From the sequence record OX638288: DNA of 64,000 nucleotides. The stretch is one strand, 5' to 3'. Source of the stretch: Escherichia phage UP19. The translations under genes were made by a program, and so were the position numbers. How positions within the stretch are numbered: the first letter of the stretch is position 1; each line of letters starts with the position of its first letter. The notes beneath the pieces were generated by a model that was not told the DNA's origin, did no database searches, and worked only from the letters and a program-made list of their open reading frames with translations. Below, one piece after another: positions 1 through 64,000 of the stretch.

Positions 1-195
1 AGTAAGATTGGTGAAGTATCTAAAAAGGATTTTGGAAAGGTAATGGGACTGACAGTCCAAGATATTTTGGAAGAAGCAGCCCGTGAAGAATTAGAATTAA
101 CCGATGCAGAAAATCCTGTTGAAGTTAAAAAGCAGCTCGTTGAGTGTGTAAAAGATACCTTAAGAGCCGTATGGATTGAACTAGTATCCAAATAA
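1..195 (+). CDS. 3' end of a gene running in from the window edge (partial), product unknown
   Basis: Frame-1 open from position 1 to TAA at 193-195; convergent with the gene 24 paralog; followed by a hairpin terminator. Confidence 0.4.
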   Translation, partial: SKIGEVSKKDFGKVMGLTVQDILEEAAREELELTDAENPVEVKKQLVECVKDTLRAVWIELVSK

Positions 196-200
196 ACAAT

Positions 201-229
201 AAAGGGACCTTACGGTCCCTTTTATTTTT
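201..229. terminator. Bidirectional intrinsic terminator between convergent genes
   Basis: Stem GGGACC(204-209)/GGTCCC(214-219), loop TTAC, A-run upstream and T-run downstream. Confidence 0.6.
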
Positions 230-1502
230 CTAGTGGTGGAAGTTTAACACCAAGATAAGAACTCAACTGGCTTTGGTTAGCCATTTTGTCCATATCAGAG
301 CCATCAATAATGCGGGCTTCTTTATAGTCCTTAGCGACGGTATAAGGGTTTGCAGTCAATGCATAACGAGCAAGCAATGCTACTGTAGGTTGTAAGCTTT
401 CCGGGTCAACAATAACCTTAAATTCACCTACTGAAGTATCCCCTTCCTCATCAACCTCATTCAAACCTTCCGTATAAGGCGCATAATATAAAGATGCGAC
501 TGTCTGTCCTTCACCCATCTGAGCATTTACACCAACAATAACATAATCACATGGACTATTCATATCAGCATAAAGAGGCAGACCATTCTTTAATACACCA
601 TAAGCCAGTTCGTCCTGGTCTTCCTTTTTCTCAACCCAACCAGAAGCGGCGAGAATAGCAGCACAACGAGAACTAGCTACTGCATAAGTCCCGGCGAAAG
701 AAGTTTGACGTTGGACGGCAGAGTTCATCTCACACATGTAATAATATAATGTACGAGCACGGTCCTGGGCATTATCGTAACGTGGGTTGGTAAGGTCTAA
801 TACACCCTTTTCAGAAACACCCTGGACTTTAAAACGAGAACTCACCGTAATTAATGACTGCAATACGTCCTTATTAATTTCTTCTGCCATTTGAATGCCT
901 AGCAGATTTTCAACGAAATTAGGAGCATTAAACCCATTTGATTCTAGGTCTTGGGCCAATTCGACTGTCAAAGAAGTTTTCAGTTTACGTGATTTAACCT
1001 CAGATTGCCATTTATCAATACGGAAGCCTGCTTCAGCAATTTCAGGGTGACCTTGTTCAAATTTAGAAGTAATAGCAGCATCTGATACCATACGAATATG
1101 CCCAGCGGCCACTGCTTCAGAAATAACTTCACCGAGGTCGGTTTCTGTGGTTCCGGCGAAAGGAGATGCTTCTAGAACTTTAAACACTACACTTTCAAAT
1201 TGGAACATATCGCCGGCTGCATAAGCTGTAGACGAATCGGTAAATTCAGGAATATTTTCACGTTCCGACATACCAATCTGGCCTGCAAATGTAGCGCCAC
1301 CAAGATAAGTCATTTTGTCGTCGGGATTAAGTACACGAATCCCGTACAGAGCGGCAACAGGTTGGCTTGTTTTTTGTTCAGCAACTAGGGCTTTAAAGAT
1401 TCGTTTATTAGTTGCTTGGGTGTATGAAAGAAGAGCAGGACGGCCAACCGAGTTGGCAGCCGTCAATGTGGATTCTTTAATTAGGTCTATAATCTTAGAC
1501 AT
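222..1502 (-). CDS. Second gene-24-family head vertex protein paralog (gp23/gp24 fold)
   Basis: 426 aa; roughly half identical by eye to the adjacent gp24; shared blocks SRKLKT..LTVELAQD.ESNGF and PYTVAKD.KEARIIDG; ATG overlaps the upstream stop (TAATG). Confidence 0.75.
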   Translation of the reverse strand: MSKIIDLIKESTLTAANSVGRPALLSYTQATNKRIFKALVAEQKTSQPVAALYGIRVLNPDDKMTYLGGATFAGQIGMSERENIPEFTDSSTAYAAGDMFQFESVVFKVLEASPFAGTTETDLGEVISEAVAAGHIRMVSDAAITSKFEQGHPEIAEAGFRIDKWQSEVKSRKLKTSLTVELAQDLESNGFNAPNFVENLLGIQMAEEINKDVLQSLITVSSRFKVQGVSEKGVLDLTNPRYDNAQDRARTLYYYMCEMNSAVQRQTSFAGTYAVASSRCAAILAASGWVEKKEDQDELAYGVLKNGLPLYADMNSPCDYVIVGVNAQMGEGQTVASLYYAPYTEGLNEVDEEGDTSVGEFKVIVDPESLQPTVALLARYALTANPYTVAKDYKEARIIDGSDMDKMANQSQLSSYLGVKLPPLEK

Positions 1503-2785
1503 TAATCAGCCTCGTAAATAATTGCTGGAAGTTTAACACCAAGCAGATAAGACATATTGCTCTGACCAGCCATTAAATCCATATTGGTTGCATCGATAAC
1601 ACGAGCTTCTTTATCGTCTTTAGCTACGGTGTACGGGTTAGCGGACAGTGCATAACGAACCATCAGAGAAATAGAAGGCTGTAATGAATCAGGGTCGACA
1701 ATAACCTTATAAGCACCAACGTGTTCTTGGTCATCTAAATCCAGGCCTTCTGTGTATGGGGCATAGAAAATAGAACCGACAACTTCATTACCTCCATAGT
1801 TCTCTTTAACACCTACGATAACATAATCCAATGGGCTGTTAACGTCACAGAACAGAGGTAATCCATTCAACAAATAACCATAGGCAGTTTCTGGGAGCCA
1901 ATTATTATCTTCAGGTTTATGTTTTAACCAGCCAGAACCTGCAAGCATTGCAGCCACACGACTTGAAGCCACAACAAACGTGCCGGAATAAGAAGTAGTT
2001 TTCTGGATTTCAGAATTCATCTCACAAACAATTTCATAAAGTTTACGTGCGGATTCCGGAGCACTGGCATAAGTCAAATCGATGATGCCATTATCAGATA
2101 CACCAGTAACTTTATAGCGTTTAGATACGGTTATTAGAGATTGCAGAACGTCTTTATTAATTTCATCTGCCATTACTGTAGCCAGGAGGTCTTCTAAGAA
2201 TGCAGGGGCGTCGAAGCCATTTGATTCCATATCCTGTGCCAATTCTACGGTCAAAGCAGTCTTCAATTTACGGGTCTTAACAGGAGCATTCCATTTATTA
2301 ACCTGGAATACGGCGTCAGAGATTTCTACATCACTCGCTTCGAATTTAGTGGTATGAGCAGCGTCCGGAACCAGACGACATGTTAATGACACCAAACCTT
2401 CTTGAAGAGCATCAGCCAATCCTGTAGCGCTAGTAGATGCGAGTGGGCTTGCTTGAAGAGCCTTATAAACCACATTCTGATACTTAAAGTAGTCACCCTT
2501 GGCAATAGCCTGGGCTTTATCTGTGAGTTCCTGGATAGTTTCACGGTCTTTAGAACCAACTTCACCACCATAAACAGCACCAGTTTGGAAACTGAATTCA
2601 TTATCAGGGGTAAGATATTTGACACCATACAATGCAGCAATAGGCTGACTAGTACGTTGTTCAGCGATGATATCGCGATAAATTAGTTTAGTGGTAGCAC
2701 GGGTCAAAGCAACAAGATTAGGGCGACCCAATGAGTTGCTGGTAGTAGTTGTTGACTCGCGCAGTAATTCGTTAATCTTTGCCAT
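1502..2785 (-). CDS. 24: gp24 head vertex protein
   Basis: 427 aa, same length as T4 gp24; N-terminus MAKINELLREST and most of the length match T4 gp24 as remembered. Confidence 0.9.
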   Translation of the reverse strand: MAKINELLRESTTTTSNSLGRPNLVALTRATTKLIYRDIIAEQRTSQPIAALYGVKYLTPDNEFSFQTGAVYGGEVGSKDRETIQELTDKAQAIAKGDYFKYQNVVYKALQASPLASTSATGLADALQEGLVSLTCRLVPDAAHTTKFEASDVEISDAVFQVNKWNAPVKTRKLKTALTVELAQDMESNGFDAPAFLEDLLATVMADEINKDVLQSLITVSKRYKVTGVSDNGIIDLTYASAPESARKLYEIVCEMNSEIQKTTSYSGTFVVASSRVAAMLAGSGWLKHKPEDNNWLPETAYGYLLNGLPLFCDVNSPLDYVIVGVKENYGGNEVVGSIFYAPYTEGLDLDDQEHVGAYKVIVDPDSLQPSISLMVRYALSANPYTVAKDDKEARVIDATNMDLMAGQSNMSYLLGVKLPAIIYEAD

Positions 2786-2813
2786 TGCGCTTTCCTTATT
2801 GAGGGTATATGTT

Positions 2814-2821
2814 TATTTATA
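2814..2821 (-). promoter_or_regulatory. T4-type late promoter (TATAAATA) for gene 24
   Basis: Plus-strand TATTTATA is TATAAATA on the minus strand, about 30 bp upstream of the gene 24 ATG. Confidence 0.6.
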
Positions 2822-2827
2822 AAAGTT

Positions 2828-2857
2828 GTTTACAGCAAGGTTCCCACGTGTTACTAT
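2828..2857 (+). promoter_or_regulatory. Early sigma70-type promoter (GTTTAC, 18 bp, TACTAT) of the conserved module family
   Basis: GTTTAC at 2828-2833 and TACTATAGTCCTATCAA box; drives the opposite-strand seg cassette. Confidence 0.55.
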
Positions 2858-2886
2858 AGTCCTATCAAAACATGAGGAGATTAAAA

Positions 2887-3156
2887 ATGGACAAGTTAAA
2901 CTTTATTCGTACTACTCTTTCAGCTCTTGATAAAGACATCAAAGCCTTGGTAGAAAAATATGGTTCCAATCCTAATGGTAATGCAGTGAACGCGTTAGTT
3001 AAGAAATACGAAACCATGGCTTATGCTACTGACTTCTGGTGGAATGGTGAATACTCTACCCATACCAAAGACAAATCCGGTAACTGGCTGAAAATCCAAG
3101 AAAATCGTATTGACTTCCGTGATATCATCAACCGCCGGGTCAAAGTAGAGGCCTAA
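2887..3156 (+). CDS. Hypothetical small protein, first gene of the seg cassette
   Basis: ATG at 2887 with GAGGAG SD at 2864-2869; the ORF-track start at 2872 lies inside the SD. Confidence 0.45.
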   Translation: MDKLNFIRTTLSALDKDIKALVEKYGSNPNGNAVNALVKKYETMAYATDFWWNGEYSTHTKDKSGNWLKIQENRIDFRDIINRRVKVEA

Positions 3157-3159
3157 AAT

Positions 3160-3819
3160 ATGAATTATTTAATTTATAAAATAACTAATCTCATTAATAA
3201 CAAGATTTATGTTGGAGCCCATGCAACCGTAGATATCAACGATTCTTATATGGGCTCCGGGGTTAACGTAGTAAAATCCATAAAGAAATACGGATTGGAG
3301 AATTTTAAAAAGGAAATCCTTTTCAATTTCGAAACATCTGAAGAGATGTATGCTAAAGAAGCCGAACTAGTTGATGAGGCTTTTGTCATGAGAACAGATA
3401 CCTATAATGCGGCCATAGGCGGTAAGGGTAATCCTGTTATAGTAGCTTTACAGGAACCTGGGTATCGTGAGATGTTATCCAAAAAGACTAAGGCCGGTAT
3501 GACTGAAGAAGTTCGGGCCAAAATATCTAAAAAGAAATTAGGTTCTAAAGAATCTAAAGAACATCGAGAAAACAAATCTATAGCAAATAAAAAGTTTTAT
3601 AAAAATAGAGATTCTCATCTTAAAGGTAGAAAACTATCAGAAGAGCATAAAGCAAAAATTAGAAAGAATTCTAATAAAGGTAAGAAATTTGTATTTGTGG
3701 ATATTTCTATTAAAGGTCATGAATTTAACCACTACGATTACGCTGCCGAATTCTTTAACGTATCCGCAAAAACTATAAGAAATTGGATTAATGAACGCGA
3801 TGATTGTTTTAAGCTATAG
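3160..3819 (+). CDS. GIY-YIG homing endonuclease (seg-like; same position as T4 segD)
   Basis: N-terminal YLIYKITN..KIYVGAH and YMGSG..NAAIGG match the GIY-YIG fold; basic C-terminal tail; 219 aa; opposite strand to 23 and 24. Confidence 0.7.
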   Translation: MNYLIYKITNLINNKIYVGAHATVDINDSYMGSGVNVVKSIKKYGLENFKKEILFNFETSEEMYAKEAELVDEAFVMRTDTYNAAIGGKGNPVIVALQEPGYREMLSKKTKAGMTEEVRAKISKKKLGSKESKEHRENKSIANKKFYKNRDSHLKGRKLSEEHKAKIRKNSNKGKKFVFVDISIKGHEFNHYDYAAEFFNVSAKTIRNWINERDDCFKL

Positions 3820-3829
3820 AAACAAGAAT

Positions 3830-3847
3830 GGGAGACCGGAGTCTCCC
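3830..3847. terminator. Hairpin terminator between the convergent seg-like gene and gene 23
   Basis: GGGAGAC-CGGA-GTCTCCC; near-identical hairpins recur at 41800 and 42859. Confidence 0.5.
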
Positions 3848-3876
3848 ATAAGGTTATGTATTTTAACGTTAAAGCA

Positions 3877-5436
3877 TTAAATTCCTTTAACGTAGACGCG
3901 TCTAAAGTAACCATTCAGACCAAGGCTATTAACAATGTCCGGCATGCCGTTCTGAATGCGCTTGGTCGGAGCCTGAGCAGCAGGGTCAGCAAACGGGTTA
4001 ATACCGATACCGTAACGAGTTTTGAAGCCCATTACCGGCTGGAAGTTCTTCGGATCGGAACCGCGCAGTGGGGTCAGTGCAACGTAAGGAGCGTAGTAGA
4101 TACCTGCGTCCATTTCGTTGGAACCTTTATAACCGATAGTGAAGTAATCAGCACGGGCATACTGGTCGATGTAAACGCGATATTTACCACCAAGAACACC
4201 GGCAAATACTGCTTTAGTGGTGTCAACGTTGAAACCTTGACCCAGACCCTGAGCGGCATAACTTACAGAAGTATCAACTGCAGCCAGTACGTTAACTACG
4301 TTACGGGAAGCGATGATGAAGTTACCAGCACCACGACCGGTCTGACGAGCGATTTCGGCTGCTTCTTTATCAATCTGGAACAGAAGGGCTTTAAAGCTCT
4401 CACCGGCCCAACGAGCACCACGGATATCAATCGGGTCCTGGAAGTCAAACACACCAGCTTTAGCGCCAACGGTGTTGGTCATACCGGATTTACCAACCTG
4501 TGCAGAGTAGTTAATCCAATCGATAACTTCACGGTTGATTTCCAGCATAATTTCGGTAGCCAGAATACCACTCAATTCAGCATCTGCATCCATACCGTGT
4601 ACTGCACGAAGGTCCTGTGCCAGTTCGATGGAGTAGCTTGCTTTCAGCTGACGGGATTTAGCTTCGATAACTTGTTTATCGATACGGAAGCCCATTTCGT
4701 TCCACGGGTTATCAGTAGAACCGTTGAAGCCTTCCTGAAGTTCAGCGATAGAAGTAGCCATACCTTCAGCCAATTCAGCCAGCTGACCAGCTTCTAACAG
4801 AGCGGTTACGGCAACATCCAGTTTAGCGGCATCGGTAGCAGCGGCATCAACGGTTACGGCTTCAACAGCCTGGAAGTGTGCAGAACCGGTAGCTTCGAAG
4901 AAGTGAGAATAAATTTTACCAACTTCCAGAACTTTACCTGCAGCCAGTGCTTCAAAAGTCTGAGCAGCACCCTGACCAGAGAACATAGCATTCGGAGCAT
5001 ACATCGGGTGGAAAGCTTCTTTAGCACCAGCAGCGATAGGGTCTTTACCGTATACTGCACGCAGTGCAAATACCTGGCCGGTAGGGTTATTCAGAGGCTG
5101 AACACCACAAATATCAAAAGCAATCAGATGAGGAATAGCACGACGAACCATACCCATTACTGCCGGCCCAATCTGAGTTACAGCACCAGAGGTCTGGCCA
5201 GCTGCGATATTGGTAGCATCATAACCGTGGTCACCACCGATTTCAGCTTCAGTCAGGAAAGAACCAAATGCTTCGGAGATTTTTTCGTCACGATATTCAG
5301 GAGCGGTCAGAATATCTTGTTCCTGGTTTTCAAAGATTTTAGCGATGATAGCTTGTTTAGAAGCACCAACGATTTCAGGAAGAGCTTCGTTTTCCAGCAG
5401 AGCGGACCATTTTTGAACTAATGCATTCTTTTTCAT
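3877..5436 (-). CDS. 23: gp23 major capsid protein
   Basis: 519 aa; ..LPEIVGASKQAIIAKIFENQE.. and gp23/gp24-family blocks; position after 22. Confidence 0.92.
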   Translation of the reverse strand: MKKNALVQKWSALLENEALPEIVGASKQAIIAKIFENQEQDILTAPEYRDEKISEAFGSFLTEAEIGGDHGYDATNIAAGQTSGAVTQIGPAVMGMVRRAIPHLIAFDICGVQPLNNPTGQVFALRAVYGKDPIAAGAKEAFHPMYAPNAMFSGQGAAQTFEALAAGKVLEVGKIYSHFFEATGSAHFQAVEAVTVDAAATDAAKLDVAVTALLEAGQLAELAEGMATSIAELQEGFNGSTDNPWNEMGFRIDKQVIEAKSRQLKASYSIELAQDLRAVHGMDADAELSGILATEIMLEINREVIDWINYSAQVGKSGMTNTVGAKAGVFDFQDPIDIRGARWAGESFKALLFQIDKEAAEIARQTGRGAGNFIIASRNVVNVLAAVDTSVSYAAQGLGQGFNVDTTKAVFAGVLGGKYRVYIDQYARADYFTIGYKGSNEMDAGIYYAPYVALTPLRGSDPKNFQPVMGFKTRYGIGINPFADPAAQAPTKRIQNGMPDIVNSLGLNGYFRRVYVKGI

Positions 5437-5457
5437 GTGTTGTATAACCTTATTAAA

Positions 5458-6273
5458 TTAAGAAATTCGTGATGCTGCGATTGCAGACAGGTCCGCGAAG
5501 GACAGGGTAGGCTTAGCGCCTTTTTCTTCAACTGCTTCCGAAATATAATTCAGTGCTGCAGCATCGTCTTCAGTTTTATTTATAGCGGCTTCGGTGATTG
5601 GTTTTTCAACGTCAGTCTGGCCTTTAACCATTTCAACGATAGCGCCAATTTTTTTACCAAATGCATCGGAATAATCCATGCCTTCTACCAGAGAACTAAC
5701 TTTTTCTTTCTGAGATTCAGTCAGGTCTTTAGTTGCTTCCATAACAGCTTGTTCACGCTGTACGTAATTAATATATGCGTCACGCTTGCCAACTTCTTCG
5801 AACAAACGAGCGGTTTCGGCTTTCTGTTCAGCCAATTCTTCTTCCATTTCAGAAACAACGTCTACTGCTTCTTCTGGAACAACCACGTTATGTTCAACAA
5901 ACAGTTCTTTCATACCCATCAACATGGATTCGAACAGTTCGGCTTTAATACCTTTATCAACAGCCAGCTGGTTTTCAGCCATCCATTCTTTAGCGACGTG
6001 GTCAAGGAAACGACCAGCAGCTTCTTGGATTTTCTTATCAGCTTTTTCTTCAGCTTCTTCTTTATTTTTCTCAACTTCTTCTTCCGCTTTTTCAGCGATT
6101 TTAGCGATGTGAGATTCCGCCAGTTTAACGGCGTGTTGCTTGACGGTAGCTTCGAATACAGTGCCGAAAGTTTCTTTTGCTTCCGGAGAAATATTAACTG
6201 ATTCGAAAATACTGTCAAGAGCAACGGAAGCATCAATATTCTGTGCTTCGGCGATCAGTTGTTCTTTAAGCAT
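5458..6273 (-). CDS. 22: gp22 prohead core scaffold protein
   Basis: 271 aa, highly acidic and helical; synteny 21-22-23. Confidence 0.85.
   Translation of the reverse strand: MLKEQLIAEAQNIDASVALDSIFESVNISPEAKETFGTVFEATVKQHAVKLAESHIAKIAEKAEEEVEKNKEEAEEKADKKIQEAAGRFLDHVAKEWMAENQLAVDKGIKAELFESMLMGMKELFVEHNVVVPEEAVDVVSEMEEELAEQKAETARLFEEVGKRDAYINYVQREQAVMEATKDLTESQKEKVSSLVEGMDYSDAFGKKIGAIVEMVKGQTDVEKPITEAAINKTEDDAAALNYISEAVEEKGAKPTLSFADLSAIAASRIS
5577..5584 (-). promoter_or_regulatory. Late promoter TATAAATA upstream of gene 23, inside the 3' end of gene 22
   Basis: Plus-strand TATTTATA at 5577-5584. Confidence 0.5.
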
Positions 6274-6300
6274 TTTGTAGTCCTGTTGTTTAGATAATAA

Positions 6301-6308
6301 TATTTATA
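6301..6308 (-). promoter_or_regulatory. Late promoter TATAAATA upstream of gene 22
   Basis: Plus-strand TATTTATA at 6301-6308, 28 bp upstream of the gene 22 ATG. Confidence 0.55.
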
Positions 6309-6939
6309 ACGCTTTTTTCATGGCCTCTGCGAGAGCCATAAAGGCGTCATCGGCACTGGTATCGGTATCTACCGTTTGTGATTCTGTAATTTGTTTAGGA
6401 GTTACATAAGCATCAGGAGCAGATGGACCCCATACTGCATCAACACCGACGGTTAATTTATAACCTTCGTTTACACGCTTATATCCTTTATTGGTTTCGG
6501 TTAAAGAACCTAGACCACGAGAACTAACACCAGGCACCCAACCGGCTCTAATATTAGCAGCTAGTTTATCACCAGGACCATGGTCGCCTTCAATAATACG
6601 AGCACGTCCATAAACGTCATTACCTTTCCACCACATATCTTCAATAATAATAGCGGCTTGCATAGGGTCGACGTTAGCGCGAGGCGGATGATTTAATTCT
6701 CCTAAAGCTTGTTTAGTAGCAACCTGTTCTGCCATATAATCAGCAACAGCTTTTTCCAAAATAGGTTTTGGATAAAGGCGTTTATTACGGTTAACCACTT
6801 CGGCTTGCATGAATATGCCTTCTATATAAAGGCCCGGGGCAAGTCCAGAATCTTTTCCATCATGAGATTCCAACATCGGAACCCCATCGATAATTTCACC
6901 TGGTTGTCCCCAATGTTCGATGAGCAATTCAGGTTTCAT
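6304..6939 (-). CDS. 21: gp21 prohead protease
   Basis: 211 aa; synteny 68-21-22; length matches T4 gp21. Confidence 0.85.
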   Translation of the reverse strand: MKPELLIEHWGQPGEIIDGVPMLESHDGKDSGLAPGLYIEGIFMQAEVVNRNKRLYPKPILEKAVADYMAEQVATKQALGELNHPPRANVDPMQAAIIIEDMWWKGNDVYGRARIIEGDHGPGDKLAANIRAGWVPGVSSRGLGSLTETNKGYKRVNEGYKLTVGVDAVWGPSAPDAYVTPKQITESQTVDTDTSADDAFMALAEAMKKAL

Positions 6940-7367
6940 TAGTTAAGTCCAAAGGCTTTACGTTTAGAACGAGCTTTCTTACGCTTACGTTCGGCACGTA
7001 CTTGAATAGATGGATTAGCACGTTTGGTTTTAGATGCTTTGCGAGCAATCTGACGGCGTTTTGCTTTAGACAACCCGGTCGTTTGATAAGCGTTGCGTTG
7101 ACGGGTTTTAATATCTTTAGTACGAGTAAGCTCACCTTTAGAAGAGACGTGCTTAACGATAAATTCGTTAAGAGCCATATTTTCATTCAAAGAGGCGATG
7201 GCAATAGCTGTATCGATATCGCCATCAGCAATCATGTTCTCTACAAGATTATTTATATCGCTTTTCTCGAGGGCTTCAGAAAGAGTAGCAAAACGTCCCT
7301 GTGCTTCTGGAATTTTGGCCTCTACGCTTTCTAGAGTTAATTCGTAATCATCAGGGATAAGGAACAT
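6939..7367 (-). CDS. 68: gp68 prohead core protein
   Basis: 142 aa; basic N-terminus; synteny 67-68-21. Confidence 0.7.
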
Positions 7368-7642
7368 TATTCGTCGTCCTCGTCGTCTTCATCATCGTCA
7401 TCACCTTCATCCGCATCGTCAGATTCTTTTTTGTCTTTCTTATCTGCTTTATCGGATTTTTCGTCTTTATCTTCGTCTTCGTCATCTTCGTCGGCTTCTT
7501 CGCCTTCAATCATAACGGAGCGAGCAATTTCTGCTTTACGGGCTTCAATCAAAGCGGCTACTCGAGATTCGATAAGCGGGGCTGCTGCTTTACGAACTGC
7601 TACGAGGTCGTTTGATTTAATAGCTTCGATTAAATCTTCCAT
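7367..7642 (-). CDS. 67: gp67 prohead core protein
   Basis: 91 aa with a strongly acidic C-terminal tract; synteny 20-67-68. Confidence 0.7.
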
Positions 7643-9216
7643 TAGAAATCCTCTTCTTCATCATCTGGGTTTTGGAAACGAGCCTCTTTAGACTCTTCTT
7701 CAATTTGCTTAGCTTCTTGATTAATTTCTTCGTCAGTCATCTGAAGGAAATCTTTCATAGCCGTTTGATGCGAAATATACTTACCAATAAATGGTTCAGC
7801 CATCGTTAGCATATTGATTCTGCGTTCCATGATTTCCGCATCTTTCATTTCACTGAAATAGCTATCACGGTTGAACGTAACTTTAATATTATTTATTTCT
7901 CTTTCCCACTCATCTTCTGTAATAATCTTTTTAAGAATGAGGTTTGTTTTTAATGGGTCTAAGAAAATTTCTTCAAATTTATTTTGGAGCTGTCGAATCC
8001 ATTTAGCAAATTTCAACTCATCACGAGTTATAGCCGTACCAGCATCAAACATAACACCGGAATTAGATTCACTAGGGATACGTGACTCCGGGATACGCAG
8101 CGCACGATAAAGTGCTGTGCGGAAATAAAGAACGTCATCCATATCACTCATACCTGTGGCACCAGGCATGGTATCAACTTCTGTTACCGCTTTACCGTCT
8201 CGACGTTGCAACCAATAGTCTTCAGTCATCGACATATTATGTTGCTGGTTTTTAATTTTACCGGTCGAAGCATCATATACCACACGGTTTTTCATCGTGT
8301 TCATGATATGTTGCATTTGTGCCGCAGCCTTACGAGAAGGCATATTTCCTGTATCGATATAAAATACACGACGGTCAGGAGCACGGGTAATACGATAGAT
8401 GACCATTGCATCTTCCATCAATTTAAGCTGGTTTGCAGGCTTAATAGCACGTTGCAAATAGCCAATGATGTTTTTACCACAGCAATCCAATAACCCAGAA
8501 TGTGCATAAACTACAGCAGCACGAGGAATTTTAACTTTAGTCCCAGCTGAATAAATGCGTCCATCAGCACAATAACTTTCATGACCAGTATCGTAAACGA
8601 AAAACTCGCGGTACCCATCTACAATTTTAACACCATCTTCCATACGTGTAACAATTTCACGAATGTATTGGACTTGGCGCGGGTCTAAGCGTCGAAGCTC
8701 TTGTACGCCATCTTTCATTTTTTTAGGGTTTATAATTTTATGAAAGAATATTCTCGAGTCTACATACCAACGTTGGAAATGGTCAGTGCCTTTACGTTGG
8801 AAATTTAAAAGATTCAAAACTTCACTAAATTCAGCCAAAATTTTATCTTTAATTGATTGACTGAACTCCGTCCCGTCTAAATTTAATGCAACTACTTCTT
8901 TATCATCCTCGTAGACAATAGCGTCAGACACAATTTCTTGAACTGCGTTATCGACTTCATAGTTGTTCATCAAATTACGGTAGGTATCAATGAGTTCCCT
9001 GGTGTTTTTAACTTCAGGCTCATTACTACCAAACATTTGTTGCATAAGAGCGTTATAAGGAATATTTTGCTCTTGGGTTTCAATTTCGCGAGCGCCATCA
9101 TCAAGCTTAGGTGCAGTGACAGACTCTAAATTGTTATTAATTTGTTGTTTATATTCTTTTTCGTCTTCATTAGCCCATGGCTTAAGAAAACTTAATATTG
9201 TATTAAAGTTTGCCAT
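7642..9216 (-). CDS. 20: gp20 portal vertex protein
   Basis: 524 aa, same length as T4 gp20; synteny 19-20-67. Confidence 0.9.
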
Positions 9217-9264
9217 TAGAGTCTCCGATGAATGGGATAAGGAGCCGAAGCTCCTTTATAATTC

Positions 9265-9272
9265 TATTTATA
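9265..9272 (-). promoter_or_regulatory. Late promoter TATAAATA upstream of gene 20
   Basis: Plus-strand TATTTATA in the 19-20 intergenic region. Confidence 0.5.
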
Positions 9273-9273
9273 C

Positions 9274-9777
9274 TCATTCCCACCAATCGATAGCGAACGT
9301 AGATTCGAAAGTTTCTACCTCGTTGTTTGAATCCCAATCCATCTGGACTTCACCAACGTTAGTAGGCCATAAGCCATAAATTGTAACTTCTTTAGTCACA
9401 GTCTTACCGTCACGATGGAACTGACGAACAACTGCTTGTTTCTTATATTCTGCAGGTGCTGCACCTGTAATTTCATTGGTCATACCATGGCAGAGGTTTT
9501 GCCAATCGACAATTGCCTGACGGGTGTCATGGGCATCATCGTTGTAAATGGTAATGGTCCAATCATCAAACGTACGGTCGCCAGCTACGTTAATTTTACG
9601 GTTCATGTAGCCAACCGGTACTTTTTCTACAATGCCTGCCGGCATAGGTGCTGCTTTACATTTAAAGCTAAAGTTTTTACCAAGAAATGGAATTTCCACT
9701 TCGAAAAGGTTAGGGCGTGCAAAGTCACCTGACTCAAACGCACGAGTGATATCTGTCAACTCCATGGGAGGCCTCAT
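9274..9777 (-). CDS. 19: gp19 tail tube protein
   Basis: 167 aa; position between the sheath and portal genes. Confidence 0.85.
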   Translation of the reverse strand: MRPPMELTDITRAFESGDFARPNLFEVEIPFLGKNFSFKCKAAPMPAGIVEKVPVGYMNRKINVAGDRTFDDWTITIYNDDAHDTRQAIVDWQNLCHGMTNEITGAAPAEYKKQAVVRQFHRDGKTVTKEVTIYGLWPTNVGEVQMDWDSNNEVETFESTFAIDWWE

Positions 9778-9783
9778 AAGTCA

Positions 9784-9825
9784 GTTCCTGGCCACACCAG
9801 GAACGTTCTGATTAATTTATTTATA
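9784..9825 (-). promoter_or_regulatory. Gene 19 late promoter (9818-9825) plus leader hairpin GTTCCTGG-CCACA-CCAGGAAC
   Basis: Perfect 8-bp inverted repeat at 9784-9804 whose mRNA 3' arm contains the AGGA SD 8 nt before the ATG. Confidence 0.5.
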
Positions 9826-9972
9826 ACAGTTGATAAATCATATTCCTGATAGTTAATCACTCCCAGGCGCAATTCTACGTGATATACGCTGTAACCAAAC
9901 ACATGGTATAATGGTTTTAGGTTCTTTATATTACAGCCTGGGATAATAGATTATACTAATAATATAATTTAT

Positions 9973-10614
9973 TTAGGATAGTAAGTCCCATAAGTCTATT
10001 GAACTAGACTTACTTTTAGCTCTATTAGATTCCCAAGTGATTATTTCTAAATTTGATAGTTGGGCTATCATTTCAGGAGGAAGATGATTATAAAATCCGT
10101 AAGCTATAGAAACCTTATGGTCTAATTGATACGCACCTTCAACTCCACATCGCCCTATTTTATCCGCATTTTCCCAAGTCATCCAAATCTTTTTAAGTTT
10201 AGGAGACCTAGTCAAAGCATGGACCCTTCCTGCATAAAGGTCGAATTCCTTTCTATTACCTTTCCATCTAGAATGCCCTTCTCCAATTTGCCAAGGCCTT
10301 GGCTTACCTGCTTGGGTTTTAGAATTGGTCTTATTAGCTTGTTTTCTAGAACACTCAAAACAGTGATGCTTATCGGCCCTATTTAAAAGTTGAAGACTTC
10401 TAGTAAATTTTAATCCGCACTCATCACAAGAAGCTTCTACCTCTTTATTAGAGTTTTTAGGGACCAAATGTATAGGAACCTCTATTACATCAGAATAATT
10501 TACAAGATATCCCAATATTTGACTCCATCTTTTGCAGTTGTTTCTTGGATATACTGTAACAAATTTAGAAATAATCACTTTAGAAATCCTTGCGCGTATT
10601 GTGTATACGCGCAT
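9973..10614 (-). CDS. HNH-family homing endonuclease-like protein inserted between genes 18 and 19
   Basis: CxxC..HHCxxC zinc motif and QLDHKVSIAYGF..NL..ITWESNRAK HNH motif; T4 has no gene here; hairpin GCGCGTAT/ATACGCGC overlaps the start codon. Confidence 0.6.
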   Translation of the reverse strand: MRVYTIRARISKVIISKFVTVYPRNNCKRWSQILGYLVNYSDVIEVPIHLVPKNSNKEVEASCDECGLKFTRSLQLLNRADKHHCFECSRKQANKTNSKTQAGKPRPWQIGEGHSRWKGNRKEFDLYAGRVHALTRSPKLKKIWMTWENADKIGRCGVEGAYQLDHKVSIAYGFYNHLPPEMIAQLSNLEIITWESNRAKSKSSSIDLWDLLS

Positions 10615-10642
10615 TATATTATAAAGCTTAGAGCAAGTAAAC

Positions 10643-12625
10643 TTAAACTAAAGGTCCAATCAACTCGTCAAAATCCGCACCGGTGGATGTAGCCACGAAA
10701 TTTAAAGTTATGTAATTTATCGATCTCGCAGGTTTAACATAGATATTAGCAATAAACTCATTACGGTCGATAACCGCAGGGGTGTTCACTGTAGTATCAC
10801 AAACCACACGTCCTTCATAAATCCCACCAAGTGCCTTAATACCATCTAAGTACTGAGAAACTTCCATACGGAAGCTTGAACGAGTGAAGTTATCGTTCAA
10901 TTCAAACAGTTTATATTTAGAGGCATCACCGATATTTTTCTTAAGCATGTTGAACAGACGGCGAACGTTAATGTGGTCCATCGGAGATGGAACTTTAGTT
11001 GCAGTCTTATCACCAAACAATACGAAACCATCACCACCAGCAAAACCAACAACTGGGTTAATAGCTTCCTGGTACATGCGGTCGCGTTGTGCTTGACGCG
11101 GTTCAATTGCCAATTTCAGAACGTTAAGAATCTGACCACGGTTATAACCGGCAGGAGACATCCAAGGCTGAGACACATCATCAGTACGTGCACACAAACC
11201 AGCCAAATCGGCAGCCAGTGGTACCCAACGGTTTACGTCGTTATATTTGTCGTATTGATATTTATAGTTACCATCAATAGCGGCATAAGTGGTACTGATG
11301 TTCATGTTGTTGGCATCGAAATTACCGGCACCGGTACGCCAGTCAATAAGGTTATCTACTGCACGAGTCAGTGGAACGTTAACCAACAGACCTTTAGGAG
11401 GAGAAATAAATGCTAAGCAATCCTGTCGTTCATCAGCAATACTCACAACGTGTTTCTGAACAGTAGAAGCCACTTCATCGCCTTCACCGGCAACAGCACC
11501 AGCAATAAGCAGGTTAATATGGAGTGCTTCACGGTCGGCAAACAAATCCCAACCCTGCATCAAATCGCCTGCAGTAACTTTATCGTTGGCGGAAATACCA
11601 CCAGACAGATTAATGATACCACTAAATCCTTTTGGCCAGTTTAACGAGGTAGCATAGATGTAATTAGAAGTACCTTTAGCGAAATAATCATCAAGATAAA
11701 TGTTATTACCGTAAACGTCTTTTTCACCTTCTTTGGTGGAAAGTACGACTGATTCTACGATAGCACCATCGCGACGAACGATAATGGCATATTGGTCATC
11801 TGTTTGAGGTCCGTAATTAAATACTGCCTTGACAATAGAAGCACGGGTACCGCCACCAGGATAAACATCCAACATTTTAGAAGAACCAGCTTCATAAGCT
11901 GCTTTAGAAACGATTTCTACTTCCAGAGTAGAACCAATTTCACCAGGATAAAGGGCCACTACGCCTGGCATAGCAAATTTCTTAAGGGCCGCTTGGAATT
12001 CAAGAGAAGTAATAGCTTCTTCACTATTCTCAGCTTCAGTCAAAAGAATACCGGAATCGGTAACAATTCGGCCGACGGTAATAGTACCGGAAACACCCGA
12101 AGAGGCAGAAGTAACTTCAGCAGTCCAAGCCGGGCCTAGGGTAGGATACTGGTTTAAAGAACGCGCGTAAGCAATAATTTTTGCTGACGGAATAAACACA
12201 GAGAGAATTTTACCGTCTGTATCTACAGAAGTCACACGACCTTCAGATTCGACTACAGTTTGGTTATATTTAATATTAATTTTATCGCCTACAGCGTAGT
12301 TGGAACCAGCCGTAGTAATAGTGGTTTCGATATTACCAGCGACAGGAGATGCGTTTTTAGCAAATTCGCGACTAACAACACGAACTGTACGAAGGTCATT
12401 ACCATACTGGAGGAAGTTCATACCAGACATAAAGTAATCTGCTACTTCGTTATTAGGACCTCCAAACAAATCAACCAGTTCAACTTCATTGGTAATCTGA
12501 GTTACCTGGAAAGCAGGGCCCCACTGGAATTTACCAACCAGCGCTGCACGACCCGTTGCGTTACGAACGACAGTACTCTGTACGGACGTTTCTTTGAGCT
12601 CAATGCCCGGTGATAATAAAGCCAT
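10643..12625 (-). CDS. 18: gp18 contractile tail sheath protein
   Basis: 660 aa, matching T4 gp18 length; synteny 17-18-19. Confidence 0.9.
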   Translation of the reverse strand: MALLSPGIELKETSVQSTVVRNATGRAALVGKFQWGPAFQVTQITNEVELVDLFGGPNNEVADYFMSGMNFLQYGNDLRTVRVVSREFAKNASPVAGNIETTITTAGSNYAVGDKINIKYNQTVVESEGRVTSVDTDGKILSVFIPSAKIIAYARSLNQYPTLGPAWTAEVTSASSGVSGTITVGRIVTDSGILLTEAENSEEAITSLEFQAALKKFAMPGVVALYPGEIGSTLEVEIVSKAAYEAGSSKMLDVYPGGGTRASIVKAVFNYGPQTDDQYAIIVRRDGAIVESVVLSTKEGEKDVYGNNIYLDDYFAKGTSNYIYATSLNWPKGFSGIINLSGGISANDKVTAGDLMQGWDLFADREALHINLLIAGAVAGEGDEVASTVQKHVVSIADERQDCLAFISPPKGLLVNVPLTRAVDNLIDWRTGAGNFDANNMNISTTYAAIDGNYKYQYDKYNDVNRWVPLAADLAGLCARTDDVSQPWMSPAGYNRGQILNVLKLAIEPRQAQRDRMYQEAINPVVGFAGGDGFVLFGDKTATKVPSPMDHINVRRLFNMLKKNIGDASKYKLFELNDNFTRSSFRMEVSQYLDGIKALGGIYEGRVVCDTTVNTPAVIDRNEFIANIYVKPARSINYITLNFVATSTGADFDELIGPLV

Positions 12626-12654
12626 TTTGAATCCTCTTGGTTATGCTTTATTGT

Positions 12655-14964
<2,310 letters not shown>

Positions 14965-14968
<4 letters not shown>

Positions 14969-15834
14969 GGGTTTCTCCTTGGTGCTGGAGGTTCTGGTTC
15001 AACAGGCACCGGAATATCTTGTGAATACGTTTGAATGGACTTGCCGTCCCATTCTTTTTCTTCTACACCTCTAGGAACTACTTCGCTATCAACCGATTCA
15101 AAATTACCTTCAGGAGCGAGTTCTTTAGAGTTGGCAAAGAAATCAAGATAAATGGTTTTGATTTCGCCTTCCATTTCTTTAACAGGAGGATATAGCCATC
15201 CATTAACCTCAAACATCATAGACCATTCTAAGCGACGACGTGAAGTGGTATCGCCTTCTAATTGTTCGTCCATTGCTATAGATTGGAACACAATACGAAT
15301 ATCACGGTCAAATTTAATTTCGTTTGTATAGAGTTCGGTAATTGTTGTATTAAAGTGAGGTTGGAAATACGGCATAATTTGTTCCACAATCTGGAACATA
15401 TCATCTTGAGTTCTAGTGTAAATACCCAGTTCAAAAATCATTTTTACTGGAGTAGGAGAATATTGGCTGACTCGTTTACGAGGGTCTCCATTCTCAAATT
15501 GAATTTGTGTTCTATTTTGAAGAGCTGTTTTGTATTGTGAGTTATAAAGCATGTCAACCATTTGGAGGTTCATACGTGGAAGAACAGTTTCCACCTTAGC
15601 TTTTTGTTCAGCCCTTTCTTTTGGCGTCATATTAGGATTTGGGATATTCTGTACTGCCGTCCATTTGCCTAAGTTAGCCATAAATCTTTCTTTAGAAGCA
15701 TACGTAATAGGAACCTTAATAAATTTAAGCCCTGTATCTTCTCTTTGACGTGCTACTTGAACATGGGAAAATAAATCACCCATCAAAACAATATAGCGAC
15801 GTAGCGAACTATTATACCAATGTCCAAACATCAA
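14965..15834 (-). CDS. 15: gp15 tail sheath stabilizer / tail completion protein
   Basis: 289 aa; synteny 14-15-16. Confidence 0.8.
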
Positions 15835-15845
15835 ACCTCCTAAAA

Positions 15846-15862
15846 TGGCGCGGGATGCGCCA
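15846..15862 (-). terminator. Intercistronic hairpin, possible partial terminator, between genes 14 and 15
   Basis: GGCGCA-TCCC-TGCGCC followed by a short U-run and the gene 15 SD (GGAGG). Confidence 0.35.
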
Positions 15863-15870
15863 TGTATTAT

Positions 15871-16644
15871 TTAATCATCTAAAAAAGCATCATCAAATGC
15901 TGTAGGAGGAGCATCTTCTCCTCTACCGTTAATCACTACATAAGGGTGTACGAATTCCGCCGCTTCAGCATTAATCTCATTAACCTCTTCATATTGGATA
16001 TCAGAGATATCAGCCAACCCATCAATATTCTTAACAGGCATTAAATCAAGCTCACTGAATTCAGGAATATTAATGCCTTCATTTCTCTGTAATTCAGGAC
16101 GAAGTTCTTCACCATTATAAATGAACTTGGTAGCAGTAATGCGACGCTGGACGTTTGTACCGACTTGATAGAATGGGTCATAAGGTTGCACCCAATTAAT
16201 TTCAAATAGACTGTTGTCCATTGGGAAATAAATCAAATCACCTGAAACAGGTTCAGTACCGTTGCATTGATGTTTAAAAAGGTTAGGGTTAATTGTGATT
16301 GTTACTTCATCATTAACCATCATACCGAACTTACTGAAATAAGTATTGTCACCGGAATAACCTTCAAAGGAATCCAAATAACCCGCAAACTTCCAGGCTT
16401 TAGTAAATTTGTTCTGAAGGTCTTCGCCAAATAGCTGGTCAGGATTAACGTATTCGCGTGGTATATAATAAAGCTCGATACCACGCATTTGAATAGACTC
16501 AGCAACTAAAGCATCAGCCAATGTTTGAGTGTTCTCATGGCGATAAAAGTTGACGAAAGGGTTCATTATTTCAGTTTCGTTCGTGTTAGCATAGCCGGTG
16601 TTATTTTCCAGCTTAGCAAATAAACTCGAATCGAAAGTAGCCAT
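15871..16644 (-). CDS. 14: gp14 neck protein
   Basis: 257 aa; synteny 13-14-15. Confidence 0.8.
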
Positions 16645-16646
16645 AA

Positions 16647-17582
16647 TTATCCAATTAAAATAGGTGTTGGTGGGTCGAGCAAATCTAATTCTTCGCGAAG
16701 ACGTTCTTTTTCTAAACGAGCTTCTTCAATCAATCGAATGCCATCTACAGTGGTTCCGCCGGCTAATTGCATGCCTTGGTGTTTGGCTAAAATATTACCA
16801 TTGACCTCTTTAACTAATGCCGTAGCGTAATCTTTGACCCAACGGTTATTATACGCGCCATCTTGTAGTCCAAGGTCCTCACCAGCTCTCATTCCAGAAA
16901 TTCGACGCGCAGGATTGTCCCAAATAGCCCCAGGACTCCATTCATTTTCGTCACAGCCACCAGAAGCATATCCATATCCTGCTGTATTCCCGACCATGGA
17001 ATCAACGCCATTAAATGAACGGGTATAAACTTCAATTACAATAAAGTCGCCTTTAACAAAGTTGCCCATTACCTTCAATTGTTCAGTGGCATCATTATAC
17101 CAATAATCAGGCAGCGGAACCAAAAGGTCTTGCATCATAGAACGATATTGCATTAATTGTGTAAAATAACCAAGGTCAGCGCCGAAGGCATTAGGTCCAA
17201 AACTATTACATGAAGACCCAAGACCACCATTAATACCTGCCAAACCTAGTACAAAATCTGTAAACCATGGATAAGTTGCTTGCCCGTCCATAGATGTTAA
17301 AGAGCCAACGTTAGTTCTCAAAATTTGTGTTACTGCAAATATATTACGTCCTTTAAGGTCGAATACACCATTACGGAATTTTTCTTCATCGTCATGGCCA
17401 ATATAAAAAGCCTGATAACCTTTGTTATACCCGTTATAATGGTATTCGCCGTAGAGCTCTAGAGCACGCTGGATGCAATCATATACTTGGTCTGTAGTTA
17501 CTTCAATATTTGTAATCGGTGCACCCAGGCGGCGCAGGATAGCGTCCTTGAGTTGCTTAGGGTTAAATGATTCGCTTGCCAT
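16647..17582 (-). CDS. 13: gp13 neck protein
   Basis: 311 aa; synteny wac-13-14. Confidence 0.8.
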
Positions 17583-17603
17583 ATTTTATTCCTCTAATAA
17601 CCG

Positions 17604-17611
17604 TATTTATA
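17604..17611 (-). promoter_or_regulatory. Late promoter TATAAATA upstream of gene 13
   Basis: Plus-strand TATTTATA immediately after the wac terminator. Confidence 0.55.
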
Positions 17612-17636
17612 GCAAAAAAGGGCCGAAGCCCTTTTA
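17612..17636 (-). terminator. Intrinsic terminator downstream of wac
   Basis: Minus strand AAAAGGGC-UUCG-GCCCUUUUUU, stem-loop plus T-run. Confidence 0.6.
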
Positions 17637-19841
17637 TTATGGTGCTGAGTTTAAAGTCACAAAATCAGACAATAATACCCATGCGTTATCAACCAGAACA
17701 TACGGGAGTCCGTCTGCAGCAGGAGCCACTGGTGGACGTTTAGCTAATTCTGTTTCTAAGGCCGTAATTTTACCTTCGGCAGCGGTTAAACGGATTCCTA
17801 AATCGGCAACTTTATCAGATTCAACTTTAACTGCGGCCAAACCTGTTTCAAGAGTACCAACTTTACCTTCGACCGTGCCTAAACGGGTATTGATTCCTGC
17901 TACTTTATCTGATTCGACTTTAACAGCAGCTAAACCTGTTTCAAGAGTACCAACTTCACCTTCAACAGCGGCTAAACCAGACTCAAGGGTAGTTATTTTA
18001 CCTTCAGCTGTGGTCACACGAGTTGTTAAAGGAGCTATTTTAGCGGTATCTAATTTAATATCAGTAATTTCGCCTTCATTAGCTGCTACTCGCCCGGTTA
18101 AAGTAACGATATCACCTTTATTCTTGGTTATATCGGCTTTAATAGGGGTTAATTGTGATTCTATAGAACTCACATCTAAAGCCAAAGCCGTAACATCAGA
18201 ATCGGTTGTATCCGTCTTGGTTTCCAATGCGGTTATTTTGCCATTAATAGTTACGTCACTTTCTTCCAAAGCAGTAATACGATTATCTTGCTCGGTGTCT
18301 TTGGATTTTAGCAAAACGACATCTGCTTTAATTTCTCCTACCGAAGTGTTTAAAGCACCAGTTCTAGTATCAAGAGAAGAAATGGAGGCGTCATTAGTAT
18401 CGACTCTGGAAGTTAAAGCGGTCACTTTACCATTGGTAACAACCAAATCGGCTTTAACAGTTTCTATTTCTGTGGAATTATTAACAACTTCAGCCCATGC
18501 CGCATTTCGACGTGCATAGAGTTTACCATCAGAAGGTGCATCACCCAATTTACCTTGCATCTGGGTTTCTAAAGAAGTAACCGCATTAATAAGACCACGT
18601 TCTTCTACGGTAGCTCCGTTAGGGTTCGTCCCGTCAACCTTATTTGTGAGCTTAAGCAAAGTACCTTTTATACCGGATTGGTTGTTACCAATTTCTACCT
18701 GAATATCCTGGATGGATGAGGTAGATTGGTTTGCTTGAATAATAACATCATTCAAACGCTTATTAATTGTGCCAGCAGCAGGAGACACTTCACTACCAAG
18801 GCGTCGATTAATATCGGAAACCTGGAAACGAAGCCCTTCACTAGAACTATTACCAACAACGGTTTTTAAATCATTTACATCAGTACGAAGTCCACTTAAA
18901 CGTCCATTAATAGATGCCGGTGCAGACTCAGAACCGATTTGAGTTTCTATAGAAGTTACTCTAGGTTTTAAATCATCGTTAACTGAATTTTCTAAGGTAA
19001 AGGTTTTGCTTTCTAAAGTAGTTACTCGGTCCTTTATAGGCATACCAGAGAAATCAATATTATCCTTAATTTCGTCAATAGCCGTATTAAAATTAACTGC
19101 AGCCGTTTCTAATACTGAAATTCGGGTATATGCAGGTTGTTTACCTACCGTATCAGAATGTGGTCCTAATTCGGCACGAATTTCATTTAGTTTAATACCT
19201 AATTGCCCAACATCAGAATCTTCATAGTTTCTTTCAAGGGTATCAATACGAAGACGGTGGTCCACCAATTCAGTGGTATTATCCATGATGCGGCGTTTTA
19301 TACCAGTGGCTTCGCTAGTTTCACCCGGAGGTAAAGGATTACCGTTTATATCCTGGTCCTCATAGTGACCAATTTCATTTTTAAGAAGAACAATATTTTC
19401 ACGTACAGTTAAATATGGGCCGTCTTGTAAAGGGTCATGGTATCCAACATCTTCACGCAAGAAATCAAAATTGGTTGTTAAGGTGTCCAATTTTTCTGTT
19501 GTATCTTCAGTGACTTTTTTAAGGTCTACAATATCAACACGGTTTTTCTCTATTTGTTGAATGATAGAAATATCTGTTGACATTTCTAAAGCGTCATTGA
19601 TATTATTAACGTTTTCTATAAGCTCATTAACTTTATCAGCAGTTTTTAAATCGTTGGCATCAAGAGCTTCTACGTTTTTCTGAACTCCTAAAGCAGCAGC
19701 GTTCAAATTACCTTCATTGCCGTATTTTGTTTTTGCTGCAGACATACAATCACCCTCGCGTATCCATTGGATACGCTTTTGAGGAGCATCAGGTACGCCG
19801 TCAACAAATGGTAACTCACTAAGTTCCAATTTGTTAATCAT
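17637..19841 (-). CDS. wac: Fibritin (whisker/neck fibre), extended coiled-coil form
   Basis: 734 aa against the remembered 487 aa in T4; long heptad coiled coil; C-terminal foldon-like ..DGLPYVLVDNAWVLLSDF.. Confidence 0.8.
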   Translation of the reverse strand: MINKLELSELPFVDGVPDAPQKRIQWIREGDCMSAAKTKYGNEGNLNAAALGVQKNVEALDANDLKTADKVNELIENVNNINDALEMSTDISIIQQIEKNRVDIVDLKKVTEDTTEKLDTLTTNFDFLREDVGYHDPLQDGPYLTVRENIVLLKNEIGHYEDQDINGNPLPPGETSEATGIKRRIMDNTTELVDHRLRIDTLERNYEDSDVGQLGIKLNEIRAELGPHSDTVGKQPAYTRISVLETAAVNFNTAIDEIKDNIDFSGMPIKDRVTTLESKTFTLENSVNDDLKPRVTSIETQIGSESAPASINGRLSGLRTDVNDLKTVVGNSSSEGLRFQVSDINRRLGSEVSPAAGTINKRLNDVIIQANQSTSSIQDIQVEIGNNQSGIKGTLLKLTNKVDGTNPNGATVEERGLINAVTSLETQMQGKLGDAPSDGKLYARRNAAWAEVVNNSTEIETVKADLVVTNGKVTALTSRVDTNDASISSLDTRTGALNTSVGEIKADVVLLKSKDTEQDNRITALEESDVTINGKITALETKTDTTDSDVTALALDVSSIESQLTPIKADITKNKGDIVTLTGRVAANEGEITDIKLDTAKIAPLTTRVTTAEGKITTLESGLAAVEGEVGTLETGLAAVKVESDKVAGINTRLGTVEGKVGTLETGLAAVKVESDKVADLGIRLTAAEGKITALETELAKRPPVAPAADGLPYVLVDNAWVLLSDFVTLNSAP
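17808..17956 (-). repeat. Tandem 93-bp (31-aa) duplication inside the fibritin coiled coil
   Basis: Near-identical DNA blocks encoding VGTLETGLAAVKVESDKVA twice. Confidence 0.6.
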
Positions 19842-19850
19842 TTTTTACCC

Positions 19851-21377
19851 TTATTCTACTTTAATAATAAAAAGAACGGACATTGTCCAAGGACGTGTTT
19901 CATTTGCAATAAGTCCTTCACTATTCAGTGTGGTATGGCCATCACGGTTCCAAGGTTCAGTGGTCTCAAACCCTTCGTTAGTATAATAACTACGGTTATC
20001 CCAGTCAAGTCCTTTACGAGTACCAACATACCCAGAGTTAGCGGTGTTACCAAAAGCACCATAGTTATCATGTTCACCAAAACCACCGGCGTGTTTATGA
20101 TAACGTAATGCTTGGGCTTGAACAGAAGATTGTGGGAACGAACCTACACCGTTACCTAAACGGGCTTTACCTTTACCGTCTTCTCCTCGGTTACCGGCAA
20201 TATGTGGGTTAACTTCACCTTCAGAATATCCACCAACCATGTTAGCACCGCGAGGATACAATCCACGGAAATCTGGAATAGCACCCCACCATCCCCAACG
20301 TCCGCCAACAGCATTTAAATATGCACCACCAGTATAAGTCCCACCTACACAAGCTCGCCATTTGCCCGGGATATTACCTTCATGTCCACCCCACATACAA
20401 ATAGTACCTACCGGAACGCTATCTGATAATTGGTCGTGGGTAACAACATCAACACCATTACGACGTAATGCGCCATTAACGTTTAAAGTACCCCATATTT
20501 CACCACCTGAAGTAGAAATAACGTTAGCATTATAAGCCAGGGCCGTATTACCATCGCCTTGTCCTACTGTAGTAGTTAAACGCACCAAGCCAATTCGTCC
20601 TGTATTACCTGTACGAGCTAGCAAAGATGCCGGAGTAACAGCGGCGGTATGGTCAGTACCATTAGATACCATATCCCAACCTGCGAGTTTAATAATACCA
20701 CTTCTGGCTTCGGTGGAAGTTAATGTGGCTAATCCGGCTGGAGAAATAGCAATACCTACCGAAAGACTTCCATTGCCAACTTCAGCATTAGTAGCTAAAC
20801 GAACCAAACCTTCATTTGTGGTCGTTGCCGTAGAATAAACCGGTAACGCTGCTGTGGCCGCACCAATTGCTTGAGATACTTTAAGTGGGGTCATTGCTGT
20901 GGTATCATCGGTACCAGCTAATGCAGCAGGCGTAGTTGAAATCTTGATAACGCCTGTAGTGTTCTCTGTTGATAAACGGTTCTCAAATGTATAATCCATT
21001 ACCGCTTTCAAAGAGGTTGCTACGATTGCAGCCTGGGGCTCTGTGCCTGCTATAGCTTCAGCATTAGTAGCATAACGGGTAATACCTACATAAGTTTCTG
21101 ATGCCTGAGTAGGAATATCTAAACGTGCTTTTAAAGTTGCAGGGGTCACTGCACTATAAGCATCCAACCCATCCATTACTTCTTGTGTTGTGGCAAGACG
21201 AATAATACCTTGGGATGTTTCTGTGGCTGAAGGAACATTACCTGTGACACCGATTAATGAAATAGCCGCCAATGCTTCTTGAACATTAGTAATATCAGGC
21301 GGGAAATTCGACCCAGTAGGGTCGAATGATTTGAATTCCGATTTATCACTAATGTGTTTTAGTGTGTTTGTTGACAT
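19851..21377 (-). CDS. 12: gp12 short tail fibre
   Basis: 508 aa; synteny 11-12-wac; Gly-rich C-terminal receptor-binding region. Confidence 0.8.
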   Translation of the reverse strand: MSTNTLKHISDKSEFKSFDPTGSNFPPDITNVQEALAAISLIGVTGNVPSATETSQGIIRLATTQEVMDGLDAYSAVTPATLKARLDIPTQASETYVGITRYATNAEAIAGTEPQAAIVATSLKAVMDYTFENRLSTENTTGVIKISTTPAALAGTDDTTAMTPLKVSQAIGAATAALPVYSTATTTNEGLVRLATNAEVGNGSLSVGIAISPAGLATLTSTEARSGIIKLAGWDMVSNGTDHTAAVTPASLLARTGNTGRIGLVRLTTTVGQGDGNTALAYNANVISTSGGEIWGTLNVNGALRRNGVDVVTHDQLSDSVPVGTICMWGGHEGNIPGKWRACVGGTYTGGAYLNAVGGRWGWWGAIPDFRGLYPRGANMVGGYSEGEVNPHIAGNRGEDGKGKARLGNGVGSFPQSSVQAQALRYHKHAGGFGEHDNYGAFGNTANSGYVGTRKGLDWDNRSYYTNEGFETTEPWNRDGHTTLNSEGLIANETRPWTMSVLFIIKVE

Positions 21378-22042
21378 TAATATAATCTCTTATAGTAATA
21401 TAAAGGAATCGTGCCGTTAACTGTACCACCTGCTAACGATTGGGTAGAGTTACCTAAGTATTCCCACTTACCATATCCGGCCCTTGGCTGCTGGACTATA
21501 GTATGGGAAATTGTACAACCCGATTGTTTATATGGTGAAAAAATATGATTCTGATAGTCATTGTATTTAATATTCAAGGTAGATTGGTCTAAGGCGTCAA
21601 TAGCTGTTTCGGCTAAAATATAGCTATTAGCAATGGCGTCTAAAAATACATCATTTACTTTAGATGCAACCAATACAGATGAATCACCAACTAAGACCTC
21701 TACAGGAAGTCCAAACACTTTAATAATAACCGGGTCGCCAAGTTCGCCGCCTGAAGAAATAGAACCGGTAAATGTAATTTTATCAGATTGTTGGATAAAT
21801 CCAGGTGCTCTGTTTTCTGTGGTAATAATAACAGAGTTCACAGGAAGCTCTGTTCTAAATGCAATATCATCTATTGCACTTTGGACTGTAGGAAAATAAA
21901 CACCCTTCTGGGTTTGGTTTGCAGAAGGGCCACCGATAGGTCGTTGGTCAGCGACAGCAGTAGGCTTGTCACTGGTGTAAGATAATTCCAAATAGTCAGC
22001 TAAGCGGGATTTTAACCCGCTTTTCATTTCAGTTAAAGTCAT
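21377..22042 (-). CDS. 11: gp11 baseplate wedge / short tail fibre attachment protein
   Basis: 221 aa; synteny 10-11-12. Confidence 0.8.
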   Translation of the reverse strand: MTLTEMKSGLKSRLADYLELSYTSDKPTAVADQRPIGGPSANQTQKGVYFPTVQSAIDDIAFRTELPVNSVIITTENRAPGFIQQSDKITFTGSISSGGELGDPVIIKVFGLPVEVLVGDSSVLVASKVNDVFLDAIANSYILAETAIDALDQSTLNIKYNDYQNHIFSPYKQSGCTISHTIVQQPRAGYGKWEYLGNSTQSLAGGTVNGTIPLYYYKRLY

Positions 22043-23853
22043 TATGCAATCCTCATCCAGCGATGAACAGTTAAGTATGGTGGTAGAGTATTAACCGGGA
22101 TAGGAGTGGTCCCTTGAGCCTTATTAATACTGGCTTTATCTTCACGATATTTTGTATAAGCCGGTCCTTGTGAATCAGGGTCAACTAAACATCCACCTAC
22201 AAAAATAGGGCCATCATTATCTGCAATAAGGACTTTATCATCTGTATTAAGTTCTGGGATATTCTCATATTTCAAATTAGCCACATGAGCACCACCGGTC
22301 CCGCCTGCAGTTGATTGTGGAACACCCGCTGAATCCAGGTCGTTATTATTTGCATTAAACAAAGAACTAGCGTCAGGAGACCAACCTACCAAGAACACAT
22401 CAGATAAACGCTTCCATGAACCAAAGCCCATATAAGTTTTAGGGTTATTAGGATTCACCGTGTTCTCATAGATGGTTCCTACAGGGTAAATTAAATCAAA
22501 AAATGTCGATGCCGTATCTATTGTAATATTAGATGGGGCGACAGGTTCAACGTTAGGTGCAAAAGGATTATCTACATCAGTGATACGAACCTGGCCTGAT
22601 ATATCAATAGAAGGGCCTTTAGAAATATAGATGTTGTTGGTATAATCCAAAATCTCATCAATTTCCATGGTAGTGCCGATATCGTTATTGTACCAAATTA
22701 CCGTAAGAATATCGCCATGTTCAAAGTCACGTCCAAATTCGATGGATTCAATCTTATCTTCAGGGGTCAAATTAAAAATATAGTCTGATTTAGATTGAGT
22801 CCATTGCCCACCTGCATTAAAACACTCGGTAGCAGTACGTCCGTCGGCACCTTCACAATAAAACGAAGGAAGGCCTGCAGTACCAGCTTGATGAAGTAAT
22901 GTGCTATTAAGCATGACTTGGCAAGCATTTGGGTTGATAGGACTGTTAACGGAAATATTCAAATCAGCTGCTGATATAACATGTGAAGTACTCAAATCAC
23001 CCACGAAAGAAGAACCAGGAACAGAAACGTCTTTAGTCAATTCTGAACTTTTGATTGTTATATCACGGCGGTTATAAGAACTGCGCCATTGGGCAAGTCC
23101 GTCATTATACGATTTGATAATAACAGTATCACCTGCTTCGCATGGATATTTTAAACGGATGTCCTTACCATTCAAGGCAACCAATTCACCTGGTTGAGCA
23201 CCTGGAGAACCAAACTCTGCGGTAGCAGCATCAAAAATATCATCAACACCATAGAACAAATTGTTACCACGTTGCGAAACGCTTAAACTTGCTACGTTGT
23301 AAGAAAGGCCAGGGAAAACATCTAGAAAATCTGTTTGACCTTCAGTAGCAATAAACTGCTTGGTTGCTACGGTAGCAAGGTCGTTATTTGGAATACGGTT
23401 TACTTGCTTATTTTCAACATATTCCCAACGACCAGGCGCACAATAAACCAATTCAAGGTCAGAGAAGTTGCGAGCAATTTCAACTTGAGTAGCTGAACCC
23501 TTAATGGTATCACCTGTGGCAGGGATTAAGGTTACTGGGTTAGCTTGCCATGAAGAATACACATCACGTACACGGATAACAAAGTTATATTCTTCAGGAG
23601 AGCCTTTAGGAAGCTGGACGTTAATACGCCCACCCTGGGTATTAAGGGTATAGCTATGGCCCATTACGGCATTCAACAAAGCACCGTCTTCAGTAGAATG
23701 TTGTTTCCAAGCGCCTGCGGCATGTGGGTTATTGCCGTCGCCTAATTGGTAATAAAGCTCATTGAAGTTGTTATTAATTTTAAGACCACCTGCACGCAGG
23801 TAATCACCGGACCCGTCATCAACAGCGGAACCTACTTTTAAGTCTTGTTTCAT
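22042..23853 (-). CDS. 10: gp10 baseplate wedge protein
   Basis: 603 aa; synteny 9-10-11. Confidence 0.8.
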   Translation of the reverse strand: MKQDLKVGSAVDDGSGDYLRAGGLKINNNFNELYYQLGDGNNPHAAGAWKQHSTEDGALLNAVMGHSYTLNTQGGRINVQLPKGSPEEYNFVIRVRDVYSSWQANPVTLIPATGDTIKGSATQVEIARNFSDLELVYCAPGRWEYVENKQVNRIPNNDLATVATKQFIATEGQTDFLDVFPGLSYNVASLSVSQRGNNLFYGVDDIFDAATAEFGSPGAQPGELVALNGKDIRLKYPCEAGDTVIIKSYNDGLAQWRSSYNRRDITIKSSELTKDVSVPGSSFVGDLSTSHVISAADLNISVNSPINPNACQVMLNSTLLHQAGTAGLPSFYCEGADGRTATECFNAGGQWTQSKSDYIFNLTPEDKIESIEFGRDFEHGDILTVIWYNNDIGTTMEIDEILDYTNNIYISKGPSIDISGQVRITDVDNPFAPNVEPVAPSNITIDTASTFFDLIYPVGTIYENTVNPNNPKTYMGFGSWKRLSDVFLVGWSPDASSLFNANNNDLDSAGVPQSTAGGTGGAHVANLKYENIPELNTDDKVLIADNDGPIFVGGCLVDPDSQGPAYTKYREDKASINKAQGTTPIPVNTLPPYLTVHRWMRIA

Positions 23854-24713
23854 TATACTGGAACTCCAATAGTTTGGGTTTCTACGACCTTAATTGCAAG
23901 CCTCATAGGGTTGACAGAAGAAACGGTCGCGATAATATAGTTTGATGTATCGAATTTAAAATCCATGGAATAAATTTCATCATCATCTGAAGTTTGTCCA
24001 CGTTTAATAACTGCGTATTCAGTGGAATAAATCTTTTTAGCTTGGTTGTCAATAAACACAAGATATTCTGAAGCTTTGTAAATGGTTTCGTTGGCATTCA
24101 CCGCCGTAACTAAAAGTTTGACCAATGAATACTGGCCTGAATAAACCACCGGGATATCACGAGCTACAGAAGATATATTATATGTCTTATTTAATGGAAC
24201 TCGTTTATCGCCAAACATGCTTTCAATTGAATAATCCCATACAGCCACACCGTTTGTATCCGATACACACCATAAAAGAACTCGTGTATAAGGTGTTACA
24301 ATACGCAGGGTTGAAGTAGGATGACTTGCAAAAGTATCTAATATGCGGATTTCAAGATAATTAGTAGAAGAAATACTTCCATTAGAGTTGATAATCTCTA
24401 TTCCTTCACCAACGGCACCTTTTACAGTAGTCAGTACAATAGAACCGGTAGAAGCATCAATATCCACCAAAGAGCCTAAATCAACAGAACTTGCTTGGTC
24501 GGTATCTCCGAATTTTTGATAGTATCCTGTGGCGTGTAATTTCTGGCCGGTCAATTCACCGGTTAAAGCGGTTTTACGTTGGTCGCCAAAAGTATTATAG
24601 ATGTTATTTAAGTCGGTGTTCAGTTTAACACCACCATCATAAAGGATGTCGCCGGTGCTGGCATTACCAATTTCACCGACGTCAATTAGTTCTTTACCAG
24701 TTTGCTTAATCAT
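23853..24713 (-). CDS. 9: gp9 baseplate wedge protein (long tail fibre socket)
   Basis: 286 aa; synteny 8-9-10. Confidence 0.8.
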   Translation of the reverse strand: MIKQTGKELIDVGEIGNASTGDILYDGGVKLNTDLNNIYNTFGDQRKTALTGELTGQKLHATGYYQKFGDTDQASSVDLGSLVDIDASTGSIVLTTVKGAVGEGIEIINSNGSISSTNYLEIRILDTFASHPTSTLRIVTPYTRVLLWCVSDTNGVAVWDYSIESMFGDKRVPLNKTYNISSVARDIPVVYSGQYSLVKLLVTAVNANETIYKASEYLVFIDNQAKKIYSTEYAVIKRGQTSDDDEIYSMDFKFDTSNYIIATVSSVNPMRLAIKVVETQTIGVPV

Positions 24714-24755
24714 AGGTATGCCTCATTATTGATATACTGTATTTATTAAACCCGA

Positions 24756-24773
24756 AAGGGCCTTGCGGCCCTT
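24756..24773 (-). terminator. Hairpin terminator between genes 8 and 9
   Basis: GGGCC-GCAA-GGCCC directly after the gene 8 stop, followed by a T-rich tract. Confidence 0.45.
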
Positions 24774-24774
24774 A

Positions 24775-25779
24775 TTAGAATTCGAAGACAATGTTAATTT
24801 CTTCTGTTTGGTCCATGGAACGAATAACCGGAGGACGGTTTTCCATATAAATCATTTCACCGGAATGGCGGGAGAGGTCTATAACATCATAGTACTCTTT
24901 TTCGGCTTTGATGATCGGGTCGGATGGGTGGGCTTTAGCTTCTAACGGGTTAGAAATTATCGAAAGCTGTCTAAAACCTTTGTTTCCTGGGAGACTAAAT
25001 TCAGGGAAATAAACCGAATCTAAGAATGCTTTAAAGCGAATAGTATTGGCTTTAATACGGTAAATTAACCCATAATCGTCTTGTTGCCAAGTGAGGTTAT
25101 TCTCGTATCCCCAACGTTCTGGGTCCTCAGCAATTTCTTCTGGCCATGGAACTACAATATATTCATTAGTGCATCGGTTAATACTTACATCAGGTGGAAT
25201 CTCATACAAATATTCCCAGAGATATCCGTCACCAGTATCCACCATACCTTCCGTATCACCCTGTCCTGCCGGGGCTTTAACTGATTGCACATTTGAAGTC
25301 CATTTGCCACCAAGTTTAACACACTCGGTTTTATTATCAAGGGTCAAAATAGAACATGTACCTGATTCAGGAATATCTACACAACGATAAACCATCCACC
25401 CAGCACCTACATCAGTACGGTTTTGTGGCTGGCTATTCGCTACCACAATTTCGCCGATCTGGAAAGTAAATGGGTTAGGATAAGTTGTGTCACCCCAGTC
25501 TTTGCGTGGGACAACACAATCCAGCATACTCTTATAAACCTTAACACAACCCATCATGTTGGTCCAGACGTCTTCTACGCCTTCAGAATCATCTACAGGA
25601 TAGGGTGGTGCAAAACCAGGGTCATTTTCGTTATCGGCCCACGGTCGGGCCCTTCCGAAAGATACATACATAGTGTTCTGGTCTTCACCGTCACCTATTG
25701 TTCTGTAAAAGTTGTACATTTTTTCCGTTCTAAATTTTGAAGTAACAATAGAACGATAAACTACTGTAGAATTAATCAT
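24775..25779 (-). CDS. 8: gp8 baseplate wedge protein
   Basis: 334 aa, same length as T4 gp8; synteny 7-8-9. Confidence 0.8.
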   Translation of the reverse strand: MINSTVVYRSIVTSKFRTEKMYNFYRTIGDGEDQNTMYVSFGRARPWADNENDPGFAPPYPVDDSEGVEDVWTNMMGCVKVYKSMLDCVVPRKDWGDTTYPNPFTFQIGEIVVANSQPQNRTDVGAGWMVYRCVDIPESGTCSILTLDNKTECVKLGGKWTSNVQSVKAPAGQGDTEGMVDTGDGYLWEYLYEIPPDVSINRCTNEYIVVPWPEEIAEDPERWGYENNLTWQQDDYGLIYRIKANTIRFKAFLDSVYFPEFSLPGNKGFRQLSIISNPLEAKAHPSDPIIKAEKEYYDVIDLSRHSGEMIYMENRPPVIRSMDQTEEINIVFEF

Positions 25780-28700
25780 TAATTTTTACCTGAGTTGGAA
25801 CTTTAGGGTCTCTAGGATTTCCAATATCGTCTTTAAGACGCTTATCAACCAGTGCCCGCCAATTGGCAAAAGTCACAGCACTTTGGTCAAACAATGGACT
25901 ATGCTTTTTAATACGTTCGTGTGGTAATTGACCTTGGAATACAGAGAAATCATTTTCTGCATCATAATCAGCAGGAATATCAAACGGTTCACCTGCTTTA
26001 GGTCCAACGTTGTACATCGGAGCACCTGTACGAGGGTCTCGTTCTATATTACCATCAAAACCTATTACAGCAACTCTATCATACCATTCAGATGGCAAAC
26101 CTGAGTCCCATTTATAGTTCTTAAGGATATTAATAATGGTTTCTGTATGTTTTAGTGTTAAACCAACGTTAACAAACATAGAAAGCAAAGTTATACCTAT
26201 AAAGCCGAAACCTACCGGGTGAACAAATCTCAAAACGTCGTTGCGATAACGAGAGGTTGGGAGATTAGACTTAATAGTCATCACATAGTAAGAACGGTTA
26301 CGGTTGATATAATCGATATTGTTACTCAAAAGCTCTTTGCCGCGAACACCTTGAACAATCATACCCTTAAATGAAGTACGTTCAGATTTGATTTCCTGAC
26401 CGACTATAAAACGACCTAAAAGATTATGAATGGTTAAACGCCATTGCAATTTACCATCTTTGTAATTTCGTTCTATATAAGTAACATTACTTCTTCCTGT
26501 AGGAGTATAAATCGTTTGGCCTACGATATCTTCACTGATATTGTCGGATTCTACGATGATATCATATTCGATAGAGTTCTTGGACTCGATATCAATTTCG
26601 ACATCTTCATTATAAAGCAATTTAAACAGGAATTTATATGAAGCTTCAGTACCTTTAGTTGACCAAAAATCAGACTGACGAGCTTGGAAAAATCTAACAA
26701 CTTCGTCGCGTTTTTCTTTTGACAAATAGATATTACGTTTATAAATTTCAGACCATAGGTATTCCCATGAGTCTTCTTCACGAGGATACTGATTACGAAT
26801 AAGGTTTAACAAATTATTATAATGAGTACCAGAACCATCACTAATAAACTGTAGATAATATTCGCAGAATTTTTCAAAATTGGAATCTTGGAGTAAATAA
26901 CTATCCGGAACCATTTTGACCAATAACGGTTTCAAATCAGGGTCTTGTTCGCCAGTCTCTTCTTTAGGGGCCCATGGAATTTCATGCTCTTGGTTTTGGA
27001 GCTCTGCCGTAAACATAATTTCTTTAGGCTTCCAAATAACACGAACTTCATCACGCACACGATAGTCGAATTCAAAATAACCAACTAATTCACCCGTAGA
27101 TTTGTGAATCATCATACCGGAGGAATATTTTTTAAAGCCATTAAATTCGATATTAGGGGACGTAACTTTGCAAAATCCTTTATTCCAAATCTCATGAACA
27201 ATACGTTCTGGTGATGAACCACTATTAAGGTCGATTACTTTCTGATACAAAGCATCGTTATAAACAACCATCGCATGGTCACCTGTAGTAATCCAAGAAC
27301 GGGTTCCATCACGACGTGACCAACTGAAGAATGGTTCAGCATAATAAGCCATACGGCCTGGTTTAAATTCTTTAAAATCTGATTTAGAGTTGGACCTAAA
27401 GCTCATCATCAAATAATGCTTATTATGAATCCACTGTTCGTCTTTAACGTATTTAACGGCCGAAGTAACAATTTCAGGATATTTCCAAGGAAGTTCAGAA
27501 TCAACCTCTACTTCGTATCTAAAGTTGCTTGAACTGAAAAATAATTCTTCACCATCTGTAGACATGCTAGTATATCCATGCTCTATACGACGACGTTCTT
27601 CTTCAGTATTTCCGAATACACGAGTCCAAGTATCTGTTTCTACATCCAACCAATAGACACCTTTAGATTCAGAATCAATTACGTTAGCCTCTACTGTAGG
27701 GTCCATTTTTTCTTCTTTAACTTCGCCTGTAATTAAAGCAAACGTATGCCCTTGGATAGAATCTAATTTATAGCAAACAGCTTTAGGGTTCCCTGTGATA
27801 GTTGAATATCCGCTTTCAAATATCTTCTCGCCGTAAGTTGGTGAGCTAGGGTCAGTGTCTATAGGGGCCTCGGATGTTTTTGCTTTATAAACTCTGTCTC
27901 TACCCGCAACATAAATGAAATCGTCAGAAGCACACATAGCTTCGGCAATAGTGGAAATAGGCAATGGGAGTTTTGCGTATGACCCAAATATTTCTATTTC
28001 AAACGGAAGGTCGATATCACTACCGATTTTAGCAAATGTTACATCCTGAGAACTAAAGCGAACGTCATCAGCAGACCATCTAATATCACTTGATTTACGC
28101 CCGTAAAATATTTGGTCATAACCTAGTACATATGTAGTAGTTTCTGTTTGGTAATGAGCCGTTCTAGATACCGGATTACCCACTCTATCGTTAAACAATC
28201 TAATATAGTGCCAGTTTTGTCCTTTATCATTAGAAACTTTAGCTGTGCTTTGGAATCTTTCTAAAAGATACAGAACTCCACCAAGTTCCATTAAAATAGA
28301 ACGTCTAGGGTCTTTACAAACTGCTTGAATGCTTCCTTGGATTTCATGGAATCGGTCGGCTTTTAAAACATAATTTGATATAGATGACAAATGTGAATAC
28401 GCCGGCGTAAAGTTAAAATCTTCCGTCATTAAGGAAGCCATAATGGCATCAGTATTAAAGTTCACATAATTCTGATTATTTTTTGTGAATTTTTCTTCAA
28501 TAAATTTATTAGACAATGTGAATTCACGCATATGCTCAAATGTATATGCGTTGGTAGAGAAAGTTTCAAATTCTTCAGTGTAAACCCACTCAGACTGCTC
28601 AAACCCCTGAGCAGCGACCGCAACTCGCATTTTATAAAATGAATTAGGAGAAATGAATGCCTCTTCAAACCATTCGTTATTAGGGGTGTAACCTAAATTT

Positions 28701-28867
28701 CTCCAAAATAATCTATCGTCGGGAATTTCTACACCCGCATCCTTCGTTTGGGCCAGTTCTACGAAATAATAGAAGTTGGCGCCTACGTCATCCCAAAGAA
28801 TGCTCACATGGTTAGCCGAGAGCTTATCAATTCTCAGACTAGTAACATAAGGCGCTTGTACAGACAT
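25772..28867 (-). CDS. 7: gp7 baseplate wedge protein
   Basis: 1031 aa against about 1032 in T4; synteny 6-7-8. Confidence 0.85.
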   Translation of the reverse strand: MSVQAPYVTSLRIDKLSANHVSILWDDVGANFYYFVELAQTKDAGVEIPDDRLFWRNLGYTPNNEWFEEAFISPNSFYKMRVAVAAQGFEQSEWVYTEEFETFSTNAYTFEHMREFTLSNKFIEEKFTKNNQNYVNFNTDAIMASLMTEDFNFTPAYSHLSSISNYVLKADRFHEIQGSIQAVCKDPRRSILMELGGVLYLLERFQSTAKVSNDKGQNWHYIRLFNDRVGNPVSRTAHYQTETTTYVLGYDQIFYGRKSSDIRWSADDVRFSSQDVTFAKIGSDIDLPFEIEIFGSYAKLPLPISTIAEAMCASDDFIYVAGRDRVYKAKTSEAPIDTDPSSPTYGEKIFESGYSTITGNPKAVCYKLDSIQGHTFALITGEVKEEKMDPTVEANVIDSESKGVYWLDVETDTWTRVFGNTEEERRRIEHGYTSMSTDGEELFFSSSNFRYEVEVDSELPWKYPEIVTSAVKYVKDEQWIHNKHYLMMSFRSNSKSDFKEFKPGRMAYYAEPFFSWSRRDGTRSWITTGDHAMVVYNDALYQKVIDLNSGSSPERIVHEIWNKGFCKVTSPNIEFNGFKKYSSGMMIHKSTGELVGYFEFDYRVRDEVRVIWKPKEIMFTAELQNQEHEIPWAPKEETGEQDPDLKPLLVKMVPDSYLLQDSNFEKFCEYYLQFISDGSGTHYNNLLNLIRNQYPREEDSWEYLWSEIYKRNIYLSKEKRDEVVRFFQARQSDFWSTKGTEASYKFLFKLLYNEDVEIDIESKNSIEYDIIVESDNISEDIVGQTIYTPTGRSNVTYIERNYKDGKLQWRLTIHNLLGRFIVGQEIKSERTSFKGMIVQGVRGKELLSNNIDYINRNRSYYVMTIKSNLPTSRYRNDVLRFVHPVGFGFIGITLLSMFVNVGLTLKHTETIINILKNYKWDSGLPSEWYDRVAVIGFDGNIERDPRTGAPMYNVGPKAGEPFDIPADYDAENDFSVFQGQLPHERIKKHSPLFDQSAVTFANWRALVDKRLKDDIGNPRDPKVPTQVKIND

Positions 28868-28894
28868 TAAATCTCCTTAAACCTCCGAAGAGGC

Positions 28895-30853
28895 TTATAT
28901 TGTAATTGGTTCCAACTCTATAGTTGTGTACTGAGGACGAAGGTCATCTTCAAATACGATTAAAGAGCCGTCTTTGGTAAAGATGTTGTCTTGGTCTGGT
29001 CCTGCATAAAGTTCAATAGACTGGACTTCAAAACGGTCGGAAGTAAGGCCTATTGCGGCGATATCCCAGAAAATAAAGTCTGAGTAATAATCAATTTCGC
29101 CAATAACATAGTAGACCGATTGGTCTGCAGGAGCTGCCATTTTATCGAAGTCATCTCCGGTATAAGGTTGGATGTATTGGTTTTCAATTACATCACCTGG
29201 ACGGAAAGGACCTATAACCATTTTACCATCGCCTCGTTCGTCTTTATCTGTAGCAACAATACGTACGTTATAAGATTTAATATCATCTGATACGTTTGTT
29301 GGGACGAACTCAAATTCACTAGAAGTTACAGAACGGTTGGTGTATTGATTATAGTATTTAATACCCGCTTCAGGTGTTTTGAAGAAGTTTAATACCTCGC
29401 GAACCATTGTTACCGTGGCCGAAGAGCCAAGGATACTGTGGTCTGCGTTATCAATATAAGTCAGCATTTTAGACTTGGCAAATCCATGGTTGAATATTTC
29501 AACTTCGTTAATATAATAACGGTCTATTTGGGAAAGGATTTGAGCCGTTAGCCATTGTTCGGATTCCTGTAATTTGTTCAGTGCATATGAAACCTTAATT
29601 TTATGCTTTAAGAACAAGTAGTCCGGAGAAATAACCGAAGGAGTAATAGGCGCCAAGTTAAATTCTGAAAGATAATTTTGGATATCTTCACGTTGAACCG
29701 CTGTCAAATACAATCCTGATTTTGGTTTAATAGTAACAAAGGCGTAACCTGGTTTATTTGGGTCTGTAAAGGTTTGTACTGCTTGTACAATAGAACCAAA
29801 TCGTTCTGAAACGAATGTATCATAATCTGTACCGGTTACGGCACGCATCTGGGCTTCGCGTTTAACTACAGCCAGTTCACGAATACGTTCGATATCTTCA
29901 GGGTCACCGCCACCATCAGCACCTACATAATCCGGATTCCCATCATAGTTTTCTGTAATTTTTTCAACCGTAATATATGCCAAAGAATCCGCATAACTAA
30001 AGTCCACAGCTCCGTTAGCAACTTCACCATCGGTACGAAGATATTCTATAACAATGGTAGCATCTTTAACAGGTTTTAAACCACCAATATAGTTAGCTTC
30101 TAATACACCACCCGCAACTGATTTTTCGGCAACGCCTTCACCAAAGAAGAATTCAGTATTACCATCTACGGTTTCACGCATATAGTAAATGGTTGATGTA
30201 CTACCAGCATGAACCATGGATTTATTAGTCCAGTTAGTCCATTCTGCACCATCGACATAAAGTTTAACTTCTTGTCTATCAATATCCGGGTCACGAATAA
30301 GAATAGGGGTTTTAGGGTCATACTTAAGTTCAGTACGAATAATACGACCTTGTGCTAAAGATACAATAGGGAGATATTGGTTATTAACATCACGTACGGC
30401 AATAACGTTTTCCGTGGTAACAAAAGCATACGGGTCTGCCGAAGTATCACGAGCATAGGCCAAGAATTTAGTACCACGTGGAATACGAATATTCTTTTCA
30501 TTAAGGGCCTGAGTACAGGTCAACATAATACTTGTTTTTGCCGCTGATTTAGAACTAGGAAGATATCCGTTATCTTGTGCAGCCTGGACAACCGAAGAAC
30601 GAAGGTTTGCCGTTCCTATAAAAGACTCGTATAAAGCTGTGTTAGCAAATTGCTGTATATAAAGAGTATTATAAGCAAGCATATCAATAAGGATATTCAT
30701 TCGAGAACCAACGAAATCGTAATCCTTAAATTCTTCCTGGCTGGAAAGCCAGTCTATAATATTCTTTTTAATTTCTTCAAACGTAGCTCCCACAAATACT
30801 TTTGGGATAGCGTTAACGGTTCTTGTTAATTGGTAATTCGTAGGAGTAGCCAT
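28895..30853 (-). CDS. 6: gp6 baseplate wedge protein
   Basis: 652 aa; synteny 5-6-7. Confidence 0.85.
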   Translation of the reverse strand: MATPTNYQLTRTVNAIPKVFVGATFEEIKKNIIDWLSSQEEFKDYDFVGSRMNILIDMLAYNTLYIQQFANTALYESFIGTANLRSSVVQAAQDNGYLPSSKSAAKTSIMLTCTQALNEKNIRIPRGTKFLAYARDTSADPYAFVTTENVIAVRDVNNQYLPIVSLAQGRIIRTELKYDPKTPILIRDPDIDRQEVKLYVDGAEWTNWTNKSMVHAGSTSTIYYMRETVDGNTEFFFGEGVAEKSVAGGVLEANYIGGLKPVKDATIVIEYLRTDGEVANGAVDFSYADSLAYITVEKITENYDGNPDYVGADGGGDPEDIERIRELAVVKREAQMRAVTGTDYDTFVSERFGSIVQAVQTFTDPNKPGYAFVTIKPKSGLYLTAVQREDIQNYLSEFNLAPITPSVISPDYLFLKHKIKVSYALNKLQESEQWLTAQILSQIDRYYINEVEIFNHGFAKSKMLTYIDNADHSILGSSATVTMVREVLNFFKTPEAGIKYYNQYTNRSVTSSEFEFVPTNVSDDIKSYNVRIVATDKDERGDGKMVIGPFRPGDVIENQYIQPYTGDDFDKMAAPADQSVYYVIGEIDYYSDFIFWDIAAIGLTSDRFEVQSIELYAGPDQDNIFTKDGSLIVFEDDLRPQYTTIELEPITI

Positions 30854-30861
30854 TTTAATTC

Positions 30862-31155
30862 CTATTTTATGAATACTTTAGATGAGGCTTGTGCGACTGT
30901 ATCTCCGCACGAAATAGGGTCTGCCATTTGGACAGCCTTTTTGCCTGTAACATATACCTTTGATGTTCTAGGTTGGGTTACCCCACCGTGGGTTTCATAT
31001 GGTTTTTTAATTTCTGTATGAGGAGTTATTGGGTCCCCATCGACTAATACAGGAATGCCGCCTGTAAATACTTTACCCTGGGTGGCATTTATTACTGTAG
31101 GAGGCCATGCTTCATGACCTGCCGTTACGCATTGGTTATAACTTAAGCCCGACAT
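30862..31155 (-). CDS. 5.4: gp5.4 PAAR-repeat spike-tip protein
   Basis: 97 aa, same length as T4 gp5.4; Gly/Pro/His-rich PAAR-like sequence; located between 5 and 6. Confidence 0.75.
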
Positions 31156-31676
31156 TATGGCCTCGCATATACATATTCTCTGAGTTGATTAGCCCATTTG
31201 CTCCAATTACCCACTATAACCTTGGTATAAACCTTAGTAAGAGTTTTTCTTACCGGTGCTGGAGGAGGGTCGGTTTCGTTACCGGCTCTAGAATTACTTC
31301 CTCCTGAGCTCCCTGTATCACCTCCTGATGACTCTTCCTGAAAGTCATAGATTAATGTGACGCTATAGGAAAAAGTCTTCTGAAGATTACCAGGGGCTTT
31401 CCAGAGGTATAATTGAGTGCTCTTGTCCTCTGGTAAATCTTTCCATGAACCTGCGGTTTTAAATTCATCACCTAATCGATATTTTAACGCATCTTCAGAG
31501 AATCCAAATACCGATTCATAGGTTCCGTATAAACGAGCCCCATCGACAATAATGCCTTCTGTTGGCTCATATTCTGTTATATTTATTTCAACTAATGTTT
31601 CGTTTGTTTCTAATTGAGCGGTAAACGTAACATCGATTGAGGCTCCTTCCATGGAGTCTCCTAAATCCGTGCTCAT
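31155..31676 (-). CDS. Hypothetical protein in the 5.1-5.3 position
   Basis: ORF-track frame 31155..31736; start placed at the internal ATG 31674-31676, 10 nt after the gene 5 stop; no clear SD. Confidence 0.4.
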
Positions 31677-31686
31677 AGGTAAAATA

Positions 31687-33429
31687 TTAGCCAATGTCAA
31701 TCCTCGAACCATCAATAGTATATTGACCGGACGCAATAGAACTCATAGTCGACATAGTTTCAGACCAATTACCGGCAACAGTCATATCAACGTTTCCGTT
31801 TACCGACCATTTAACGTTTCCATTTACTGTATAATCATGGTTGCCTTCGACTAATGTTTTTGCATCACCTTTAACAGTTATATCAGCATTGCCTTCAACA
31901 ATAACCGTAACATTTCCTTTAACAATAAGGGCCCCGTCGCCTTCTACCGTTTTGGTTTCATTACCACGAATATGGATGCTTTCAGAACCGTCAGTCTGAC
32001 GTCGAACGTTTGCCATATTATAATAGGTTTCATCGCCACCTATATTGACTTTATTATTACCACCAACATAAGTATTAGAATCGCCTTGGGTCATATAATA
32101 CCCGTCGGCTACTGTCTTAGAAGTTTTACGTCCGTCAGGAGCGACTTCTTCGTAACTACCTGTAGGGTGGATTAATCGGTAACGTTCTTGCCCTGGGGTG
32201 TTATCGAATTCTTGGATATGCCCACCTTCAGTTTGCATGGTTTGGACATATGGGTATTCGCCTTTATAACTAGAATCCGGCTCTTTAAAAAGAATCCTTG
32301 TATCTTCCGGAGTCCATGGGTCGGCTGGGTCGGAATTTGCAGGAGCCGCAAAGGTTTGAATCATCCTATACGAACGTCCTTTAAATTCTCTTTCTTTAGG
32401 GGCCATAATACCGTATGATTCCATATTACCTGTAAGGATAATCATTGATACCCTTGAGGCACGACCCTTAGTTTGGTTAAACCACACTGAATTACGAGCT
32501 TCCTCAAATGCCTTTTTATAATCGCCTATTAGCATTGCACTGAGCATACCACGGAATTTAGCAAGCCCACCTAAACCCATTTGGAAAGCCATGTTTTCAA
32601 GAGCCATTTGTCTTGAACGGTTTTCTTTATTGTAAACAGGACCTACAACACTATGCCTGCCTATATCGTTTTGAACTTTTTTAAGGTCTTCTTGGAATAA
32701 TTTAGAAGCCTCGTCCATTGATATTGCACCAGGGTTTCCTTTAACTTCACGACCTATTTGATTAGATAATATTTTGTTTATCTGGGTCATATCTCTAATA
32801 GGTTGTGGTGTAATAAGGTGACCTATACCAATAGTAGGATATCCTTCGGTGTCCCAATATACCTTCAGACGAAGACCCTCATCACGATGAAGCATGTTTT
32901 CTATTGTGAAATTAGGATTATCATCAGGCTTAACTTGGCTTAAATCTAATCCATCCGGATTAATACCTACATCAGTGTTTGCATCTTGTATTACGTTAGA
33001 AGCGGCATCATATCCAACTTCGCCACCTCGGTTTAGTGCAGCGGCATCATTACCTAAATAAAGCGGATACTGTCCTGTTGGGTCACTAAAACCTTCGTTT
33101 GGATTTGCCTTTTGTTTTGAAGCCGAACCGTATGTACCGAGGACAAGCCCGTTTAATTTCCACTTATCAAGAAAGTGTCCGTAAACTTGTGTACCCGGGA
33201 CCATACCGGTCATAGCGGTTTGGATACCTGAAACCGAGGCAGAAGATGTAGGCATTAATACCGACATCCATGGTAAATCTTCTGTACGAAGGCCTTTTAC
33301 AGGACCTTGTACTTTTTCATATGGATGCATACCCCAGACGCGTACGCGTACTCGGCCCTGTTTGAGTGGGTCCATTCGGTCTTCAACTACACCGACGAAC
33401 CAACTTAAATTATCAGACATGTTAATCAT
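31687..33429 (-). CDS. 5: gp5 baseplate hub / cell-puncturing device with tail lysozyme domain
   Basis: 580 aa; lysozyme motif YWDTEGYPTIGIGHLI; C-terminal VxGxxxxx beta-helix repeats. Confidence 0.9.
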   Translation of the reverse strand: MINMSDNLSWFVGVVEDRMDPLKQGRVRVRVWGMHPYEKVQGPVKGLRTEDLPWMSVLMPTSSASVSGIQTAMTGMVPGTQVYGHFLDKWKLNGLVLGTYGSASKQKANPNEGFSDPTGQYPLYLGNDAAALNRGGEVGYDAASNVIQDANTDVGINPDGLDLSQVKPDDNPNFTIENMLHRDEGLRLKVYWDTEGYPTIGIGHLITPQPIRDMTQINKILSNQIGREVKGNPGAISMDEASKLFQEDLKKVQNDIGRHSVVGPVYNKENRSRQMALENMAFQMGLGGLAKFRGMLSAMLIGDYKKAFEEARNSVWFNQTKGRASRVSMIILTGNMESYGIMAPKEREFKGRSYRMIQTFAAPANSDPADPWTPEDTRILFKEPDSSYKGEYPYVQTMQTEGGHIQEFDNTPGQERYRLIHPTGSYEEVAPDGRKTSKTVADGYYMTQGDSNTYVGGNNKVNIGGDETYYNMANVRRQTDGSESIHIRGNETKTVEGDGALIVKGNVTVIVEGNADITVKGDAKTLVEGNHDYTVNGNVKWSVNGNVDMTVAGNWSETMSTMSSIASGQYTIDGSRIDIG

Positions 33430-34031
33430 TAGAGGGCTTTCTCCATTTCACGAATAAGAGCAGAAATAAAAGACTCAATATCATTAGGGTCTATAATTTT
33501 TATTTCACGCTTATATTCATTTTTGCGAATAGCATCCTCGTAAATATCTACTGCGGCCAATGGGCCTTCGTATTGAGGATAACGTTTTTCTGTATCGCCT
33601 TTATCATACCAAGTATACGGATTTTCTGGTGTGTTGACAAGATTCCAGAATTTCTCGCCTTTTTCGTTTACATGGTAAAGGACCTGGTTTCCACCAGTGG
33701 TAGAATATCTTTGGATGGCTGCTTGGTAGGCGGCTTCTTGGCCGGTAATCCATCCATAATACGGGTCGTATATATTATTACACATCAGTAAAACCCAATA
33801 TAATTGGACATTGCCATAAAGAATATGGGCCAATTCTTCCGGGCGTGGGGCTCCATTGATATAATAAGTTTTTAGTGTATAATTTTTAGCCACTCTATCA
33901 AAATATTCTTTATAATTTCTAAATATATCAGTCATCGGCACGCTCAATACATCAGCATTTGTTAATGAGCCGGAATCTGGCTTGACTGTTTTTGATTCGT
34001 AATCGATAGGGTCGAAAAATGAGAAGAGCAT
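33429..34031 (-). CDS. 53: gp53 baseplate wedge protein
   Basis: 200 aa; ATG overlaps the gene 5 start region; divergent from gene 4 as in T4. Confidence 0.75.
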   Translation of the reverse strand: MLFSFFDPIDYESKTVKPDSGSLTNADVLSVPMTDIFRNYKEYFDRVAKNYTLKTYYINGAPRPEELAHILYGNVQLYWVLLMCNNIYDPYYGWITGQEAAYQAAIQRYSTTGGNQVLYHVNEKGEKFWNLVNTPENPYTWYDKGDTEKRYPQYEGPLAAVDIYEDAIRKNEYKREIKIIDPNDIESFISALIREMEKAL

Positions 34032-34043
34032 AGGGCCTCCGAG

Positions 34044-34051
34044 TATAAATA
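34044..34051 (+). promoter_or_regulatory. Late promoter TATAAATA for gene 4
   Basis: TATAAATA 27 bp upstream of the gene 4 ATG. Confidence 0.6.
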
Positions 34052-34058
34052 ATATTAA

Positions 34059-34066
34059 TATTTATA
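34059..34066 (-). promoter_or_regulatory. Late promoter TATAAATA for gene 53 (divergent partner)
   Basis: Plus-strand TATTTATA 28 bp upstream of the gene 53 ATG. Confidence 0.6.
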
Positions 34067-34077
34067 AGGAGGCAACT

Positions 34078-34527
34078 ATGGCTTACTCAGGGAAATTTAA
34101 ACCTACCAACTTACAAAAATATAAAGGTGACTGGAAGAAAATCCAATATCGTTCCTCATGGGAAGCATGGCTCATGCGTTGGCTTGACAATCATCCTAAC
34201 GTAGTCCAATGGAACTCTGAAGAGGTAGTTATTCCGTATTTTAGTAATGCTGATGGAAAGAAACGTCGATATTTTATGGACTTCTGGGTTAAGTTTGATA
34301 ATGGCCAACAATTCTTTTTTGAAGTCAAACCTTTTAAAGAAACCCATCCTCCAGCGGCTCCTGCTAAAATGACTACAGCCGCTAAAAAGAGATATATCAA
34401 CGAACATTATACATGGAGTGTAAATAAAGATAAATGGAAAGCTGCTAAAGCTACAGCAGATAAAATGGGAATCAATTTTAGATTGATAACTGAAAACTCA
34501 CTGAAAAAATTAGGATGGAAAGGATGA
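34078..34527 (+). CDS. 4: gp4 head completion protein
   Basis: 149 aa; N-terminus MAYSGKF..; AAGGAGG SD; synteny 4-2-3-1-57A-57B. Confidence 0.8.
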
Positions 34528-35351
34528 GTATATTTTCCTACATCAATGAGGCCACTGAAACCACAAAAGGTTCTAAGCCCACTCGTTCAGAGCAACAATG
34601 GATAGCTTTAGGTGTTGAATATGCCAAAGCTAAGGCCAAAGGTGTCTCGGCTAAGAAATTCGCTGAAGATAAAGGCATTAAGTATTCTAGCTTTACATCT
34701 GCGATGTCTCGATACTCGAGTCGAATTAAAACTGCTGTACAGGTCGAAAAACTCCAGAAGAAACCTGGCAATAAATTAACCAAAGCTGAACGTCAATTAA
34801 TTTTGGTGAATAGTTTTAGAAAGAGTATTCGTGATAAGATTGCTAACGAAGGAGCCTCTGTAAACAATAAATCAGCTAAATGGTTTACAGAAACATTAAA
34901 GAAAGGAATTCGTGGACACCAGGTATCTAAACCATCTCCCGGTAAGCTTTATGCTTATATCTATGATGCTAAACACAAGGACACATTACCCTACTGGGAC
35001 AAATATCCTTTAATCATTTATCTTGGACTTGGTAAGCATAATCTGATGTACGGGTTGAACTTACACTATATTCCGCCTAAAGCACGCCAGCAATTTCTAG
35101 AAGAATTGCTGAAGCAATACGCGAGTACGCCTACCATTACAAACTCGACTAAATTAAAAATCGATTGGAGTAAGGTAAAAGGATTCGCTGGCGCTGACGT
35201 GATGATTAAAGCTTATATCCCTGGAAATATCAAAGGACCTTTAGTAGAGATAAAACCTTCTGATTGGGCTAATGTCGTAATGATGCCTCTCCAGCAGTTC
35301 ATGTCTAAAGGTAAGCGTTACTCAGCTCAGACAGTATGGAAGAACGCATAA
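34515..35351 (+). CDS. 2: gp2 DNA end-protector protein
   Basis: 278 aa against 274 in T4; basic; synteny. Confidence 0.75.
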
Positions 35352-35436
35352 TAATCTATTATCCCAGCCAGTTATTGAATGGAACAGACCTAGGACCATT
35401 ATACACTGGCTAGGACTTAAGCAATATAGGAATCCT

Positions 35437-36027
35437 ATGAACGGTTTATTTAACCAAACTAACACTACCAACTTTATCTTAGAGGTTAGTGACTCAGGAA
35501 TGACGCAGGCATTCAAATTGAACGTACAAGATGTAACACTACCGGGCATCCATATTCCGGTCTCAGACGTCCCAGGATCGACCCAAGGTATAAACCGTGC
35601 TAAACTGCCAGGTTCTACTGTAGAATTCGACCCTTTGATTGTGAACTTTCTTGTAGACCGCGAGTTGAAATCATGGCTGGACGTTTATAAATGGATGCTA
35701 TCATTAAACAACTATGTAACACATGAATCTGAAGCCTGGCATCCTAAAGGTCAGCCTGAGGCTATCACCCTCCACATTCTTGATAACAACAAACAGAAAA
35801 TCGTAATGAGCATTCATTACTACGGTGGTTGGCCATCCGACCTTTCCGAGATTCAGTACTCTTATAAAGAAGATTCCGACCCTGCGATAATCGCTACAGC
35901 AACATTCAACTTCAAATCGTTTGCTGTAGAAATAGATGGTACAATAGTTACAGGTCGTCCACAAATTGATTCGTATGCCGAACAACGTGTGGCTCGTATG
36001 TCTATGCATCCATCTATGAGAAAATAA
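35437..36027 (+). CDS. 3: gp3 tail tube terminator / tail completion protein
   Basis: 196 aa; synteny between 2 and 1. Confidence 0.75.
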   Translation: MNGLFNQTNTTNFILEVSDSGMTQAFKLNVQDVTLPGIHIPVSDVPGSTQGINRAKLPGSTVEFDPLIVNFLVDRELKSWLDVYKWMLSLNNYVTHESEAWHPKGQPEAITLHILDNNKQKIVMSIHYYGGWPSDLSEIQYSYKEDSDPAIIATATFNFKSFAVEIDGTIVTGRPQIDSYAEQRVARMSMHPSMRK

Positions 36028-36780
36028 TGAAACTAATATCAATTGTAGGAATCAAACGTAGCGGTAAGGATACCGTTGCTAACTATGTAATTGAGAATAT
36101 GGATTCCGTAAAATTCCAACTCGCCGGTCCTATTAAAAAGTATCTGGCTGAAGCTTATGAATACATATCTGATGACCCTGTATTCGACCGTAGCTATATG
36201 CCTAAACTTGATTTTAACTGTTTTGAAGGTATCGGTTATGACCGTGAAGAAATCATTCCTTTAAAACCATATGATGTTATTGATATTTTTGAAAATGCTA
36301 TTGTTAAGCTGAATAATATCCTTCCTATTCCCGGAATTGATGTTCGTACCGCATATCATTATGGTCTTACCCCGGTCCAATATCTGTCTGAAGAAACAAA
36401 AGACCAGCTATTTGAAGTAATAAATAAAAATAACAATTGGTCAGTACGTCGTCTCATGCAGACCCTTGGGACTGATATTATTGTTAACCAATTTGATAAG
36501 ATGTATTGGGTTAAGTTGTTCGCTTTAGACTATTTTGATAAAATATACTCTGATGCGAAATACTATGTCGTACCTGATGTTCGTCAAACACATGAAATTG
36601 ATTCGCTCAGAGCGATGGGTGCTACGATTATTCATGTAGTTCGCGCTGAAACCGGTCAAGTACAAGACTCGCACATCACTGAAGCGGGTCTACCAATTTT
36701 ACCTGGTGACGTTGTTGTTGAAAATAACGGCACTCTTTCTGAACTATACACTACTATTGATAAATTATTAGGAAATAAAA

Positions 36781-36788
<8 letters not shown>
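36027..36788 (+). CDS. 1: gp1 deoxynucleoside monophosphate kinase
   Basis: 253 aa; N-terminal P-loop GIKRSGKDT resembling T4 gp1. Confidence 0.85.
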
Positions 36789-37687
<899 letters not shown>

Positions 37688-37699
37688 TTTAAAAAAGGT

Positions 37700-37728
37700 G
37701 TTTACAAGGTCTATAGACATGATACTAT
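37700..37728 (+). promoter_or_regulatory. Early promoter module (GTTTAC, 17 bp, TACTAT)
   Basis: GTTTAC 37700-37705; TACTATAGGCCTATCAA box. Confidence 0.6.
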
Positions 37729-37765
37729 AGGCCTATCAAAACAAACCAACCACATGGAAATCAAA

Positions 37766-37990
37766 ATGAAAACTTATCAAGAATTTATTACAGAAGCTAA
37801 AAAACACGAAGACCAACTGCCGGTTGTTACAAAAACCTTTGACGGTACATTGGCCGATTTTAAAAAAGTCCCTAGTGATAAGCTCGCTAAATTGGCCGGG
37901 AGTATCGGTGAAAAAGATGGCAAGGTCACGTTTTCTGCTCAAGGTACAGCCAATCTTAAAAAACTTTTGAAAGCCGCTGGCGCAGAATAA
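37766..37990 (+). CDS. Internal-protein-like gene (MKTYQEFITE|AK), Lys-rich
   Basis: Capsid-targeting leader at the ATG 37766; the ORF-track start 37754 lacks an SD. Confidence 0.6.
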   Translation: MKTYQEFITEAKKHEDQLPVVTKTFDGTLADFKKVPSDKLAKLAGSIGEKDGKVTFSAQGTANLKKLLKAAGAE

Positions 37991-37991
37991 A

Positions 37992-38264
37992 ATGAAAACT
38001 TATCAAGAATTTATCGCTGAATCTATTCTTAATGAGGAAGTAAAAATTAACAAATCTGTTAAGACTATGATTGATAATATAAATCATCTCTATAACATCG
38101 ATTTGACTAATCATGTAACTTTAGGCAATAAGCTAAACTTTTTTGTATTCGATACTTCAGAACTCGACCAAAATCAAATCAATAATATTGAACGCTTTGC
38201 TAATGACAAAGGGCTTCGTCACGAAACAGCTGGCTATAAAAAATATGCAATTTATCTAAAATAA
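37992..38264 (+). CDS. Internal-protein-like gene (MKTYQEFIAE|S)
   Basis: Capsid-targeting leader; ATG one base after the upstream stop. Confidence 0.6.
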   Translation: MKTYQEFIAESILNEEVKINKSVKTMIDNINHLYNIDLTNHVTLGNKLNFFVFDTSELDQNQINNIERFANDKGLRHETAGYKKYAIYLK

Positions 38265-38267
38265 ATT

Positions 38268-38297
38268 GTTTACAACGGGCTTTAGTGATGATACTAT
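38268..38297 (+). promoter_or_regulatory. Early promoter module
   Basis: GTTTAC 38268-38273; TACTATAGCCCTATCAA box. Confidence 0.6.
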
Positions 38298-38333
38298 AGC
38301 CCTATCAAAACAAATGAGTGATTGGAGAATAAA

Positions 38334-38519
38334 ATGAAACGTTGTGAATTAATTAGAAATGTTACTGCACTGGCCGCCGTTACTGCTTTTGGCTTTAGTA
38401 TGTTTGCAGGATTCATGTTGGATTTGCTTACAACTTCCGAGAATACAATCTCTTTAGTAGTGGCATTCTTAATTGGTTCAATCTCTTTCGTTATGGATAA
38501 AATCTCTAAAGGTGAATAA
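38334..38519 (+). CDS. Small membrane protein
   Basis: ATG 38334 after GGAGA SD; two hydrophobic helices. Confidence 0.45.
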   Translation: MKRCELIRNVTALAAVTAFGFSMFAGFMLDLLTTSENTISLVVAFLIGSISFVMDKISKGE

Positions 38520-38920
38520 TGAACGTTGAATATTATGTATATGCGGATTACGAAAATAATCCGTCTAAAGATGAAGATAACCGTTTAGGTGTAGATGCTT
38601 TTGAATCCCCTGCAGCGGCATGGCAATGGGTTGAAAGAACCGATATTCCTTACCGTTATATTGAAGTGGTCGACCACGCAGGAAACAAGTATCCTAAGGA
38701 AGCATATGTTCCTTCCGGAAAGGTAAATTTCCTTTTGTTTGCGGGTGATAATTATTATCCACGTGGCGGGTATACCGATTTAATCGCTAAGGCATTTTCT
38801 GAAGACGAACTACGTAATATCGTTAAAGATAATGAGAATAAGCCTCGTTACGGTTCTAATCGTTTTGACTGGTGGCAGATTGTTAATGCTAATACCCACA
38901 CTATTGTAGACGAGGGTTAA
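38519..38920 (+). CDS. Hypothetical protein
   Basis: 133-aa ORF with start overlapping the upstream stop; co-oriented array. Confidence 0.5.
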   Translation: MNVEYYVYADYENNPSKDEDNRLGVDAFESPAAAWQWVERTDIPYRYIEVVDHAGNKYPKEAYVPSGKVNFLLFAGDNYYPRGGYTDLIAKAFSEDELRNIVKDNENKPRYGSNRFDWWQIVNANTHTIVDEG

Positions 38921-39211
38921 ATGTTATACGTTAAGGTTACTAATCCAGGGAATGGCTATAAATCCGATCAGGTTGCAGCCGAGTTGTTGATTCGAAATTA
39001 CGGCAAAGATGCTGTGCTTGATGTTCAACAGGTTAATATTGGCCGTAGTTCAAGCGATGTTAAACTCAAAGTTAACAGCCAACGCTATAATTCTGTTAAC
39101 TTTACTTTTTATACGGCAAATGAAAATGGGTTGGTCGAATATGACATCTTTAAAAATCCTTTGAAAATTGCTTCTATTAAACTTGATTATATTAATATGT
39201 GGCCACAATGA
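38921..39211 (+). CDS. Hypothetical protein
   Basis: 96-aa ORF, tightly packed. Confidence 0.45.
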   Translation: MLYVKVTNPGNGYKSDQVAAELLIRNYGKDAVLDVQQVNIGRSSSDVKLKVNSQRYNSVNFTFYTANENGLVEYDIFKNPLKIASIKLDYINMWPQ

Positions 39212-39684
39212 ATATTAAATTCGGACAAATTATCCCTAAAGGTTATGCAATTGAAATTGAAACCTGGGAAAATGATGGCGATAACTATAAAACCCAGACT
39301 GTATTTGGCGTAGAAGAACATGAAATCCAACAGTACAAATATATCCTAGAACTTTTCCATGGTTCTCATTGCAACAACCCGGATAAATGTGGTAATTCGG
39401 AATGGGACGTAGTTAAGCATCTGGTTATTGCCCACATTGAATCGGGTGTAAAATCAGGCCAGTTGACCCCTGAATTTTTAGATAAGGCCCTCGGTATCCA
39501 AGACTTAGAAGCCTTGCTGAATGACGACGAGGAAGAATACTACTTGAATGAAGCCCTTACTGAGCTCCTTGGTATGGCTTGTGAATATGATGGTGATTTC
39601 ATCCGTGTAATTTCTTACGTTAAGCTGTATATTATTGAAGAAGAAATTAAAATCCCTGATGTGAAAGCACTTGATATGCTTTAA
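39199..39684 (+). CDS. Hypothetical acidic protein
   Basis: 161-aa ORF overlapping the upstream gene end. Confidence 0.5.
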   Translation: MATMNIKFGQIIPKGYAIEIETWENDGDNYKTQTVFGVEEHEIQQYKYILELFHGSHCNNPDKCGNSEWDVVKHLVIAHIESGVKSGQLTPEFLDKALGIQDLEALLNDDEEEYYLNEALTELLGMACEYDGDFIRVISYVKLYIIEEEIKIPDVKALDML

Positions 39685-39807
39685 GAATTATGTGATATTA
39701 TTACTCTATCATTAATACCCTCTATTACCAAAGGTTCTTCCCTCAAAGAGCCTTTCATAATAGACAAGGTCTATTAATCAAACTTACTTTACTTAATTTT
39801 ATTTGAG

Positions 39808-40080
39808 GTGTTTATGTTAGTATTAAAATTAGCTTTTTATGACCCAGAAACCAAGACAACAACTACTAAACGTTGTTCTATTTCATATGAATGCCAATTT
39901 GGCGAAGTTGAGACCGACGGCGAGCCCTTTATGGCAATTGCCGATAGCACATTCGCTAAACCAAAAATAATTCCACTAGTTAATGCTGCGGCTTATCTGG
40001 TTGCTCCTGAAGAAATGACTTATCATACAATTCAGCACATGGCTAAAGATGATAATGCTCCTGCTGGATTTGTAATTTAA
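39808..40080 (+). CDS. Hypothetical protein
   Basis: 90-aa ORF ending just before the tRNA cluster. Confidence 0.4.
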   Translation: MFMLVLKLAFYDPETKTTTTKRCSISYECQFGEVETDGEPFMAIADSTFAKPKIIPLVNAAAYLVAPEEMTYHTIQHMAKDDNAPAGFVI

Positions 40081-40085
40081 ATTAA

Positions 40086-40159
40086 GGCCCTGTAGCTGGA
40101 CGGTCAAGCGAGCGACTCATAATCGCTGGATGGTGGTTCGATTCCACCCAGGGCCACCA
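40086..40159 (+). tRNA. tRNA with CAT anticodon (Met, or Ile if the first anticodon base is modified)
   Basis: Perfect 7-bp acceptor GGCCCTG/CAGGGCC; anticodon loop CTCATAA; T-arm GGTGG-TTCGATT-CCACC; encoded CCA. Confidence 0.8.
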
Positions 40160-40163
40160 ATTT

Positions 40164-40238
40164 GGATGTGTAGCTCAGCGGTAGAGCAGTTGACTGTTAA
40201 TCAATTGGTCCATGGTTCGAATCCATGCATGTCCGCCA
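40164..40238 (+). tRNA. tRNA-Asn (GTT)
   Basis: D-stem GCTC/GAGC; anticodon loop CTGTTAA; T-loop TTCGAAT; encoded CCA. Confidence 0.8.
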
Positions 40239-40242
40239 AATA

Positions 40243-40318
40243 CGAGGCATAGCTCAGAAGGAAGAGCAACGGTCTTCTAAACCGTAGGTCGTAGGTTCGA
40301 TCCCTACTGTCTCGACCA
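40243..40318 (+). tRNA. tRNA-Arg (TCT)
   Basis: Acceptor CGAGGCA/TGTCTCG; anticodon loop CTTCTAA; T-loop TTCGATC; encoded CCA. Confidence 0.8.
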
Positions 40319-40319
40319 A

Positions 40320-40490
40320 ACAAGAAACCGGGTCGCTACCGGTAAGTCGTCGGACTGAAGCTCCCTGAATAAGACCCGACTTTAAGGCGTACATGAGTTG
40401 ACCTCTTAAAGTCCCTTATCTCACAGCTGAAACGGCGCACAGAACACTTGCCTAGCAGGTGGAACCCCGACAAGGTTACCCTAGGTTAAA
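40320..40490 (+). ncRNA. Putative small stable RNA downstream of the tRNAs (T4 has small stable RNAs in its tRNA cluster)
   Basis: About 170 nt with no ORF, between the last tRNA and a strong terminator; GC-richer and palindrome-rich. Confidence 0.3.
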
Positions 40491-40518
40491 GGCCCTTCCG
40501 AAAGGTTGGGCCTTTTTT
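40491..40518 (+). terminator. Intrinsic terminator (copy 1 of a duplicated cassette)
   Basis: GGCCCTTCC-GAAA-GGTTGGGCC followed by TTTTTT. Confidence 0.7.
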
Positions 40519-40519
40519 G

Positions 40520-40527
40520 TATAAATA
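40520..40527 (+). promoter_or_regulatory. Late promoter TATAAATA
   Basis: Immediately after the terminator, 27 bp before the ATG at 40554. Confidence 0.55.
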
Positions 40528-40553
40528 TACAGTAAACTAACTTAGGAAATAAT

Positions 40554-41108
40554 ATGAAACTTTTAAAATATTTGAGTTGGATTCTGTTGGTCCCACTAGA
40601 TTTTATCTCTATGGTTCTAGCCGTTATCCTTGCGCCTTTTGTGGTTCCTTTTCATAATAAAAAGACTGGTAAATTGCCATACGGTTTTGATTGGATGATG
40701 ACATACGATAATCCAATTGACGGCGATAAAGGTCATATTAAACGTTGGGCTAAAATCAGGAAAATGCCTGGTGGTGTTTATCTCCAGAGAGTAGCTTGGC
40801 TATGGCGAAATAAAGCTTATAACTTTGCTTATCATAAACTAGGCCGTGATTGTAGCTCGGAATTCCATTATCGTGGTAATCCTGACGTAGAATCAGGTTC
40901 TCCTGATAAAGCTCACCATGGTTGGTTGTGGATGTGGAATGATGACGCCTGGGGTGTATTTGCTTCAGTTCCTTATCTTAAGGTCGGCGGAATCACATTT
41001 TACCTTCGCGTGTACTGTGGCTGGAAGCTTAAGAGTCTTTTGTCTCGTAAAATCCCTAAAGCTATGTTGGCCTTCCACGTGAACCCGTTCCGGTTCTACA
41101 AGAACTGA
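40554..41108 (+). CDS. Membrane-anchored hypothetical protein
   Basis: 184 aa; N-terminal transmembrane helix; flanked by identical terminator and late-promoter cassettes. Confidence 0.5.
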   Translation: MKLLKYLSWILLVPLDFISMVLAVILAPFVVPFHNKKTGKLPYGFDWMMTYDNPIDGDKGHIKRWAKIRKMPGGVYLQRVAWLWRNKAYNFAYHKLGRDCSSEFHYRGNPDVESGSPDKAHHGWLWMWNDDAWGVFASVPYLKVGGITFYLRVYCGWKLKSLLSRKIPKAMLAFHVNPFRFYKN

Positions 41109-41113
41109 TTTAC

Positions 41114-41140
41114 GGCCCTTCCGAAAGGTTGGGCCTTTTT
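41114..41140 (+). terminator. Intrinsic terminator (copy 2 of the cassette)
   Basis: Same GGCCCTTCCGAAAGGTTGGGCC plus T-run as at 40491. Confidence 0.7.
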
Positions 41141-41141
41141 G

Positions 41142-41149
41142 TATAAATA
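41142..41149 (+). promoter_or_regulatory. Late promoter TATAAATA
   Basis: Follows terminator copy 2; 29 bp before the ATG at 41178. Confidence 0.55.
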
Positions 41150-41177
41150 GATAAGTTAATTAACACAGGAAACAATA

Positions 41178-41795
41178 ATGAAAACTTACAATGAATTTTT
41201 GAACGAAAGCGTTCTGAATGAAGCCGGCGTGCGCATGACTAAAGATATGTGGCAAGCTGCTTATGATAAAATTTCCGGGACTAAAACCACTACCGAGTTC
41301 TTTAAAAACGTTTATGATATGTATGGTTTTGATACTAGTAGCCAGAAAGAATATTACAAAGCTTCCAAAGCTTTTAAAGATATCGTAGCCGGTGGCTCTA
41401 CTAAGCCTGCTAAACCAGCTAAAGCTCCTGTTTCTAAACCCGCGGCTCAGACCAAAGTTGCAGCACCGAAACCTACACCTAAAGCAGAGCCTGTAAAAGA
41501 AGCTCCTAAACCTAAAATCAAGTTCGACACCAGCACTATTGTTAAAAAATATAACCAGCTGGCTTCTTTAGTGTCGGAAATCGAATCCGAAACTAAACAA
41601 CTTGTTCGAGAATTCAATGTTCTTCGTAATGGTCAACACATTAACAACCTAGATACCCCGGACCTCTATCGTCTTTACCTGACGGTTGAAGGCCTTAAGT
41701 ATACCCAGCCTATGCACGAAGAAATTGATAACAAACTTCGTCAAGCCCGCCGCCTTGCAGGTGACGCCGCTCAGTTCGAAAAGACCCGTAAATAA
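41178..41795 (+). CDS. IPIII-like internal protein (leader MKTYNEFLNE|S, Lys/Pro/Ala-rich basic linker)
   Basis: 205 aa against 194 for T4 IPIII; capsid-targeting leader; KPAKPAKAPVSKPAA..PKPTPK histone-like tract; late promoter. Confidence 0.6.
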   Translation: MKTYNEFLNESVLNEAGVRMTKDMWQAAYDKISGTKTTTEFFKNVYDMYGFDTSSQKEYYKASKAFKDIVAGGSTKPAKPAKAPVSKPAAQTKVAAPKPTPKAEPVKEAPKPKIKFDTSTIVKKYNQLASLVSEIESETKQLVREFNVLRNGQHINNLDTPDLYRLYLTVEGLKYTQPMHEEIDNKLRQARRLAGDAAQFEKTRK

Positions 41796-41799
41796 TGAA

Positions 41800-41820
41800 A
41801 GGAGACTTCGGTCTCCTTTT
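41800..41820 (+). terminator. Intrinsic terminator
   Basis: AGGAGAC-TTCG-GTCTCCT followed by TTTT. Confidence 0.65.
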
Positions 41821-41854
41821 AGGGGGTTTAATCTAAAAATAATTTCACAAAGTT

Positions 41855-41883
41855 GTTTACACCTCCTTTAAACGTGATACTAT
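41855..41883 (+). promoter_or_regulatory. Early promoter module; spacer CCTCCTT is complementary to the downstream SD AAGGAG
   Basis: GTTTAC 41855-41860; TACTATAGACCTATCAA box. Confidence 0.6.
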
Positions 41884-41918
41884 AGACCTATCAAAACAAC
41901 AGAGTGAAGGAGAGTAAA

Positions 41919-42182
41919 ATGGATAATTATGGTGAATTGTTTAATTTCTTTATGAAATGCGTTCCTGAAGAATTTGGTGCTACAGTAAACGATATTAAAG
42001 TTATAGGTGATGACCATCCTATATTTGAAACTTACGCAGTAATGGGTAATGACGATGGGCAGTGGTATACCGTAAAGGTTGTGGTTAATATGTTTGCTGC
42101 TGAAGGGTACGTTAAATTGTCGACCAAAGTTTATCACGATAATGATTTTGATGCGGAAGATTATTTCAATAATATGAAATAA
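41919..42182 (+). CDS. Hypothetical protein
   Basis: ATG 41919 preceded by AAGGAGAG; the ORF-track start at 41904 is a GTG. Confidence 0.5.
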   Translation: MDNYGELFNFFMKCVPEEFGATVNDIKVIGDDHPIFETYAVMGNDDGQWYTVKVVVNMFAAEGYVKLSTKVYHDNDFDAEDYFNNMK

Positions 42183-42184
42183 TT

Positions 42185-42214
42185 GTTTACAACCCTCAGA
42201 GGACAGGGTATAAT
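42185..42214 (+). promoter_or_regulatory. Early promoter with canonical TATAAT flanked by inverted repeat GAGGACA/TGTCCTC
   Basis: GTTTAC 42185-42190, 17-bp spacer, TATAAT 42209-42214. Confidence 0.6.
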
Positions 42215-42257
42215 GTCCTCATGGATTACAAAATACCAACCAACTGAAGGAAATACT

Positions 42258-42851
42258 ATGAATACTTTAAAGAAAATTGTTGAGTTCATCCGTTCTAAAC
42301 TGGGTACCGCAATGACTCAGAACCTGTCAATTGAAGACCAGTATACTAAAGCTGCTTCTACCCTGATTGATAAAATTACCGAACTTCAGACTGCTCATGT
42401 TAAGTCGGTGAATGAAGAAAAACGCATTCGTGCATTGGCAAATGAAAAAGACCAGCTCGCTGCTTCTAAAGAACGTGAAATTCGTAAACTGATTAAAGAA
42501 GGCGCCGATGTTCAGGTGCATGCTAAACTAGGCCTCCTTTATCGTCGTACCGCTAATCAACTTCGTAAGAAAGCAGACGATTATATCGAAATGCGTAATG
42601 AAATTAAACTGAAGGTCAAGGAACTTGATGACTCTCGTCAAGAACTGGCTGTTAAGCTCGAGTACATCCGTGAAACTCGTAATATGGCTGCCCTTGGTAT
42701 TGCTACTGCCGATGATGTGGTTGAAATCGCTGCACTGACTAAGATTGATATTGAAGATACCCTGCTGCGTGTAGAAACGTTTAAAGGCCCACAAGTTGGA
42801 ATGGATACGACTTCAGCTGATATCGAAGACTACATTAATTCACTTAAGTAA
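42258..42851 (+). CDS. Coiled-coil protein, function unknown
   Basis: ATG 42258 after AAGGAAA; about 197 aa of amphipathic helix. Confidence 0.5.
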
Positions 42852-42858
42852 TATTACC

Positions 42859-42880
42859 GGGAGACTTCGGTCTCCCTATT
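42859..42880 (+). terminator. Intrinsic terminator
   Basis: GGGAGAC-TTCG-GTCTCCC followed by TATTT. Confidence 0.6.
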
Positions 42881-42899
42881 TGGAGGAGAGGAGAATATT

Positions 42900-43442
42900 A
42901 TGAGTTTATATGATAACCTTATATCAAATATTGATTGGTTTAAAAATAGTGGTCTTTCCCATGAAACCAATTCAGTTCTTTATAGAATTCGCCAAGACCT
43001 AGGCTATTCAAACGATTTCTTAAGCAGAACATCTAGCCGTGGCGATACTACCAAATTACCTTTTATTTTTGCTTTAGCTGAAGACCTTTCTTTTGAAGAT
43101 GCTTTGGAAATTATTGACGTAAATCTGACTATTCAACGAGTGGAATTCGCTGGACTACGTTATTCAGTATATTCTTTAAATGAGAGCGATGATTGTGTGC
43201 TTCTTAATATGGCAGATGATGATTACCATTTAGTATGCTATGTGGCTTTAGAAAATGGTGATGTATTTGGAATGGTCGACCGTCGACCATCTTACACTGA
43301 TATTAAAAATTATGATAAAGCCGAGCTTGGTATCTTAACTGCTGAGTACACATTAGAAAGTCGTAAACAACAACGGAAGCTTAATCGCTTTATTGCTGAA
43401 TGCCGTGAATACGCTAAAGAGGTTCAAAATGGAACGGCCTAG
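42900..43442 (+). CDS. Hypothetical protein
   Basis: 180-aa ORF with GGAGGAGAGG SD upstream. Confidence 0.5.
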   Translation: MSLYDNLISNIDWFKNSGLSHETNSVLYRIRQDLGYSNDFLSRTSSRGDTTKLPFIFALAEDLSFEDALEIIDVNLTIQRVEFAGLRYSVYSLNESDDCVLLNMADDDYHLVCYVALENGDVFGMVDRRPSYTDIKNYDKAELGILTAEYTLESRKQQRKLNRFIAECREYAKEVQNGTA

Positions 43443-43782
43443 TCTTTCATCGCATGTTTATCAATTGGCTGAATATGATATTGCTATTTCCTTATTCACG
43501 GGAATTGTCACAGGTATGCTCGGCGGTCTGGTTGGTCTGGTAATGACCACAGTTATGGCTGCAATCGAAGGAGTCATGCCTATTGAGATGGGTTTCTATA
43601 TGATAATCGCTCCGGCTGTCGTGGCTTATTTTATCCCTCTTGTGTATGATATTTGCCATACAAATGCTTTGAATGCTCCCATCCGTAAGAGATATGCTTT
43701 AGAGATGGCTAATTATAATGAGTATGTAAAACAAACCAAACGTAATGACCTTGAAACCTTTATTAAGGAATGTAAATCATGA
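43429..43782 (+). CDS. Membrane protein with two or three transmembrane helices; paralog of 47860..48447
   Basis: Hydrophobic helices; C-terminal tail ..KRNDLETFIKECKS resembles ..KKNALNSFIEECRK of the other gene. Confidence 0.45.
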   Translation: MERPSLSSHVYQLAEYDIAISLFTGIVTGMLGGLVGLVMTTVMAAIEGVMPIEMGFYMIIAPAVVAYFIPLVYDICHTNALNAPIRKRYALEMANYNEYVKQTKRNDLETFIKECKS

Positions 43783-44069
43783 ATAAAATTGAAATTGAAA
43801 TCCCTGAATACAACGACGAGAAATCTGCAGAAAAAGCTATCTATGCTCTTCTGAATAAAGTAGATACCATCGAACATGAATGTGAAGCTATTGCTGATAA
43901 GTACGGTATTCAATTCGGAACAGGTGATTATGGCTCAGGACGTACATACTACCCTGTTGGTTATGAATGCTCCCAGTGGTTTAAAGATGAAATTGAAAAC
44001 AATGGTGGTGAAGTTGAAAATGGCGTCGTTACAGTTGGTGCCTGGATCTCCTCTTCAGCATTATGCTAA
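43779..44069 (+). CDS. Tandem small-paralog family member 1 (C-terminus ..GAWISSSALC)
   Basis: 96 aa; conserved TGCTAAGG stop/SD junction to the next gene. Confidence 0.55.
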   Translation: MNKIEIEIPEYNDEKSAEKAIYALLNKVDTIEHECEAIADKYGIQFGTGDYGSGRTYYPVGYECSQWFKDEIENNGGEVENGVVTVGAWISSSALC

Positions 44070-44078
44070 GGAAACGCT

Positions 44079-44360
44079 ATGATGAATGATAATCATAACC
44101 ACCCAGAGCTTCTGGCCGCAGTAAAAGAAATTCATGAAGCTATTCGTCGTGCCGAGGAAATTGCAGACAAATATGAGACTCATTTTAATATATACCCTGC
44201 TCGCGGTATGGGCGGTGACTATTATTCTCCTGGCGCCCTGAAAGCTGACCTAGCCCACTGGGAAGAAGATGGTCATCCTGAATGGGCTATTGTTAATACT
44301 CATGACTATACAACTGACCTGGAAAATGGTGGTTGGGTGTCCTCTTCTTCTGAATGTTAA
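44079..44360 (+). CDS. Tandem small-paralog family member 2 (..GGWVSSSSEC)
   Basis: 93 aa; shares IADKY(G/E) with member 1. Confidence 0.55.
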   Translation: MMNDNHNHPELLAAVKEIHEAIRRAEEIADKYETHFNIYPARGMGGDYYSPGALKADLAHWEEDGHPEWAIVNTHDYTTDLENGGWVSSSSEC

Positions 44361-44369
44361 GGAAATATT

Positions 44370-44567
44370 ATGTCTCGTGAATTAGATTGTGCAATCCGTA
44401 CTGCCGCCGCGGCTATTGAAAACGTTATCCAGATTTGCAAAGAAGAACGTGAAGAAGCTGATATCTATATCGATGGTGTTCGTGACCTGGAACGACATAT
44501 CACGCTTTACAATGGTTGTATTACAATTAGTGGTACCTCTTGGGTGTCCTCCTCTTACGAATGCTAA
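44370..44567 (+). CDS. Tandem small-paralog family member 3 (..TSWVSSSYEC)
   Basis: 65 aa; same C-terminal motif and junction. Confidence 0.55.
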   Translation: MSRELDCAIRTAAAAIENVIQICKEEREEADIYIDGVRDLERHITLYNGCITISGTSWVSSSYEC

Positions 44568-44576
44568 GGTAATAAA

Positions 44577-44789
44577 ATGACTATTGATGAAATTGAAAAA
44601 CAAATCCGTGAATTAGTACGTAAAGGCCAGTCCGTGGCTGATGAAACAGGTGAAGAGTTCCATGTTTCCGGTCGTGGACAATACATTTCTCCAAAGAATC
44701 CGGAATATGATGATTACGAATGGGCCCGTGATGATTACGGTATCCCAGATGGTGAAGGTTTCTGGTTTACATCCTCTATGTCTTGCTAA
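44577..44789 (+). CDS. Tandem small-paralog family member 4 (..FWFTSSMSC)
   Basis: 70 aa; same motif and junction. Confidence 0.55.
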   Translation: MTIDEIEKQIRELVRKGQSVADETGEEFHVSGRGQYISPKNPEYDDYEWARDDYGIPDGEGFWFTSSMSC

Positions 44790-44798
44790 GGTGATAAA

Positions 44799-45023
44799 AT
44801 GTCTGATATTAATGAATTAGAAAAAGCTGCTCTTGAACTGGCTGCATTGTATAAGAAAGTAAAAGATATGGCTTCTGCTCAAAGTTTTGGTGTTGAGTTA
44901 GACGATTACGATGGTGAAGTTCGTCTTGAAGATTGGTTGAATAGCTCTTGTTACGGCGAAGAAGCTGGTCGCACCTTCGTTGCTCGTTCCGATGGTAAAA
45001 TCTGGTACCCGAGCTCATGCTAA
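44799..45023 (+). CDS. Tandem small-paralog family member 5 (..KIWYPSSC)
   Basis: 74 aa; same motif. Confidence 0.55.
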   Translation: MSDINELEKAALELAALYKKVKDMASAQSFGVELDDYDGEVRLEDWLNSSCYGEEAGRTFVARSDGKIWYPSSC

Positions 45024-45244
45024 AATTAAAGAAAAGATACATTCGTAAAATAAACGGTCTTCGCGATTATGCCAAAGGTTGGCCATTAAGTATTATTATG
45101 GCTGATAGACACCCACGTTATAATACTGAGATGACCTATTATAAAAAGTATGATTCATATTGTCGGTCTAAAGCAGGTCGTTTAGATGGTTCTTATGAAG
45201 AATATTTTGGCAAAAAACCTACTCGTATTTCGTTAGGAAAATAA
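45017..45244 (+). CDS. Hypothetical basic protein
   Basis: 75-aa ORF; start uncertain because it overlaps the previous stop. Confidence 0.3.
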   Translation: MLKLKKRYIRKINGLRDYAKGWPLSIIMADRHPRYNTEMTYYKKYDSYCRSKAGRLDGSYEEYFGKKPTRISLGK

Positions 45245-45253
45245 TTTAGCCAC

Positions 45254-45604
45254 ATGGACGTGGTAGGAGGACTTATGCACAAAGATTCAGTATTCAAATA
45301 TCTTTTGAAAACAGATAAAGAATTCTATATGAATGGGCAAGCTTTCTTGTTCGTTCGTGGTAAACGTGAGATGTTTTATAAATGCGACCTCTCAATGCAC
45401 CATCACATGTATCATACTCATGGTGAGCCTATACTAGGGTTCTCTGGTGACGAGACTAGACGCATAGCTATGTATTATGACCATTTTAAGCTCAATGACT
45501 GTGGTGACAACGCTTTGGTCTGGAATCCATCTTGGCGTCGTTGGGATACGGTAGACAACGATAAATTATTTTTAGAATATTGCAGAAGTGATGTACAACT
45601 CTAA
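45254..45604 (+). CDS. Hypothetical protein
   Basis: 116-aa ORF; His-rich segment. Confidence 0.4.
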   Translation: MDVVGGLMHKDSVFKYLLKTDKEFYMNGQAFLFVRGKREMFYKCDLSMHHHMYHTHGEPILGFSGDETRRIAMYYDHFKLNDCGDNALVWNPSWRRWDTVDNDKLFLEYCRSDVQL

Positions 45605-45647
45605 AAACTTGTGTTACTATTACCTTACACAAACATGAGGAGAACAT

Positions 45648-45887
45648 ATGTGGTATTACTCTCCATTGTCTGATAAGTCTGATGAGCCGGTACGAATTAC
45701 TCGTGCCAAGTTTAAAAAGATTTATGGTTTTGCCTATAAGAAGTCTGATTATGGTGTTCGTTTTGAAGATGCTCACTGTATCAATGACCCTTATACAGAA
45801 GAAATCTCTAATGAGATAATTCCTATCATTAAGAATAATTCTGATGATATGTGGGAATTGCATAACGATTACGTTGCTGAAATTTAA
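45648..45887 (+). CDS. Hypothetical protein
   Basis: 79 aa; GAGGAG SD before the ATG. Confidence 0.45.
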   Translation: MWYYSPLSDKSDEPVRITRAKFKKIYGFAYKKSDYGVRFEDAHCINDPYTEEISNEIIPIIKNNSDDMWELHNDYVAEI

Positions 45888-45908
45888 GTTTACTCTGAGG
45901 AAAATATT

Positions 45909-46868
45909 ATGATGCTAGTTATTGGTTCTCGTGCACTGCACCATGCAGGTCTGATTGAAAGTAAGTATATAGAAAATTCTGATTGGGATTTCATTGCCGA
46001 CCAAGGCTCGTGGAATCAATTTAAAGCCCGGATGTTCGGTGCTCACGTTCCTGTGGATAATCCAGATGTCCAGGCTTTTAAATGCATGTACAATGGTAAA
46101 GAAACCTATTTTGAAGCTTATATCGTTCGTGCTCTGACTAACGTACGAGAAATTACCGGTGAGCTTCAAGACGAAGATTTCACTTCAAGCTATCGTCTCC
46201 TGAAATATGCTGAAACCCATATTCAAAAGGACCGTCTTACTGGTTTCTATTGGGCAACCCCTGATATCTGTCTGGCTATCAAAATGAGCCATCGTTATTT
46301 GAAGAACAACCCGTTCTTTTTGAAGACGATGTCCCACATCAAATATCTTCGTAATAAAGGTGTAACCTTGAATGAAGAGCTCCAAGAAATCATGTTGCAA
46401 CGTCAGAAAGAAACGTTGAGCTATTCTCATCCTAAATTGGATGTAAACAAATCATCATTCTTTAATGATACCATTTATACGCTAGACCATGACTCTATCC
46501 ACGAAGCTGTGGCATTGGCTGGACGCCCTGCATATACCTTTTATATGAAGGAAGGTTCTGAAGTCATGACCTCACGTGAGAAGTTTGAAGCTTTGCCTGA
46601 AGCTATTAAACTGGCTGGCGTATATGAAGAAACTTGTGTGTTGGCCCTAGAACGTTCACAGGTTCCTAACAACTTTAATATTTCACCGTCATTAAGTTTC
46701 TATATGGCTCTTGAGAAAGTGTGTACCTCAATCACTTCAGGCTGGTTCCGTGAGTATGCCTGGGAAAACTACCAAGCTGTAGTGAATATGTATAAGACCC
46801 TAGGTGAAAATGACTACATCAAGCGGTTCCAAGATAACCATCATTTAATTCGTCCTTTCGAAAAATAA
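45909..46868 (+). CDS. Hypothetical protein (319 aa)
   Basis: Long ORF with GAGGAAAATATT-ATG junction. Confidence 0.5.
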   Translation: MMLVIGSRALHHAGLIESKYIENSDWDFIADQGSWNQFKARMFGAHVPVDNPDVQAFKCMYNGKETYFEAYIVRALTNVREITGELQDEDFTSSYRLLKYAETHIQKDRLTGFYWATPDICLAIKMSHRYLKNNPFFLKTMSHIKYLRNKGVTLNEELQEIMLQRQKETLSYSHPKLDVNKSSFFNDTIYTLDHDSIHEAVALAGRPAYTFYMKEGSEVMTSREKFEALPEAIKLAGVYEETCVLALERSQVPNNFNISPSLSFYMALEKVCTSITSGWFREYAWENYQAVVNMYKTLGENDYIKRFQDNHHLIRPFEK

Positions 46869-46880
46869 TTGCATAAAACA

Positions 46881-46909
46881 GTATACAAGGTCTATAGGTG
46901 TGATACTAT
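46881..46909 (+). promoter_or_regulatory. Early promoter module (degenerate -35 GTATAC)
   Basis: TACTATAGACCTATCAA box; spacer GGTCTATAG pairs with the -10 region. Confidence 0.5.
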
Positions 46910-46946
46910 AGACCTATCAAAACAACAGAGTGAAATGGAGAATAAA

Positions 46947-47159
46947 ATGAAACTTTCTAACCAAGCAATCAACATGTTAAACGAAGTTCGTGCAGCTGGT
47001 GCTAAATGTCTGATGGTTAACACTCGTGACGGTGACCTTCGTCAAGCATTTGGTGAATTGAAATCTGCTGACCTGGTTAAATGTTCAGTTGGTATCGGTA
47101 ACGCACTTCGTGTATCCTTATCCCCTAAAGGTAAAATGTACTTTTTCAACAAAAAGTAA
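46947..47159 (+). CDS. Hypothetical small protein
   Basis: ATG 46947 after GGAG; the ORF-track start at 46869 precedes the promoter and is TTG. Confidence 0.45.
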   Translation: MKLSNQAINMLNEVRAAGAKCLMVNTRDGDLRQAFGELKSADLVKCSVGIGNALRVSLSPKGKMYFFNKK

Positions 47160-47173
47160 TTGAGGAAAATATT

Positions 47174-47860
47174 ATGAACAGCCCGAAAACTTTTAATTCC
47201 AAAGCTCGTGCAGTGGGTAGTTTTGCCGGTAAAATTTCTAACGATAAAATCAAAAACGAAACTATGTTCTTCAACAGCTCATTGGCTTTCGCTTTTGATA
47301 ATGGTGGCCCTATTACTCGCAGCTTCATCATGAACCTGCCGGATGATTGGAACACTGACCAGGTTGTATTTGATTCTCGAGTTCATATGCTTATGCCTGG
47401 TTGGTATCCTGCTATCCCAGGTTATCACCATGATGATGTACCACGCCCGGATATTCCGGTTGGTCAACACTTTATTACCGCAGGGCAACCTGATTATGAT
47501 AATCCTCGATACCATTCTGAACATATTCTTGGTCTTGTTAACGCTGATGTGTGTCCTACTTATTTTGCAACCGGAACTGCACAATTTAGCCAGATTCCTG
47601 AAGGCGAACTTATCTATCGCCAGTGGCATAAAGAAGTTCTGGAAAAAATTGAGTCCAATGAATTAACCAAGTGGGATGCTCCTGACCGCACATTGCTCCA
47701 GTTTGATTGGCAGACGTGGCATACTGGTTCTCGTGCAGTAAGTAATGGCTGGCGCTGGTTTGGTCGTGTGTCCCGTAATACCGACCGTGTTAAAAAGATT
47801 ACAAATGAAATCCGCGTTAATGCTCAAGTATATCTGGAATTCCCTATGGAGGGCTGGTAA
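47174..47860 (+). CDS. Hypothetical protein (228 aa)
   Basis: ORF with GAGGAAAATATT-ATG junction. Confidence 0.5.
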   Translation: MNSPKTFNSKARAVGSFAGKISNDKIKNETMFFNSSLAFAFDNGGPITRSFIMNLPDDWNTDQVVFDSRVHMLMPGWYPAIPGYHHDDVPRPDIPVGQHFITAGQPDYDNPRYHSEHILGLVNADVCPTYFATGTAQFSQIPEGELIYRQWHKEVLEKIESNELTKWDAPDRTLLQFDWQTWHTGSRAVSNGWRWFGRVSRNTDRVKKITNEIRVNAQVYLEFPMEGW

Positions 47861-48447
47861 TGGCCCTTTATGAACCTGGTTGCATGGGTGTTGATGTAAA
47901 CTTCATCCGTCGGTCAGAAAATGCCGGAATCATTATCCCAAGTGGTGAACATATGATTATTAAAAAGTCCTGGCGAAATATTGATGATGGGGATGAAGGA
48001 ATTTCAGCCAGTACAATAGATTGGTCAGGTTGTACTGCTGAAATGAAACAACTTTTAATTGAGGAATATAAAATGGGCTATATCGTAAATGGTTGGCAAC
48101 CAGAACCCCATAAAGAACAGACACCAGACCCATTGATTTGTTATAGCAAAAAATACGGCTTTCGTACATGGAGTGATGAATACGACAAATTAGTGAGTTC
48201 TAGGTTCTATGTTTGGATGGGGATATTATTTTTCCCACTCCTAGGGTTTTTCCTGACAACGGATAATGACTTACCTATTAGTGTGTTTGCTTCAGCGATG
48301 TCGGCGGCAATCTTAGGGCTTATTGCATCATTTTTATGGACTGCAGTTATTGAAGTACCTTTTCGTATTTCTAAAGTTAAAAAGGTGTATGACGATATCA
48401 CTAAGAAAAATGCATTAAACTCTTTTATTGAGGAATGCCGTAAATGA
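47860..48447 (+). CDS. Membrane protein, paralog of 43429..43782
   Basis: 195 aa; C-terminal transmembrane helices and conserved ..FIEECRK tail. Confidence 0.5.
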   Translation: MALYEPGCMGVDVNFIRRSENAGIIIPSGEHMIIKKSWRNIDDGDEGISASTIDWSGCTAEMKQLLIEEYKMGYIVNGWQPEPHKEQTPDPLICYSKKYGFRTWSDEYDKLVSSRFYVWMGILFFPLLGFFLTTDNDLPISVFASAMSAAILGLIASFLWTAVIEVPFRISKVKKVYDDITKKNALNSFIEECRK

Positions 48448-48680
48448 GTATTGCGATTTATATTAAATCCGAGTCATGCGATTCTTATCTGTATTCCTAT
48501 GACACCGGAACATCAGAAGAGAAAATCAAAGAAGATTTAGAAACCGACTTGGATATGTTCCGTCCTATTTCTGACTATATGGTCCAAGTGTCTGATAGTG
48601 AAAGCCCGTCATTAGAAAATAGACTTGAATTTTTAATGAGCGATATTTTTAACCAATCATGGAAACGTGATGATGAGTAA
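48444..48680 (+). CDS. Hypothetical acidic small protein
   Basis: 78 aa; overlaps the upstream stop. Confidence 0.4.
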   Translation: MSIAIYIKSESCDSYLYSYDTGTSEEKIKEDLETDLDMFRPISDYMVQVSDSESPSLENRLEFLMSDIFNQSWKRDDE

Positions 48681-49122
48681 GAAAGTTAAAGAACTATCAG
48701 CCGGTATTTTGTTCATGACTGTCGATAAAGAATTGGTTATGGGTCGTGTAACAGGTTCTCGTAATCCAGAGAATATGCGTCATAAATGGGACATTCCTAA
48801 AGGCCATGTCGAACCAGGTGAAGAGCCTATTCAAGCTGCTATGCGTGAAACCGAAGAAGAGATTGGATTCACTGCATATGACCCTGCGTTCCTGAAAGAC
48901 CTAGGTGAGTTCAAATATTCTAGCAATAAGAATCTACATCTGTTCTTATATACTGTGCCTGTCGAACACGAGCAGTTCAAGGATTGCAAATGTACCGCTT
49001 ATCATACGTTCCCTGACGGCCGTACGATTCCTGAATTCGATGCCTTTGCCTTGATTAAACGTCCGCAATGGGAATATGTCATGGGCCCGTCGATGTTTAA
49101 GGTTTTAGATTCGCTCTTTTGA
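48670..49122 (+). CDS. nudE: Nudix hydrolase (T4 NudE / e.1-like)
   Basis: Nudix box GHVEPGEEPIQAAMRETEEEIG; immediately upstream of e as in T4; first ATG at 48670. Confidence 0.8.
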   Translation: MMSKKVKELSAGILFMTVDKELVMGRVTGSRNPENMRHKWDIPKGHVEPGEEPIQAAMRETEEEIGFTAYDPAFLKDLGEFKYSSNKNLHLFLYTVPVEHEQFKDCKCTAYHTFPDGRTIPEFDAFALIKRPQWEYVMGPSMFKVLDSLF

Positions 49123-49130
49123 TATAAATA
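49123..49130 (+). promoter_or_regulatory. Late promoter TATAAATA for lysozyme e, inside an SD-sequestering hairpin
   Basis: TATAAATA followed by TACCTCCT..AGGAGGTA inverted repeat that pairs the e SD. Confidence 0.6.
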
Positions 49131-49152
49131 CCTCCTATAATCAGGAGGTATT

Positions 49153-49647
49153 ATGGATATTTTTGATATGTTACGTCAAGACGAAGGTCTTGATTTAAAT
49201 CTTTATAAAGACACTGAAGGTTATTGGACTATTGGTATTGGCCAGTTAGTTACCAAGAACCCATCTAAAGATGTTGCTCGTGCCGAACTTGACAAACTTA
49301 TGGGTCGGGTTTGCAATGGACGTATTACTATGGCTGAAGCTGAACAACTCTTTAACCGTTCAGTGGAAAATGCTCGTAGAGCTATAATGCGTAATCCTAA
49401 ATTGAAACCGGTTTATGATGTGCTGGACGAAGTTCGTCGTTGCGCGCTGATTAATATGGTCTTTCAAATGGGTGAAGCTGGTGTCGCTGGATTTACCAAC
49501 TCTCTGCGTATGCTCCAGCAGAAACGTTGGGATGATGCCGCAGTTAACCTGGTGCAGTCCCGTTGGTATAAGCAGACTCCGAATCGCGCTAAGCGAGTTA
49601 TCTCTACATTTAAAACAGGAACTTGGAAAGCATATGAAAACCTATAA
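49153..49647 (+). CDS. e: Endolysin (T4 lysozyme)
   Basis: 164 aa; catalytic E11, D20 and T26 conserved; roughly 70% identity by eye to T4 lysozyme as remembered. Confidence 0.93.
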
Positions 49648-49903
49648 AGAATTTTTGGCCGAATCTCAACTGAACGAAAACACTGACCTAGACCGTATGA
49701 CATTCCTGGCTAAGAAAGGCGGCTTCGAATTTAAAGCCATTAAGAAAGTAAATGGGTATTCTTTTGAAGTCGGTGAATATACCTTTGGTAACAAGGGTGA
49801 TGGCCAGTGGCAAATTGTTAAAAACGGCAAAGAAGTAGACTACCTTTTCGGTAAGAAACTTAGTGACATTGCTAAAATAATGGGCGAATATTCTAAAAAA
49901 TAG
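49634..49903 (+). CDS. Internal-protein-like gene ([10 protein letters not shown]|S)
   Basis: Capsid-targeting leader; ATG 49634 overlaps the 3' end of e. Confidence 0.6.
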
Positions 49904-49931
49904 TTTACATCTCCTGTATGCATGATATTAT
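49903..49931 (+). promoter_or_regulatory. Early promoter module; spacer CTCCTGTA pairs with the denV SD TACAGGAG
   Basis: GTTTAC 49903-49908; TATTATAGACCTATCAA. Confidence 0.6.
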
Positions 49932-49959
49932 AGACCTATCAATTACAGGAGATTACAAA

Positions 49960-50376
49960 ATGACTCGTATCAACCTTACCTTAGTATCTGAATTGGCTGA
50001 CCAACACTTAATGGCTGAATACCGTGAATTACCACGTGTTTTCGGTGCAGTTCGTAAGCATGTTGCTAACGGTAAACGTGTTCGTGATTTTAAAATCAGC
50101 CCTACTTTTATCCTTGGTACAGGCCATGTTACATTCTTTTATGATAAGCTTGAATTTTTACGTAAGCGACAAATTGAGCTTATAGCCGAATGTTTAAAAC
50201 GTGGATTCAATATCAAGGATACTACTGTCCAAGACATTTCCGATATTCCACAGGAATTCCGTGGTGATTATATTCCTCACGAAGCTTCTATCGCTATTTC
50301 ACAAGCCCGTTTGGATGAAAAAATTGCACAGCGTCCTACCTGGTACAAATATTATGGTAAGGCTATTTACGCTTAA
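49960..50376 (+). CDS. denV: Endonuclease V (pyrimidine-dimer DNA glycosylase)
   Basis: [31 protein letters not shown].. appears near-identical to T4 DenV as remembered. Confidence 0.92.
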
Positions 50377-50418
50377 TTAAATCCGTGATAGAATACTTCT
50401 ATCAACTTAAGGAATAAT

Positions 50419-50718
50419 ATGAAAACTTATCAAGAATTTATTACAGAAGCCAAAGCTCCTAAAGCATTCCAAATAGGTGTCCAAGGCACCTTAGACCAAG
50501 AATATGTTGATGCTATTGTAGCAAGCCTCGGTAAACAGGGCGTACAAGTGGATTTGGTTGATTTTACTAAAGGTAATACTTTTAATATTGTTACATCTAA
50601 AGGCTCTTTAGCTAAAGTTAAAAAGGCCTTTGGTGTAGCCCAAGCATACGAAATCGACCACTCTGAATTAGAAAATAAAGGTCGCCAGAATACAATTAAA
50701 GGTTCTGGTTCTTTCTAA
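50419..50718 (+). CDS. Internal-protein-like gene (MKTYQEFITE|AK)
   Basis: Capsid-targeting leader; 99 aa against 100 for T4 IPII. Confidence 0.6.
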   Translation: MKTYQEFITEAKAPKAFQIGVQGTLDQEYVDAIVASLGKQGVQVDLVDFTKGNTFNIVTSKGSLAKVKKAFGVAQAYEIDHSELENKGRQNTIKGSGSF

Positions 50719-50878
50719 TAAAGGCAAGCCGACCCTCTCCTCATGAACGTCGCATCCTCTGAGTGATGGACCTTTCCCTACCTGTAATAAGGTCGAGCCC
50801 AAGTGCGGTAAAGGGTTTACATACGGATACATGGATGAATTATGTGCCAAGGAACGGCCCCACAACTAAGAGACCACT

Positions 50879-51406
50879 ATGAAATTTTTAACTCCCATTT
50901 ATCTAACCTTAATGCACGCCTTCGCTGAACGCGCCATTGAACGTTTAGACTCAGACCAATATACCTGGTACGAACCCACTTCAAGAATGCAAGAGTTTGG
51001 TACTCTTCGACTTGACGGCGGGCGTCAAACAGGTAAAACAAGTGCCCTTGCCCAGTTCGCAGCTGATTGGGTTTCCAAGGGTAATGATGTGATTGTTATG
51101 TCAAGTTCTTCGCATCGCTCACGAGAAATCTGTAATATAATAAAAAGGGTTTCTAAGGCCCAACCACACCTTCAAGTAGAAGGTCCTGGGTTTGTTGTAT
51201 ATGATACCATGCGTTCATTTTTAGACGAAGATAACTTCCATAAGTATCGTGGTCTATCAGTTACTCGATTATTGATTATTATCGAAGAGCCAATGCGCCT
51301 TCCATCGATGGATAAGTTCTATGAAGCTTACCAGGTAATGATTAACAAATTTATGTGCCAGGGTTCTAAACCTCTGCCACTGTTCTTTGTGATAGGAATG
51401 CAATGA
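50879..51406 (+). CDS. Small P-loop NTPase-like protein
   Basis: Walker A-like GGRQTGKTS and Walker B-like LLIIIEE. Confidence 0.45.
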   Translation: MKFLTPIYLTLMHAFAERAIERLDSDQYTWYEPTSRMQEFGTLRLDGGRQTGKTSALAQFAADWVSKGNDVIVMSSSSHRSREICNIIKRVSKAQPHLQVEGPGFVVYDTMRSFLDEDNFHKYRGLSVTRLLIIIEEPMRLPSMDKFYEAYQVMINKFMCQGSKPLPLFFVIGMQ

Positions 51407-51699
51407 TGACTGATGAAGAGCTTTTTGAGTTCTGCTATTTCTCACGTAAGGTTCGAAGAGAGGACCTTACTGCAAATTTCGAATATGCTTATTTCTATCC
51501 ATTAGAATATGTATTCATGACAGGGCCCTTTAAGGGCTCTCGTTTTAGATGTCATGCCCCAAGCATCCGATTAATGAAACAGGTTCCTTACTTCACTCTC
51601 GAGTTCATCTCAGGCCCGTGTAAGGGTATTATTACTCGCAGTCTCTTGACGTATGACCAAGAGATTCATATGATTTCTGACTGGAAAAAATATGTCTAA
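51403..51699 (+). CDS. Hypothetical protein
   Basis: 98-aa ORF overlapping the upstream stop. Confidence 0.45.
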   Translation: MMTDEELFEFCYFSRKVRREDLTANFEYAYFYPLEYVFMTGPFKGSRFRCHAPSIRLMKQVPYFTLEFISGPCKGIITRSLLTYDQEIHMISDWKKYV

Positions 51700-51910
51700 A
51701 TTGACAATTGAAGGCTCTGATGCAGTCCTGAAAAGATTTGTTGAATGGTTTAATGGGCCGGGTGAACAAGACTTTCTGGAAGTCTGGAACGGTGGCCAGT
51801 GGAATGGTAAAGAAATAGTTTACCCGACTACTTATATCTCTGTATGTGGTGGGATCGACGGCCTTCGTTTGGTAGAATATGATATTGCAACAGGTGAGGA
51901 AGTGAAATGA
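51692..51910 (+). CDS. Hypothetical protein
   Basis: 72-aa ORF. Confidence 0.4.
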   Translation: MSKLTIEGSDAVLKRFVEWFNGPGEQDFLEVWNGGQWNGKEIVYPTTYISVCGGIDGLRLVEYDIATGEEVK

Positions 51911-52185
51911 TTGAAGATATCAAAGGTTACAAGCCACATACCGACGATAAAATCGGTAAAGTGAATGCCATTAAAGATGCTGAAGTCCGATTAGGCTTAA
52001 TCTTTAAAGCATTAGAAGAAGAATATGTTGAAGCCTTTACATGCTCAGGTGTTGATAAAATGAGTGATGAAGAATTCAACCTCACCCATGAACGCCTCGC
52101 CCAGATTCGTACGGCAATCGAACGCTTGAAAGAAGCTTCTATGTGGGCGTGTCGTTCCGTTTTCCAGCCCGAGGAAAAATACTAA
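51907..52185 (+). CDS. Hypothetical protein
   Basis: 92-aa ORF. Confidence 0.4.
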   Translation: MIEDIKGYKPHTDDKIGKVNAIKDAEVRLGLIFKALEEEYVEAFTCSGVDKMSDEEFNLTHERLAQIRTAIERLKEASMWACRSVFQPEEKY

Positions 52186-52190
52186 AAGCA

Positions 52191-52219
52191 GTTTACATCT
52201 CCTGTAGACGTGGTACTAT
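52191..52219 (+). promoter_or_regulatory. Early promoter module; spacer CTCCTGTAG pairs with the regB SD CTACAGGAG
   Basis: GTTTAC 52191-52196; TACTATAGACCTATCAA. Confidence 0.65.
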
Positions 52220-52247
52220 AGACCTATCAACTACAGGAGATTACAAA

Positions 52248-52706
52248 ATGTCAGAAATTAATTCAGAAGTATTCATCCGCCGCAACAAATTACGTCGACA
52301 GTTCGAAACCGAATTTCGTGAACTTAACGCGTCCATCAAAAAAGCCGCCATTAAGAGTGGTGTCCCAGCTTTCTTTATTAAGTACTCTAATCACTTGTTG
52401 GACCGTGCTATCCAACGTGAAATTGACGAAAAATATGTTTTCTCTTTGTTCAAGAAGCTCCACAATCATGTTAAAGAAATCCATGAATTTTTAATCCAGG
52501 AGCCTCTTCCTGACGTAGAATCTGAAATTGTCCCGGGTAAAGTGTATCGACCACTGCGTCTCGAGATTACCGATAAAACCTTATGGTTAGGTATGACCGT
52601 AGATCGTAAACATCCTGATAAAGGATATTCATTAAAATGCCGTATGGCATTTGTTAACTCTAAACGTTTAGAAGGTAAAACCAGCACTAAAGTAATCTAT
52701 CTTTAA
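52248..52706 (+). CDS. regB: RegB sequence-specific endoribonuclease
   Basis: ..EVFIRRNKLRR.FE.EFR.. and ..HLLDRAIQREIDE.YVF..LF.. resemble T4 RegB; about 152 aa. Confidence 0.85.
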   Translation: MSEINSEVFIRRNKLRRQFETEFRELNASIKKAAIKSGVPAFFIKYSNHLLDRAIQREIDEKYVFSLFKKLHNHVKEIHEFLIQEPLPDVESEIVPGKVYRPLRLEITDKTLWLGMTVDRKHPDKGYSLKCRMAFVNSKRLEGKTSTKVIYL

Positions 52707-52718
52707 TAATGAGGTCTC

Positions 52719-53258
52719 ATGAAAAAAGTATTAGCCACTTTACTATTGACAGTTAGTATGTCTGCCTATAGCGTAGAGCCTACTTTCAGTAATGAACAAC
52801 TCGATAATTTACATTATGCGTATGCTTTCGGTGAACAATACCAAAAGTCGGGAAAGTTCAAAGAAAACCCTAATCAAAAAGGATTAGGATATATAATGGC
52901 CGGATTATTATGGCAGGAATCATCTGCTGGAATTAATCAAGGTTTAAATAAAGATAAGCACCATGCTTATGGCATGTTCCAAAATTACTTGCCTACGTTA
53001 AGAAGTCGTGTTCAACAGGTAGGTTGGAAGATGTCAGACAAAGAAATAATTCGTATGGTCCAAAAACGACAGAACAGTGCCTCTTGGGCCTACATTGAAC
53101 TGTCTTATTGGATTGATGTTCACAAAGGTGACCTGAGAAAAGCGATTGCTTCTTATAATGCGGGCTGGAATGTCAAAGCAGGCAGTAAATATGCTTCCGA
53201 AGTTCTAGAAAAGGCCAATTACCTAAAATCTAAAAAGATGTTTGAGGCGGTATATTAA
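52719..53258 (+). CDS. Secreted lytic transglycosylase-like protein
   Basis: Signal peptide; SLT motifs ES (WQESSAG), GMFQ and YNAG. Confidence 0.6.
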   Translation: MKKVLATLLLTVSMSAYSVEPTFSNEQLDNLHYAYAFGEQYQKSGKFKENPNQKGLGYIMAGLLWQESSAGINQGLNKDKHHAYGMFQNYLPTLRSRVQQVGWKMSDKEIIRMVQKRQNSASWAYIELSYWIDVHKGDLRKAIASYNAGWNVKAGSKYASEVLEKANYLKSKKMFEAVY

Positions 53259-53615
53259 ATGATTAAACAGATGACTATAGCGCTTATGTTTATTGCTCCG
53301 GGAGTATTAGCATCACAGGTTGATGATACAAATAATTCAATTGTCGAGTATGCCACCCGTACAGCAAAAGATTATTGTCATCCGAGTAATACTGAATGTG
53401 TTATTGAATTCAGTTCAAAAATAACAGCTGCTTTTAAAGATGGACAGAACGACGTCGAGCATCGCCGAATGAAAGAGAAAACTCTTTCTAAAAGATACGA
53501 GCAACGTCTAAACGTTACTGAATGTGTTCCATCTGATAAAAAGTACAAAGAAATGTGCGCGTCTATGGTAGACAGACTCGTTGACTCTTACAACCGAGGG
53601 CTAAACTCTAAATGA
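53259..53615 (+). CDS. Secreted small protein
   Basis: Signal peptide MIKQMTIALMFIAPGVLASQ; 118 aa. Confidence 0.45.
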   Translation: MIKQMTIALMFIAPGVLASQVDDTNNSIVEYATRTAKDYCHPSNTECVIEFSSKITAAFKDGQNDVEHRRMKEKTLSKRYEQRLNVTECVPSDKKYKEMCASMVDRLVDSYNRGLNSK

Positions 53616-54079
53616 TTATTGATTATATTAAGGGCGATATCGTCGCCCTGTTTCTTCAAGGCAATAATGTTGCACACGGGTGTAACTGCTTTCACACAAT
53701 GGGTTCAGGTGTAGCAGGTCAATTGGCTAAGGCGTATCCACCTATTCTTGCTATCGATAAAACCACTTATTTAGGTGATATAGCAAAACTTGGAACATAT
53801 ACCCAAGCCACAGGTAATAATGGACAAATTTGCTATAATTTATACACCCAATACGAACCAGGCCCTAATCTTGATTACGGTGCTTTAGTAAACTGTATGA
53901 TAGAATTAAACCATACTTCAAAAGGTCTTTTGTTTAAACCGAGAATTTATATTCCTCGCATTGGCTGTGGTATTGCTGGTGGTGATTGGGACAAGGTTTA
54001 TCAATTGATTAATTTGTTTACTCCTGATATTAATTTAGTGGTGGTAGATTATGAAAGCTCATTATCCGCATCCGTTTGA
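53612..54079 (+). CDS. Macro-domain protein (ADP-ribose binding or processing)
   Basis: GDIV..(N/H)..HTMGSGVAGQLAKAYP and IPRIGCGIAGG match macro-domain signature positions. Confidence 0.6.
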   Translation: MIIDYIKGDIVALFLQGNNVAHGCNCFHTMGSGVAGQLAKAYPPILAIDKTTYLGDIAKLGTYTQATGNNGQICYNLYTQYEPGPNLDYGALVNCMIELNHTSKGLLFKPRIYIPRIGCGIAGGDWDKVYQLINLFTPDINLVVVDYESSLSASV

Positions 54080-54263
54080 CCCTAAAAACAAAGCGGAAAT
54101 TATTCGCCGCTGGACCGAAACCCGAGTAACTAAATGCCCTATAAAAAGTCATCACAATACTGATAAATGGTATATAGGTGAATATGTTGAATATACTTTT
54201 ATAGATAAAAATAAACGTAAACAGTATGTAGAAGAATACTGCTTAAAGGTGCAATGGTTATGA
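54051..54263 (+). CDS. Hypothetical basic protein
   Basis: 70-aa ORF; start overlaps the end of the macro gene. Confidence 0.35.
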   Translation: MKAHYPHPFDPKNKAEIIRRWTETRVTKCPIKSHHNTDKWYIGEYVEYTFIDKNKRKQYVEEYCLKVQWL

Positions 54264-54466
54264 GCCAAACCCGAATTCTTAAAACGGCTAAATGTGAAAA
54301 ATGTGAATGGCCGGTAATCGCAGCTTTATGCAACGATGAAATGGAATGTGAATTTGATTACTGGTGGTACTGTTCTAATAAAGGATGTTCTAATCATAAG
54401 GGTGAAGGTTTTCATTCCGGTTATTGCGAACATCCTAAATTTGTGCGATATGGTGAACCTAAATGA
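54254..54466 (+). CDS. Cys-rich, probable zinc-ribbon protein
   Basis: CEKCEW..C..C..C..C.. pattern. Confidence 0.45.
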   Translation: MVMSQTRILKTAKCEKCEWPVIAALCNDEMECEFDYWWYCSNKGCSNHKGEGFHSGYCEHPKFVRYGEPK

Positions 54467-54648
54467 GTTTAAGTATTAGTCAGAAAAGTAGATTGTTTGA
54501 GCTTATCCATGAGCTTTTGGATGAGCATACAGAAGCAAACGCTTTTTACGATGAATATGGCCCGCTATCTCCCGAACAGCAAGAAGAATTTGCTGATCGG
54601 TTTGATGAGAAAGAAAACGAATTAATAGCTTATGTGAATACGCTTTAA
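54463..54648 (+). CDS. Hypothetical acidic protein
   Basis: 61-aa ORF. Confidence 0.4.
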   Translation: MSLSISQKSRLFELIHELLDEHTEANAFYDEYGPLSPEQQEEFADRFDEKENELIAYVNTL

Positions 54649-54657
54649 GAAGGTAAT

Positions 54658-55230
54658 ATGGCTCAACTTTATTTTCATTATGCGGCAATGAACTCAGGTA
54701 AGACCGCTTCATTGCTAACGGCAGCTCATAACTACAAAGAACGCGGTATGAGCGTGCTCCTTTTAAAGCCTGCGATAGACAATAGAGAATCAAGCCATAC
54801 CATTTCGTCTCGTATAGGGATTAGTCAAGAGGCTAATGCGGTGACTCCGGATATGGACCTATACGAGTTCTATCGTTGGGCTGAATCTCAAAAAGATATC
54901 CACTGTGTGTTTGTGGATGAAGCACAATTCTTAGAACCTGCACAGATAAAACAACTGGCAAAGATAGTAGACAATTATAATGTTCCAGTTATGTGTTATG
55001 GGCTAAGAACTGATTTTCAGGGTAAACTGTTTCCTGGTTCTGCTGAATTACTCGCTACGGCAGATAAACTCGTTGAGTACAAAGGTGTGTGCCATTGCGG
55101 CCGTAAAGCTACTATGACTGCTAGGGTCCAAGATGGTGTCGCAATTAAGGACGGAGCCCAAGTTTCTATAGGTGGCAACGATTCTTACGTGTCATTGTGC
55201 AGGAAGCACTGGATAGAAATAACGAGTTGA
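54658..55230 (+). CDS. tk: Thymidine kinase
   Basis: P-loop AAMNSGKTASLL; CHCGRKAT..LC zinc site; 190 aa. Confidence 0.9.
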   Translation: MAQLYFHYAAMNSGKTASLLTAAHNYKERGMSVLLLKPAIDNRESSHTISSRIGISQEANAVTPDMDLYEFYRWAESQKDIHCVFVDEAQFLEPAQIKQLAKIVDNYNVPVMCYGLRTDFQGKLFPGSAELLATADKLVEYKGVCHCGRKATMTARVQDGVAIKDGAQVSIGGNDSYVSLCRKHWIEITS

Positions 55231-55237
55231 GGGTACT

Positions 55238-55516
55238 ATGGACCTAAATTCAAAGATTTTAATTCTAGCGTTCGCTGTGGCCATCTCTTATATTGTTCTT
55301 TCGCCCATCATGGATGATGCGGCTTACAAAAGAGAGATAGAAGTTGTAGCAGCGACGTATAATGCTAATAATAAAGAATGCCCTAATAAAAATGGAATGG
55401 ATTTAATTAAAGCACATTATATGCTTTCCATTACCTCGCCTATACAGAGGAATTGGGTTGAATATAATTTTAACGACGTGTTCTATTCTTATTGTCGTAA
55501 GCTTAAAAAGCTATAA
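55238..55516 (+). CDS. Small membrane protein
   Basis: N-terminal transmembrane helix; 92 aa. Confidence 0.45.
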   Translation: MDLNSKILILAFAVAISYIVLSPIMDDAAYKREIEVVAATYNANNKECPNKNGMDLIKAHYMLSITSPIQRNWVEYNFNDVFYSYCRKLKKL

Positions 55517-55519
55517 ATA
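55512..55519 (+). promoter_or_regulatory. Late promoter TATAAATA upstream of rI
   Basis: TATAAATA about 90 bp before the rI ATG. Confidence 0.4.
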
Positions 55520-55609
55520 GTAATACTAACCGTAGAGCTTTAGCTTTTGGTAATCGCTATCGGTTAAGGCCGAAAGGCAAATTCGTATAAAATAACAAAG
55601 GACTTTTGT

Positions 55610-55903
55610 ATGGGTATTTTCCGTACAGTGGCTTGTATCCTTATGATTGGATGTTTAAGCCCAACATCTTCACTAGCAAACAAATCCGACCCTAAATTGA
55701 TGGACGCCTTTGCTAGTAGTGCGATGCCAGTTTATGCGCAAATGAGTAAACCTAGTGTAAAGGCCTCCGAAGACTACTGGGCTTATGTAACTGCTTCTTG
55801 GAAAATTTCAAATTGCAATACAATAGAGTCTTGCTCGATTGAAGGTCAGGCTATCGGAGAACGATACGCTAAACTAATGAAGGTAGATGATGAAATTCAA
55901 TGA
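55610..55903 (+). CDS. rI: RI lysis-inhibition antiholin-like periplasmic protein
   Basis: 97 aa as in T4 RI; N-terminal signal/anchor; LSP..AN.DP block resembles T4 RI; adjacent to tk. Confidence 0.65.
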   Translation: MGIFRTVACILMIGCLSPTSSLANKSDPKLMDAFASSAMPVYAQMSKPSVKASEDYWAYVTASWKISNCNTIESCSIEGQAIGERYAKLMKVDDEIQ

Positions 55904-56273
55904 TTTCGTACTTAGTCGAGGGACTGAAGTAGATTCTTATATTGGTTGGCTGTTGGTTTCTTTAGCCTATTTTAAGTCAGCCCATTTGGAAACCAAAAGC
56001 TATGCAAGACACAAAGCATATGACTTCTATTATACAGAAGTTCAAGGACCACTAGACCAGTTCAGTGAACAGTATTTAGGATTTAGTGGCAAAGAATATA
56101 AAGCATCACTACCATCTGCTTCAGAACTGCCTAAAGACCCCATAGATTTTCTTGATGAACTTATTAAAGCGTCTGATAAAATCTACAAAAATCTTCCTAA
56201 GGCCATCCAATCGACTTTGGACGACATCACTGGTGTCTTTTACCAGACTAAGTATTTGTTAACGTTAGAATAA
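55887..56273 (+). CDS. Hypothetical protein
   Basis: 128-aa ORF followed by a terminator. Confidence 0.45.
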   Translation: MMKFNDFVLSRGTEVDSYIGWLLVSLAYFKSAHLETKSYARHKAYDFYYTEVQGPLDQFSEQYLGFSGKEYKASLPSASELPKDPIDFLDELIKASDKIYKNLPKAIQSTLDDITGVFYQTKYLLTLE

Positions 56274-56277
56274 TCAA

Positions 56278-56305
56278 AGGTCTCACTTCGGTGGGACCTT
56301 TTTTC
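56278..56305 (+). terminator. Intrinsic terminator
   Basis: AGGTCTCAC-TTCG-GTGGGACCT followed by TTTTTT. Confidence 0.65.
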
Positions 56306-56313
56306 GTTTTAGT

Positions 56314-56342
56314 GTTTACTTCCTCTAGGAACGTGATACTAT
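56314..56342 (+). promoter_or_regulatory. Early promoter module
   Basis: GTTTAC 56314-56319; TACTATAGACCTATCAA. Confidence 0.6.
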
Positions 56343-56370
56343 AGACCTATCAACTAATGAGGAGAACAGT

Positions 56371-56607
56371 ATGAAACTTACAAGTACTACGGTTTCATTG
56401 GAATATGAAATCAATAACCGCCTCCTTGAGATTAAGATATTCGACGACCGAAGTATCTTTGCTGACTACCGAGGGTACAGAATTCGCCTAGAAAAGGACG
56501 AGCTCAAGGAACCACGGCTCCTTAAAGACACATTAAAGGGATGTGGGTGTAAGCTGAAGACCACTCAAGCCCAAGAATTAATTTCTACTATCAACAAATA
56601 CTGGTGA
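56371..56607 (+). CDS. Hypothetical protein
   Basis: 78 aa; GAGGAG SD. Confidence 0.45.
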   Translation: MKLTSTTVSLEYEINNRLLEIKIFDDRSIFADYRGYRIRLEKDELKEPRLLKDTLKGCGCKLKTTQAQELISTINKYW

Positions 56608-56611
56608 TATT

Positions 56612-56794
56612 ATGTTAACTACTGAACAGATTGAGAAAATTATTAAACTCGCCCAGCATATTGAAAACGCATCCAATGACCTAGCTGTTGAATATTGCGA
56701 AGGTTATTCATATTCTGGAATAGAGCAGTGTAAACGAGATTTGGCTAACTCCAAAGCGGCCTTGGCTGAGTATCTTAATGAGTTGAAAGCATAA
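56612..56794 (+). CDS. Hypothetical protein
   Basis: 60-aa ORF. Confidence 0.4.
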   Translation: MLTTEQIEKIIKLAQHIENASNDLAVEYCEGYSYSGIEQCKRDLANSKAALAEYLNELKA

Positions 56795-57051
56795 TGGCTG
56801 TTGGATTTGCTAAGGACGGAGCCGAACAGCTCGAAATGGAAGCGGTCGTTCAGGCCGCTATAGTACACGCCCGTAAGCAAGTAGCAGTTGAACGTGAATC
56901 GGCTAAATATTGTTTTGATTGTGATGAAGAGATTCCTGAAGCACGACGTCAAGCTATCAAAGGTGTGATATATTGTATAGGTTGTCAGTCAATGCATGAT
57001 GAAATTTTTAAACGTGAGCCACGTAACTGTTGGCACAGGAGCATGAGATGA
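56794..57051 (+). CDS. DksA/TraR-family C4 zinc-finger protein
   Basis: CFDCDEEIPEARRQAIKGVIYCIGCQ is a CxxC-x17-CxxC finger of DksA/TraR type. Confidence 0.6.
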   Translation: MAVGFAKDGAEQLEMEAVVQAAIVHARKQVAVERESAKYCFDCDEEIPEARRQAIKGVIYCIGCQSMHDEIFKREPRNCWHRSMR

Positions 57052-57132
57052 TTTACTATCTTGAACCTTGGGCTTGGCTTACAATGCTTATTGGTCCAGT
57101 TTTAATAGGTTTATTCTTTTCATGGCTAGCGA

Positions 57133-57340
57133 GGAAACTGTAATGTTATACGACCCAAGTGGTAATTCTGAAGACGGTATTATTGTCCTTTTGGCAGATG
57201 TTGAAGAGTCTGACGATGACATTTTTGTTAAAGATTGGGAAGAAAAAGGCGGAATCACGCTCCAACAAGAAAATGATATGATTTGTCTGAATGCGAGCCA
57301 AGTCGAAGAACTGTACAGTATTTTAAAACACAACCGTTGA
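57133..57340 (+). CDS. Hypothetical acidic protein
   Basis: ATG 57133 after GAGGAAA; 68 aa. Confidence 0.4.
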
Positions 57341-57350
57341 GGAACAGAAA

Positions 57351-57911
57351 ATGATTATTGAAACAACTGAATTGTTTGGCGAACTGACCGCTGAAGTAGT
57401 TAATAATGCAATTGAGCTTTGTCAAGAAGACGATAAAATCGTACTGACTATCCAAGATATTAAACCACTTTATGATTTAAAGGTTTTGGATAAAGATGGG
57501 TATCTTGATGGACGCCATAGAGCATCGTTTGATATTAACGACGATGTATGGGCCCAGATTTATAAAAATGAAGACGGATTTAATATCGAAACTGATACTG
57601 AATGTCTAAGCATTAGGAATTCTAGTAATTTCTTTAAATGTATTTTTAAACTGTTCCAGGAAGAATGCAAGCCAGAAGTTGAATGGAAAGTTCCAGGTCA
57701 AGATGCAGTGATTCGTTCTAGTGAAACATTTGAAGGTGATGAAGAAGAACTGGATTATGATACCGAATTAACCGTGTATCAACACCAGGGTCGTGATTTG
57801 CTATCCTTGACCCAAAGACACGACGGTGAAAATGAAGTGGTATTTACTAAAGACGAGCTAAAAGTTTTAGTCTCTTATCTGAACTCTGTTATCCCAACTA
57901 TGAACCCTTAA
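57351..57911 (+). CDS. Hypothetical acidic protein
   Basis: 186-aa ORF. Confidence 0.5.
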   Translation: MIIETTELFGELTAEVVNNAIELCQEDDKIVLTIQDIKPLYDLKVLDKDGYLDGRHRASFDINDDVWAQIYKNEDGFNIETDTECLSIRNSSNFFKCIFKLFQEECKPEVEWKVPGQDAVIRSSETFEGDEEELDYDTELTVYQHQGRDLLSLTQRHDGENEVVFTKDELKVLVSYLNSVIPTMNP

Positions 57912-57921
57912 GGAAAATATT

Positions 57922-58374
57922 ATGATTATCAATTCAAACTCTTGGCACGTTAAATTACACGACCGTTTTTATGACCGTCATTCTCGACCACACTCTTTGT
58001 GTGCTTATTTCTGGAAAATGGTTTGGGCTTGTTTTGCTTGTGCTGTTGTTGCAGGTAGTACGCTTTTTGGATTAACTGTTGCAGGAGCTGGTGTATTAGA
58101 GCATTTCTTTGTATTAAGTACTCCTGTTCTGTTGAGTCTAGGGTTTGTTTTAGGGTTGATTGCAATAGCTCTTATTATTGCTCTATCCATTGGTTTGGCA
58201 TTAGGTGCGATGAATTTACACGCGTGGTATGATGCACGTAGAGAAGAAAAGGAATGGCAACGTATTCAAGCTGAGCGTGAAGGCCGAGAAACTAAAGAAA
58301 ATATCGTCGTCCAATACATTAAAGCTCGTAAATCTAAGATGTGTCCTGTAATTCACTTCGAGAACAAAGAATGA
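57922..58374 (+). CDS. Integral membrane protein
   Basis: Two or three transmembrane helices; 150 aa. Confidence 0.5.
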   Translation: MIINSNSWHVKLHDRFYDRHSRPHSLCAYFWKMVWACFACAVVAGSTLFGLTVAGAGVLEHFFVLSTPVLLSLGFVLGLIAIALIIALSIGLALGAMNLHAWYDARREEKEWQRIQAEREGRETKENIVVQYIKARKSKMCPVIHFENKE

Positions 58375-59381
58375 GAACAGTTATGAAAGGCTACTTCGGT
58401 AGCCATCTTTATGGAACAAGTACTCCGGAATCTGATGTCGATTTTAAAGAAATCTTTGTTCCACATCCGCGTGATATTCTGTTAGGTACGGCAATGAATC
58501 ATACCAACCTGAACACGAATAACACTGCTTCCAAAAACACTAAAGATGATGTTGACCATGAGCTTTACAGCCTGAAATATTTCTTTAAACTGGCTGCTGA
58601 AGGCGAAACCGTTGCTCTGGATATGCTCCACACTCCGCCTGAAATGGTGGTTAAATCCGATTTACCTGATGTATGGAAATTTATCCAAGATAACCGTTCG
58701 CGTTTCTATACAACTAACATGAAAGCCTATTTAGGGTACGTTCGTAAGCAAGCTTCTAAATATGGTGTTAAGGGTTCTCGTCTGGCTGCTCTGCGTGGTG
58801 TACTGGCTATCGTTAACCAGATTCCTGAACAGTGGGTTGATTATCAAGAAGATGGTTCTACTAAGCAACGACGTACTAAGGTAGAAGATATTAAGCACCG
58901 GCTCCCTGAAAACGAGTTCTGTGAATGGGTATTTCATAACCACGAGAAAACAGGTCCTCAAACGTTCTATACTGTCCTCGGACGTAAGTACCAAACTACT
59001 CTGTCATTGGTCGAGCTTAAGCAATCTCTGAATAAACTTGATGCAGAATATGGCGAACGTGCTCGTAAGGCTGAAGCTAATGAAGGTATTGACTGGAAAG
59101 CTCTGAGCCATGCTTATCGTGCTGGATATCAGTTGAAGGAAATCTATATGACCGGTGACCTTCAATATCCTTTACGAACAGCACCATTTATCCTTGAAAT
59201 CAAACAGGGGCTACATGCTTTTAAAGATGTACAGGCTGAGCTCGAAGCTATAGTTGATGAAGTCGAAACCAATGCCATCTGGGCAGCTAAGAACGGTATG
59301 CCTGATAAGGTAGATATGAAGTTCTGGGACAAGTTCGTTGAGCAGGTTTACCTAGAAAACCATAACTCGTATTATAAATGA
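58371..59381 (+). CDS. Pol-beta-superfamily nucleotidyltransferase-like protein
   Basis: GS-x9-SDVD motif (YFGSHLYGTSTPESDVDF) and downstream acidic residue (ALDML); 336 aa. Confidence 0.55.
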   Translation: MRTVMKGYFGSHLYGTSTPESDVDFKEIFVPHPRDILLGTAMNHTNLNTNNTASKNTKDDVDHELYSLKYFFKLAAEGETVALDMLHTPPEMVVKSDLPDVWKFIQDNRSRFYTTNMKAYLGYVRKQASKYGVKGSRLAALRGVLAIVNQIPEQWVDYQEDGSTKQRRTKVEDIKHRLPENEFCEWVFHNHEKTGPQTFYTVLGRKYQTTLSLVELKQSLNKLDAEYGERARKAEANEGIDWKALSHAYRAGYQLKEIYMTGDLQYPLRTAPFILEIKQGLHAFKDVQAELEAIVDEVETNAIWAAKNGMPDKVDMKFWDKFVEQVYLENHNSYYK

Positions 59382-59383
59382 TA

Positions 59384-59405
59384 AAAGGCCTTCGGGCCTT
59401 TTTTG
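59384..59405 (+). terminator. Intrinsic terminator
   Basis: AAAAGGCC-TTCG-GGCCTTTTTT. Confidence 0.7.
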
Positions 59406-59424
59406 GGTTTAGTGCAAAAAAGTA

Positions 59425-59453
59425 GTGTACATCTGCTTTAAACATGTTATTAT
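59425..59453 (+). promoter_or_regulatory. Early promoter module (GTGTAC / TATTAT variant)
   Basis: Near-duplicate of the 59737 promoter. Confidence 0.5.
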
Positions 59454-59503
59454 AGACCTATCAGCTAAAGAGCTGAAAACTTAAACCAAACGGAGATATA
59501 AAA

Positions 59504-59734
59504 ATGTACGCTATCAAAAATTACAAATACGGTTCTTACACTACTAACTTGATCGCTCTGGAAGATACCTTTAAAGCTGATCGTGCTGAAGAATATGAAA
59601 TTATTGAAGCTGTAACTAAAAACAAAGGTAAACAAGTTGTTATGCCTAATGGCCGTAAAGCTGCTCTTTATACAGTAAATGGTGAAACATGGGCCCGCTA
59701 TAAAGATGGCTTCTGTGAAATTATTGCAAAATAA
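59504..59734 (+). CDS. Hypothetical protein
   Basis: 76 aa; flanked by duplicated promoters. Confidence 0.45.
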   Translation: MYAIKNYKYGSYTTNLIALEDTFKADRAEEYEIIEAVTKNKGKQVVMPNGRKAALYTVNGETWARYKDGFCEIIAK

Positions 59735-59736
59735 GT

Positions 59737-59765
59737 GTGTACATCCATTTCAAACATGTTATTAT
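59737..59765 (+). promoter_or_regulatory. Early promoter module (GTGTAC / TATTAT variant)
   Basis: GTGTACATC..AAACATGTTATTATAGACCTATCA. Confidence 0.5.
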
Positions 59766-59800
59766 AGACCTATCAAATCTACTGAGTGAAGGAGAATAAA

Positions 59801-60781
59801 ATGTTAACTATCAAAATCAACAAAGGTATCTATCGCGGTAATGAAATCTCTGGTACGTTCATGAGTTCAGGTAAAACCTGGTTCCCAAATAAAATTCATG
59901 AATCTGAAGCTCACCTCGGTGATGGCAAGGTATTCGTGCAGATTGATGGTGTTGAACGTGGTGTATGGGTGTTCAAATGTGACGTTGAAATGGAAGGCGC
60001 TGAAGCTCCTGCAATGGTTACTGAATCCGCTGAAGAAATGAAACATCGTATCAACAAACGTTTTAAAGTAATGAACATGATGACTAACGGAATCATCGAT
60101 GGTAAAATTCGTTCCCTTATCATCTCTGGTGCCGCAGGTATTGGTAAAACTTATTCTTTGGATAAAGCATTACAGAATGCCCACGAAAATGAAACTATCG
60201 AATATAAATCAATCAACGGAAAGATTAGTGGAATCGGTCTTTACGAGCAGCTTTGGAATAACCGCGGCCCTAATAGTGTTCTTCTTATTGATGATGTTGA
60301 TGTATTCTCTGACATGGATATTCTGAACCTTCTGAAAGCCGCATTGGATACCGGTGAGAAACGTAAGGTGTGCTGGAGCACTTCAAGTTCTTATCTCGAT
60401 GATAAAAATATCGATAAAGAATTCGAATACGAAGGCACCATCGTGTTCATCACCAACGTTGATATTGACCGTGAATTAGAGCGTGGAACTAAACTTGCTC
60501 CGCACCTCCAGGCTTTAGTATCTCGTTCAGTTTACTTAGACCTCGGAGTTCACTCTAACGAAGAGATTATGGTTCGTGTTGAAGACGTTATCCTGTCCAC
60601 TGATATGATGCAAAATCGAGGTCTGACCGATGCTGAGACTTATCAAGCACTGGCATGGATGAAGGCTAATGTATCTCGTCTTCGTAACGTATCATTACGT
60701 ACAGCTCTTTATCTGGCGGACTTCATTGCCACCGATAAAAATGACTGGAGCGAAATCGCTGAAGTTACACTTCTGAAATAA
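59801..60781 (+). CDS. P-loop (AAA-like) ATPase
   Basis: Walker A GAAGIGKT and Walker B LLIDDVD; ATG 59801 after AAGGAGA. Confidence 0.6.
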   Translation: MLTIKINKGIYRGNEISGTFMSSGKTWFPNKIHESEAHLGDGKVFVQIDGVERGVWVFKCDVEMEGAEAPAMVTESAEEMKHRINKRFKVMNMMTNGIIDGKIRSLIISGAAGIGKTYSLDKALQNAHENETIEYKSINGKISGIGLYEQLWNNRGPNSVLLIDDVDVFSDMDILNLLKAALDTGEKRKVCWSTSSSYLDDKNIDKEFEYEGTIVFITNVDIDRELERGTKLAPHLQALVSRSVYLDLGVHSNEEIMVRVEDVILSTDMMQNRGLTDAETYQALAWMKANVSRLRNVSLRTALYLADFIATDKNDWSEIAEVTLLK

Positions 60782-60791
60782 AGGTGAAATT

Positions 60792-61133
60792 ATGTTTGAA
60801 CAATTTATTTACAATCTTTATAAAGCAGGTTTGGCCCATCGTAATGCCATGAAACAGTCCGTCGAGGACTATGATAAAGAAGTTATCGACGGATATACTA
60901 ATAGAGTTTATAAAACAGATTGTGAAGAAGGAGACTACAAGAGACTGCTCTTGGCTGCGAAGACTCAGGCCTTAATAAATCTAGACCGTAAGCAGGTAAA
61001 GTTGGCAGGCGACTTCCGAGGTGAACTCTGCGCCATCAGGAATGAATATCGCATTCGTATTGAACATCAACGGAAACCTAATACCCAATCAGCGTGGTTT
61101 AGTGGACATGCCGGTGAAAAAAGTTTCTATTAG
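60792..61133 (+). CDS. Hypothetical protein
   Basis: 113-aa ORF. Confidence 0.45.
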   Translation: MFEQFIYNLYKAGLAHRNAMKQSVEDYDKEVIDGYTNRVYKTDCEEGDYKRLLLAAKTQALINLDRKQVKLAGDFRGELCAIRNEYRIRIEHQRKPNTQSAWFSGHAGEKSFY

Positions 61134-61135
61134 TT

Positions 61136-61164
61136 GTTTACATCTCCAGTAGAAATGATACTAT
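61136..61164 (+). promoter_or_regulatory. Early promoter module; spacer CTCCAGTAG pairs with the SD CTACTGGAG
   Basis: GTTTAC 61136-61141; TACTATAGACCTATCAA. Confidence 0.65.
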
Positions 61165-61190
61165 AGACCTATCAACTACTGGAGGTTATC

Positions 61191-61715
61191 ATGAACGCTA
61201 AAGATATTTTTTCACTGATTAATTTTAACAATGGTAATTTCAAATCTGAAAAACAAAGCAAGTTCTTTAACGACGTTGCTTGTGGTAATGAGATTACCGT
61301 ATCTGGAGGAGAGATTTACAAAAGCCGTTGGAACTGGATTGCTGTCATTGATTCAGTTGGTATTGTAGAGCTCTATAAAAACACTAACAAAAAACGTACT
61401 CTTCACTGGAGTCGTGAAACCAATCAAGCTTATCAAGCTGAACGTAACAAACGTTTAATGCCTACTGAATCTGACCTGGCAAACGTTAAATCAGATATCG
61501 CTTATTTTGATAACTTGATTGCTGAACAACAAGCGGTTATTGATAAGTTTGATGAAATCAAAGCTTGTAAAGAGATTCCTGAATTCATGCGGGAATCAGT
61601 AAACGAACAATACGCCCTCACTTCAGGTCGTATCGAACAGTACAAATCGCAACGAGCTGAACGCCAAGCTCTGCTTCAGAAATTTGAAGAGCGTTTAAAG
61701 ACGGTTCTCGCATAA
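61191..61715 (+). CDS. Hypothetical protein
   Basis: 174-aa ORF. Confidence 0.5.
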   Translation: MNAKDIFSLINFNNGNFKSEKQSKFFNDVACGNEITVSGGEIYKSRWNWIAVIDSVGIVELYKNTNKKRTLHWSRETNQAYQAERNKRLMPTESDLANVKSDIAYFDNLIAEQQAVIDKFDEIKACKEIPEFMRESVNEQYALTSGRIEQYKSQRAERQALLQKFEERLKTVLA

Positions 61716-61778
61716 ACGCTTTATACCAAGGATGGTATAATGGTTCTAGGTTCTTAATTACTTACTGAGGAAATTATT

Positions 61779-62624
61779 ATGTCACAGGCAATTAATCAAA
61801 TTCGTTCTGAAGTTAAAAAAGTTATTAAATTTGGTCATATTCCGAGTTCCAAAGAAGTGGTTGAAAAGGTCCTATATATGATGTGGGACAAGTTCAATGT
61901 TTGTACTGTTAAAGATGACTTCACTAAAATCTTTGACAAGACTAAAGGTTCGTTTACCTTAGAAGACCGAGTCATGAAAACTCTTCGTAAAACAGGTATG
62001 TTGTCTCGTGCTAATGCCAAAATTATTCTTAAAAATTATAACAAAGGCTACGACCTCTATGGTCGTTTAATCCCGGCGATGTCATTTGACGAAGTGGTTA
62101 AAGACCTTAATACTAATCAACGTCGTCTACTGGCTCTTGGCGCTCGCCTTGCAAAAGGCCAAGATAAACAAATGACATTTAAGACTAATGGTTCAGGTGA
62201 TTGGATTATCTTTAATATTGTTAACCACCCTAGAAATGAAAATGAGTATACCATTTCCCATTACAGTGGTTGCCAATACGACAACTGGAAGTTCCATCTC
62301 CGATTAGCCTTGTCTGAATTAGAACAGCACGGTGTTCTTAGTTTTGGTGATGCCGAAACTGGAGTGGGTCAGCGTATTAAACTTTATAAAATTAAAGACC
62401 TGGCTGAAGAGCATCCAGAACAAGCTCCTAAAATGGAACCTGTACCAGTGCGCAGCAATGAGAAACATCAAGCCCAGATTGAGTATTTTAGCAATTTGAT
62501 TACTTGCTTGAATGTTACAATCCAACAACAAGATGATGAGATTTTCCGACTCTCTGGTCTGAATGCCAAAGCTAAGGCTGAACGCCAGAAATATATCGAT
62601 ATCCTAAATCTTCTTAAGGGTTAA
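61779..62624 (+). CDS. Hypothetical protein
   Basis: 281-aa ORF. Confidence 0.5.
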   Translation: MSQAINQIRSEVKKVIKFGHIPSSKEVVEKVLYMMWDKFNVCTVKDDFTKIFDKTKGSFTLEDRVMKTLRKTGMLSRANAKIILKNYNKGYDLYGRLIPAMSFDEVVKDLNTNQRRLLALGARLAKGQDKQMTFKTNGSGDWIIFNIVNHPRNENEYTISHYSGCQYDNWKFHLRLALSELEQHGVLSFGDAETGVGQRIKLYKIKDLAEEHPEQAPKMEPVPVRSNEKHQAQIEYFSNLITCLNVTIQQQDDEIFRLSGLNAKAKAERQKYIDILNLLKG

Positions 62625-62626
62625 TT

Positions 62627-62707
62627 ATGGAATGGCTCGCTGTTCTTGGATATGTAATCGTAGCCACGGGTGTTCTGTGGCTAATTTTCTCAAACATTGT
62701 AGGTTAA
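62627..62707 (+). CDS. Possible 26-aa single-helix membrane peptide
   Basis: ATG 62627; hydrophobic MEWLAVLGYVIVATGVLWLIFSNIVG; too short for the ORF track. Confidence 0.25.
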   Translation: MEWLAVLGYVIVATGVLWLIFSNIVG

Positions 62708-62708
62708 T

Positions 62709-62924
62709 ATGGAAATCTTAGGTTTTATTCTCCTTTACTTTGTGCTAGGATTTATGACGACCTTTATCATTCATAAATCAGGTGATTGGAATCCAATCGA
62801 AATTGAATCAAGCTATGATGCAGTATTCATTACACTAGTATGGCCCCTACTTTGGGTTGTTTTGGTCATTATGATGGTGTTTTGGCCTATTGCTAAATTC
62901 TATGAAAAATTATTTGGACTTTAA
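62709..62924 (+). CDS. Small membrane protein
   Basis: 71 aa; two transmembrane helices. Confidence 0.4.
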   Translation: MEILGFILLYFVLGFMTTFIIHKSGDWNPIEIESSYDAVFITLVWPLLWVVLVIMMVFWPIAKFYEKLFGL

Positions 62925-62925
62925 T

Positions 62926-63807
62926 ATGAACATTAAAACACGTAAAGAATACTCTATATACGACCATGACACGACTCGTCGTATCGCTATCGATCGGCTA
63001 GCCGACTTTGGCTATATTCGTAATGGTAATTATACTTATGGTGTAGGACGTAAAGGAACTTATATCGGTTCTTTGAACGATTATTGCCGTTGCCCAGCCC
63101 ACCTGTTTGGTGCAACATTGCGGGCTAATATCAAAGACCTCTTGGCTACCGCAGGACGTATTTCTACGGTTCCTGTTAATATCAAAAGTATTAATTTTAC
63201 GGCTCGTAACCTAGTCATTAATATTCTGGCTGACGGTATTCAAGTTCGTTTCCGTCCTACCTCAAAAGGTAATAAGGCCCTTCGTGAAGCATTCGAAACC
63301 TTATTCAGAGAAGCAATGACTCGTATTAAGGCCGTAGAATCATATAAAGTTACAACCGATGAATATGCTGATTGTTCTGGACGGGCTGATGCGGTGTATT
63401 TTAATGTTAAACTAACTCGTGAATATCTTTTGTCTTATGCCCCTTATCAATCCCAACAAAAGGACCCACAAATGGAACGTCGTATATCTATCGCTACCTC
63501 TACAGTATCATGTGACAGTGTAGGCCAGTATGCAGCCTATGACAAATTCAAAACCACTGCTGTGCCTAGTCCATTCAATTCCGAACCATATCATTGGAAA
63601 ATTAAACCTGATAATTCTTTGGTTGTTACTAACCCTACGATGAAACCTATTGAGACCTATTATGCAGATAGCATTCAGGAATCAATCCACCGTTTAAATG
63701 GTCAGATTGAAGATGAGAAAAAGAGCATTCAAGACGTATTGACCCGCATCAAGAATATGGAAAACCAGCGTGACAAGCTCAGCGCGGCACTATTAGCTCT
63801 AAAATAG
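62926..63807 (+). CDS. Hypothetical protein
   Basis: ATG 62926 one base after the upstream stop; 293 aa. Confidence 0.5.
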   Translation: MNIKTRKEYSIYDHDTTRRIAIDRLADFGYIRNGNYTYGVGRKGTYIGSLNDYCRCPAHLFGATLRANIKDLLATAGRISTVPVNIKSINFTARNLVINILADGIQVRFRPTSKGNKALREAFETLFREAMTRIKAVESYKVTTDEYADCSGRADAVYFNVKLTREYLLSYAPYQSQQKDPQMERRISIATSTVSCDSVGQYAAYDKFKTTAVPSPFNSEPYHWKIKPDNSLVVTNPTMKPIETYYADSIQESIHRLNGQIEDEKKSIQDVLTRIKNMENQRDKLSAALLALK

Positions 63808-63838
63808 TGTTTACATCCAAGGACGGATGGAGTATAAT
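63808..63838 (+). promoter_or_regulatory. Early promoter (GTTTAC, 19 bp, TATAAT)
   Basis: GTTTAC 63808-63813; TATAAT 63833-63838. Confidence 0.55.
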
Positions 63839-63866
63839 CCTTTTATCAACTACTGAGGAGAATATC

Positions 63867-64000
63867 ATGACCCGTACTGAATACATCAATGCCTTTACTA
63901 AGTATATCACTGACAATACCCCTCCATTAACACCGTATGAGGTGATAGTTTCTAATATCAATAAATGGGTAGACCAAATTGATAAAGCATTATCCAATTG
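63867..64000 (+). CDS. 5' end of a gene running out of the window (partial), product unknown
   Basis: ATG 63867 after GAGGAG; frame open to the window end. Confidence 0.4.
   Translation, partial: MTRTEYINAFTKYITDNTPPLTPYEVIVSNINKWVDQIDKALSN

Follow-up and report, generated by a model that had tools for sequence, protein, structure and literature searches.

Why should a T4-like phage carry two genes for the protein that builds the corners of its capsid? T4 is the reference model of prolate capsid assembly, its vertices being made from one protein: gp24, with about 55 copies per virion, makes up the pentamers of the 11 non-portal vertices. In a stretch of 64,000 nucleotides from Escherichia phage UP19 (sequence record OX638288; the whole stretch is called the window below), two gp24-type genes lie downstream of gene 23. 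An earlier note on this DNA had described them as complete genes of 427 and 426 aa, and the ORF listing of the window confirms this at the coordinates of Table 1. Both ORFs are intact and stand back to back after the gp23 ORF, and the gene order is 23, a spacer, 24a, 24b and the convergent rnlB. The T4-type arrangement of a single gene 24 before rnlB, to which the note had referred, was found in T2 and RB51, where one gene 24 is followed by a convergent rnlB. T4, T2 and RB51 have one gene whose product is located at all 11 pentameric vertices, whereas in the window a second lineage stands alongside it with predicted co-expression.

Table 1: Features of the gene 23–24 region, given in positions of the window.
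Feature	Position	Strand	Length or sequence	Basis and remarks
Gene 23, major capsid protein	3877..5436	minus	519 aa	ORF upstream of the 24a–24b pair
Terminator-like hairpin after gene 23	3828–3849			terminator scan
Putative T4-type late promoter box	2814..2821	minus	TATAAATA	upstream of 24a; pattern search
Ribosome-binding site of 24a	2790..2797	minus	AAGGAAAG	read from sequence
Gene 24a (copy 1)	1502..2785	minus	427 aa	ORF; canonical gp24 vertex protein
Shine-Dalgarno-like element of 24b	1510..1513	minus	GAGG	within the 3' end of 24a, 8–11 nt upstream of the ATG
Overlap of 24a stop and 24b start	1500..1504	minus	TAATG	TAA 1504–1502, ATG 1502–1500
Gene 24b (copy 2)	222..1502	minus	426 aa	ORF; diverged gp24 paralog, orthologue of 24b of JS98, JS10 and IME08 and of 24(2) of VR7
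Bidirectional terminator hairpin	201..222	.	9-bp stem	T-runs on both strands; terminator scan

The window belongs to a Dhakavirus (JS98-type coliphage) and its DNA is 96% identical to that of JS10. A 2004 abstract on JS98 is said to mention a 'gene 24 duplication in JS98', and for years the pair has stood in the annotations of JS98, JS10 and IME08 as 24a/24b, that of VR7 giving 24(1)/24(2), while 'vertex protein II' is the annotation of the second copy in other phages. As the tandem duplication has also been described for S16 and Melville in a genome announcement (PMC6486254), the gene arrangement is already known. In JS98, JS10 and IME08 locus, order, lengths and junction are the same, so that these genes are the feature of the window in another isolate; the JS10 proteins are 99% identical to window 24a and to 24b, those of JS98 95% (24a) and 91% (24b), and the window and IME08, unlike JS10 and JS98, carry an ORF for a Seg-type homing endonuclease between genes 23 and 24a. 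The tandem pair is therefore ordinary for the genus and present in the databases. What the earlier note said of the anatomy holds, as there are two complete, diverged and coupled genes, but the novelty that it implied does not; it had named a known gene as an outcome that would speak against its reading, and in one sense copy 2 is one, namely 24b. New here are the distribution of the pair, the 24b clade, the cassette exchange, the dN/dS values, the shared promoter and terminator and the motifs kept in 24b.

The two proteins are 56% identical over their full length (BLASTP, E 3e-176), which bears out the clear divergence of the second copy noted before, and 24a shows 26% identity to gp23 across ~300 aa (E 2e-18). 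With a cut-off of 24.4 bits for the Pfam Gp23 family (PF07068), 24a reaches 330 and 24b 325 bits, and both match PHROG 138 (E 3e-131 and 1e-122, respectively). Judged by such scores, chance is no consideration. Over their whole length both copies also match the crystal structure of T4 gp24 (1YUE), with residues 1–423 of 24b lying on residues 1–422 (E 1.6e-150, 505 bits). Against the T4 gp24 entries 1YUE, 7VS5, 5VF3 and 8GMO, 24b gave E values of 1e-147 to 1e-150, and against the best gp23 chain only 46 bits (E 1e-11), so that its homology to gp24 is full length and stronger than that to gp23. From tblastn, 24a is 71% identical to gp24 of RB51, T2 and T6; 24b is 57% identical to T2 gp24, and because this is identity to a protein with a crystal structure its fold can be regarded as settled. 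None of the PDB matches is a structure of 24b itself, the matches there being T4 gp24 and, weaker, gp23. T4 gp24 (1YUE; capsids 5VF3, 7VS5 and 8GMO) resembles the window proteins in family, length, cleavage motif and position downstream of 23, and 24b differs from it by clade-specific changes concentrated in residues 25–68.

Two copies are held by ~113–118 of the 1377 gp24-bearing phage records, and intact tandem pairs occur in the six genera Dhakavirus, Gaprivervirus, Gelderlandvirus, Roskildevirus, Marfavirus and Kanagawavirus. Pairs outside Dhakavirus include VR7 with its 24(1)/24(2) and VR5, VR20, VR25 and VR26 with a 'capsid vertex protein II' (Gaprivervirus), S16 and Melville (Gelderlandvirus), F48 and Marfa (Marfavirus), ZX14 with a 'head vertex protein II' (Kanagawavirus) and Cronus (Roskildevirus). 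As in the window, their second copy follows 24a in tight coupling and a late promoter box precedes the first copy; their 24b proteins are 66–91% identical to window 24b. Identities of the window copies are 87% (24a) and 85% (24b) to Melville, 73% and 79% to P545, and 64% and 68% to Cronus. A one-by-one check for the partner of 24b, which covered the 60 records closest to one 24b query and 10 sampled pairs, found no 24b without a 24a-type gene, and a second gp24 gene was present in all 60 of the former; in the records checked 24b never stands alone but directly follows a 24a-type gene, with stop and start codons that overlap or abut, whereas single 24a-type genes do occur alone. 24b is patchy among the members of a genus and even of a single species (P545 vs AmPh_EK29; UPEC01 and VR7 vs SP18). 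Pair and single-gene allele swap as a cassette between near-identical genomes, as seen for UPEC01 and SP18, whose gp23 proteins are 98.3% identical. As SP18 and AmPh_EK29 have one gp24, yet neighbouring genes near-identical to those of their pair-bearing relatives, 24b is not required by the gp23 lattice.

A neighbour-joining tree (31 sequences, 300 bootstraps) placed all second copies, including 24b of the window, together in one clade (99.7–100% of replicates) and apart from any first or single gp24. The first copies, window 24a among them, form a '24a-of-pairs' clade with 100% bootstrap, outside of which only the first copy of Cronus falls; the members of this clade branch in largely the same order as those of the 24b clade. 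The 24b clade is basal in the tree, with 74% support in neighbour-joining only. A recent duplication within the genus was considered and rejected on account of this basal position and of the N-arm states LLS and R56, which 24b shares with the outgroups ZZ1 and JSE; in the alignment, Tevenvirinae gp24 show LVA in all sequences and K56 in all but JSE. The closest relative outside the clade is the Jiaodavirus-type gp24 (64%), the sole other gene that 24b matched at the DNA level. 24b may have derived from a gp24 of this type, but a grouping of the two was recovered in only 1–5% of the bootstraps. The virion proteome of a Jiaodavirus, a Klebsiella phage, is irrelevant to 24b because this genus has a single gp24. 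We read 24b as an old lineage of gp24 with an evolution of its own.

Both copies appear to be expressed as one unit. Between the gene-23 terminator and the end of 24b the pattern search found a sole TATAAATA box, the consensus of T4 late promoters, upstream of 24a and no such box for 24b itself, and the box sits at the same place in all eight pair-bearing phages compared. The ribosome-binding site of 24a is kept as (A/G)AGGAAAG in seven of these eight, Cronus having AAGAGAGAAG. The minus-strand junction reads GAG GCT GAT TAA TG TCT and bears out the overlap of stop and start, and with it the translational coupling, that the earlier note had described. Tight junctions (TAATG, TAAATG, ATGA or TGATATG), ranging from a 4-nt overlap up to a 1-nt gap, were found in 8/8 phages, and GAGG or GAG is kept at the Shine-Dalgarno position of 24b in 7/8. 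By the terminator scan, the hairpin behind 24b closes both the 24a–24b transcript and that of the convergent rnlB, so that one predicted late promoter and one terminator frame the two genes together. The pair thus lies where a gene 24 is expected, just downstream of 23 with a late-type box upstream and with 24b coupled to 24a.

In unsaturated pairwise comparisons dN/dS was 0.053–0.061 for 24a, 0.053–0.065 for 24b and 0.045–0.056 for gp23; at their widest, the values ran over 0.05–0.07 for 24a and 0.05–0.065 for 24b. The ORFs of 24a and 24b are intact in all ten pairs examined. The tandem pair is real, both copies are under strong selection, and the purifying selection on 24b is as strong as that on gp23.

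Which parts of the protein are kept can be read against what is known of T4. The consensus (L/I)xE ends the propeptide that is removed by the gp21 prohead protease in T4. With the cleavage position marked by an arrow, the N-termini read MAKINELLRE↓S for 24a and MSKIIDLIKE↓S for 24b, and LIxE↓S is kept in 10/10 aligned 24b sequences; for both copies a propeptide is thus recognisable at the level of the motif only. The motif of 24b coincides with the site at which T4 gp24 is shortened by 10 N-terminal residues (PMC9546572). This cleavage motif is short, and descent alone could retain it in 24b. The lattice contacts of T4 gp24* are made by the N-arm (residues 11–30) and I-domain linker 2 (residues 143–154), the linker-2 motif region touching neighbouring capsomers, while within a pentamer the N-arm and I-domain linker 1 of neighbouring subunits pair with each other (PMC9546572). 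All ten 24b sequences keep the N-arm pattern ST.T..N..(G/A)RP and the linker-2 motif (D/E)AAxTxxFE, so that the lattice-contact elements are present as far as sequence conservation goes. Fourteen substitutions are diagnostic for the 24b clade, and nine of them fall within residues 25–68, from the N-arm to I-domain linker 1. Diagnostic positions include, in T4 numbering, 34 (L/R), 57 (Y/V), 66 (F/Y), 244 (P/Q) and 415 (L/Y).

Selection, coupling and kept motifs are compatible with both copies being capsid vertex proteins, as the earlier note had suggested, and we consider it probable that the 24a–24b module encodes two processed prohead vertex subunits, 24b being a specialised accessory to 24a. 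The two genes form a predicted bicistronic late operon consisting of late promoter, 24a, TAATG-coupled 24b and terminator, and 24a is the canonical vertex protein. Both proteins would enter the prohead, where the gp21 protease would remove their first 10 residues at (L/I)xE↓S, and both would then sit at pentameric vertices of the gp23 lattice; 24b would not replace 24a there but serve as a specialised accessory subunit. It is conceivable, if rather doubtful, that the two are even non-interchangeable and form distinct or ordered mixed pentamers at vertices of the prolate head that differ in geometry, for instance at the apical vertex as against the ten shoulder ones, or at the ring near the portal as against the distal ring. 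This is hinted at because the nine diagnostic substitutions span N-arm and linker 1, which pair within the T4 pentamer.

A literature search that left the original JS98, VR7 and S16 papers outside its scope turned up nothing on what the second copy does, whether it enters virions or what structure it has, and no virion proteomics or cryo-EM of any pair-bearing phage. This would fit a 24b that is expressed but stays outside the virion, as a helper of vertex assembly or as a decoy or modulator of a host capsid-sensing system, and so would its patchy presence, typical of accessory genes, and the viability of single-gp24 relatives with near-identical gp23, by which 24b is dispensable for head architecture. 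Such a role is nevertheless unlikely, since 24b is kept at full length with its cleavage motif, N-arm pattern and inter-capsomer linker motif, shows a dN/dS as low as gp23 across the whole protein, and lies under a predicted late promoter upstream of 24a and in tight coupling to 24a, both of which fit a co-assembling subunit; a decoy would have no need of lattice-contact elements. Redundancy of the two as vertex proteins, for dosage or with a spare allele randomly mixed into the pentamers, we regard as quite improbable. The two genes do share one predicted promoter and retain all recognisable gp24 elements, and vertex occupancy is tolerant in T4, where bypass mutants of gp23 can take the place of gp24 (PMC3012670; PMC10580926). 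However, the copies are just 56% identical, the 24b lineage is distinct across six genera with its 14 diagnostic substitutions, and 24b was found only beside a 24a-type gene in the records checked while single 24a-type genes stand alone; as headful packaging limits the genome, loss or homogenisation of a redundant copy would be expected. To see in 24b a duplicate that is decaying or has no function is hardly credible: nothing but its absence from some relatives speaks for it, while the ORFs are intact in every pair examined and 24b diverges between phages as slowly as 24a (Melville, P545, Cronus). A reading as pseudogene was rejected by the dN/dS of ~0.05.

The preferred reading, a specialised accessory vertex subunit beside 24a, has parallels. 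Two adjacent pentamer (vertex) paralogs, CsoS4A and CsoS4B, are known from the alpha-carboxysome shell; this is an analogy only, of neighbouring vertex-capping paralogs in one icosahedral shell operon, with an unrelated fold and no homology. In T4-like phages an older duplication from gp23 to gp24 made the dedicated vertex protein (PMC10580926, PMC3012670). The logic is the same, in that a capsid-fold gene is copied beside its parent and the copy specialises, but that event separated hexamer and pentamer roles and has left ~21–26% identity, whereas 24a and 24b diverged within the pentamer protein and are still 56% identical.

About 1 in 12 sequenced gp24-bearing phages has a second, strongly conserved vertex-type protein. 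T4 capsids without gp24 withstand low pH and digestive enzymes less well (PMC10580926), and JS98, S16, F48 and many other phages with the pair are candidates for phage therapy or biocontrol. Since vertex composition affects capsid robustness, it would be of some practical value to learn whether 24b is a structural stabiliser. Its role is directly testable because near-isogenic natural pairs exist (UPEC01 or VR7 vs SP18; P545 or F48 vs AmPh_EK29). If 24a and 24b were indeed non-interchangeable, these phages would rank as tailed viruses that build their pentons from two dedicated proteins, and the 24a–24b module would be a laterally exchangeable 'capsid-corner upgrade' that alters particle stability.

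Both gp24-type genes that the earlier note had seen downstream of gene 23 are intact, and they overlap in TAATG as it had described. Following the annotation of JS98, JS10 and IME08, we call the first copy 24a and the second 24b. On the minus strand the gp23 ORF is followed by a spacer with two plus-strand ORFs, then by 24a and 24b. The two proteins share Pfam PF07068 and PHROG 138 and align over their entire length with 1YUE, the crystal structure of T4 gp24, which is the only member of this family found in the PDB. For 24b the score was 505 bits against 1YUE versus 46 bits against gp23 chains, and 24a showed 26% identity to gp23 across ~300 residues. The divergence proposed for the second copy amounts to 56% identity between full-length 24a and 24b (E 3e-176), and the statement that T4 has a single gene 24 before rnlB agrees with T2 and RB51, where one gene 24 is followed by a convergent rnlB. 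The feature is real and functional and its earlier description correct in every detail.

Features of the gene 24 region and gene 24 loci of two related phages
Feature	Coordinates	Strand	Remarks
rnlB 3' end	1..195	+	convergent with 24b
Perfect hairpin	201..222	both	9-bp stem, AAAGGGACC-TTAC-GGTCCCTTT; T-rich tail on each strand
24b (copy 2)	222..1502	minus	426 aa, intact; ORF listing
GAGG			8-11 nt upstream of 24b ATG
Junction GAT TAA TG TCT	1504-1502 (24a stop TAA); 1502-1500 (24b start ATG)	minus	
24a (copy 1)	1502..2785	minus	427 aa, intact; ORF listing
Late-promoter box TATAAATA	2814-2821	minus	~30 nt upstream of 24a
Conserved ORF	2872..3156	+	94 aa
GIY-YIG Seg-type homing endonuclease ORF	3160..3819	+	219 aa; antisense to 23 and 24a
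Gene-23 terminator	3849-3828		
gp23 ORF	3877..5436	minus	519 aa; ORF listing
Gene 24 locus, UPEC01 (record L008)	4001..6565		pair
Gene 24 locus, SP18 (record L009)	3001..4281		one gp24

By megablast the window belongs to Dhakavirus, with 96% identity to JS10 and 90% to JS98 and IME08. The tandem arrangement is already known, since GenBank lists the genes as 24a and 24b ('gp24 head vertex protein') in JS98, JS10 and IME08, as 24(1) and 24(2) in VR7, and the second copy as 'capsid vertex protein II' in VR5, VR20, VR25 and VR26 or 'head vertex protein II' in ZX14. It has also been published, as the same tandem duplication is described for S16 and Melville (PMC6486254). The gene 24 duplication was reportedly mentioned in the JS98 paper of 2004.

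The Seg-type ORF in the spacer (PHROG 314, E 9e-53; Pfam matches to SegE_GIY-YIG and GIY-YIG under the cut-off) occurs also in IME08 and in IME341 (there annotated SegD) and is missing from JS10 and JS98, which explains their query coverage of 89%. As such genes are also located within or next to the 23-24 spacer of AmPh_EK29, Serratia phage 4S and TG1, the spacer appears to be a hot spot for insertions. The smaller ORF next to it (PHROG 6003, E 5e-49; no Pfam match) has positional counterparts in small plus-strand hypothetical ORFs of JS98 (orf173), JS10, IME08, SP18 and VR7.

Between the gene-23 terminator and the end of 24b there is a single TATAAATA box, the T4 late-promoter consensus; it is followed by AAGGAAAG, and the same box is found upstream of the first copy in all eight pair-bearing phages compared. 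In these eight phages the start codon of 24b either abuts the stop codon of 24a or overlaps with it (TAATG, TAAATG, ATGA or TGATATG), in line with the translational coupling suggested before. The hairpin behind 24b is predicted to act as a bidirectional terminator common to 24b and rnlB. One box, tight junctions and a shared terminator together predict a bicistronic late operon with conserved coupling, an organization typical for proteins needed together. Over the whole window TATAAATA occurs 16 times (7.5 +/- 2.8 expected), with 11 boxes on the minus strand (ten before ~17.6 kb, one at 34059) and five on the plus strand, all from ~34 kb on, which fits a block of late structural genes on the minus strand with late genes on the plus strand after it.

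With a cut-off of E<=1e-60, strict enough to leave out gp23, tblastn located gp24 at 1495 places in 1377 phage records, so that ~118 of these records carry two copies; in DNA comparisons 113 records covered 80% or more of the gene for 24b. Pairs were inspected in six genera, namely Dhakavirus, Gaprivervirus (VR7, UPEC01), Gelderlandvirus (Melville), Roskildevirus (Cronus), Marfavirus (P545; also F48 and Marfa) and Kanagawavirus (ZX14). In each of the 60 records that best match a 24b query there is a second gp24 gene; neither among them nor among the pairs inspected was 24b seen alone, and standalone 24a-type genes are common.

Neighbour joining of 31 gp24 sequences (300 bootstraps) unites all second copies in one clade (100%) and the first copies of pair phages, Cronus excepted, in a separate clade (100%) that is nested within the single gp24s; the branching orders of the two clades largely mirror each other. 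The 24b clade is basal to the gp24s of Tevenvirinae plus Acinetobacter phages with moderate support (74%). Residues 25-27 read LLS in 24b and the outgroups ZZ1 and JSE, and LVA in all Tevenvirinae gp24s; Arg56 is common to 24b and outgroup JSE, and Lys56 is found in all Tevenvirinae gp24s but JSE. Because 24b shares these N-arm and linker states with ZZ1 and JSE, long-branch attraction alone is an unlikely cause of its position, and both lines of evidence argue that 24b is an old lineage. A recent duplicate arising within the genus was rejected on the same grounds. 24b may go back to an ancient duplication with subsequent losses, or it may have been acquired from a lineage not yet sampled. After the split both genes have diverged at similar rates; identities of the window to Melville, P545 and Cronus are 87%, 73% and 64% for 24a and 85%, 79% and 68% for 24b.

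Among close relatives the pair also behaves like an exchangeable unit. UPEC01 (pair) and SP18 (single gp24), both Gaprivervirus, share 98.3% identity in gp23 and 95.8% in RnlB, and their DNA is 95% identical on both sides of breakpoints that lie ~215 nt inside gene 24 and 15 nt ahead of the 24b end. The SP18 gp24 is only 69% identical to 24a and 55% to 24b of UPEC01, and the difference is, to judge from these alignments, a clean cassette replacement. Likewise, P545 (pair) and AmPh_EK29 are both assigned to the species Marfavirus F48, and the single gp24 of the latter shows 70% identity to P545 24a. In JS98 and IME08, 24a groups with JS10 and the window (98%) and 24b with the Gaprivervirus phages VR7 and UPEC01 (99%), a conflict implying recombination between the two genes as well, with a putative breakpoint between or within them. 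Gene conversion stimulated by Seg-type endonucleases would be a plausible driver of these swaps.

During maturation the N-terminal 10 residues of T4 gp24 are removed. Residues 11-20 extend onto a neighbouring hexamer, residues 26-29 pair with an I-domain linker in the gp24* subunit next to them, and linker 2 (residues 143-154) makes contact with capsomers close by (PMC9546572). The cleavage-site sequence LIxE|S, the N-arm pattern and the (D/E)AAxTxxFE motif of linker 2 are retained in all ten 24b sequences. In unsaturated comparisons dN/dS was 0.053-0.061 for 24a, 0.053-0.065 for 24b and 0.045-0.056 for gp23; the value for 24b contradicts a decaying copy, which we regard as highly improbable. 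We consider it probable that the products of both genes are prohead vertex subunits that undergo processing and are produced together late in infection, 24a being the canonical vertex protein and 24b a specialised accessory subunit reliant on it; we infer that both would enter the virion, be cleaved and be arranged at the vertices.

A role of 24b outside the virion, for example as assembly helper or decoy, is rather unlikely; what speaks for it is mainly that relatives with a single gp24 gene are viable and that our literature search found nothing on the role of the second copy or its presence in virions. Slightly less likely still is that 24a and 24b are simply redundant or mix at random. At 14 diagnostic positions 24b differs from all other gp24s, with conservation of at least 90% in either group. 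Nine of them fall in residues 25-68, from the N-arm to I-domain linker 1, a region that in T4 includes elements through which neighbouring subunits of one pentamer pair. This clustering gives a hint that the two proteins might each occupy a different class of vertices in the prolate head, a tentative and on balance doubtful idea.

The interest that remains lies in what this strongly conserved second vertex-type protein may do, a question that near-isogenic natural phages with and without 24b make easy to approach experimentally.

Follow-up and report, generated by a model that had tools for sequence, protein, structure and literature searches.

The gene segD of bacteriophage T4 occupies positions 106561-107232 and lies antisense to the flanking capsid genes 23 and 24, which makes it the sole T4 endonuclease gene transcribed against its neighbours according to a 2010 review (PMC2988022). 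The same review reports that no segD-specific promoter is identifiable in T4 and that the endonuclease-specific promoters of the free-standing T4 endonuclease genes are middle or late, and a literature search for transcription data on T4 segD gave nothing usable. According to a 2018 study by Sokolov, as summarized in PMC9523250, T4 SegD reportedly sets off neither homing nor recombination at its site, and phage nuclease genes are known to mark boundaries of exchange (PMC10448857).

The arrangement in which segD follows a small ORF is likewise already known, having been annotated in phage IME08 (2010) and in approximately 35 other phage records. In IME08 the order is gene 24a, promoter, small ORF (orf166), segD (gp165), hairpin and gene 23, and the same pair is present in JK45, NRG-P0074, F2, AV109, the LF82 series and others; beyond IME08, JK45 and NRG-P0074, a small ORF followed by segD is found in about 33 records. 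The labels given there are "SegD homing endonuclease" or homing endonuclease for the one gene and "hypothetical protein" for the other. The locus described here, in a 64,000-nucleotide stretch of Escherichia phage UP19 (OX638288) that is referred to as the window, follows the IME08 order. It differs from the IME08-type phages in that a JS10-like backbone is combined with an NRG-P0074-type 3′ half of segD, and in a 3-nt insertion which creates a GAGG element before the segD start codon.

Results

Organization of the gene 23/24 junction

The window belongs to the JS98/JS10 group (Dhakavirus) of T4-type phages and is JS10-like, the first 24 kb being 96.8% identical to JS10, the closest genome. 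A tandem pair of gene 24 paralogues (222-1502 and 1502-2785, the latter designated 24a) and gene 23 (3877-5436) are all encoded on the minus strand and all match PF07068. Between 24a and 23 the plus strand carries, in this order, an early-type promoter, a small ORF, a 219-aa GIY-YIG ORF and a 9-bp hairpin, and an exact copy of the 219-aa protein with identical gene order is present in a Logan contig. The four elements are thus all found where the preliminary description of this DNA had placed them, and the endonuclease ORF (3160-3819) is indeed on the plus strand, opposite to genes 23 and 24. That description also correctly placed segD at the same locus in T4, but the opposite orientation, which it had singled out as a contrast to T4, is no such contrast, as the T4 gene is likewise antisense to both neighbours.

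The 219-residue protein as a SegD orthologue

The ORF at 3160-3819 encodes a GIY-YIG domain at approximately residues 1-90, followed by a NUMOD3-like linker and a C-terminal helix-turn-helix. In an alignment to the T4 Seg proteins, as the preliminary description had proposed, T4 SegD (NP_049788) is the best match, with 58% identity over the full length (residues 1-219, 221 aligned residues) and a score of 247 bits, far ahead of SegA-C and SegE-G; the subsequent T4 GIY-YIG proteins are SegB (96 bits), SegC (89), SegE (85), SegA (67), SegF (30) and I-TevI (28.5). The identity rises to 87% with the IME08 SegD and to 98% with that of NRG-P0074. The T4 and window genes also share the locus, the antisense orientation and a hairpin common with gene 23, whereas the T4 protein is annotated with 223 rather than 219 residues and T4 lacks the small ORF. 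In SegA, SegB, SegC and SegE the N-terminal GIY-YIG domain is 38-49% identical to that of the window protein, including the YMGSG segment, but the similarity stops after the catalytic domain or the linker, and those genes reside at other loci. With dN/dS values of 0.08-0.17 against the IME08, JK45 and T4 SegD, the sequence comparisons identify the protein as a SegD orthologue under purifying selection.

Profile searches place the protein within the same group of enzymes. The NCBIfam model TIGR01453 ("group I intron endonuclease") scores 59.0 bits over residues 5-214 against a curated cut-off of 56.05, and phrog_314 ("homing endonuclease") is matched with an E-value of 9e-53, while the Pfam GIY-YIG families stay below threshold (PF19835, 19.9 versus 25 bits; PF01541, 17.0 versus 22.6 bits). 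Matches to PF19835/PF01541 are carried by certain database homologues of the protein. A search of the PDB with a profile of 35 homologues returned I-TevI only, with 1i3j matched at profile positions 146-213 and 1mk0 at profile positions 1-83. The AlphaFold model has a mean pLDDT of 83.7, with values of 82-94 in the N-terminal 90 residues, and its best four Foldseek matches are all I-TevI, namely the catalytic domain entries 1mk0, 1ln0_B and 1ln0_A and then the DNA-binding domain 1i3j; the 1mk0 and 1ln0 matches have a probability of 1.00 and a target TM-score of 0.63-0.68. The model has the α/β GIY-YIG fold and, together with the TIGR01453 score and the rank of SegD among the T4 matches, upholds the earlier reading of the ORF as a seg-like GIY-YIG endonuclease.

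The active-site residues are for the most part readily recognized. The GIY and YIG motifs appear as IYK (Tyr6) and YVG (Tyr17, Gly19) and align with the GIY/YVG of I-TevI, and the catalytic Glu75 and Asn90 of I-TevI correspond to Glu67 and Asn83, with the HMMER alignment to 1mk0 ending at a YN that matches Asn90. Tyr6, Tyr17, Gly19, Glu67 and Asn83 are invariant in the 35 homologues. An invariant arginine is not found in this alignment, and the segment around Arg27 of I-TevI coincides with a gap in the profile alignment; in the window protein its place is occupied by the Seg-type H-x-T...D-x-Y-M-G-S-G motif. Since T4 SegA-E share the H-x-T...YMGSG layout, it appears to be a trait of the Seg subfamily. 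The window SegD resembles I-TevI, encoded in the T4 td intron, in its two-domain layout of a GIY-YIG nuclease and a C-terminal DNA-binding region, and differs from it in the low identity (about 23%), in its location outside any intron and, apparently, in having no arginine aligned with Arg27.

The small ORF

The small ORF is a member of phrog_6003 (E-value 4.6e-49) and is read here as a resident gene for 89 aa at 2887-3156 on the plus strand, with a longer reading of 94 aa at 2872-3156. The start at 2887 is the most likely one because three observations agree on it: a GAGGAG Shine-Dalgarno sequence at 2874-2879 is located 7 nt before this ATG, the PHROG alignment begins at residue 6 of the 94-aa reading, and the gene predicted separately on a contig of identical sequence likewise starts at 2887. 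The gene has a dN/dS of 0.04-0.10, and its divergence at this one locus reaches down to 32-38% identity. It is found at the 23/24 junction both with and without segD, and the earlier view of it as a companion of segD gives way to that of a conserved junction gene. Searches of the Pfam and NCBIfam profiles gave no match. The AlphaFold model of the protein has a pLDDT of 93 and consists of a helix, a second helix, a β-hairpin and a third helix, and no informative structural neighbour of it was found, with BFVD returning just the family's own member.

Three nucleotides separate the small ORF stop codon from the ATG of segD. A 3-nt insertion within the final codons of the small ORF generates a Shine-Dalgarno-like GAGG at 3148-3151 on the plus strand, 8 nt before the segD ATG; the window reads GTAGAGGCCTAA where IME08, JK45 and NRG-P0074 have GCAGCGTAA or GCAGCATAA. 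The small ORFs of P0121 and P0123 also end in ...VKVEA. The GAGG may influence the translation of segD. An RNA structure hiding the segD start was considered and rejected, as the 3120-3175 segment folds no better than shuffled sequence.

Promoters between gene 24a and the small ORF

The predicted early promoter at 2828-2857 on the plus strand is of the sigma-70/T4-early type, with a GTTTACA -35 region, a 17-nt spacer and a TG-extended TACTAT. The hexamers, TTTACA at 2829-2834 and TACTAT at 2852-2857 with the TG preceding the -10, match the consensus in 9 of 12 positions and constitute the sole sigma-70-like site in the 2600-4000 region. Such a match alone is not above chance, since shuffled sequences contain on average 4.6 sites against the one found, and it is the conservation across genomes that provides the actual support for the predicted promoter. 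In the 10 genomes that have the unit, which carry the labels of four genera, the TTTACA and the 17-nt spacing are invariant, and the -10 element (TACTAT, CATAAT or TATTAT) retains A2 and T6, while the spacer itself has diverged to only 8 of 17 identical positions between the window and JK45. T2, in an 11-genome alignment, lacks the element. The T4 early consensus has GTTTAC at -36 to -31 and an A-rich stretch at -40 to -44 (PMC1524935), and the site in the window displays the GTTTAC, a spacer of approximately 17 nt, a TAnnnT -10, the A-rich -40 to -44 region and no MotA box. The early-type promoter that the preliminary description had placed upstream of the small ORF is thereby borne out as a prediction.

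On the minus strand, TATAAATA at 2821-2814 is located 28 nt upstream of the 24a ATG and can be classed as the late promoter of this gene by the known consensus for T4 late promoters; none of the 11 aligned genomes, T2 included, departs from the TATTTATA column block. The late box and the early -35 region, which starts at 2828, stand back to back with 6 nt between them. The earlier claim of an overlap between the two promoters holds insofar as the A-rich stretch of the early promoter (-40 to -44) extends into the late box, but this stretch alone does so and the cores are separate. Judged by the gene order, the predicted early promoter most likely serves a bicistronic unit in which the small ORF comes first and segD second. 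Its distribution among the genomes marks it as a property of the resident small gene and not of segD.

The hairpin between segD and gene 23

The convergent segD and gene 23 are separated by a G+C-rich hairpin with a 9-bp stem, ATGGGAGAC-cgga-GTCTCCCAT, at 3828-3849, which reads on both strands with folding energies of -16 and -18.4 kcal/mol and z-scores of -3.7 and -5.4. On the minus strand the stem is followed by TCTTGTTTCT, and the element has the features of an intrinsic terminator for gene 23, as had been claimed of a hairpin shared with that gene. On the plus strand AAGGTTATGTATTTT comes after the stem and forms a poor T run, and the hairpin may there mark the 3′ end of the early unit or act as a weak terminator. 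In phages without segD an identical hairpin is found directly 3′ of the small ORF.

Extent of the insert and states of the junction

Six phages that lack segD, namely JS10, JS98 and VR5 (labelled Dhakavirus), G28 (Tequatrovirus), VR7 (Gaprivervirus) and JS09 (Mosigvirus, of the RB69ORF188c type), keep the promoter, the small ORF and the hairpin, and these three elements are therefore resident at the junction. In the alignments the indel amounts to approximately 0.67 kb, close to the segD ORF alone, and ends within the final small-ORF codons on one side and at TATAG/AAACAAG, just before the hairpin, on the other. The 1-kb insert with its own promoter that had been described is not supported by this; the comparison with segD-less relatives proposed at the time does reveal a variable element, but that element is the segD ORF itself, and the other three elements stay in place. 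In T2 and many other Tequatrovirus records the junction is empty, with the late promoter followed directly by the hairpin. In T4 a promoter-like site and a similar 5′ leader are joined straight to segD without a small ORF; the site (TTTACA-17-TGaTATTAT) matches the consensus in 10 of 12 positions and adjoins the late promoter of gene 24 in a back-to-back arrangement. By sequence comparison the 23/24 junction has four states, i.e. empty, segD only, small ORF only and both. The presence or absence of segD distinguishes the window from JS10, IME08 from JS98 and VR5, and JK45 from G28, and approximately 36-37 records contain segD as against approximately 86 with a Dhakavirus-type small ORF.

Mosaic flanks of segD

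The region from 3496 to 3910, a total of 415 bp, is identical to NRG-P0074 and has a single mismatch to JK45. The tract runs from the 3′ half of segD through the hairpin and the spacer into gene 23, of which it takes in the final 11 sense codons and the stop codon. Elsewhere in genes 23 and 24 the identity to JK45 and NRG-P0074, taken in 100-bp intervals, is only 54-93%, and the identity at 3496-3910 against otherwise diverged NRG-P0074 capsid genes points to a recent recombinational transfer. In its 5′ half (3160-3495), segD shares about 92% identity with JK45/NRG-P0074 and likewise with IME08. Adjoining the segD side of gene 23, clustered and mostly synonymous differences occupy 3911-3991 (minus strand): the interval 3901-4000 has 16 substitutions relative to JS10, against a median of 1 per 100 bp over 24 kb, and 19 of the 47 differing codons of gene 23 fall within its last 38 codons, 17 of these 19 being synonymous. 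Several of the variants in 3911-3991 are unique among the eight genomes compared. Between IME08 and JS98, the differences near the indel are all confined to 3141-3156 and 3849-3895 in window coordinates.

The small ORF of JS10 is approximately 98% JK45-like, whereas the flanking JS10 genes are not, and the junction is thus a recombination hot spot even in genomes without segD. A reading of the window and JS10 as a simple gain of segD was dropped on this account. As JS10 is itself a recombinant at the junction, the direction of exchange at the left flank of the window/JS10 pair is ambiguous, and the pair is compatible either with a gain in the window lineage or with a loss in the JS10 lineage. 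Comparison of the alleles with and without segD revealed no SegD target site.

Discussion

The identity, orthology and fold of the endonuclease, the gene order, the polymorphism, the mosaic flanks and the purifying selection, all of them computed here, are very probably explained by the insertion of a free-standing segD orthologue, consisting of the ORF alone, into an antisense early unit that was already present. Before the insertion such a unit would have consisted of an early sigma-70 promoter, the phrog_6003 gene and the hairpin common with gene 23; segD now occupies the stretch from the small gene's stop codon to the hairpin. What follows for function we infer, including promoter activity and its timing, co-transcription, cleavage, the target and a transfer by SegD's own cut. 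Early in infection, host RNA polymerase would copy the small gene and segD into one transcript, segD would be translated either through coupling or with the aid of the GAGG that precedes it by 8 nt, and the hairpin would terminate or stabilize the early transcript. By analogy with the characterized Seg enzymes, the C-terminal domain would then bind a long asymmetric site in the DNA of a co-infecting relative and the GIY-YIG domain would make a double-strand break there, the repair of which from the segD-containing genome would carry segD, along with short stretches on either side, over to the cleaved genome. Active homing of the window segD is not to be assumed, however, because T4 SegD is reported to be non-homing. 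Further points against the explanation as a whole are the promoter's match to just 9 of 12 consensus positions, the sub-threshold Pfam scores and the lack of an invariant arginine in the family alignment that would correspond to Arg27 of I-TevI.

The principal alternatives concern what moved and how. That the whole 1-kb block of promoter, small ORF, segD and hairpin is one mobile cassette with its own promoter would agree with the fact that, in comparison to the empty T2/Tequatrovirus junction, the promoter does form part of an indel, that a homologous promoter stands directly upstream of segD in T4, and that the small ORF is itself swapped between lineages, as in the JK45-like copy of JS10. 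Such a cassette is nevertheless very unlikely: the promoter, small ORF and hairpin are retained in the six segD-less genomes of four labelled genera, the small ORF has a long-term divergence of its own at the one locus, and IME08 and JS98 are identical through the promoter and the small ORF to 3140 and differ in segD and approximately 60 flanking nucleotides. It is also unlikely, although somewhat less so, that the segD-less Dhakavirus alleles are secondary deletions and the window represents the older state. The occurrence of segD at the junction of both T4-type and Dhakavirus-type phages would fit a deletion, as would the alignment of the small ORF 3′ end in segD-less phages (AAGATTGCATAG/TATAGAAACAAG) to the segD 3′ end (GATTGCTATAAGTTATAG/AAACAAG) with three 1-nt gaps, which looks scar-like. 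This match, however, is short, AT-rich and found post hoc, and is too weak to rely on; moreover, a simple deletion would not yield the observed reading frame and stop codon, and the NRG-P0074-identical tract argues that segD, or at least its 3′ half, was imported recently.

Somewhat doubtful, yet more plausible than either, is the notion that the SegD-type nuclease has ceased to home or never did, and is kept, for example, for the cleavage of competing genomes (marker exclusion) or the stimulation of recombination, with the patchwork at the junction reflecting general recombination instead of cuts made by SegD. The strong purifying selection on SegD and the mosaic nature of the junction even in the segD-less JS10 would be in line with it, as would the hairpin and flanks, which are alike in the alleles with and without segD and thus present no obvious pair of a protected and a sensitive target. 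The site of T4 SegD is said to have been found by Sokolov in 2018 to be identical in phages with and without segD, which would fit the likeness of the hairpin region in both alleles here. That T4 SegD is reported as non-initiating (Sokolov 2018, through PMC9523250) is a further point in its favour. On the other side, the segD polymorphism has sharp and repeated boundaries at the ends of the ORF, a 415-bp tract is identical to a distantly related genome, and the differences between close relatives cluster at the segD flanks, as in break-induced gene conversion.

Beyond the insertion of segD into a resident unit, a more far-reaching scenario may be sketched, although we consider it improbable. 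The conserved antisense early unit would serve as a natural docking site and expression platform for SegD, which, driven from an early TG-extended promoter, would then act before replication, in contrast to the T4 free-standing endonuclease genes with their middle or late promoters (PMC2988022); the non-homing T4 SegD would be a derived form that arose by loss of the small gene and, along with it, of the natural target context, and the small protein might modulate SegD or the expression of the capsid genes.

The locus has little significance on its own, with the gene pair already annotated and SegD characterized in T4. The conserved early-type promoter that precedes segD both here and in T4 would nonetheless provide a simple route for segD expression, and the natural pairs formed by the window phage and JS10 and by IME08 and JS98 offer clean material on whether any SegD homes.

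The final codons of the small ORF in the window carry a 3-nt insertion (3147-3151), as a result of which the encoded protein now ends in ...VKVEA; the insertion also produces a GAGG sequence 8 nt upstream of the segD ATG. The same C-terminus is found in two small ORFs from the database, P0121 and P0123.

According to a 2010 review (PMC2988022), no segD-specific promoter is identifiable in T4. Directly upstream of the T4 segD gene, on the minus strand at 7254-7282 of the T4 locus, lies a promoter-like site, TTTACA-17-TATTAT with a TG element, which matches the sigma-70 consensus at 10 of 12 positions and is the positional homologue of the window promoter at 2828-2857. Moreover, the 5′ leader of the T4 segD is similar to that of the small ORF in the window.

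In the window, gene 24, which encodes the vertex protein, is present as tandem paralogues on the minus strand (222-1502 and 1502-2785) with overlapping stop and start codons. Two tandem copies are likewise found in JS98, JS10, IME08, VR5 and VR7, whereas T4, JK45 and G28 have a single one. Elsewhere in the window, 692 bp that are extra relative to JS10 (9955-10646) separate genes 19 and 18 and contain a 213-residue ORF on the minus strand (9973-10614), which belongs to phrog_5104, a family of unknown function. A Pfam search with this ORF gave no significant match. Pairs of Cys residues occur in the protein, and near its C-terminus the sequence 'QLDHK...N' resembles an HNH motif on inspection by eye; the gene probably represents a second free-standing mobile nuclease gene.

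JK45 and NRG-P0074 are nearly identical throughout the 23/24 locus, yet they are labeled as Tequatrovirus and Mosigvirus, respectively, which makes at least one of the two genus labels doubtful.

In the segD-less alleles (L006, L007 from JS10, L002 and L004), the 3′ end of the small ORF reads AAGATTGCATAG followed by TATAGAAACAAG, which can be aligned with three 1-nt gaps to the segD 3′ end, GATTGCTATAAGTTATAG followed by AAACAAG (window 3795-3826). The small-ORF end in these alleles may be a deletion scar, although the aligned stretch is short and was noticed post hoc. JS10 lacks segD, but its small ORF (corresponding to window 2847-3137) is nonetheless nearly identical to that of JK45, with only five differing positions, whereas the JS10 capsid genes on either side mostly share 60-80% identity with their JK45 counterparts. 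The 23/24 junction of JS10 is itself recombinant, and this may be the footprint of an earlier exchange.

Follow-up and report, generated by a model that had tools for sequence, protein, structure and literature searches.

The window analysed here is the whole 64,000-nucleotide stretch from Escherichia phage UP19 (sequence record OX638288). The host genome is that of a JS98-like Dhakavirus, and the JS98 flanks of the locus are 97–100% identical to the window. Between the genes for the tail sheath (gene 18) and the tail tube (gene 19) lies an ORF that an earlier sequence-only reading had correctly placed in an enlarged 18–19 gap. The features of the locus, in the direction of transcription, are as follows.

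10643–12625, minus strand: tail-sheath gene 18, the host gene upstream (JS98 annotation; match to PHROG tail sheath, E = 5e-143)
10646–10727, minus strand: tract of purely synonymous divergence over the final ~28 codons of gene 18 (window compared with JS98 and 11 Dhakaviruses)
9960–10651, minus strand: insert relative to JS98 (alignment, junction sequences and blastn)
10613–10642, minus strand: promoter-like element, GTTTAC(T), 17-nt spacer, TATAAT (likeness to sigma70 and T4 early promoters)
10591–10613, minus strand: hairpin UGCGCGUAU-ACACA-AUACGCGCA (arms TGCGCGTAT/ATACGCGCA; 9-bp stem, 5-nt loop)
10576–10591, minus strand: SD AAGGA at 10591–10587, 8-nt spacer and GTG at 10578–10576 (direct sequence reading)
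9973–10578, minus strand: 201-aa nuclease ORF starting at GTG, T6 ORF19.1/VR7 gp19.1/PHROG 5104 family (homolog alignments)
10351–10428, minus strand: zinc finger CxxC-x18-CxxC, with C51, C54, C73 and C76 in GTG numbering (35-homolog alignment)
9976–10266, minus strand: C-terminal His-Me finger (HNH-like) nuclease module, with D153-H154 at the end of beta1, N176 in beta2 and N185 in the helix
9766–9959, minus strand: native 18–19 spacer, outside the element (99–100% identical in insert-free JS98)
9274–9765 (or 9777), minus strand: tail-tube gene 19, the host gene downstream (PHROG tail tube; 163 aa annotated in JS98 and PSD9)

Comparison of the 18–19 junctions of related phages, which had been proposed as a check, set the bounds of the insert. 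Alignment with JS98, PSD9 and QL01 and the junction sequences revealed that JS98 lacks exactly 692 bp, corresponding to 9960–10651 of the window, and a blastn comparison of the window with JS98 (gap_q=683 plus a 9-bp overlap) is consistent with this size. The limits are ambiguous by 5 bp, with 9955–10646 fitting equally well and ACTAA (TTAGT on the coding strand) present at each end. The insert contains the last codon(s) and stop of gene 18, the promoter-like element, the hairpin, the SD, the ORF and a tail that ends 13–18 nt past the ORF stop; its 5′ end falls within the last codon of gene 18, for which it provides a replacement stop. An insertion of about 870 bp including about 195 bp of noncoding DNA had been claimed. 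The insertion is confirmed at the smaller size of 692 bp, and the noncoding DNA is native rather than part of the insert, because JS98 has an 18–19 spacer of 185 bp. This native spacer holds the gene 19 late promoter TATAAATA at 9825–9818 (identified by eye) and a gene 19 5′-UTR hairpin at 9784–9804 (found by a scan), and gene 19 likely starts at the ATG at 9765 rather than 9777. The T4 interval is only 116 bp and has no ORF, in agreement with the earlier reading, which took genes 18 and 19 to be adjacent in T4.

In its longest reading the ORF spans 9973–10614, from an ATG at 10614. This ATG is probably not the true start codon, because the conserved N terminus, (M/V)IISK, starts at GTG 10578 behind the SD AAGGA. 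The PHROG 5104 alignment starts at residue 13, and a GTG start is common to all eight type-A alleles inspected (T6, PSD9, VR7 and five more). With a dN/dS of 0.086 relative to its nearest relative, the ORF is under purifying selection.

The four cysteines of the zinc finger, which the sequence-only reading had described as CxxC..HHCxxC, are nearly invariant in 35 homologs, with weak matches to DUF4379 and Zn_ribbon_8 in 10 and 6 members, respectively; the finger is a probable DNA-binding element of the treble-clef or zinc-ribbon type. It occupies residues 51–76 and is followed by the nuclease module at about residues 105–201. The hallmark of the His-Me/HNH group is a catalytic His, usually after an Asp, that ends beta1, together with a structural Asn and, in the helix, an Asn or His that serves as metal ligand. 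The ORF product carries this residue set as D153-H154, N176 and N185, none of which varies across 35 full-length and 64 C-terminal-domain sequences. Its AF2 model (pLDDT of 88.6) displays the beta-beta-alpha metal-finger fold, with about 22 residues inserted between beta1 and beta2. None of the HNH models of Pfam (HNH, HNH_2-5 and Endonuclease_7) and NCBIfam matched the window protein at E ≤ 1; HNH_4 matched one of the 35 homologs (E = 0.078), and a minority of relatives gave PHROG cross-matches to endonuclease VII (2e-7) and HNH (3e-5). Foldseek against the PDB returned nothing significant, and sequence profiles of the full-length protein and of the C-terminal domain found only zinc-finger and spurious LRR matches among PDB sequences, the latter due to an IGxIxNLQxIxWxxN motif. 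Given the lack of a curated profile match, the HNH assignment rests on the invariant residues and the fold. The earlier call of an HNH motif, which had been staked on the presence of the catalytic residues, holds for those residues but not for curated HNH models, which the proposed HMM search found not to recognize the protein. An ORF between genes 19 and 20 of QL01/Bp7 labelled 'HNH endonuclease' was dropped as an HNH reference, as Pfam shows only a weak SegE_GIY-YIG match.

Upstream of the ORF, the full order of elements is TAA, GTTTAC(T), 17 nt, TATAAT, the 9-bp hairpin, AAGGA, 8 nt and GTG. This is the layout of the promoter-early stem-loop (PeSL) cassettes that were defined in RB49 and phi1 (Arbiol et al. 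2010; PMC2839356), and five other alleles, whose hairpin sequences differ, keep it. The −35 box, GTTTAC, corresponds to the consensus of T4 early promoters (PMC1524935), and the −10 box, TATAAT, overlaps the ATG at 10614. The element is the best promoter-like site in 9200–11200 (10/12 matches), and its −35 and −10 boxes are preserved in the PSD9, L008, VR7, myPSH1140 and Roth77 alleles. The hairpin directly follows the −10 box and directly precedes the SD. The window contains 8 perfect hairpins of this class, where 0.87 would be expected, and the 91-nt region around this one has a folding z of −2.35. The PSD9, L008 and VR7 alleles have an identical stem with different loops, and T6/sb1, myPSH1140, Roth77 and phiS have different hairpins at the same position. 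The SD is 3′ of the main stem, and a weak, A/U-rich lower stem of 6 bp pairs with UAAAGU overlapping the GUG; the cassette thus has no hairpin that sequesters its RBS.

Judged from these elements, the 5′ head is a PeSL layout and not a case of start-codon sequestration. A perfect hairpin over the start codon, acting in translational control, had been suggested. The hairpin is real, but the overlap probably is not, since the likely start is GTG 10578 and the SD lies outside the main stem; the control does not stand as it was formulated, because the −10 box of the promoter-like element lies on one side of the hairpin and the SD on the other. Promoter-like sites in this region were no more numerous than chance predicts, and no U-tract follows the hairpin on the coding strand; both observations count against the explanation favoured below. 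We rejected a role of the hairpin in intrinsic termination of gene 18, as the scan flags only the plus strand, where TTATATTATA comes after it. A MotA-type middle or late promoter at the 5′ end of the cassette was likewise dropped by eye owing to misfits of spacing and sequence, and TATAAATA was not seen in the 5′ region of the insert. An Rfam search of 9200–11000 gave no meaningful match.

Homologs of the ORF were present in 243 of 1,599 phage records that encode a T4-type gp19 (~15%). The insert is absent from JS98 and 12 further records among those listed at flank identities of at least 96%, and among the listed close relatives only PSD9, UGJNEcP3/4 and QL01 are occupied at the same site, by a different allele. 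The same ORF in all relatives with no mobility signature, which had been named as an outcome that would contradict a mobile element, is not what we observed. The window carries a new allele of the ORF19.1 family, whose closest protein has 66.5% identity in isolated phages and 91% in metagenomes; alleles of 29–66% identity coexist within one genus, with flanking genes that are ~90–100% identical at the DNA level. The position is constant. The ORF lies directly downstream of gene 18 in T6, VR7, PSD9, QL01, phiM12, myPSH1140, phiS, Roth77 and sb1, and the IMG/VR relatives that cover roughly at least 70% of the query (L014–L039 and L046–L049) are all located between gp18 and gp19 where the flank is present, even with gp18 proteins of only 34–49% identity. 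Opposite-strand copies occupy the junction in L038 and in the shorter relative L052. The T4 junction is empty and the T6 junction is occupied. In distant relatives the ATG of the ORF overlaps the gene 18 stop and there is no hairpin, an arrangement that looks like a stably integrated gene and speaks against homing.

A second signature adjoins the insert. The flanks of the window and JS98 are 99–100% identical on either side, except over the terminal ~85 bp of gene 18, which contain 18 differing codons, all of them synonymous, with 100% identity just upstream. Across 11 Dhakaviruses, nucleotide diversity is 0.163 in this tract versus 0.012, and the last 30 codons are the most nucleotide-diverse stretch of gene 18, with the amino acids almost unchanged. 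In T4 versus T6, gene 18 shows 16 differences over its final 30 codons, against 0–7 elsewhere. A haplotype, ATA AAT TAT ATC nnn CTT AAT TTC GT, is common to carriers from four genera, and graded partial tracts are found in the insert-free phages IME08, ABTNLsp5, MN04, KIT01 and C6. Within the SINYITLNFV codons, the JS98 type reads ATT AAC TAC ATC ACG TTG AAC and the carrier type ATA AAT TAC ATA ACT TTA AAT. A strict rule that carriers have variant gene 18 codons was dropped, because it is contradicted by the carriers sb1 and phiS, which have the 'naive' ATT AAC...AAC haplotype; several insert-free phages have the 'carrier' haplotype. This imperfect link between insert and haplotype weighs against a homing origin, as do the general mosaicism of T-even genomes and other divergent patches nearby. 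A bounded synonymous tract that abuts the insert, found also between T4 and T6, fits co-conversion by homing. The tract may have arisen by co-conversion, may represent an immune form of the homing site or may be both, and we predict that the homing target is the SINYITLNFV codons of gene 18 or the junction itself.

The most probable explanation, in which we have good but not full confidence, is that the insert is a compact free-standing homing-endonuclease cassette of the T6 'ORF19.1' family, which a JS98-like Dhakavirus gained at the 3′ end of gene 18. The presence/absence polymorphism at a precise site, the sporadic spread, the fidelity to gene 18, the synonymous tract, the purifying selection and the D-H/N/N residues argue for this explanation, and with it the earlier proposal that a free-standing homing endonuclease invaded the 18–19 junction gains support. 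During a mixed infection, the nuclease would cut the insert-free allele of the co-infecting phage in or near the conserved 3′ coding end of gene 18. Recombinational repair would then copy the cassette and a variable length of the gene 18 3′ end into the recipient, which would generate the synonymous patchwork in the last ~30 codons. Carriers would be protected by the insertion itself or by the synonymous changes in the SINYITLNFV codons. Transcripts from the cassette promoter would start within the 5′ arm of the hairpin and be translatable; on late transcripts that read through from gene 18, the hairpin and the 6-bp lower stem touching the GUG may attenuate or mask expression. In the literature searched, we found nothing specific on ORF19.1/gp19.1 or on a homing endonuclease at 18–19, no functional study of the family, and no demonstration of nuclease activity, a cleavage site or homing by its members; a 2010 review by Edgell does not mention the 18–19 locus.

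An unlikely alternative that nevertheless accounts for several observations is that the nuclease gene is mobile but relies on modular recombination, general or PeSL-mediated, rather than on site-specific cleavage of its own, and that its product serves, for example, to exclude or degrade co-infecting DNA or in anti-defence. The 5′ end matches the cassette that Arbiol et al. tied to modular shuffling (PMC2839356), the 5-bp TTAGT repeat marks the insert ends, the ORF is a mosaic, closely matching the PSD9 allele at both ends and T6/VR7-like in the centre, and sb1 and phiS retain the naive gene 18 haplotype. However, the window has a single PeSL-like element rather than a flanking pair, and none is found at the empty JS98 site. 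Fidelity to one junction across such divergent gp18 proteins, two opposite-strand insertions at that junction and a synonymous tract adjoining the insert in two genera are each hard to explain without site-specific targeting.

It is very improbable that the ORF has been domesticated as an accessory gene of the tail or packaging module, kept because it serves the phage, like the HNH helpers found by HK97-like terminases, rather than as selfish DNA. Its place among the late structural genes, with the large terminase gene ~2 kb upstream, the strength of purifying selection, the translational coupling to gene 18 in distant relatives and the documented cooperation of HNH proteins with terminase in HK97 (PMC10055350) would all suit such a role. 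Yet ~85% of T4-like phages do without the gene, including the fully viable T4, JS98 and most Dhakaviruses; its alleles diverge widely within one genus between near-identical flanking genes, some relatives are antisense, and T4-type terminases, by annotation, have their own nuclease. Least credible of all is a zinc-finger nucleic-acid-binding regulator with a coincidental D-H/N/N pattern, which agrees with the absence of a match to any curated HNH model and with the PDB profile searches, which gave only zinc-finger and spurious LRR matches.

The homing-endonuclease explanation extends to a broader one that we hold tentatively, slightly nearer to doubt than to belief: that ORF19.1 proteins, with their C-terminal nuclease, its ~22-residue insertion and the Cys4 finger upstream, form a distinct, profile-invisible His-Me-finger homing-endonuclease clade, which would be locked to the gene 18 3′ end across the T4 superfamily, with a cross-genus 'immune' haplotype in carriers (ATA AAT TAY ATM nnn YTW AAT) and swappable promoter/stem-loop heads. 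Relatives of ORF19.1 are found in enterobacterial T-evens, in phages of Acinetobacter and Sinorhizobium and in metagenomic T4-like phages whose gp18 is only 34–49% identical. If this is true, the system would allow experiments on how a homing endonuclease and its target in an essential structural gene have co-evolved over the long term.

In kind, the cassette is an ordinary phage gene of the homing-endonuclease type from an uncharacterised family; free-standing genes of this type are well known in T-even phages, so one more is not surprising. The family has been 'hypothetical' since T6 ORF19.1 (a GenBank record of about 1994) and is missed by Pfam and NCBIfam HNH models despite its presence in ~15% of T4-like phages, and a fold-based assignment would improve its annotation. 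The comparative data point to a concrete candidate homing site, made up of the junction and the ~30 terminal codons of gene 18, and supply natural donor/recipient pairs in UP19 and JS98 and in T6 and T4. The synonymous hot spot also illustrates the part that such elements play in making essential structural genes look mosaic, which matters because gene 18 sequences sometimes serve as phylogenetic markers.

The closest known counterpart is T6 ORF19.1, a full-length member of the same family (66% amino acid identity) that directly follows the gene 18 stop, has a GTG start behind an SD and a hairpin, and shares the zinc finger and D-H/N/N residues; the T6 hairpin, however, is GGGGC-UUCG-GCCCC, and T6 has no clear promoter. 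The window ORF also resembles T4/Aeh1 MobE and the Mob family, I-TevIII of RB3 and I-HmuI of Bacillus phage SPO1, which are small genes, free-standing in the case of MobE and the Mob family and intron-encoded in that of I-TevIII and I-HmuI, between or within conserved essential genes. The Mob, I-TevIII and I-HmuI systems combine a His-Me/HNH motif with zinc-finger or modular DNA-binding parts, sporadic distribution, flanking co-conversion and tight expression control (PMC2988022, PMC2790892). T4 Mob proteins have an N-terminal HNH-3 domain followed by a C-terminal zinc finger (PMC10055350), whereas the window protein has the reverse order, with the zinc finger upstream and the nuclease C-terminal, and lacks an HNH_3 match. 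It also differs from all of these proteins in the beta1–beta2 insertion.

At the 5′ end, the cassette shares with the RB49/phi1 PeSLs an upstream stop, sigma70-like −35 and −10 boxes, a stable stem-loop, an SD and the start of a non-core ORF. RB49-type elements lie in hyperplastic regions and their stems are often polyG/polyC, whereas the window has a single putative copy that heads a nuclease gene in a late structural cluster. A very stable hairpin lies next to the unsequestered RBS of seg43(25) in Aeromonas phage 25 (PMC2988022), and the window hairpin similarly adjoins the RBS of a free-standing homing-endonuclease-type gene without enclosing it; seg43(25), by contrast, is a GIY-YIG (SegD-like) gene at the DNA polymerase locus, and the regulatory role of the hairpin is putative in both. 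I-TevI, I-TevII, I-TevIII, segB and Aeh1 mobE, like the window cassette, have a hairpin at their 5′ end, and transcripts that start inside it would escape the structure (PMC2988022). These genes, however, hold the RBS in the stem, in which a late promoter is embedded, whereas the SD in the window lies outside the main stem.

A megablast search with positions 9000-11500 as query placed the window among the JS98-like Dhakaviruses. JS98 and about a dozen other records matched at 96-98% identity over 73% of the query, the coverage being incomplete because these records lack the ORF that lies between genes 18 and 19 in the window. Every gene around the insert is on the minus strand, and the region is arranged as follows.

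7642-9216, minus strand, gene 20 (portal)
9274-9765, minus strand, gene 19 (tail tube)
9784-9804, hairpin GTTCCTGG-loop-CCAGGAAC in the gene 19 5'-UTR, after the late promoter, in the native leader
9825-9818, gene 19 late promoter TATAAATA, read by eye, in the native spacer
9973-10614, minus strand, nuclease ORF as listed
10643-12625, minus strand, gene 18 (tail sheath)

In the ORF list gene 19 has 167 aa and starts at ATG 9777; the annotated product in relatives is 163 aa long and begins at the second ATG (9765), with GAGG located six nucleotides before that codon.

Insert limits were drawn from an alignment with JS98, PSD9 and QL01 and from whole-window blastn against JS98. The insert comprises 692 bp at 9960-10651, with 9955-10646 equally possible, since each end carries ACTAA. 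In coding-strand orientation, the empty junction of JS98 reads GGA CCT TTA GT/A TAA TCTATT, and the 5' junction of the window reads GGA CCT TTA GT/T TAA GTTTAC into the cassette, which ends in ATTATATTA TTAGT/ATAATCTATT. The cassette thus begins within the last codon of gene 18 and supplies its own stop codon; its tail stops 13-18 nt past the ORF stop. The spacing between genes 18 and 19 is 185 bp in JS98 and 116 bp in T4, which also lacks the ORF. The roughly 195 bp of noncoding DNA that the sequence-only reading assigned to the element does exist, but these boundaries identify it as the native 18-19 spacer, 99-100% identical in JS98. This spacer also holds a long-range inverted repeat, CCCAGGC...GCCTGGG (9862-9868 and 9936-9942), which recurs in JS98 and Bp7, where it closes a large predicted structure at the base. 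The gene 19 leader hairpin keeps its stem in a metagenome contig (L008), with loop TAAAT versus TGTGG in the window.

A large protein database contained 39 relatives of the ORF product, the best of them 91% identical and from metagenome assemblies. In the alignment the conserved protein starts at (M/V)IISK, and upstream extensions called by gene finders vary among alleles; this makes GTG 10578, eight nucleotides behind the Shine-Dalgarno sequence AAGGA, the most likely true start, giving a predicted 201 aa. GTG was the start in all eight alleles with inspected DNA that lie directly after gene 18 (type A). Relative to the nearest relative, dN/dS was 0.086 (dS = 0.6), indicating that selection maintains the protein. 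Judged by identity, which reaches 91% with a metagenome contig but at most 66.5% with any isolated phage, the window allele is new. GenBank records of the family go back to T6 ORF19.1 (~1994) and mostly carry the annotation 'hypothetical', and a literature search found no functional description of it.

The claim that the ORF encodes an HNH endonuclease was supported in a modified form. HNH domain searches with Pfam and NCBIfam gave no recognition, none of the 39 relatives carried a precomputed Pfam domain, Foldseek against PDB returned no matches, and sequence profiles against PDB gave only zinc-finger and spurious LRR matches. However, D153, H154, N176 and N185 were invariant across 35 full-length and 64 C-terminal-domain sequences, and the zinc-finger cysteines C51, C54, C73 and C76 were nearly so. 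A confident AlphaFold2 model on the 35-sequence alignment (pLDDT 88.6) placed Y-Q-L-D-H (150-154) and N-L-E-I-I (177-181) on a first and a second strand, respectively, and W-E-S-N-R-A-K in the helix after them, with ~22 extra residues separating the strands. Against PHROGs, C-terminal modules of relatives cross-matched 'endonuclease VII' (10 of 64, best 2e-7) and also 'HNH endonuclease'; more distant viral proteins fuse NUMOD3 nuclease-associated DNA-binding motifs to the same module above the Pfam threshold; and some structural neighbours in BFVD are named HNH or homing endonuclease. We conclude that the protein is a predicted divergent His-Me-finger (HNH-like, 'H-N-N') nuclease. The C-terminal module (CG.EG.YQLDH...NLQ.IPW..N..K) also occurs in IMG/VR viral proteins away from gp18/gp19 (L040-L093), fused to NUMOD3 repeats, multiple zinc ribbons, DUF7487 or ~550-aa C-terminal extensions, and seems to have been shuffled among many DNA-binding partners.

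Mobility of the element is suggested by its distribution, its site fidelity and the divergence of its flank. A homolog was present in 243 of 1599 phage records encoding a T4-type gp19. Within Dhakavirus, an ORF occupied the exact site only in PSD9, UGJNEcP3/4 and QL01, whose allele is 50% identical, its DNA ends near-identical to those of the window and its centre replaced. All full-length relatives checked lay directly after gene 18 (the named phages being T6, VR7, PSD9, QL01, Sinorhizobium phiM12, myPSH1140, phiS, Roth77 and sb1). In IMG/VR, every relative with a match over at least ~70% of the query (L014-L039, L046-L049) was bracketed by gp18 and gp19 if its flank was present, even though gp18 identity there was only 34-49%; L038, from this set, and the shorter relative L052 were on the opposite strand. 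A more distant sub-lineage (type B; 29-32% amino-acid identity, 223-230 aa, ATG start) sits at the other spacer end, in or beside the gene 19 late promoter:

L010 (Bp7), 2438-3109, distant sub-lineage ORF
L012 (Ent31), 2501-3193, distant sub-lineage ORF
L013 (CHI14), 2369-3052, distant sub-lineage ORF

We tentatively propose, as a near-even possibility, that one profile-invisible HNH clade has kept to the tail-sheath gene end throughout the superfamily. Upstream of the type-B ORFs we noted a strong hairpin and then TATAAATA. The contig L028 (IMGVR_UViG_2706795394_000001) has the gene 18 3' codons of VR7, a type-A carrier, and itself bears a relative of 32% identity located 206 nt past the gene 18 stop, a type-B-like spacing, which suggests that the two sub-lineages may swap on one backbone. 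Another ORF, of 193 aa, separates genes 19 and 20 in QL01 (L003 775-1356) and Bp7 (L010 3706-4287); its annotation is 'HNH endonuclease', and Pfam gives it only a weak SegE_GIY-YIG match (E = 0.005). The annotation of Bp7 splits gene 20 into two CDSs. The region from gene 18 to gene 20 appears to be a nuclease-gene hot spot.

The window and JS98 were 99-100% identical on both sides of the insert except over the 3'-terminal ~85 bp of gene 18 (10646-10727), where 18 codons differed, all 18 synonymously. Across 11 Dhakaviruses, the last 30 codons were the most nucleotide-diverse of gene 18 (0.163 versus 0.012 just upstream), with near-zero amino-acid change. In a comparison of empty T4 with occupied T6, an independent pair, 16 differences fell there versus 0-7 per 30 codons elsewhere. 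Carriers in four genera shared ATA AAT TAT ATC nnn CTT AAT TTC GT over the conserved motif SINYIxLNFV, and the 'naive' empty genomes JS98, VR5 and T4 shared ATT AAC TAC ATY ACS TTR AAC TTC GT. Graded partial carrier-type tracts occurred in empty IME08, ABTNLsp5, MN04, KIT01 and C6, as expected if recombination separates the gene from its flank. The exceptions are sb1 and phiS, in which the gene accompanies a naive haplotype; carrier immunity may thus come either from the synonymous changes or simply from disruption of a junction site by the insertion.

A second insert lies beside gene 23 (3144-3819; 671 bp versus 10 bp in JS98), and the flank adjoining it (1-3143) has an identity of only 86% with JS98:

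3160-3819, plus strand, GIY-YIG (Seg-like) ORF, 219 aa, MNYLIYKITN...KIYVGAH, NUMOD3-like repeats

This ORF matched NCBIfam TIGR01453 'group I intron endonuclease' above cutoff (E = 6e-16). A perfect hairpin, ATGGGAGAC (9-bp stem, loop 4, 3828-3849), separates its stop from the end of the convergent gene 23 and is a possible bidirectional terminator associated with this cassette. The early/hyperplastic region holds other indels or replacements with respect to JS98 (37796-38257, ~42170, ~45900, 49627-49897 and 50893-51379), one being 1131 bp in JS98 versus 271 bp in the window.

The hairpin reported at the start of the nuclease ORF is real (10591-10613, 9-bp stem, 5-nt loop), one of 8 perfect hairpins of its class in the window versus 0.87 expected. 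It does not overlap the start codon as had been claimed: the probable start, GTG 10578, lies outside it, and ATG 10614 overlaps TATAAT. That box belongs to the best sigma70-like site in the region, (G)TTTACT-17-TATAAT (10642-10613, 10/12), where promoter-like sites were not above chance in number; GTTTAC matches the -35 consensus of T4 early promoters (PMC1524935). The hairpin runs from directly 3' of the -10 box up to the first A of the Shine-Dalgarno sequence. The PSD9, L008 and VR7 alleles have the same stem with other loops, and T6/sb1 (GGGGC-UUCG-GCCCC), myPSH1140, Roth77 and phiS have wholly different hairpins at the same position; across these alleles, the predicted structure is conserved and its sequence is not. 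Distant marine or freshwater relatives have no hairpin, and their ATG overlaps the gene 18 stop. A transcript from the cassette promoter would begin inside the 5' arm, so that the hairpin would form only on read-through gene 18 mRNA, where an extra 6-bp lower stem (GCUUUA/UAAAGU in the window; ACUUG/CAAGU in VR7) would touch the GUG.

The insert probably belongs to a well-known kind of element, the free-standing homing endonuclease genes of T-even phages (PMC2988022). In T4 Mob proteins the domain order is the reverse of that here, where the zinc finger is upstream and the nuclease C-terminal (PMC10055350). At the 5' end of the cassette the order is stop, -35, -10, stem-loop, Shine-Dalgarno sequence and start, identical to that of the published promoter-early stem-loop (PeSL) cassette of RB49/phi1 (PMC2839356), whose stem-loop attenuates transcription coming from upstream and whose promoter drives a downstream non-core ORF. 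From this layout, we predict PeSL-type regulation of the cassette.

Follow-up and report, generated by a model that had tools for sequence, protein, structure and literature searches.

The repeated box in the 64,000-nt stretch of Escherichia phage UP19 DNA analyzed here (sequence record OX638288; the whole stretch is called the window) is very probably the core of a T-even-type early promoter, with part of the copies lying inside hairpins that would form only in read-through RNA. The box is the well-known extended core of T4-type early promoters, hence ordinary, and the promoter-spanning hairpins are the one less familiar point beyond it. The window is that of a Dhakavirus-like T4-type coliphage.

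Early promoters of the window share a conserved box

Eleven matches of TACTATAGACCTATCAA with three or fewer mismatches were found in the window, all on the plus strand, against 0.21 expected by chance and a maximum of 2 in 100 shuffles, which confirms the roughly eleven copies claimed in an earlier, sequence-only reading; five of the 11 are exact. That reading had placed the array at 37700-61164. Ten copies do lie within 37723-61175, but position 61164 cuts through the last box (61159-61175), and the eleventh copy lies outside, at 2852-2868. Among the nine ungapped copies, mean pairwise identity was 0.94 for the box and 0.91 for the -35 element, versus 0.59 for the spacer, 0.48 for the upstream region, and 0.40 for the leader. 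The box is indeed much more conserved than the flanking sequence and, as had been proposed, the conserved block spans the -10 element through the start site, beyond what sigma-70 recognition needs.

GTTTAC lies 17-18 nt 5' of the box in all 11 copies (as GTATAC or GTGTAC in three), in agreement with the shared -35 element described earlier, and an A/T-rich, UP-like stretch precedes the -35 at every copy, with A-rich upstream sequence in all. A TGn motif stands before the -10 element; its T (-15) is present in 12 and its G (-14) in 13 of the 14 window promoters. The -10 hexamer within the box is TACTAT, not the sigma-70 optimum TATAAT, and CTATCAA lies at the start site. The +1 is a prediction based solely on spacing and on the preference for a pyrimidine at -1 and a purine at +1; a Shine-Dalgarno sequence and an ATG follow 18-44 nt downstream of it. 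The co-oriented downstream genes are homologues of T4 early genes (denV, regB, IP-like, e.8, trna.4, and nrdC.8/.10), in T4 order. The -35 element, the TG, the A/T-rich upstream sequence, and these homologues together bear out the identification of the array as early promoters. T-even early promoters fire immediately after infection with the host sigma-70 polymerase, and some are stimulated by Alt ADP-ribosylation. The promoters are listed below, where "exact" means identity to TACTATAGACCTATCAA.

2828..2868 (+), early promoter: -35 at 2828-2833, 18-nt spacer, box 2852-2868 TACTATAGTCCTATCAA, predicted +1 at A 2864; downstream, a small ORF (ATG 2887) and a seg-like GIY-YIG ORF (3160-3819)
37700..37739 (+), early promoter: box 37723-37739 TACTATAGGCCTATCAA; downstream, an IP-like ORF (MKTYQEFITEAK..., ATG 37766)
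38268..38308 (+), early promoter: 18-nt spacer, box 38292-38308 TACTATAGCCCTATCAA; downstream, the trna.4 homologue
39675..39712 (+), MotA-box (middle-type) promoter: TATGCTTTA, 12 nt, TATTAT TACTCTATCA; 5' of three tRNA genes
41855..41894 (+), early promoter: exact box 41878-41894; downstream, the e.8 homologue
42185..42225 (+), early promoter without the box: TATAAT GTCCTCATGG; downstream, an e.6 homologue
46881..46920 (+), early promoter: -35 GTATAC, exact box 46904-46920
49903..49959 (+), denV early promoter: box 49926-49942 TATTATAGACCTATCAA; ATG 49960, ORF matching Pyr_excise (1.4e-14)
50365..50405 (+), variant early promoter: ATTTAC, 18 nt, TAGAAT ACTTCTATCAA, start-site motif retained; downstream, an IP-like ORF (ATG 50419)
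52191..52247 (+), regB early promoter: exact box 52214-52230; ATG 52248, ORF matching REGB_T4 (1.6e-69)
56276..56353 (+), canonical terminator (stem 56276-56301 and T-run), then early promoter: -35 at 56314, exact box 56337-56353
59383..59464 (+), terminator (59383-59402 and T-run), then early promoter: -35 GTGTAC at 59425, box 59448-59464 TATTATAGACCTATCAG
59737..59776 (+), early promoter: -35 GTGTAC, box 59760-59776 TATTATAGACCTATCAA; downstream, the nrdC.10 homologue
61136..61190 (+), nrdC.8 early promoter: exact box 61159-61175
63809..63849 (+), early promoter: plain -10 TATAAT CCTTTTATCAA, TATCAA start-site motif in register

The box in T4 and other relatives

We compared these promoters with a set of 31 T4 early promoters. 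The T4 consensus (GTGG TACTAT ACAACT ATCAAC) differs from that of the window (GTGA TACTAT AGACCT ATCAA) at three positions. T4 early promoters share TACTAT-N4-CTATCAA, with CTATCAA exactly in register in 10 of the 31. The 17-mer recurs unchanged in the promoter of T4 denV, which also shows the same hairpin. The extended UP/-35/TGn/-10 "über" promoters of T4 resemble those of the window in GTTTAC, the 17-18-nt spacer, TGn, the TACTAT-type -10 element, and the block ending in CTATCAA, and T4 early promoters stand in front of the same early genes. Additional consensus regions in T4 early promoters (Hinton 2010, PMC2988021) and early-promoter logos for T4 relatives (Nolan 2006, PMC1524935) have been described. 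The sequence-only reading had itself named the competing view that the box is the standard early consensus of T4-like phages with no class distinction; this largely holds.

The dominant discriminator is AGACC in the window, as in RB69-like phages (Mosigvirus), whereas T4 has ACAAC or TACCC, and the window promoters are more homogeneous (12-13 of 14) than those of T4 (about 20 of 31). The form of the box is thus probably a lineage flavor shared with RB69-like phages. A BLAST search with a 31-mer returned 1016 phage records, nearly all T4-type, with 12-18 places per genome in Dhakavirus, 8-11 near-identical places in Mosigvirus, and 4-8 in Klebsiella T4-likes. An IMG/VR scan gave at least 120 stretches; the 80 loci listed were all on contigs between 5.5 and ~175 kb long, the majority at ~150-175 kb, the size of T4-like genomes.

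Two discrete promoter classes, as claimed earlier, are not supported. Both TATAAT promoters that had been reported, at 42185 and 63808, exist (-35 at 42185 and 63809), but 63809 retains TATCAA in register. A third variant, at 50365, was found, and because 63809 and 50365 both hold the (C)TATCAA start-site motif in register, the promoters form a continuum; T4 early promoters are a similar mix of variants. TATCA occurred in the start-site register in none of 22 T4 MotA-box promoters. In these comparisons, TACTAT and CTATCAA do not vary between lineages and are particular to early promoters.

Near-identity of the boxes could instead have arisen simply because cassettes were recently duplicated or gene-converted (concerted evolution, or shuffling mediated by promoter-early stem-loops, PeSLs), the box itself being under no selection; we consider this reading possible but doubtful. 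It agrees with the lineage-specific discriminators, with about nine nearly identical ~60-bp cassettes in T4, and with indel breakpoints at cassettes, three of eight in one pairwise comparison with EcWhh-1 (49898, 52184, and 56355-56376). However, spacers and leaders have diverged among the copies, yet are 0.97-0.99 identical to their EcWhh-1 counterparts (0.97 for the spacer), which argues that the near-identity of the box probably does not stem from recent duplication. Since the flanks have diverged, conversion tracts no longer than 17 bp would be needed. TACTAT and CTATCAA are, moreover, common to genera whose central bases differ.

Hairpins spanning the promoters

A clearly significant hairpin was found in six of the 14 window promoters, with RNA folding z-scores of -2.9 to -4.5. 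The -35/-10 spacer forms the 5' arm; as the 3' arm, type A uses the discriminator, and type B (denV, regB, and nrdC.8) uses the leader with its Shine-Dalgarno sequence. The hairpins and weaker pairings are as follows, all on the plus strand.

37700 promoter, type A: arms 37707-37716 / 37725-37734, spacer with -10/discriminator; z -4.5
38268 promoter, type A: arms 38277-38287 / 38292-38302, GGGCT with AGCCC; z -2.9
46881 promoter, type A: perfect 10-bp stem, 46888-46897 AGGTCTATAG / 46906-46915 CTATAGACCT; z -3.2
denV promoter, type B: 49909-49918 ATCTCCTGTA / 49944-49953 TACAGGAGAT, the latter with Shine-Dalgarno GGAG; z -3.1
regB promoter, type B: 11-bp stem, 52197-52207 ATCTCCTGTAG / 52231-52241 CTACAGGAGAT, over the Shine-Dalgarno; z -3.2
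nrdC.8 promoter, type B: 61142-61152 ATCTCCAGTAG / 61176-61186 CTACTGGAGGT; z -4.4
41855 promoter: weak spacer/Shine-Dalgarno pairing (CTCCTT/AAGGAG)
42185 promoter: -10 flanked by a 7-bp stem, GAGGACA (42199-42205) / TGTCCTC (42214-42220)
56314 promoter: no significant promoter-spanning hairpin by RNA folding z-score

Spacers were more complementary to the downstream sequence of their own promoter than in cross-pairings, both in the window (p = 2e-4) and in T4 (p = 5e-5). In 37 of 144 unique promoters (7.8 expected), the spacer contained the reverse complement of the same promoter's variable discriminator, with AGCCC/GGGCT, AACCC/GGGTT, TACCC/GGGTA, AGACC/GGTCT, and AGCAC/GTGCT as examples of such pairs; for type A, pairing in one fixed register did not reach significance when an unselected set was used. 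By strict criteria, about 42% of the 144 have a hairpin. The type B helix was 71% paired versus 62% in shuffles (0 of 500 reached it), with a covariation score of 0.33 versus 0.205, and at least four compensatory stem versions were observed; the nrdC.8 stem differs from those of regB and denV by a compensatory CCAG/CTGG change. As the covariation sequences come from related phages, shuffle-based p-values overstate their independence. The hairpin type is kept at corresponding T4 and window genes despite differing sequences (type A at trna.4; type B at denV, regB, and nrdC.8). Single mismatches inside stems were G·U on the sense strand in 15-27 cases versus A·C in 1-4, where composition predicts 0.92:1.

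Covariation across phages and the preference for G·U on the sense strand suggest that the hairpin would be formed only in read-through RNA. Because the predicted start of the promoter's own transcript falls between the arms, only RNA arriving from upstream promoters would fold. The hairpins are not canonical intrinsic terminators, as no U-runs follow them. With a hairpin in six of 14 promoters here and about 42% of the 144, base-pairing cannot explain the conservation of the box in the remaining copies.

The inverted repeats might alternatively act as DNA, through cruciform extrusion that pre-melts the -10 element or as recombination hot spots, given that several stems bracket the -10 hexamer. 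We judge this improbable: a symmetric double-stranded DNA mechanism does not predict the G·U excess on the sense strand, the 23-nt loops of type B are unfavorable for cruciforms, and in type B the pairing partner is specifically the Shine-Dalgarno sequence.

Hairpins that span a promoter and sequester the ribosome-binding site are known from the T4 genes e, soc, 49, and I-TevI (Uzan & Miller 2010, PMC3014915). There, as in type B, the 5' arm lies upstream of the internal start site and the 3' arm over the Shine-Dalgarno sequence, and long transcripts fold while short ones do not; we propose the same for 49903, 52191, and 61136, where the 3' arm covers the Shine-Dalgarno and the predicted +1 lies between the arms. 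The T4 genes use a late gp55 promoter (TATAAATA), whereas the internal promoters here are of the early sigma-70 type, and the translational effect in the window, unlike that in the T4 family, is one that we infer. By analogy, type B hairpins would work like this family without being members of it.

Proposed function of the box and hairpins

In the reading that we favor, the early promoter core has three parts: a -10 hexamer that reads TACTAT or TATTAT, AGACCT as a 6-nt discriminator, and, with A-TCAA, the start site and the first transcribed bases. It would be used immediately after infection by unmodified or Alt-modified host sigma-70 RNA polymerase. The box is one module of a standard ~90-bp expression cassette (A/T-rich UP element, GTTTAC, spacer, TGn, box, short leader, Shine-Dalgarno, ATG) found in front of many small early genes of the hyperplastic region. 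Selection on initiation at very strong promoters, acting on the formation of the open complex, the choice of start site, and escape, would keep TACTAT and CTATCAA. The central four to five bases represent a lineage flavor, homogenized within a genome, plausibly by inter-cassette recombination as in the PeSL model, and in many copies are also constrained by pairing to the spacer. In read-through RNA, a type B hairpin should block access to the ribosome-binding site and would thereby make translation of denV, regB, and nrdC.8 depend on initiation at each gene's own early promoter. If this holds across Tevenvirinae, translation of denV, regB, and similar genes would depend on the promoter of origin of the transcript.

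The earlier suggestion that a phage factor reads the box is hard to reconcile with the central bases: the four that separate TACTAT from CTATCAA occur in at least 28 variants among 139 unique promoters and covary with the spacer, and across these relatives not all box positions are conserved as sequence. A factor reading the whole box is thus unlikely; one reading only the invariant TACTAT and CTATCAA parts may exist. Conservation above sigma-70 needs and the early-class specificity of the start-site motif (0 of 22 T4 MotA-box promoters) speak for a putative factor bound to the box or its invariant halves, but CTATCA also occurs in the middle-type promoter at 39675, and we hold such a factor to be very improbable. 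Its candidate role would be in the mechanism that abruptly switches early promoters off 2-3 min after infection, which two reviews call unknown (PMC2988021, PMC3014915); that the invariant halves are the target of this mechanism is just as improbable.

Resemblance to PeSL cassettes

The early promoter cassettes also resemble PeSLs (RB49/phi1, PST/T4, nt-1/KVP40) and the T-even elements at internal-protein loci, which are built on T4 early promoters (Arbiol 2010, PMC2839356; Comeau 2014, PMC4122927). Both combine, in ~100 bp, an early promoter, a stem-loop, and a Shine-Dalgarno/ATG; the PeSL stem-loop is often found over the -10 or in the -35/-10 interval, as in the window. PeSLs are enriched in hyperplastic regions and at indel or replacement breakpoints between close relatives; the window cassettes, beside small ORFs and IP genes and at three of the eight EcWhh-1 breakpoints, may show a similar tendency. 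RB49 PeSLs have a TTGACA -35 element and polyG/polyC stems, unlike the GTTTAC and mixed-sequence stems of the window, which pair the spacer with the discriminator or Shine-Dalgarno and lack U-runs. On this distinction, drawn in PMC2839356, the window cassettes are analogues in a T-even setting and are not homologous to the PeSLs of RB49. The PeSL stem-loop terminates or attenuates upstream transcription, and PeSLs undergo mini-circle excision. The arrangement of early promoter, stem-loop, and 3' Shine-Dalgarno/ATG is present at the six promoters with z ≤ -2.9, and two further promoters (56314 and 59425) have a canonical terminator directly upstream.

A near-invariant promoter box conserved far above its flanks

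We searched the window for the 17-base box covering the -10 hexamer, the discriminator and the start-site region (TACTATAGACCTATCAA) and obtained 11 matches with up to three mismatches, all on the plus strand and exact in five, against a chance expectation of 0.21. The recurrence of a near-invariant box, as noticed in the sequence-only reading, is thus borne out. The range proposed for it, 37700–61164, does contain ten copies (37723–61175), but its end coordinate cuts the last one (61159–61175); the eleventh copy lies at 2852–2868. Each copy is preceded by an A/T-rich stretch and, at a spacing of 17–18 nt, by a -35 element GTTTAC (GTATAC or GTGTAC in three); a short leader then connects it to a Shine-Dalgarno (SD) sequence and an ATG.

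Mean pairwise identity by region, nine box copies that align without gaps
Box: 0.94
-35 hexamer: 0.91
Spacer (between -35 and -10): 0.59
Upstream stretch: 0.48
Leader: 0.40

The box is therefore real, non-random and conserved far above its flanks. Spacers and leaders are strongly divergent among the window copies and 0.97–0.99 identical to those of the corresponding promoters in the related phage EcWhh-1; since they have diverged within the genome, the identity of the box is not merely the result of recent duplication of whole promoters. The pattern GTTTAC-N17/18-TAYTAT-N4-CTATCAA occurs at 14 sites on the plus strand and at none on the minus strand, making it a very specific marker of early transcription units that is useful for annotation. 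A generic sigma-70 scan gave 65 matches versus 57 in shuffles and, for want of enrichment, is unusable to define the class.

The box is the core of the T-even early promoter

The T4 genome was assembled and scanned in the same way as the window. T4 early promoters share the architecture of those in the window, and the two consensus sequences differ at three positions only (-13, -5 and -3).

Early-promoter consensus sequences
T4 (n = 31): GTGG TACTAT ACAACT ATCAAC
Window (n = 14): GTGA TACTAT AGACCT ATCAA

CTATCAA stands exactly in register in 10 T4 promoters, and the T4 denV promoter, GTTTAC ATCTCCTGTAGGTATGA TACTAT AGACCTATCAA CTACAGGAGAAC, contains the identical 17-mer. A BLAST search with a 31-mer returned 1016 phage records, nearly all T4-type, with 12–18 places per genome in Dhakavirus, 8–11 in Mosigvirus (RB69-like, e.g., HX01) and 4–8 in Klebsiella T4-likes. 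The IMG/VR scan with the spaced pattern yielded at least 120 stretches, and the 80 loci listed among the matches all lie on contigs of 5.5 to ∼175 kb, mostly ∼150–175 kb, the size of T4-like genomes. Because T4 promoters and those of its relatives show the same architecture and consensus, the box is the core of the classical T-even early promoter, comprising the -10 hexamer, the 6-nt discriminator and what we infer to be the first five transcribed bases. The predicted +1 is the A of ATCAA, 7 nt past the hexamer and preceded by a pyrimidine. Our literature search turned up no map of start sites across the whole T4 genome.

All testable defining features of T4 early promoters are present in the window promoters. 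T4 early promoters have a consensus extending beyond the UP, -35, TGn and -10 elements (Hinton 2010, PMC2988021), and the early-promoter logos of T4 relatives show a preference for C at -3 to -1 (Nolan 2006, PMC1524935). The possibility raised against a novel element, that the box is simply the standard early consensus of T4-like phages without a class split, is thus largely realized, in that the T4 consensus is nearly the same and the literature records it. The observation correctly re-discovers, in a Dhakavirus-like genome, a promoter class that was already known.

A division into two promoter classes is not supported: promoters 63809 (TATAAT CCTTTTATCAA) and 50365 (TAGAAT ACTTCTATCAA), named like the other early promoters of the window by the first -35 base, keep the start-site motif in register; T4 early promoters likewise mix TACTAT, TATTAT, TATAAT and TATAGT. 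Only 42185 lacks the motif among the early promoters of the window. The motif sets the early class apart: TATCA was found in the start-site register in none of 22 T4 MotA-box promoters. One middle-type promoter in the window is an exception. This MotA-box promoter, 39675 (TATGCTTTA-N12-TATTAT), carries CTATCA and is followed by three tRNA genes (Met, Asn, Arg; 40086–40318); the stretch 39764–40317 is replaced relative to EcWhh-1.

Two other readings of the box were weighed. TACTAT and CTATCAA are common to different genera, and at least 28 different four-base sequences separate them among 139 unique IMG/VR promoters (most often AGAC, 46; AGCC, 17; ACAA, 15; TACC, 10), varying by lineage. The suggestion that the box is the site of a new phage factor is not supported. 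A phage factor may, with low probability, read the invariant halves only. Both reviews, one of them Hinton 2010 (PMC2988021), describe the mechanism of early-promoter shut-off as not known. The second reading, a promoter for a single-subunit RNA polymerase, arises from a stretch formed by the box and the 4 nt upstream (GTGATACTATAGA, e.g., 41874–41886). It resembles the SP6 RNA polymerase promoter core, GTGACACTATAGA. This reading was rejected: the resemblance is probably a coincidence, being lost in the T4 version (TATAC), and T4-type phages rely on the host polymerase. Experiments in vitro that use SP6 polymerase could nevertheless be affected by it.

Predicted hairpins spanning early promoters

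In six of the 14 T-even early promoters of the window, the spacer has its complement beyond the -10, in two arrangements.

Promoter-spanning hairpins in the window (plus strand)
Type A, spacer with -10/discriminator: 46881, AGGTCTATAG/CTATAGACCT, 10 bp; also 37700 and 38268
Type B, spacer with leader including the SD: 52191, ATCTCCTGTAG/CTACAGGAGAT, 11 bp; also 49903 and 61136

RNA folding z-scores are -2.9 to -4.5 for these six and above -1.4 for the remaining eight. A spacer pairs better with its own downstream sequence than with that of other promoters (window, p = 2e-4; T4, p = 5e-5), and T4 stems reach 14 bp. Shuffle-based p-values are optimistic throughout because the sequences are related. 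Discriminator and spacer covary across phages (AGCCC/GGGCT, AACCC/GGGTT, TACCC/GGGTA, AGACC/GGTCT, AGCAC/GTGCT), and 37 of 144 promoters carry the reverse complement of their discriminator within their own spacer, versus 7.8 expected. With a single register imposed, type A pairing did not reach significance among 23 unselected promoters with 17-nt spacers; the box barely varies in this set, and the register differs between spacer lengths.

The type B helix was assessed on 34 promoters, with spacer length and first leader base as the sole selection criteria. Pairing was 71% versus 62% in shuffles, with none of 500 shuffles reaching it (again optimistic given relatedness), and fell to 33–50% when the partner columns were slid; the covariation score was 0.33 versus 0.205. 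At least four compensatory stem versions occur (TGTAG/CTACA, AGTAG/CTACT, ATTAG/CTAAT, TCATG/CATGA), and the hairpin type is the same at corresponding T4 and window genes despite differing sequences (A at trna.4; B at denV, regB and nrdC.8). Single stem mismatches are G·U on the sense strand in 15–27 cases versus A·C in 1–4, where composition predicts 0.92∶1; significance is seen only at these relaxed thresholds, the strict test (at least four Watson-Crick pairs on each side) giving 5 versus 1 (p = 0.22; few cases). The G·U excess points to selection acting on the sense-strand transcript.

Because the predicted +1 falls between the arms, only read-through RNA from upstream promoters would be able to fold, and in such RNA a type B hairpin would hide the SD sequence. 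The stems are not canonical intrinsic terminators, since no U-run follows them. Canonical terminators at 56276–56301 and 59383–59402 directly precede promoters, both of which lack a spanning hairpin; over 286 promoters, upstream terminators and hairpins show a weak trend toward anticorrelation (Fisher p = 0.14, Mann-Whitney p = 0.03). The covariation of the hairpins, their position across the promoter and their G·U bias on the sense strand suggest that T-even phages may tell read-through from promoter-proximal transcripts at many early genes, which, if true, extends a principle known from a few late-promoter cases. The hairpin analysis is a modest, testable refinement of the known class.

A smaller 5-bp inverted repeat, TGATA...TATCA (extended -10/start site), brackets every box (e.g., 52211–52229), and several minimum-free-energy folds show it as a small hairpin inside the larger structure; TGGTA...TATCA of T4 would preserve it through a G·U pair.

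Relation to known promoter stem-loops

The hairpins of T4 genes e, soc, 49 and I-TevI follow the same logic, except that the internal promoter is late there and early here. Promoter-early stem-loop (PeSL) cassettes combine an early promoter, a stem-loop, often over the -10 or between -35 and -10, and SD/ATG in hyperplastic regions, and have been proposed as attenuators and recombination sites (Arbiol 2010, PMC2839356; Comeau 2014, PMC4122927). The analogous elements on T4 early promoters at T-even IP loci, with weaker and more AT-rich stems (Arbiol 2010, PMC2839356), match the window, which has IP-like genes. Since the RB49-type features, TTGACA and polyG/polyC stems, are absent from the window promoters, the window cassettes are the T-even analogue of RB49-type PeSLs.

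In one pairwise comparison, with EcWhh-1, promoter cassettes coincide with three of the eight indel breakpoints. EcWhh-1 carries an additional 231-bp ORF (34798–35063; window 56355–56376) between two copies of AATGAGGA(G/A)AACA, the leader/SD sequence of promoter 56314, an arrangement that suggests the repeated ribosome-binding region, rather than the box, as the place of recombination. T4 contains about nine near-identical early-promoter cassettes of ∼60 bp, AAAAATTTTTTCACAAAAC(G/T)GTTTAC...TGGTACTATACAACTATCAACTACTGATAC (e.g., minus-strand promoters 167086, 163673, 146875, 70696, 55384 and 27080), some with a 12-nt palindrome, ATAAAGCTTTAT, entirely inside the spacer. The cassettes resemble a family that has spread recently.

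Genomic setting

The window is 90–95% identical to the Dhakavirus-type T4-like coliphages IME281, IME08, MX01 and EcWhh-1. Its early hyperplastic region occupies the plus strand from ∼35 kb onward and corresponds to T4 57B-ipI-tRNA-e-denV-regB-vs-tk-rI-mobD-nrdC.

Genes directly behind boxes or early promoters
denV (Pyr_excise, 1.4e-14), behind a box
regB (REGB_T4, 1.6e-69), behind a box
Homologues of trna.4, e.8, nrdC.10 and nrdC.8, behind boxes
37766–37990 and 50419–50718, internal-protein-like ORFs beginning MKTYQEFITEAK, each behind an early promoter

MKTYQEFITEAK is presumably the leader that targets T4 internal proteins to the capsid, and the two ORFs are placed similarly to the variable IP loci reportedly described by Repoila and Krisch. 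Promoter 2828 (box at 2852) drives an 89-aa ORF and a seg-like GIY-YIG ORF (3160–3819; Pfam matches below cut-off). The cassette is inserted between late genes 24 and 23, on the opposite strand to them, and looks like a mobile endonuclease cassette within the late region, driven by an early promoter. Tandem gene 24 vertex protein paralogues (222–1502 and 1502–2785, minus strand) adjoin gene 23 (3877–5436, minus strand). The nrdC.10 homologue (59801–60781), behind promoter 59737, has weak, sub-threshold Pfam matches to an AAA/STAND-type NTPase and an HTH.
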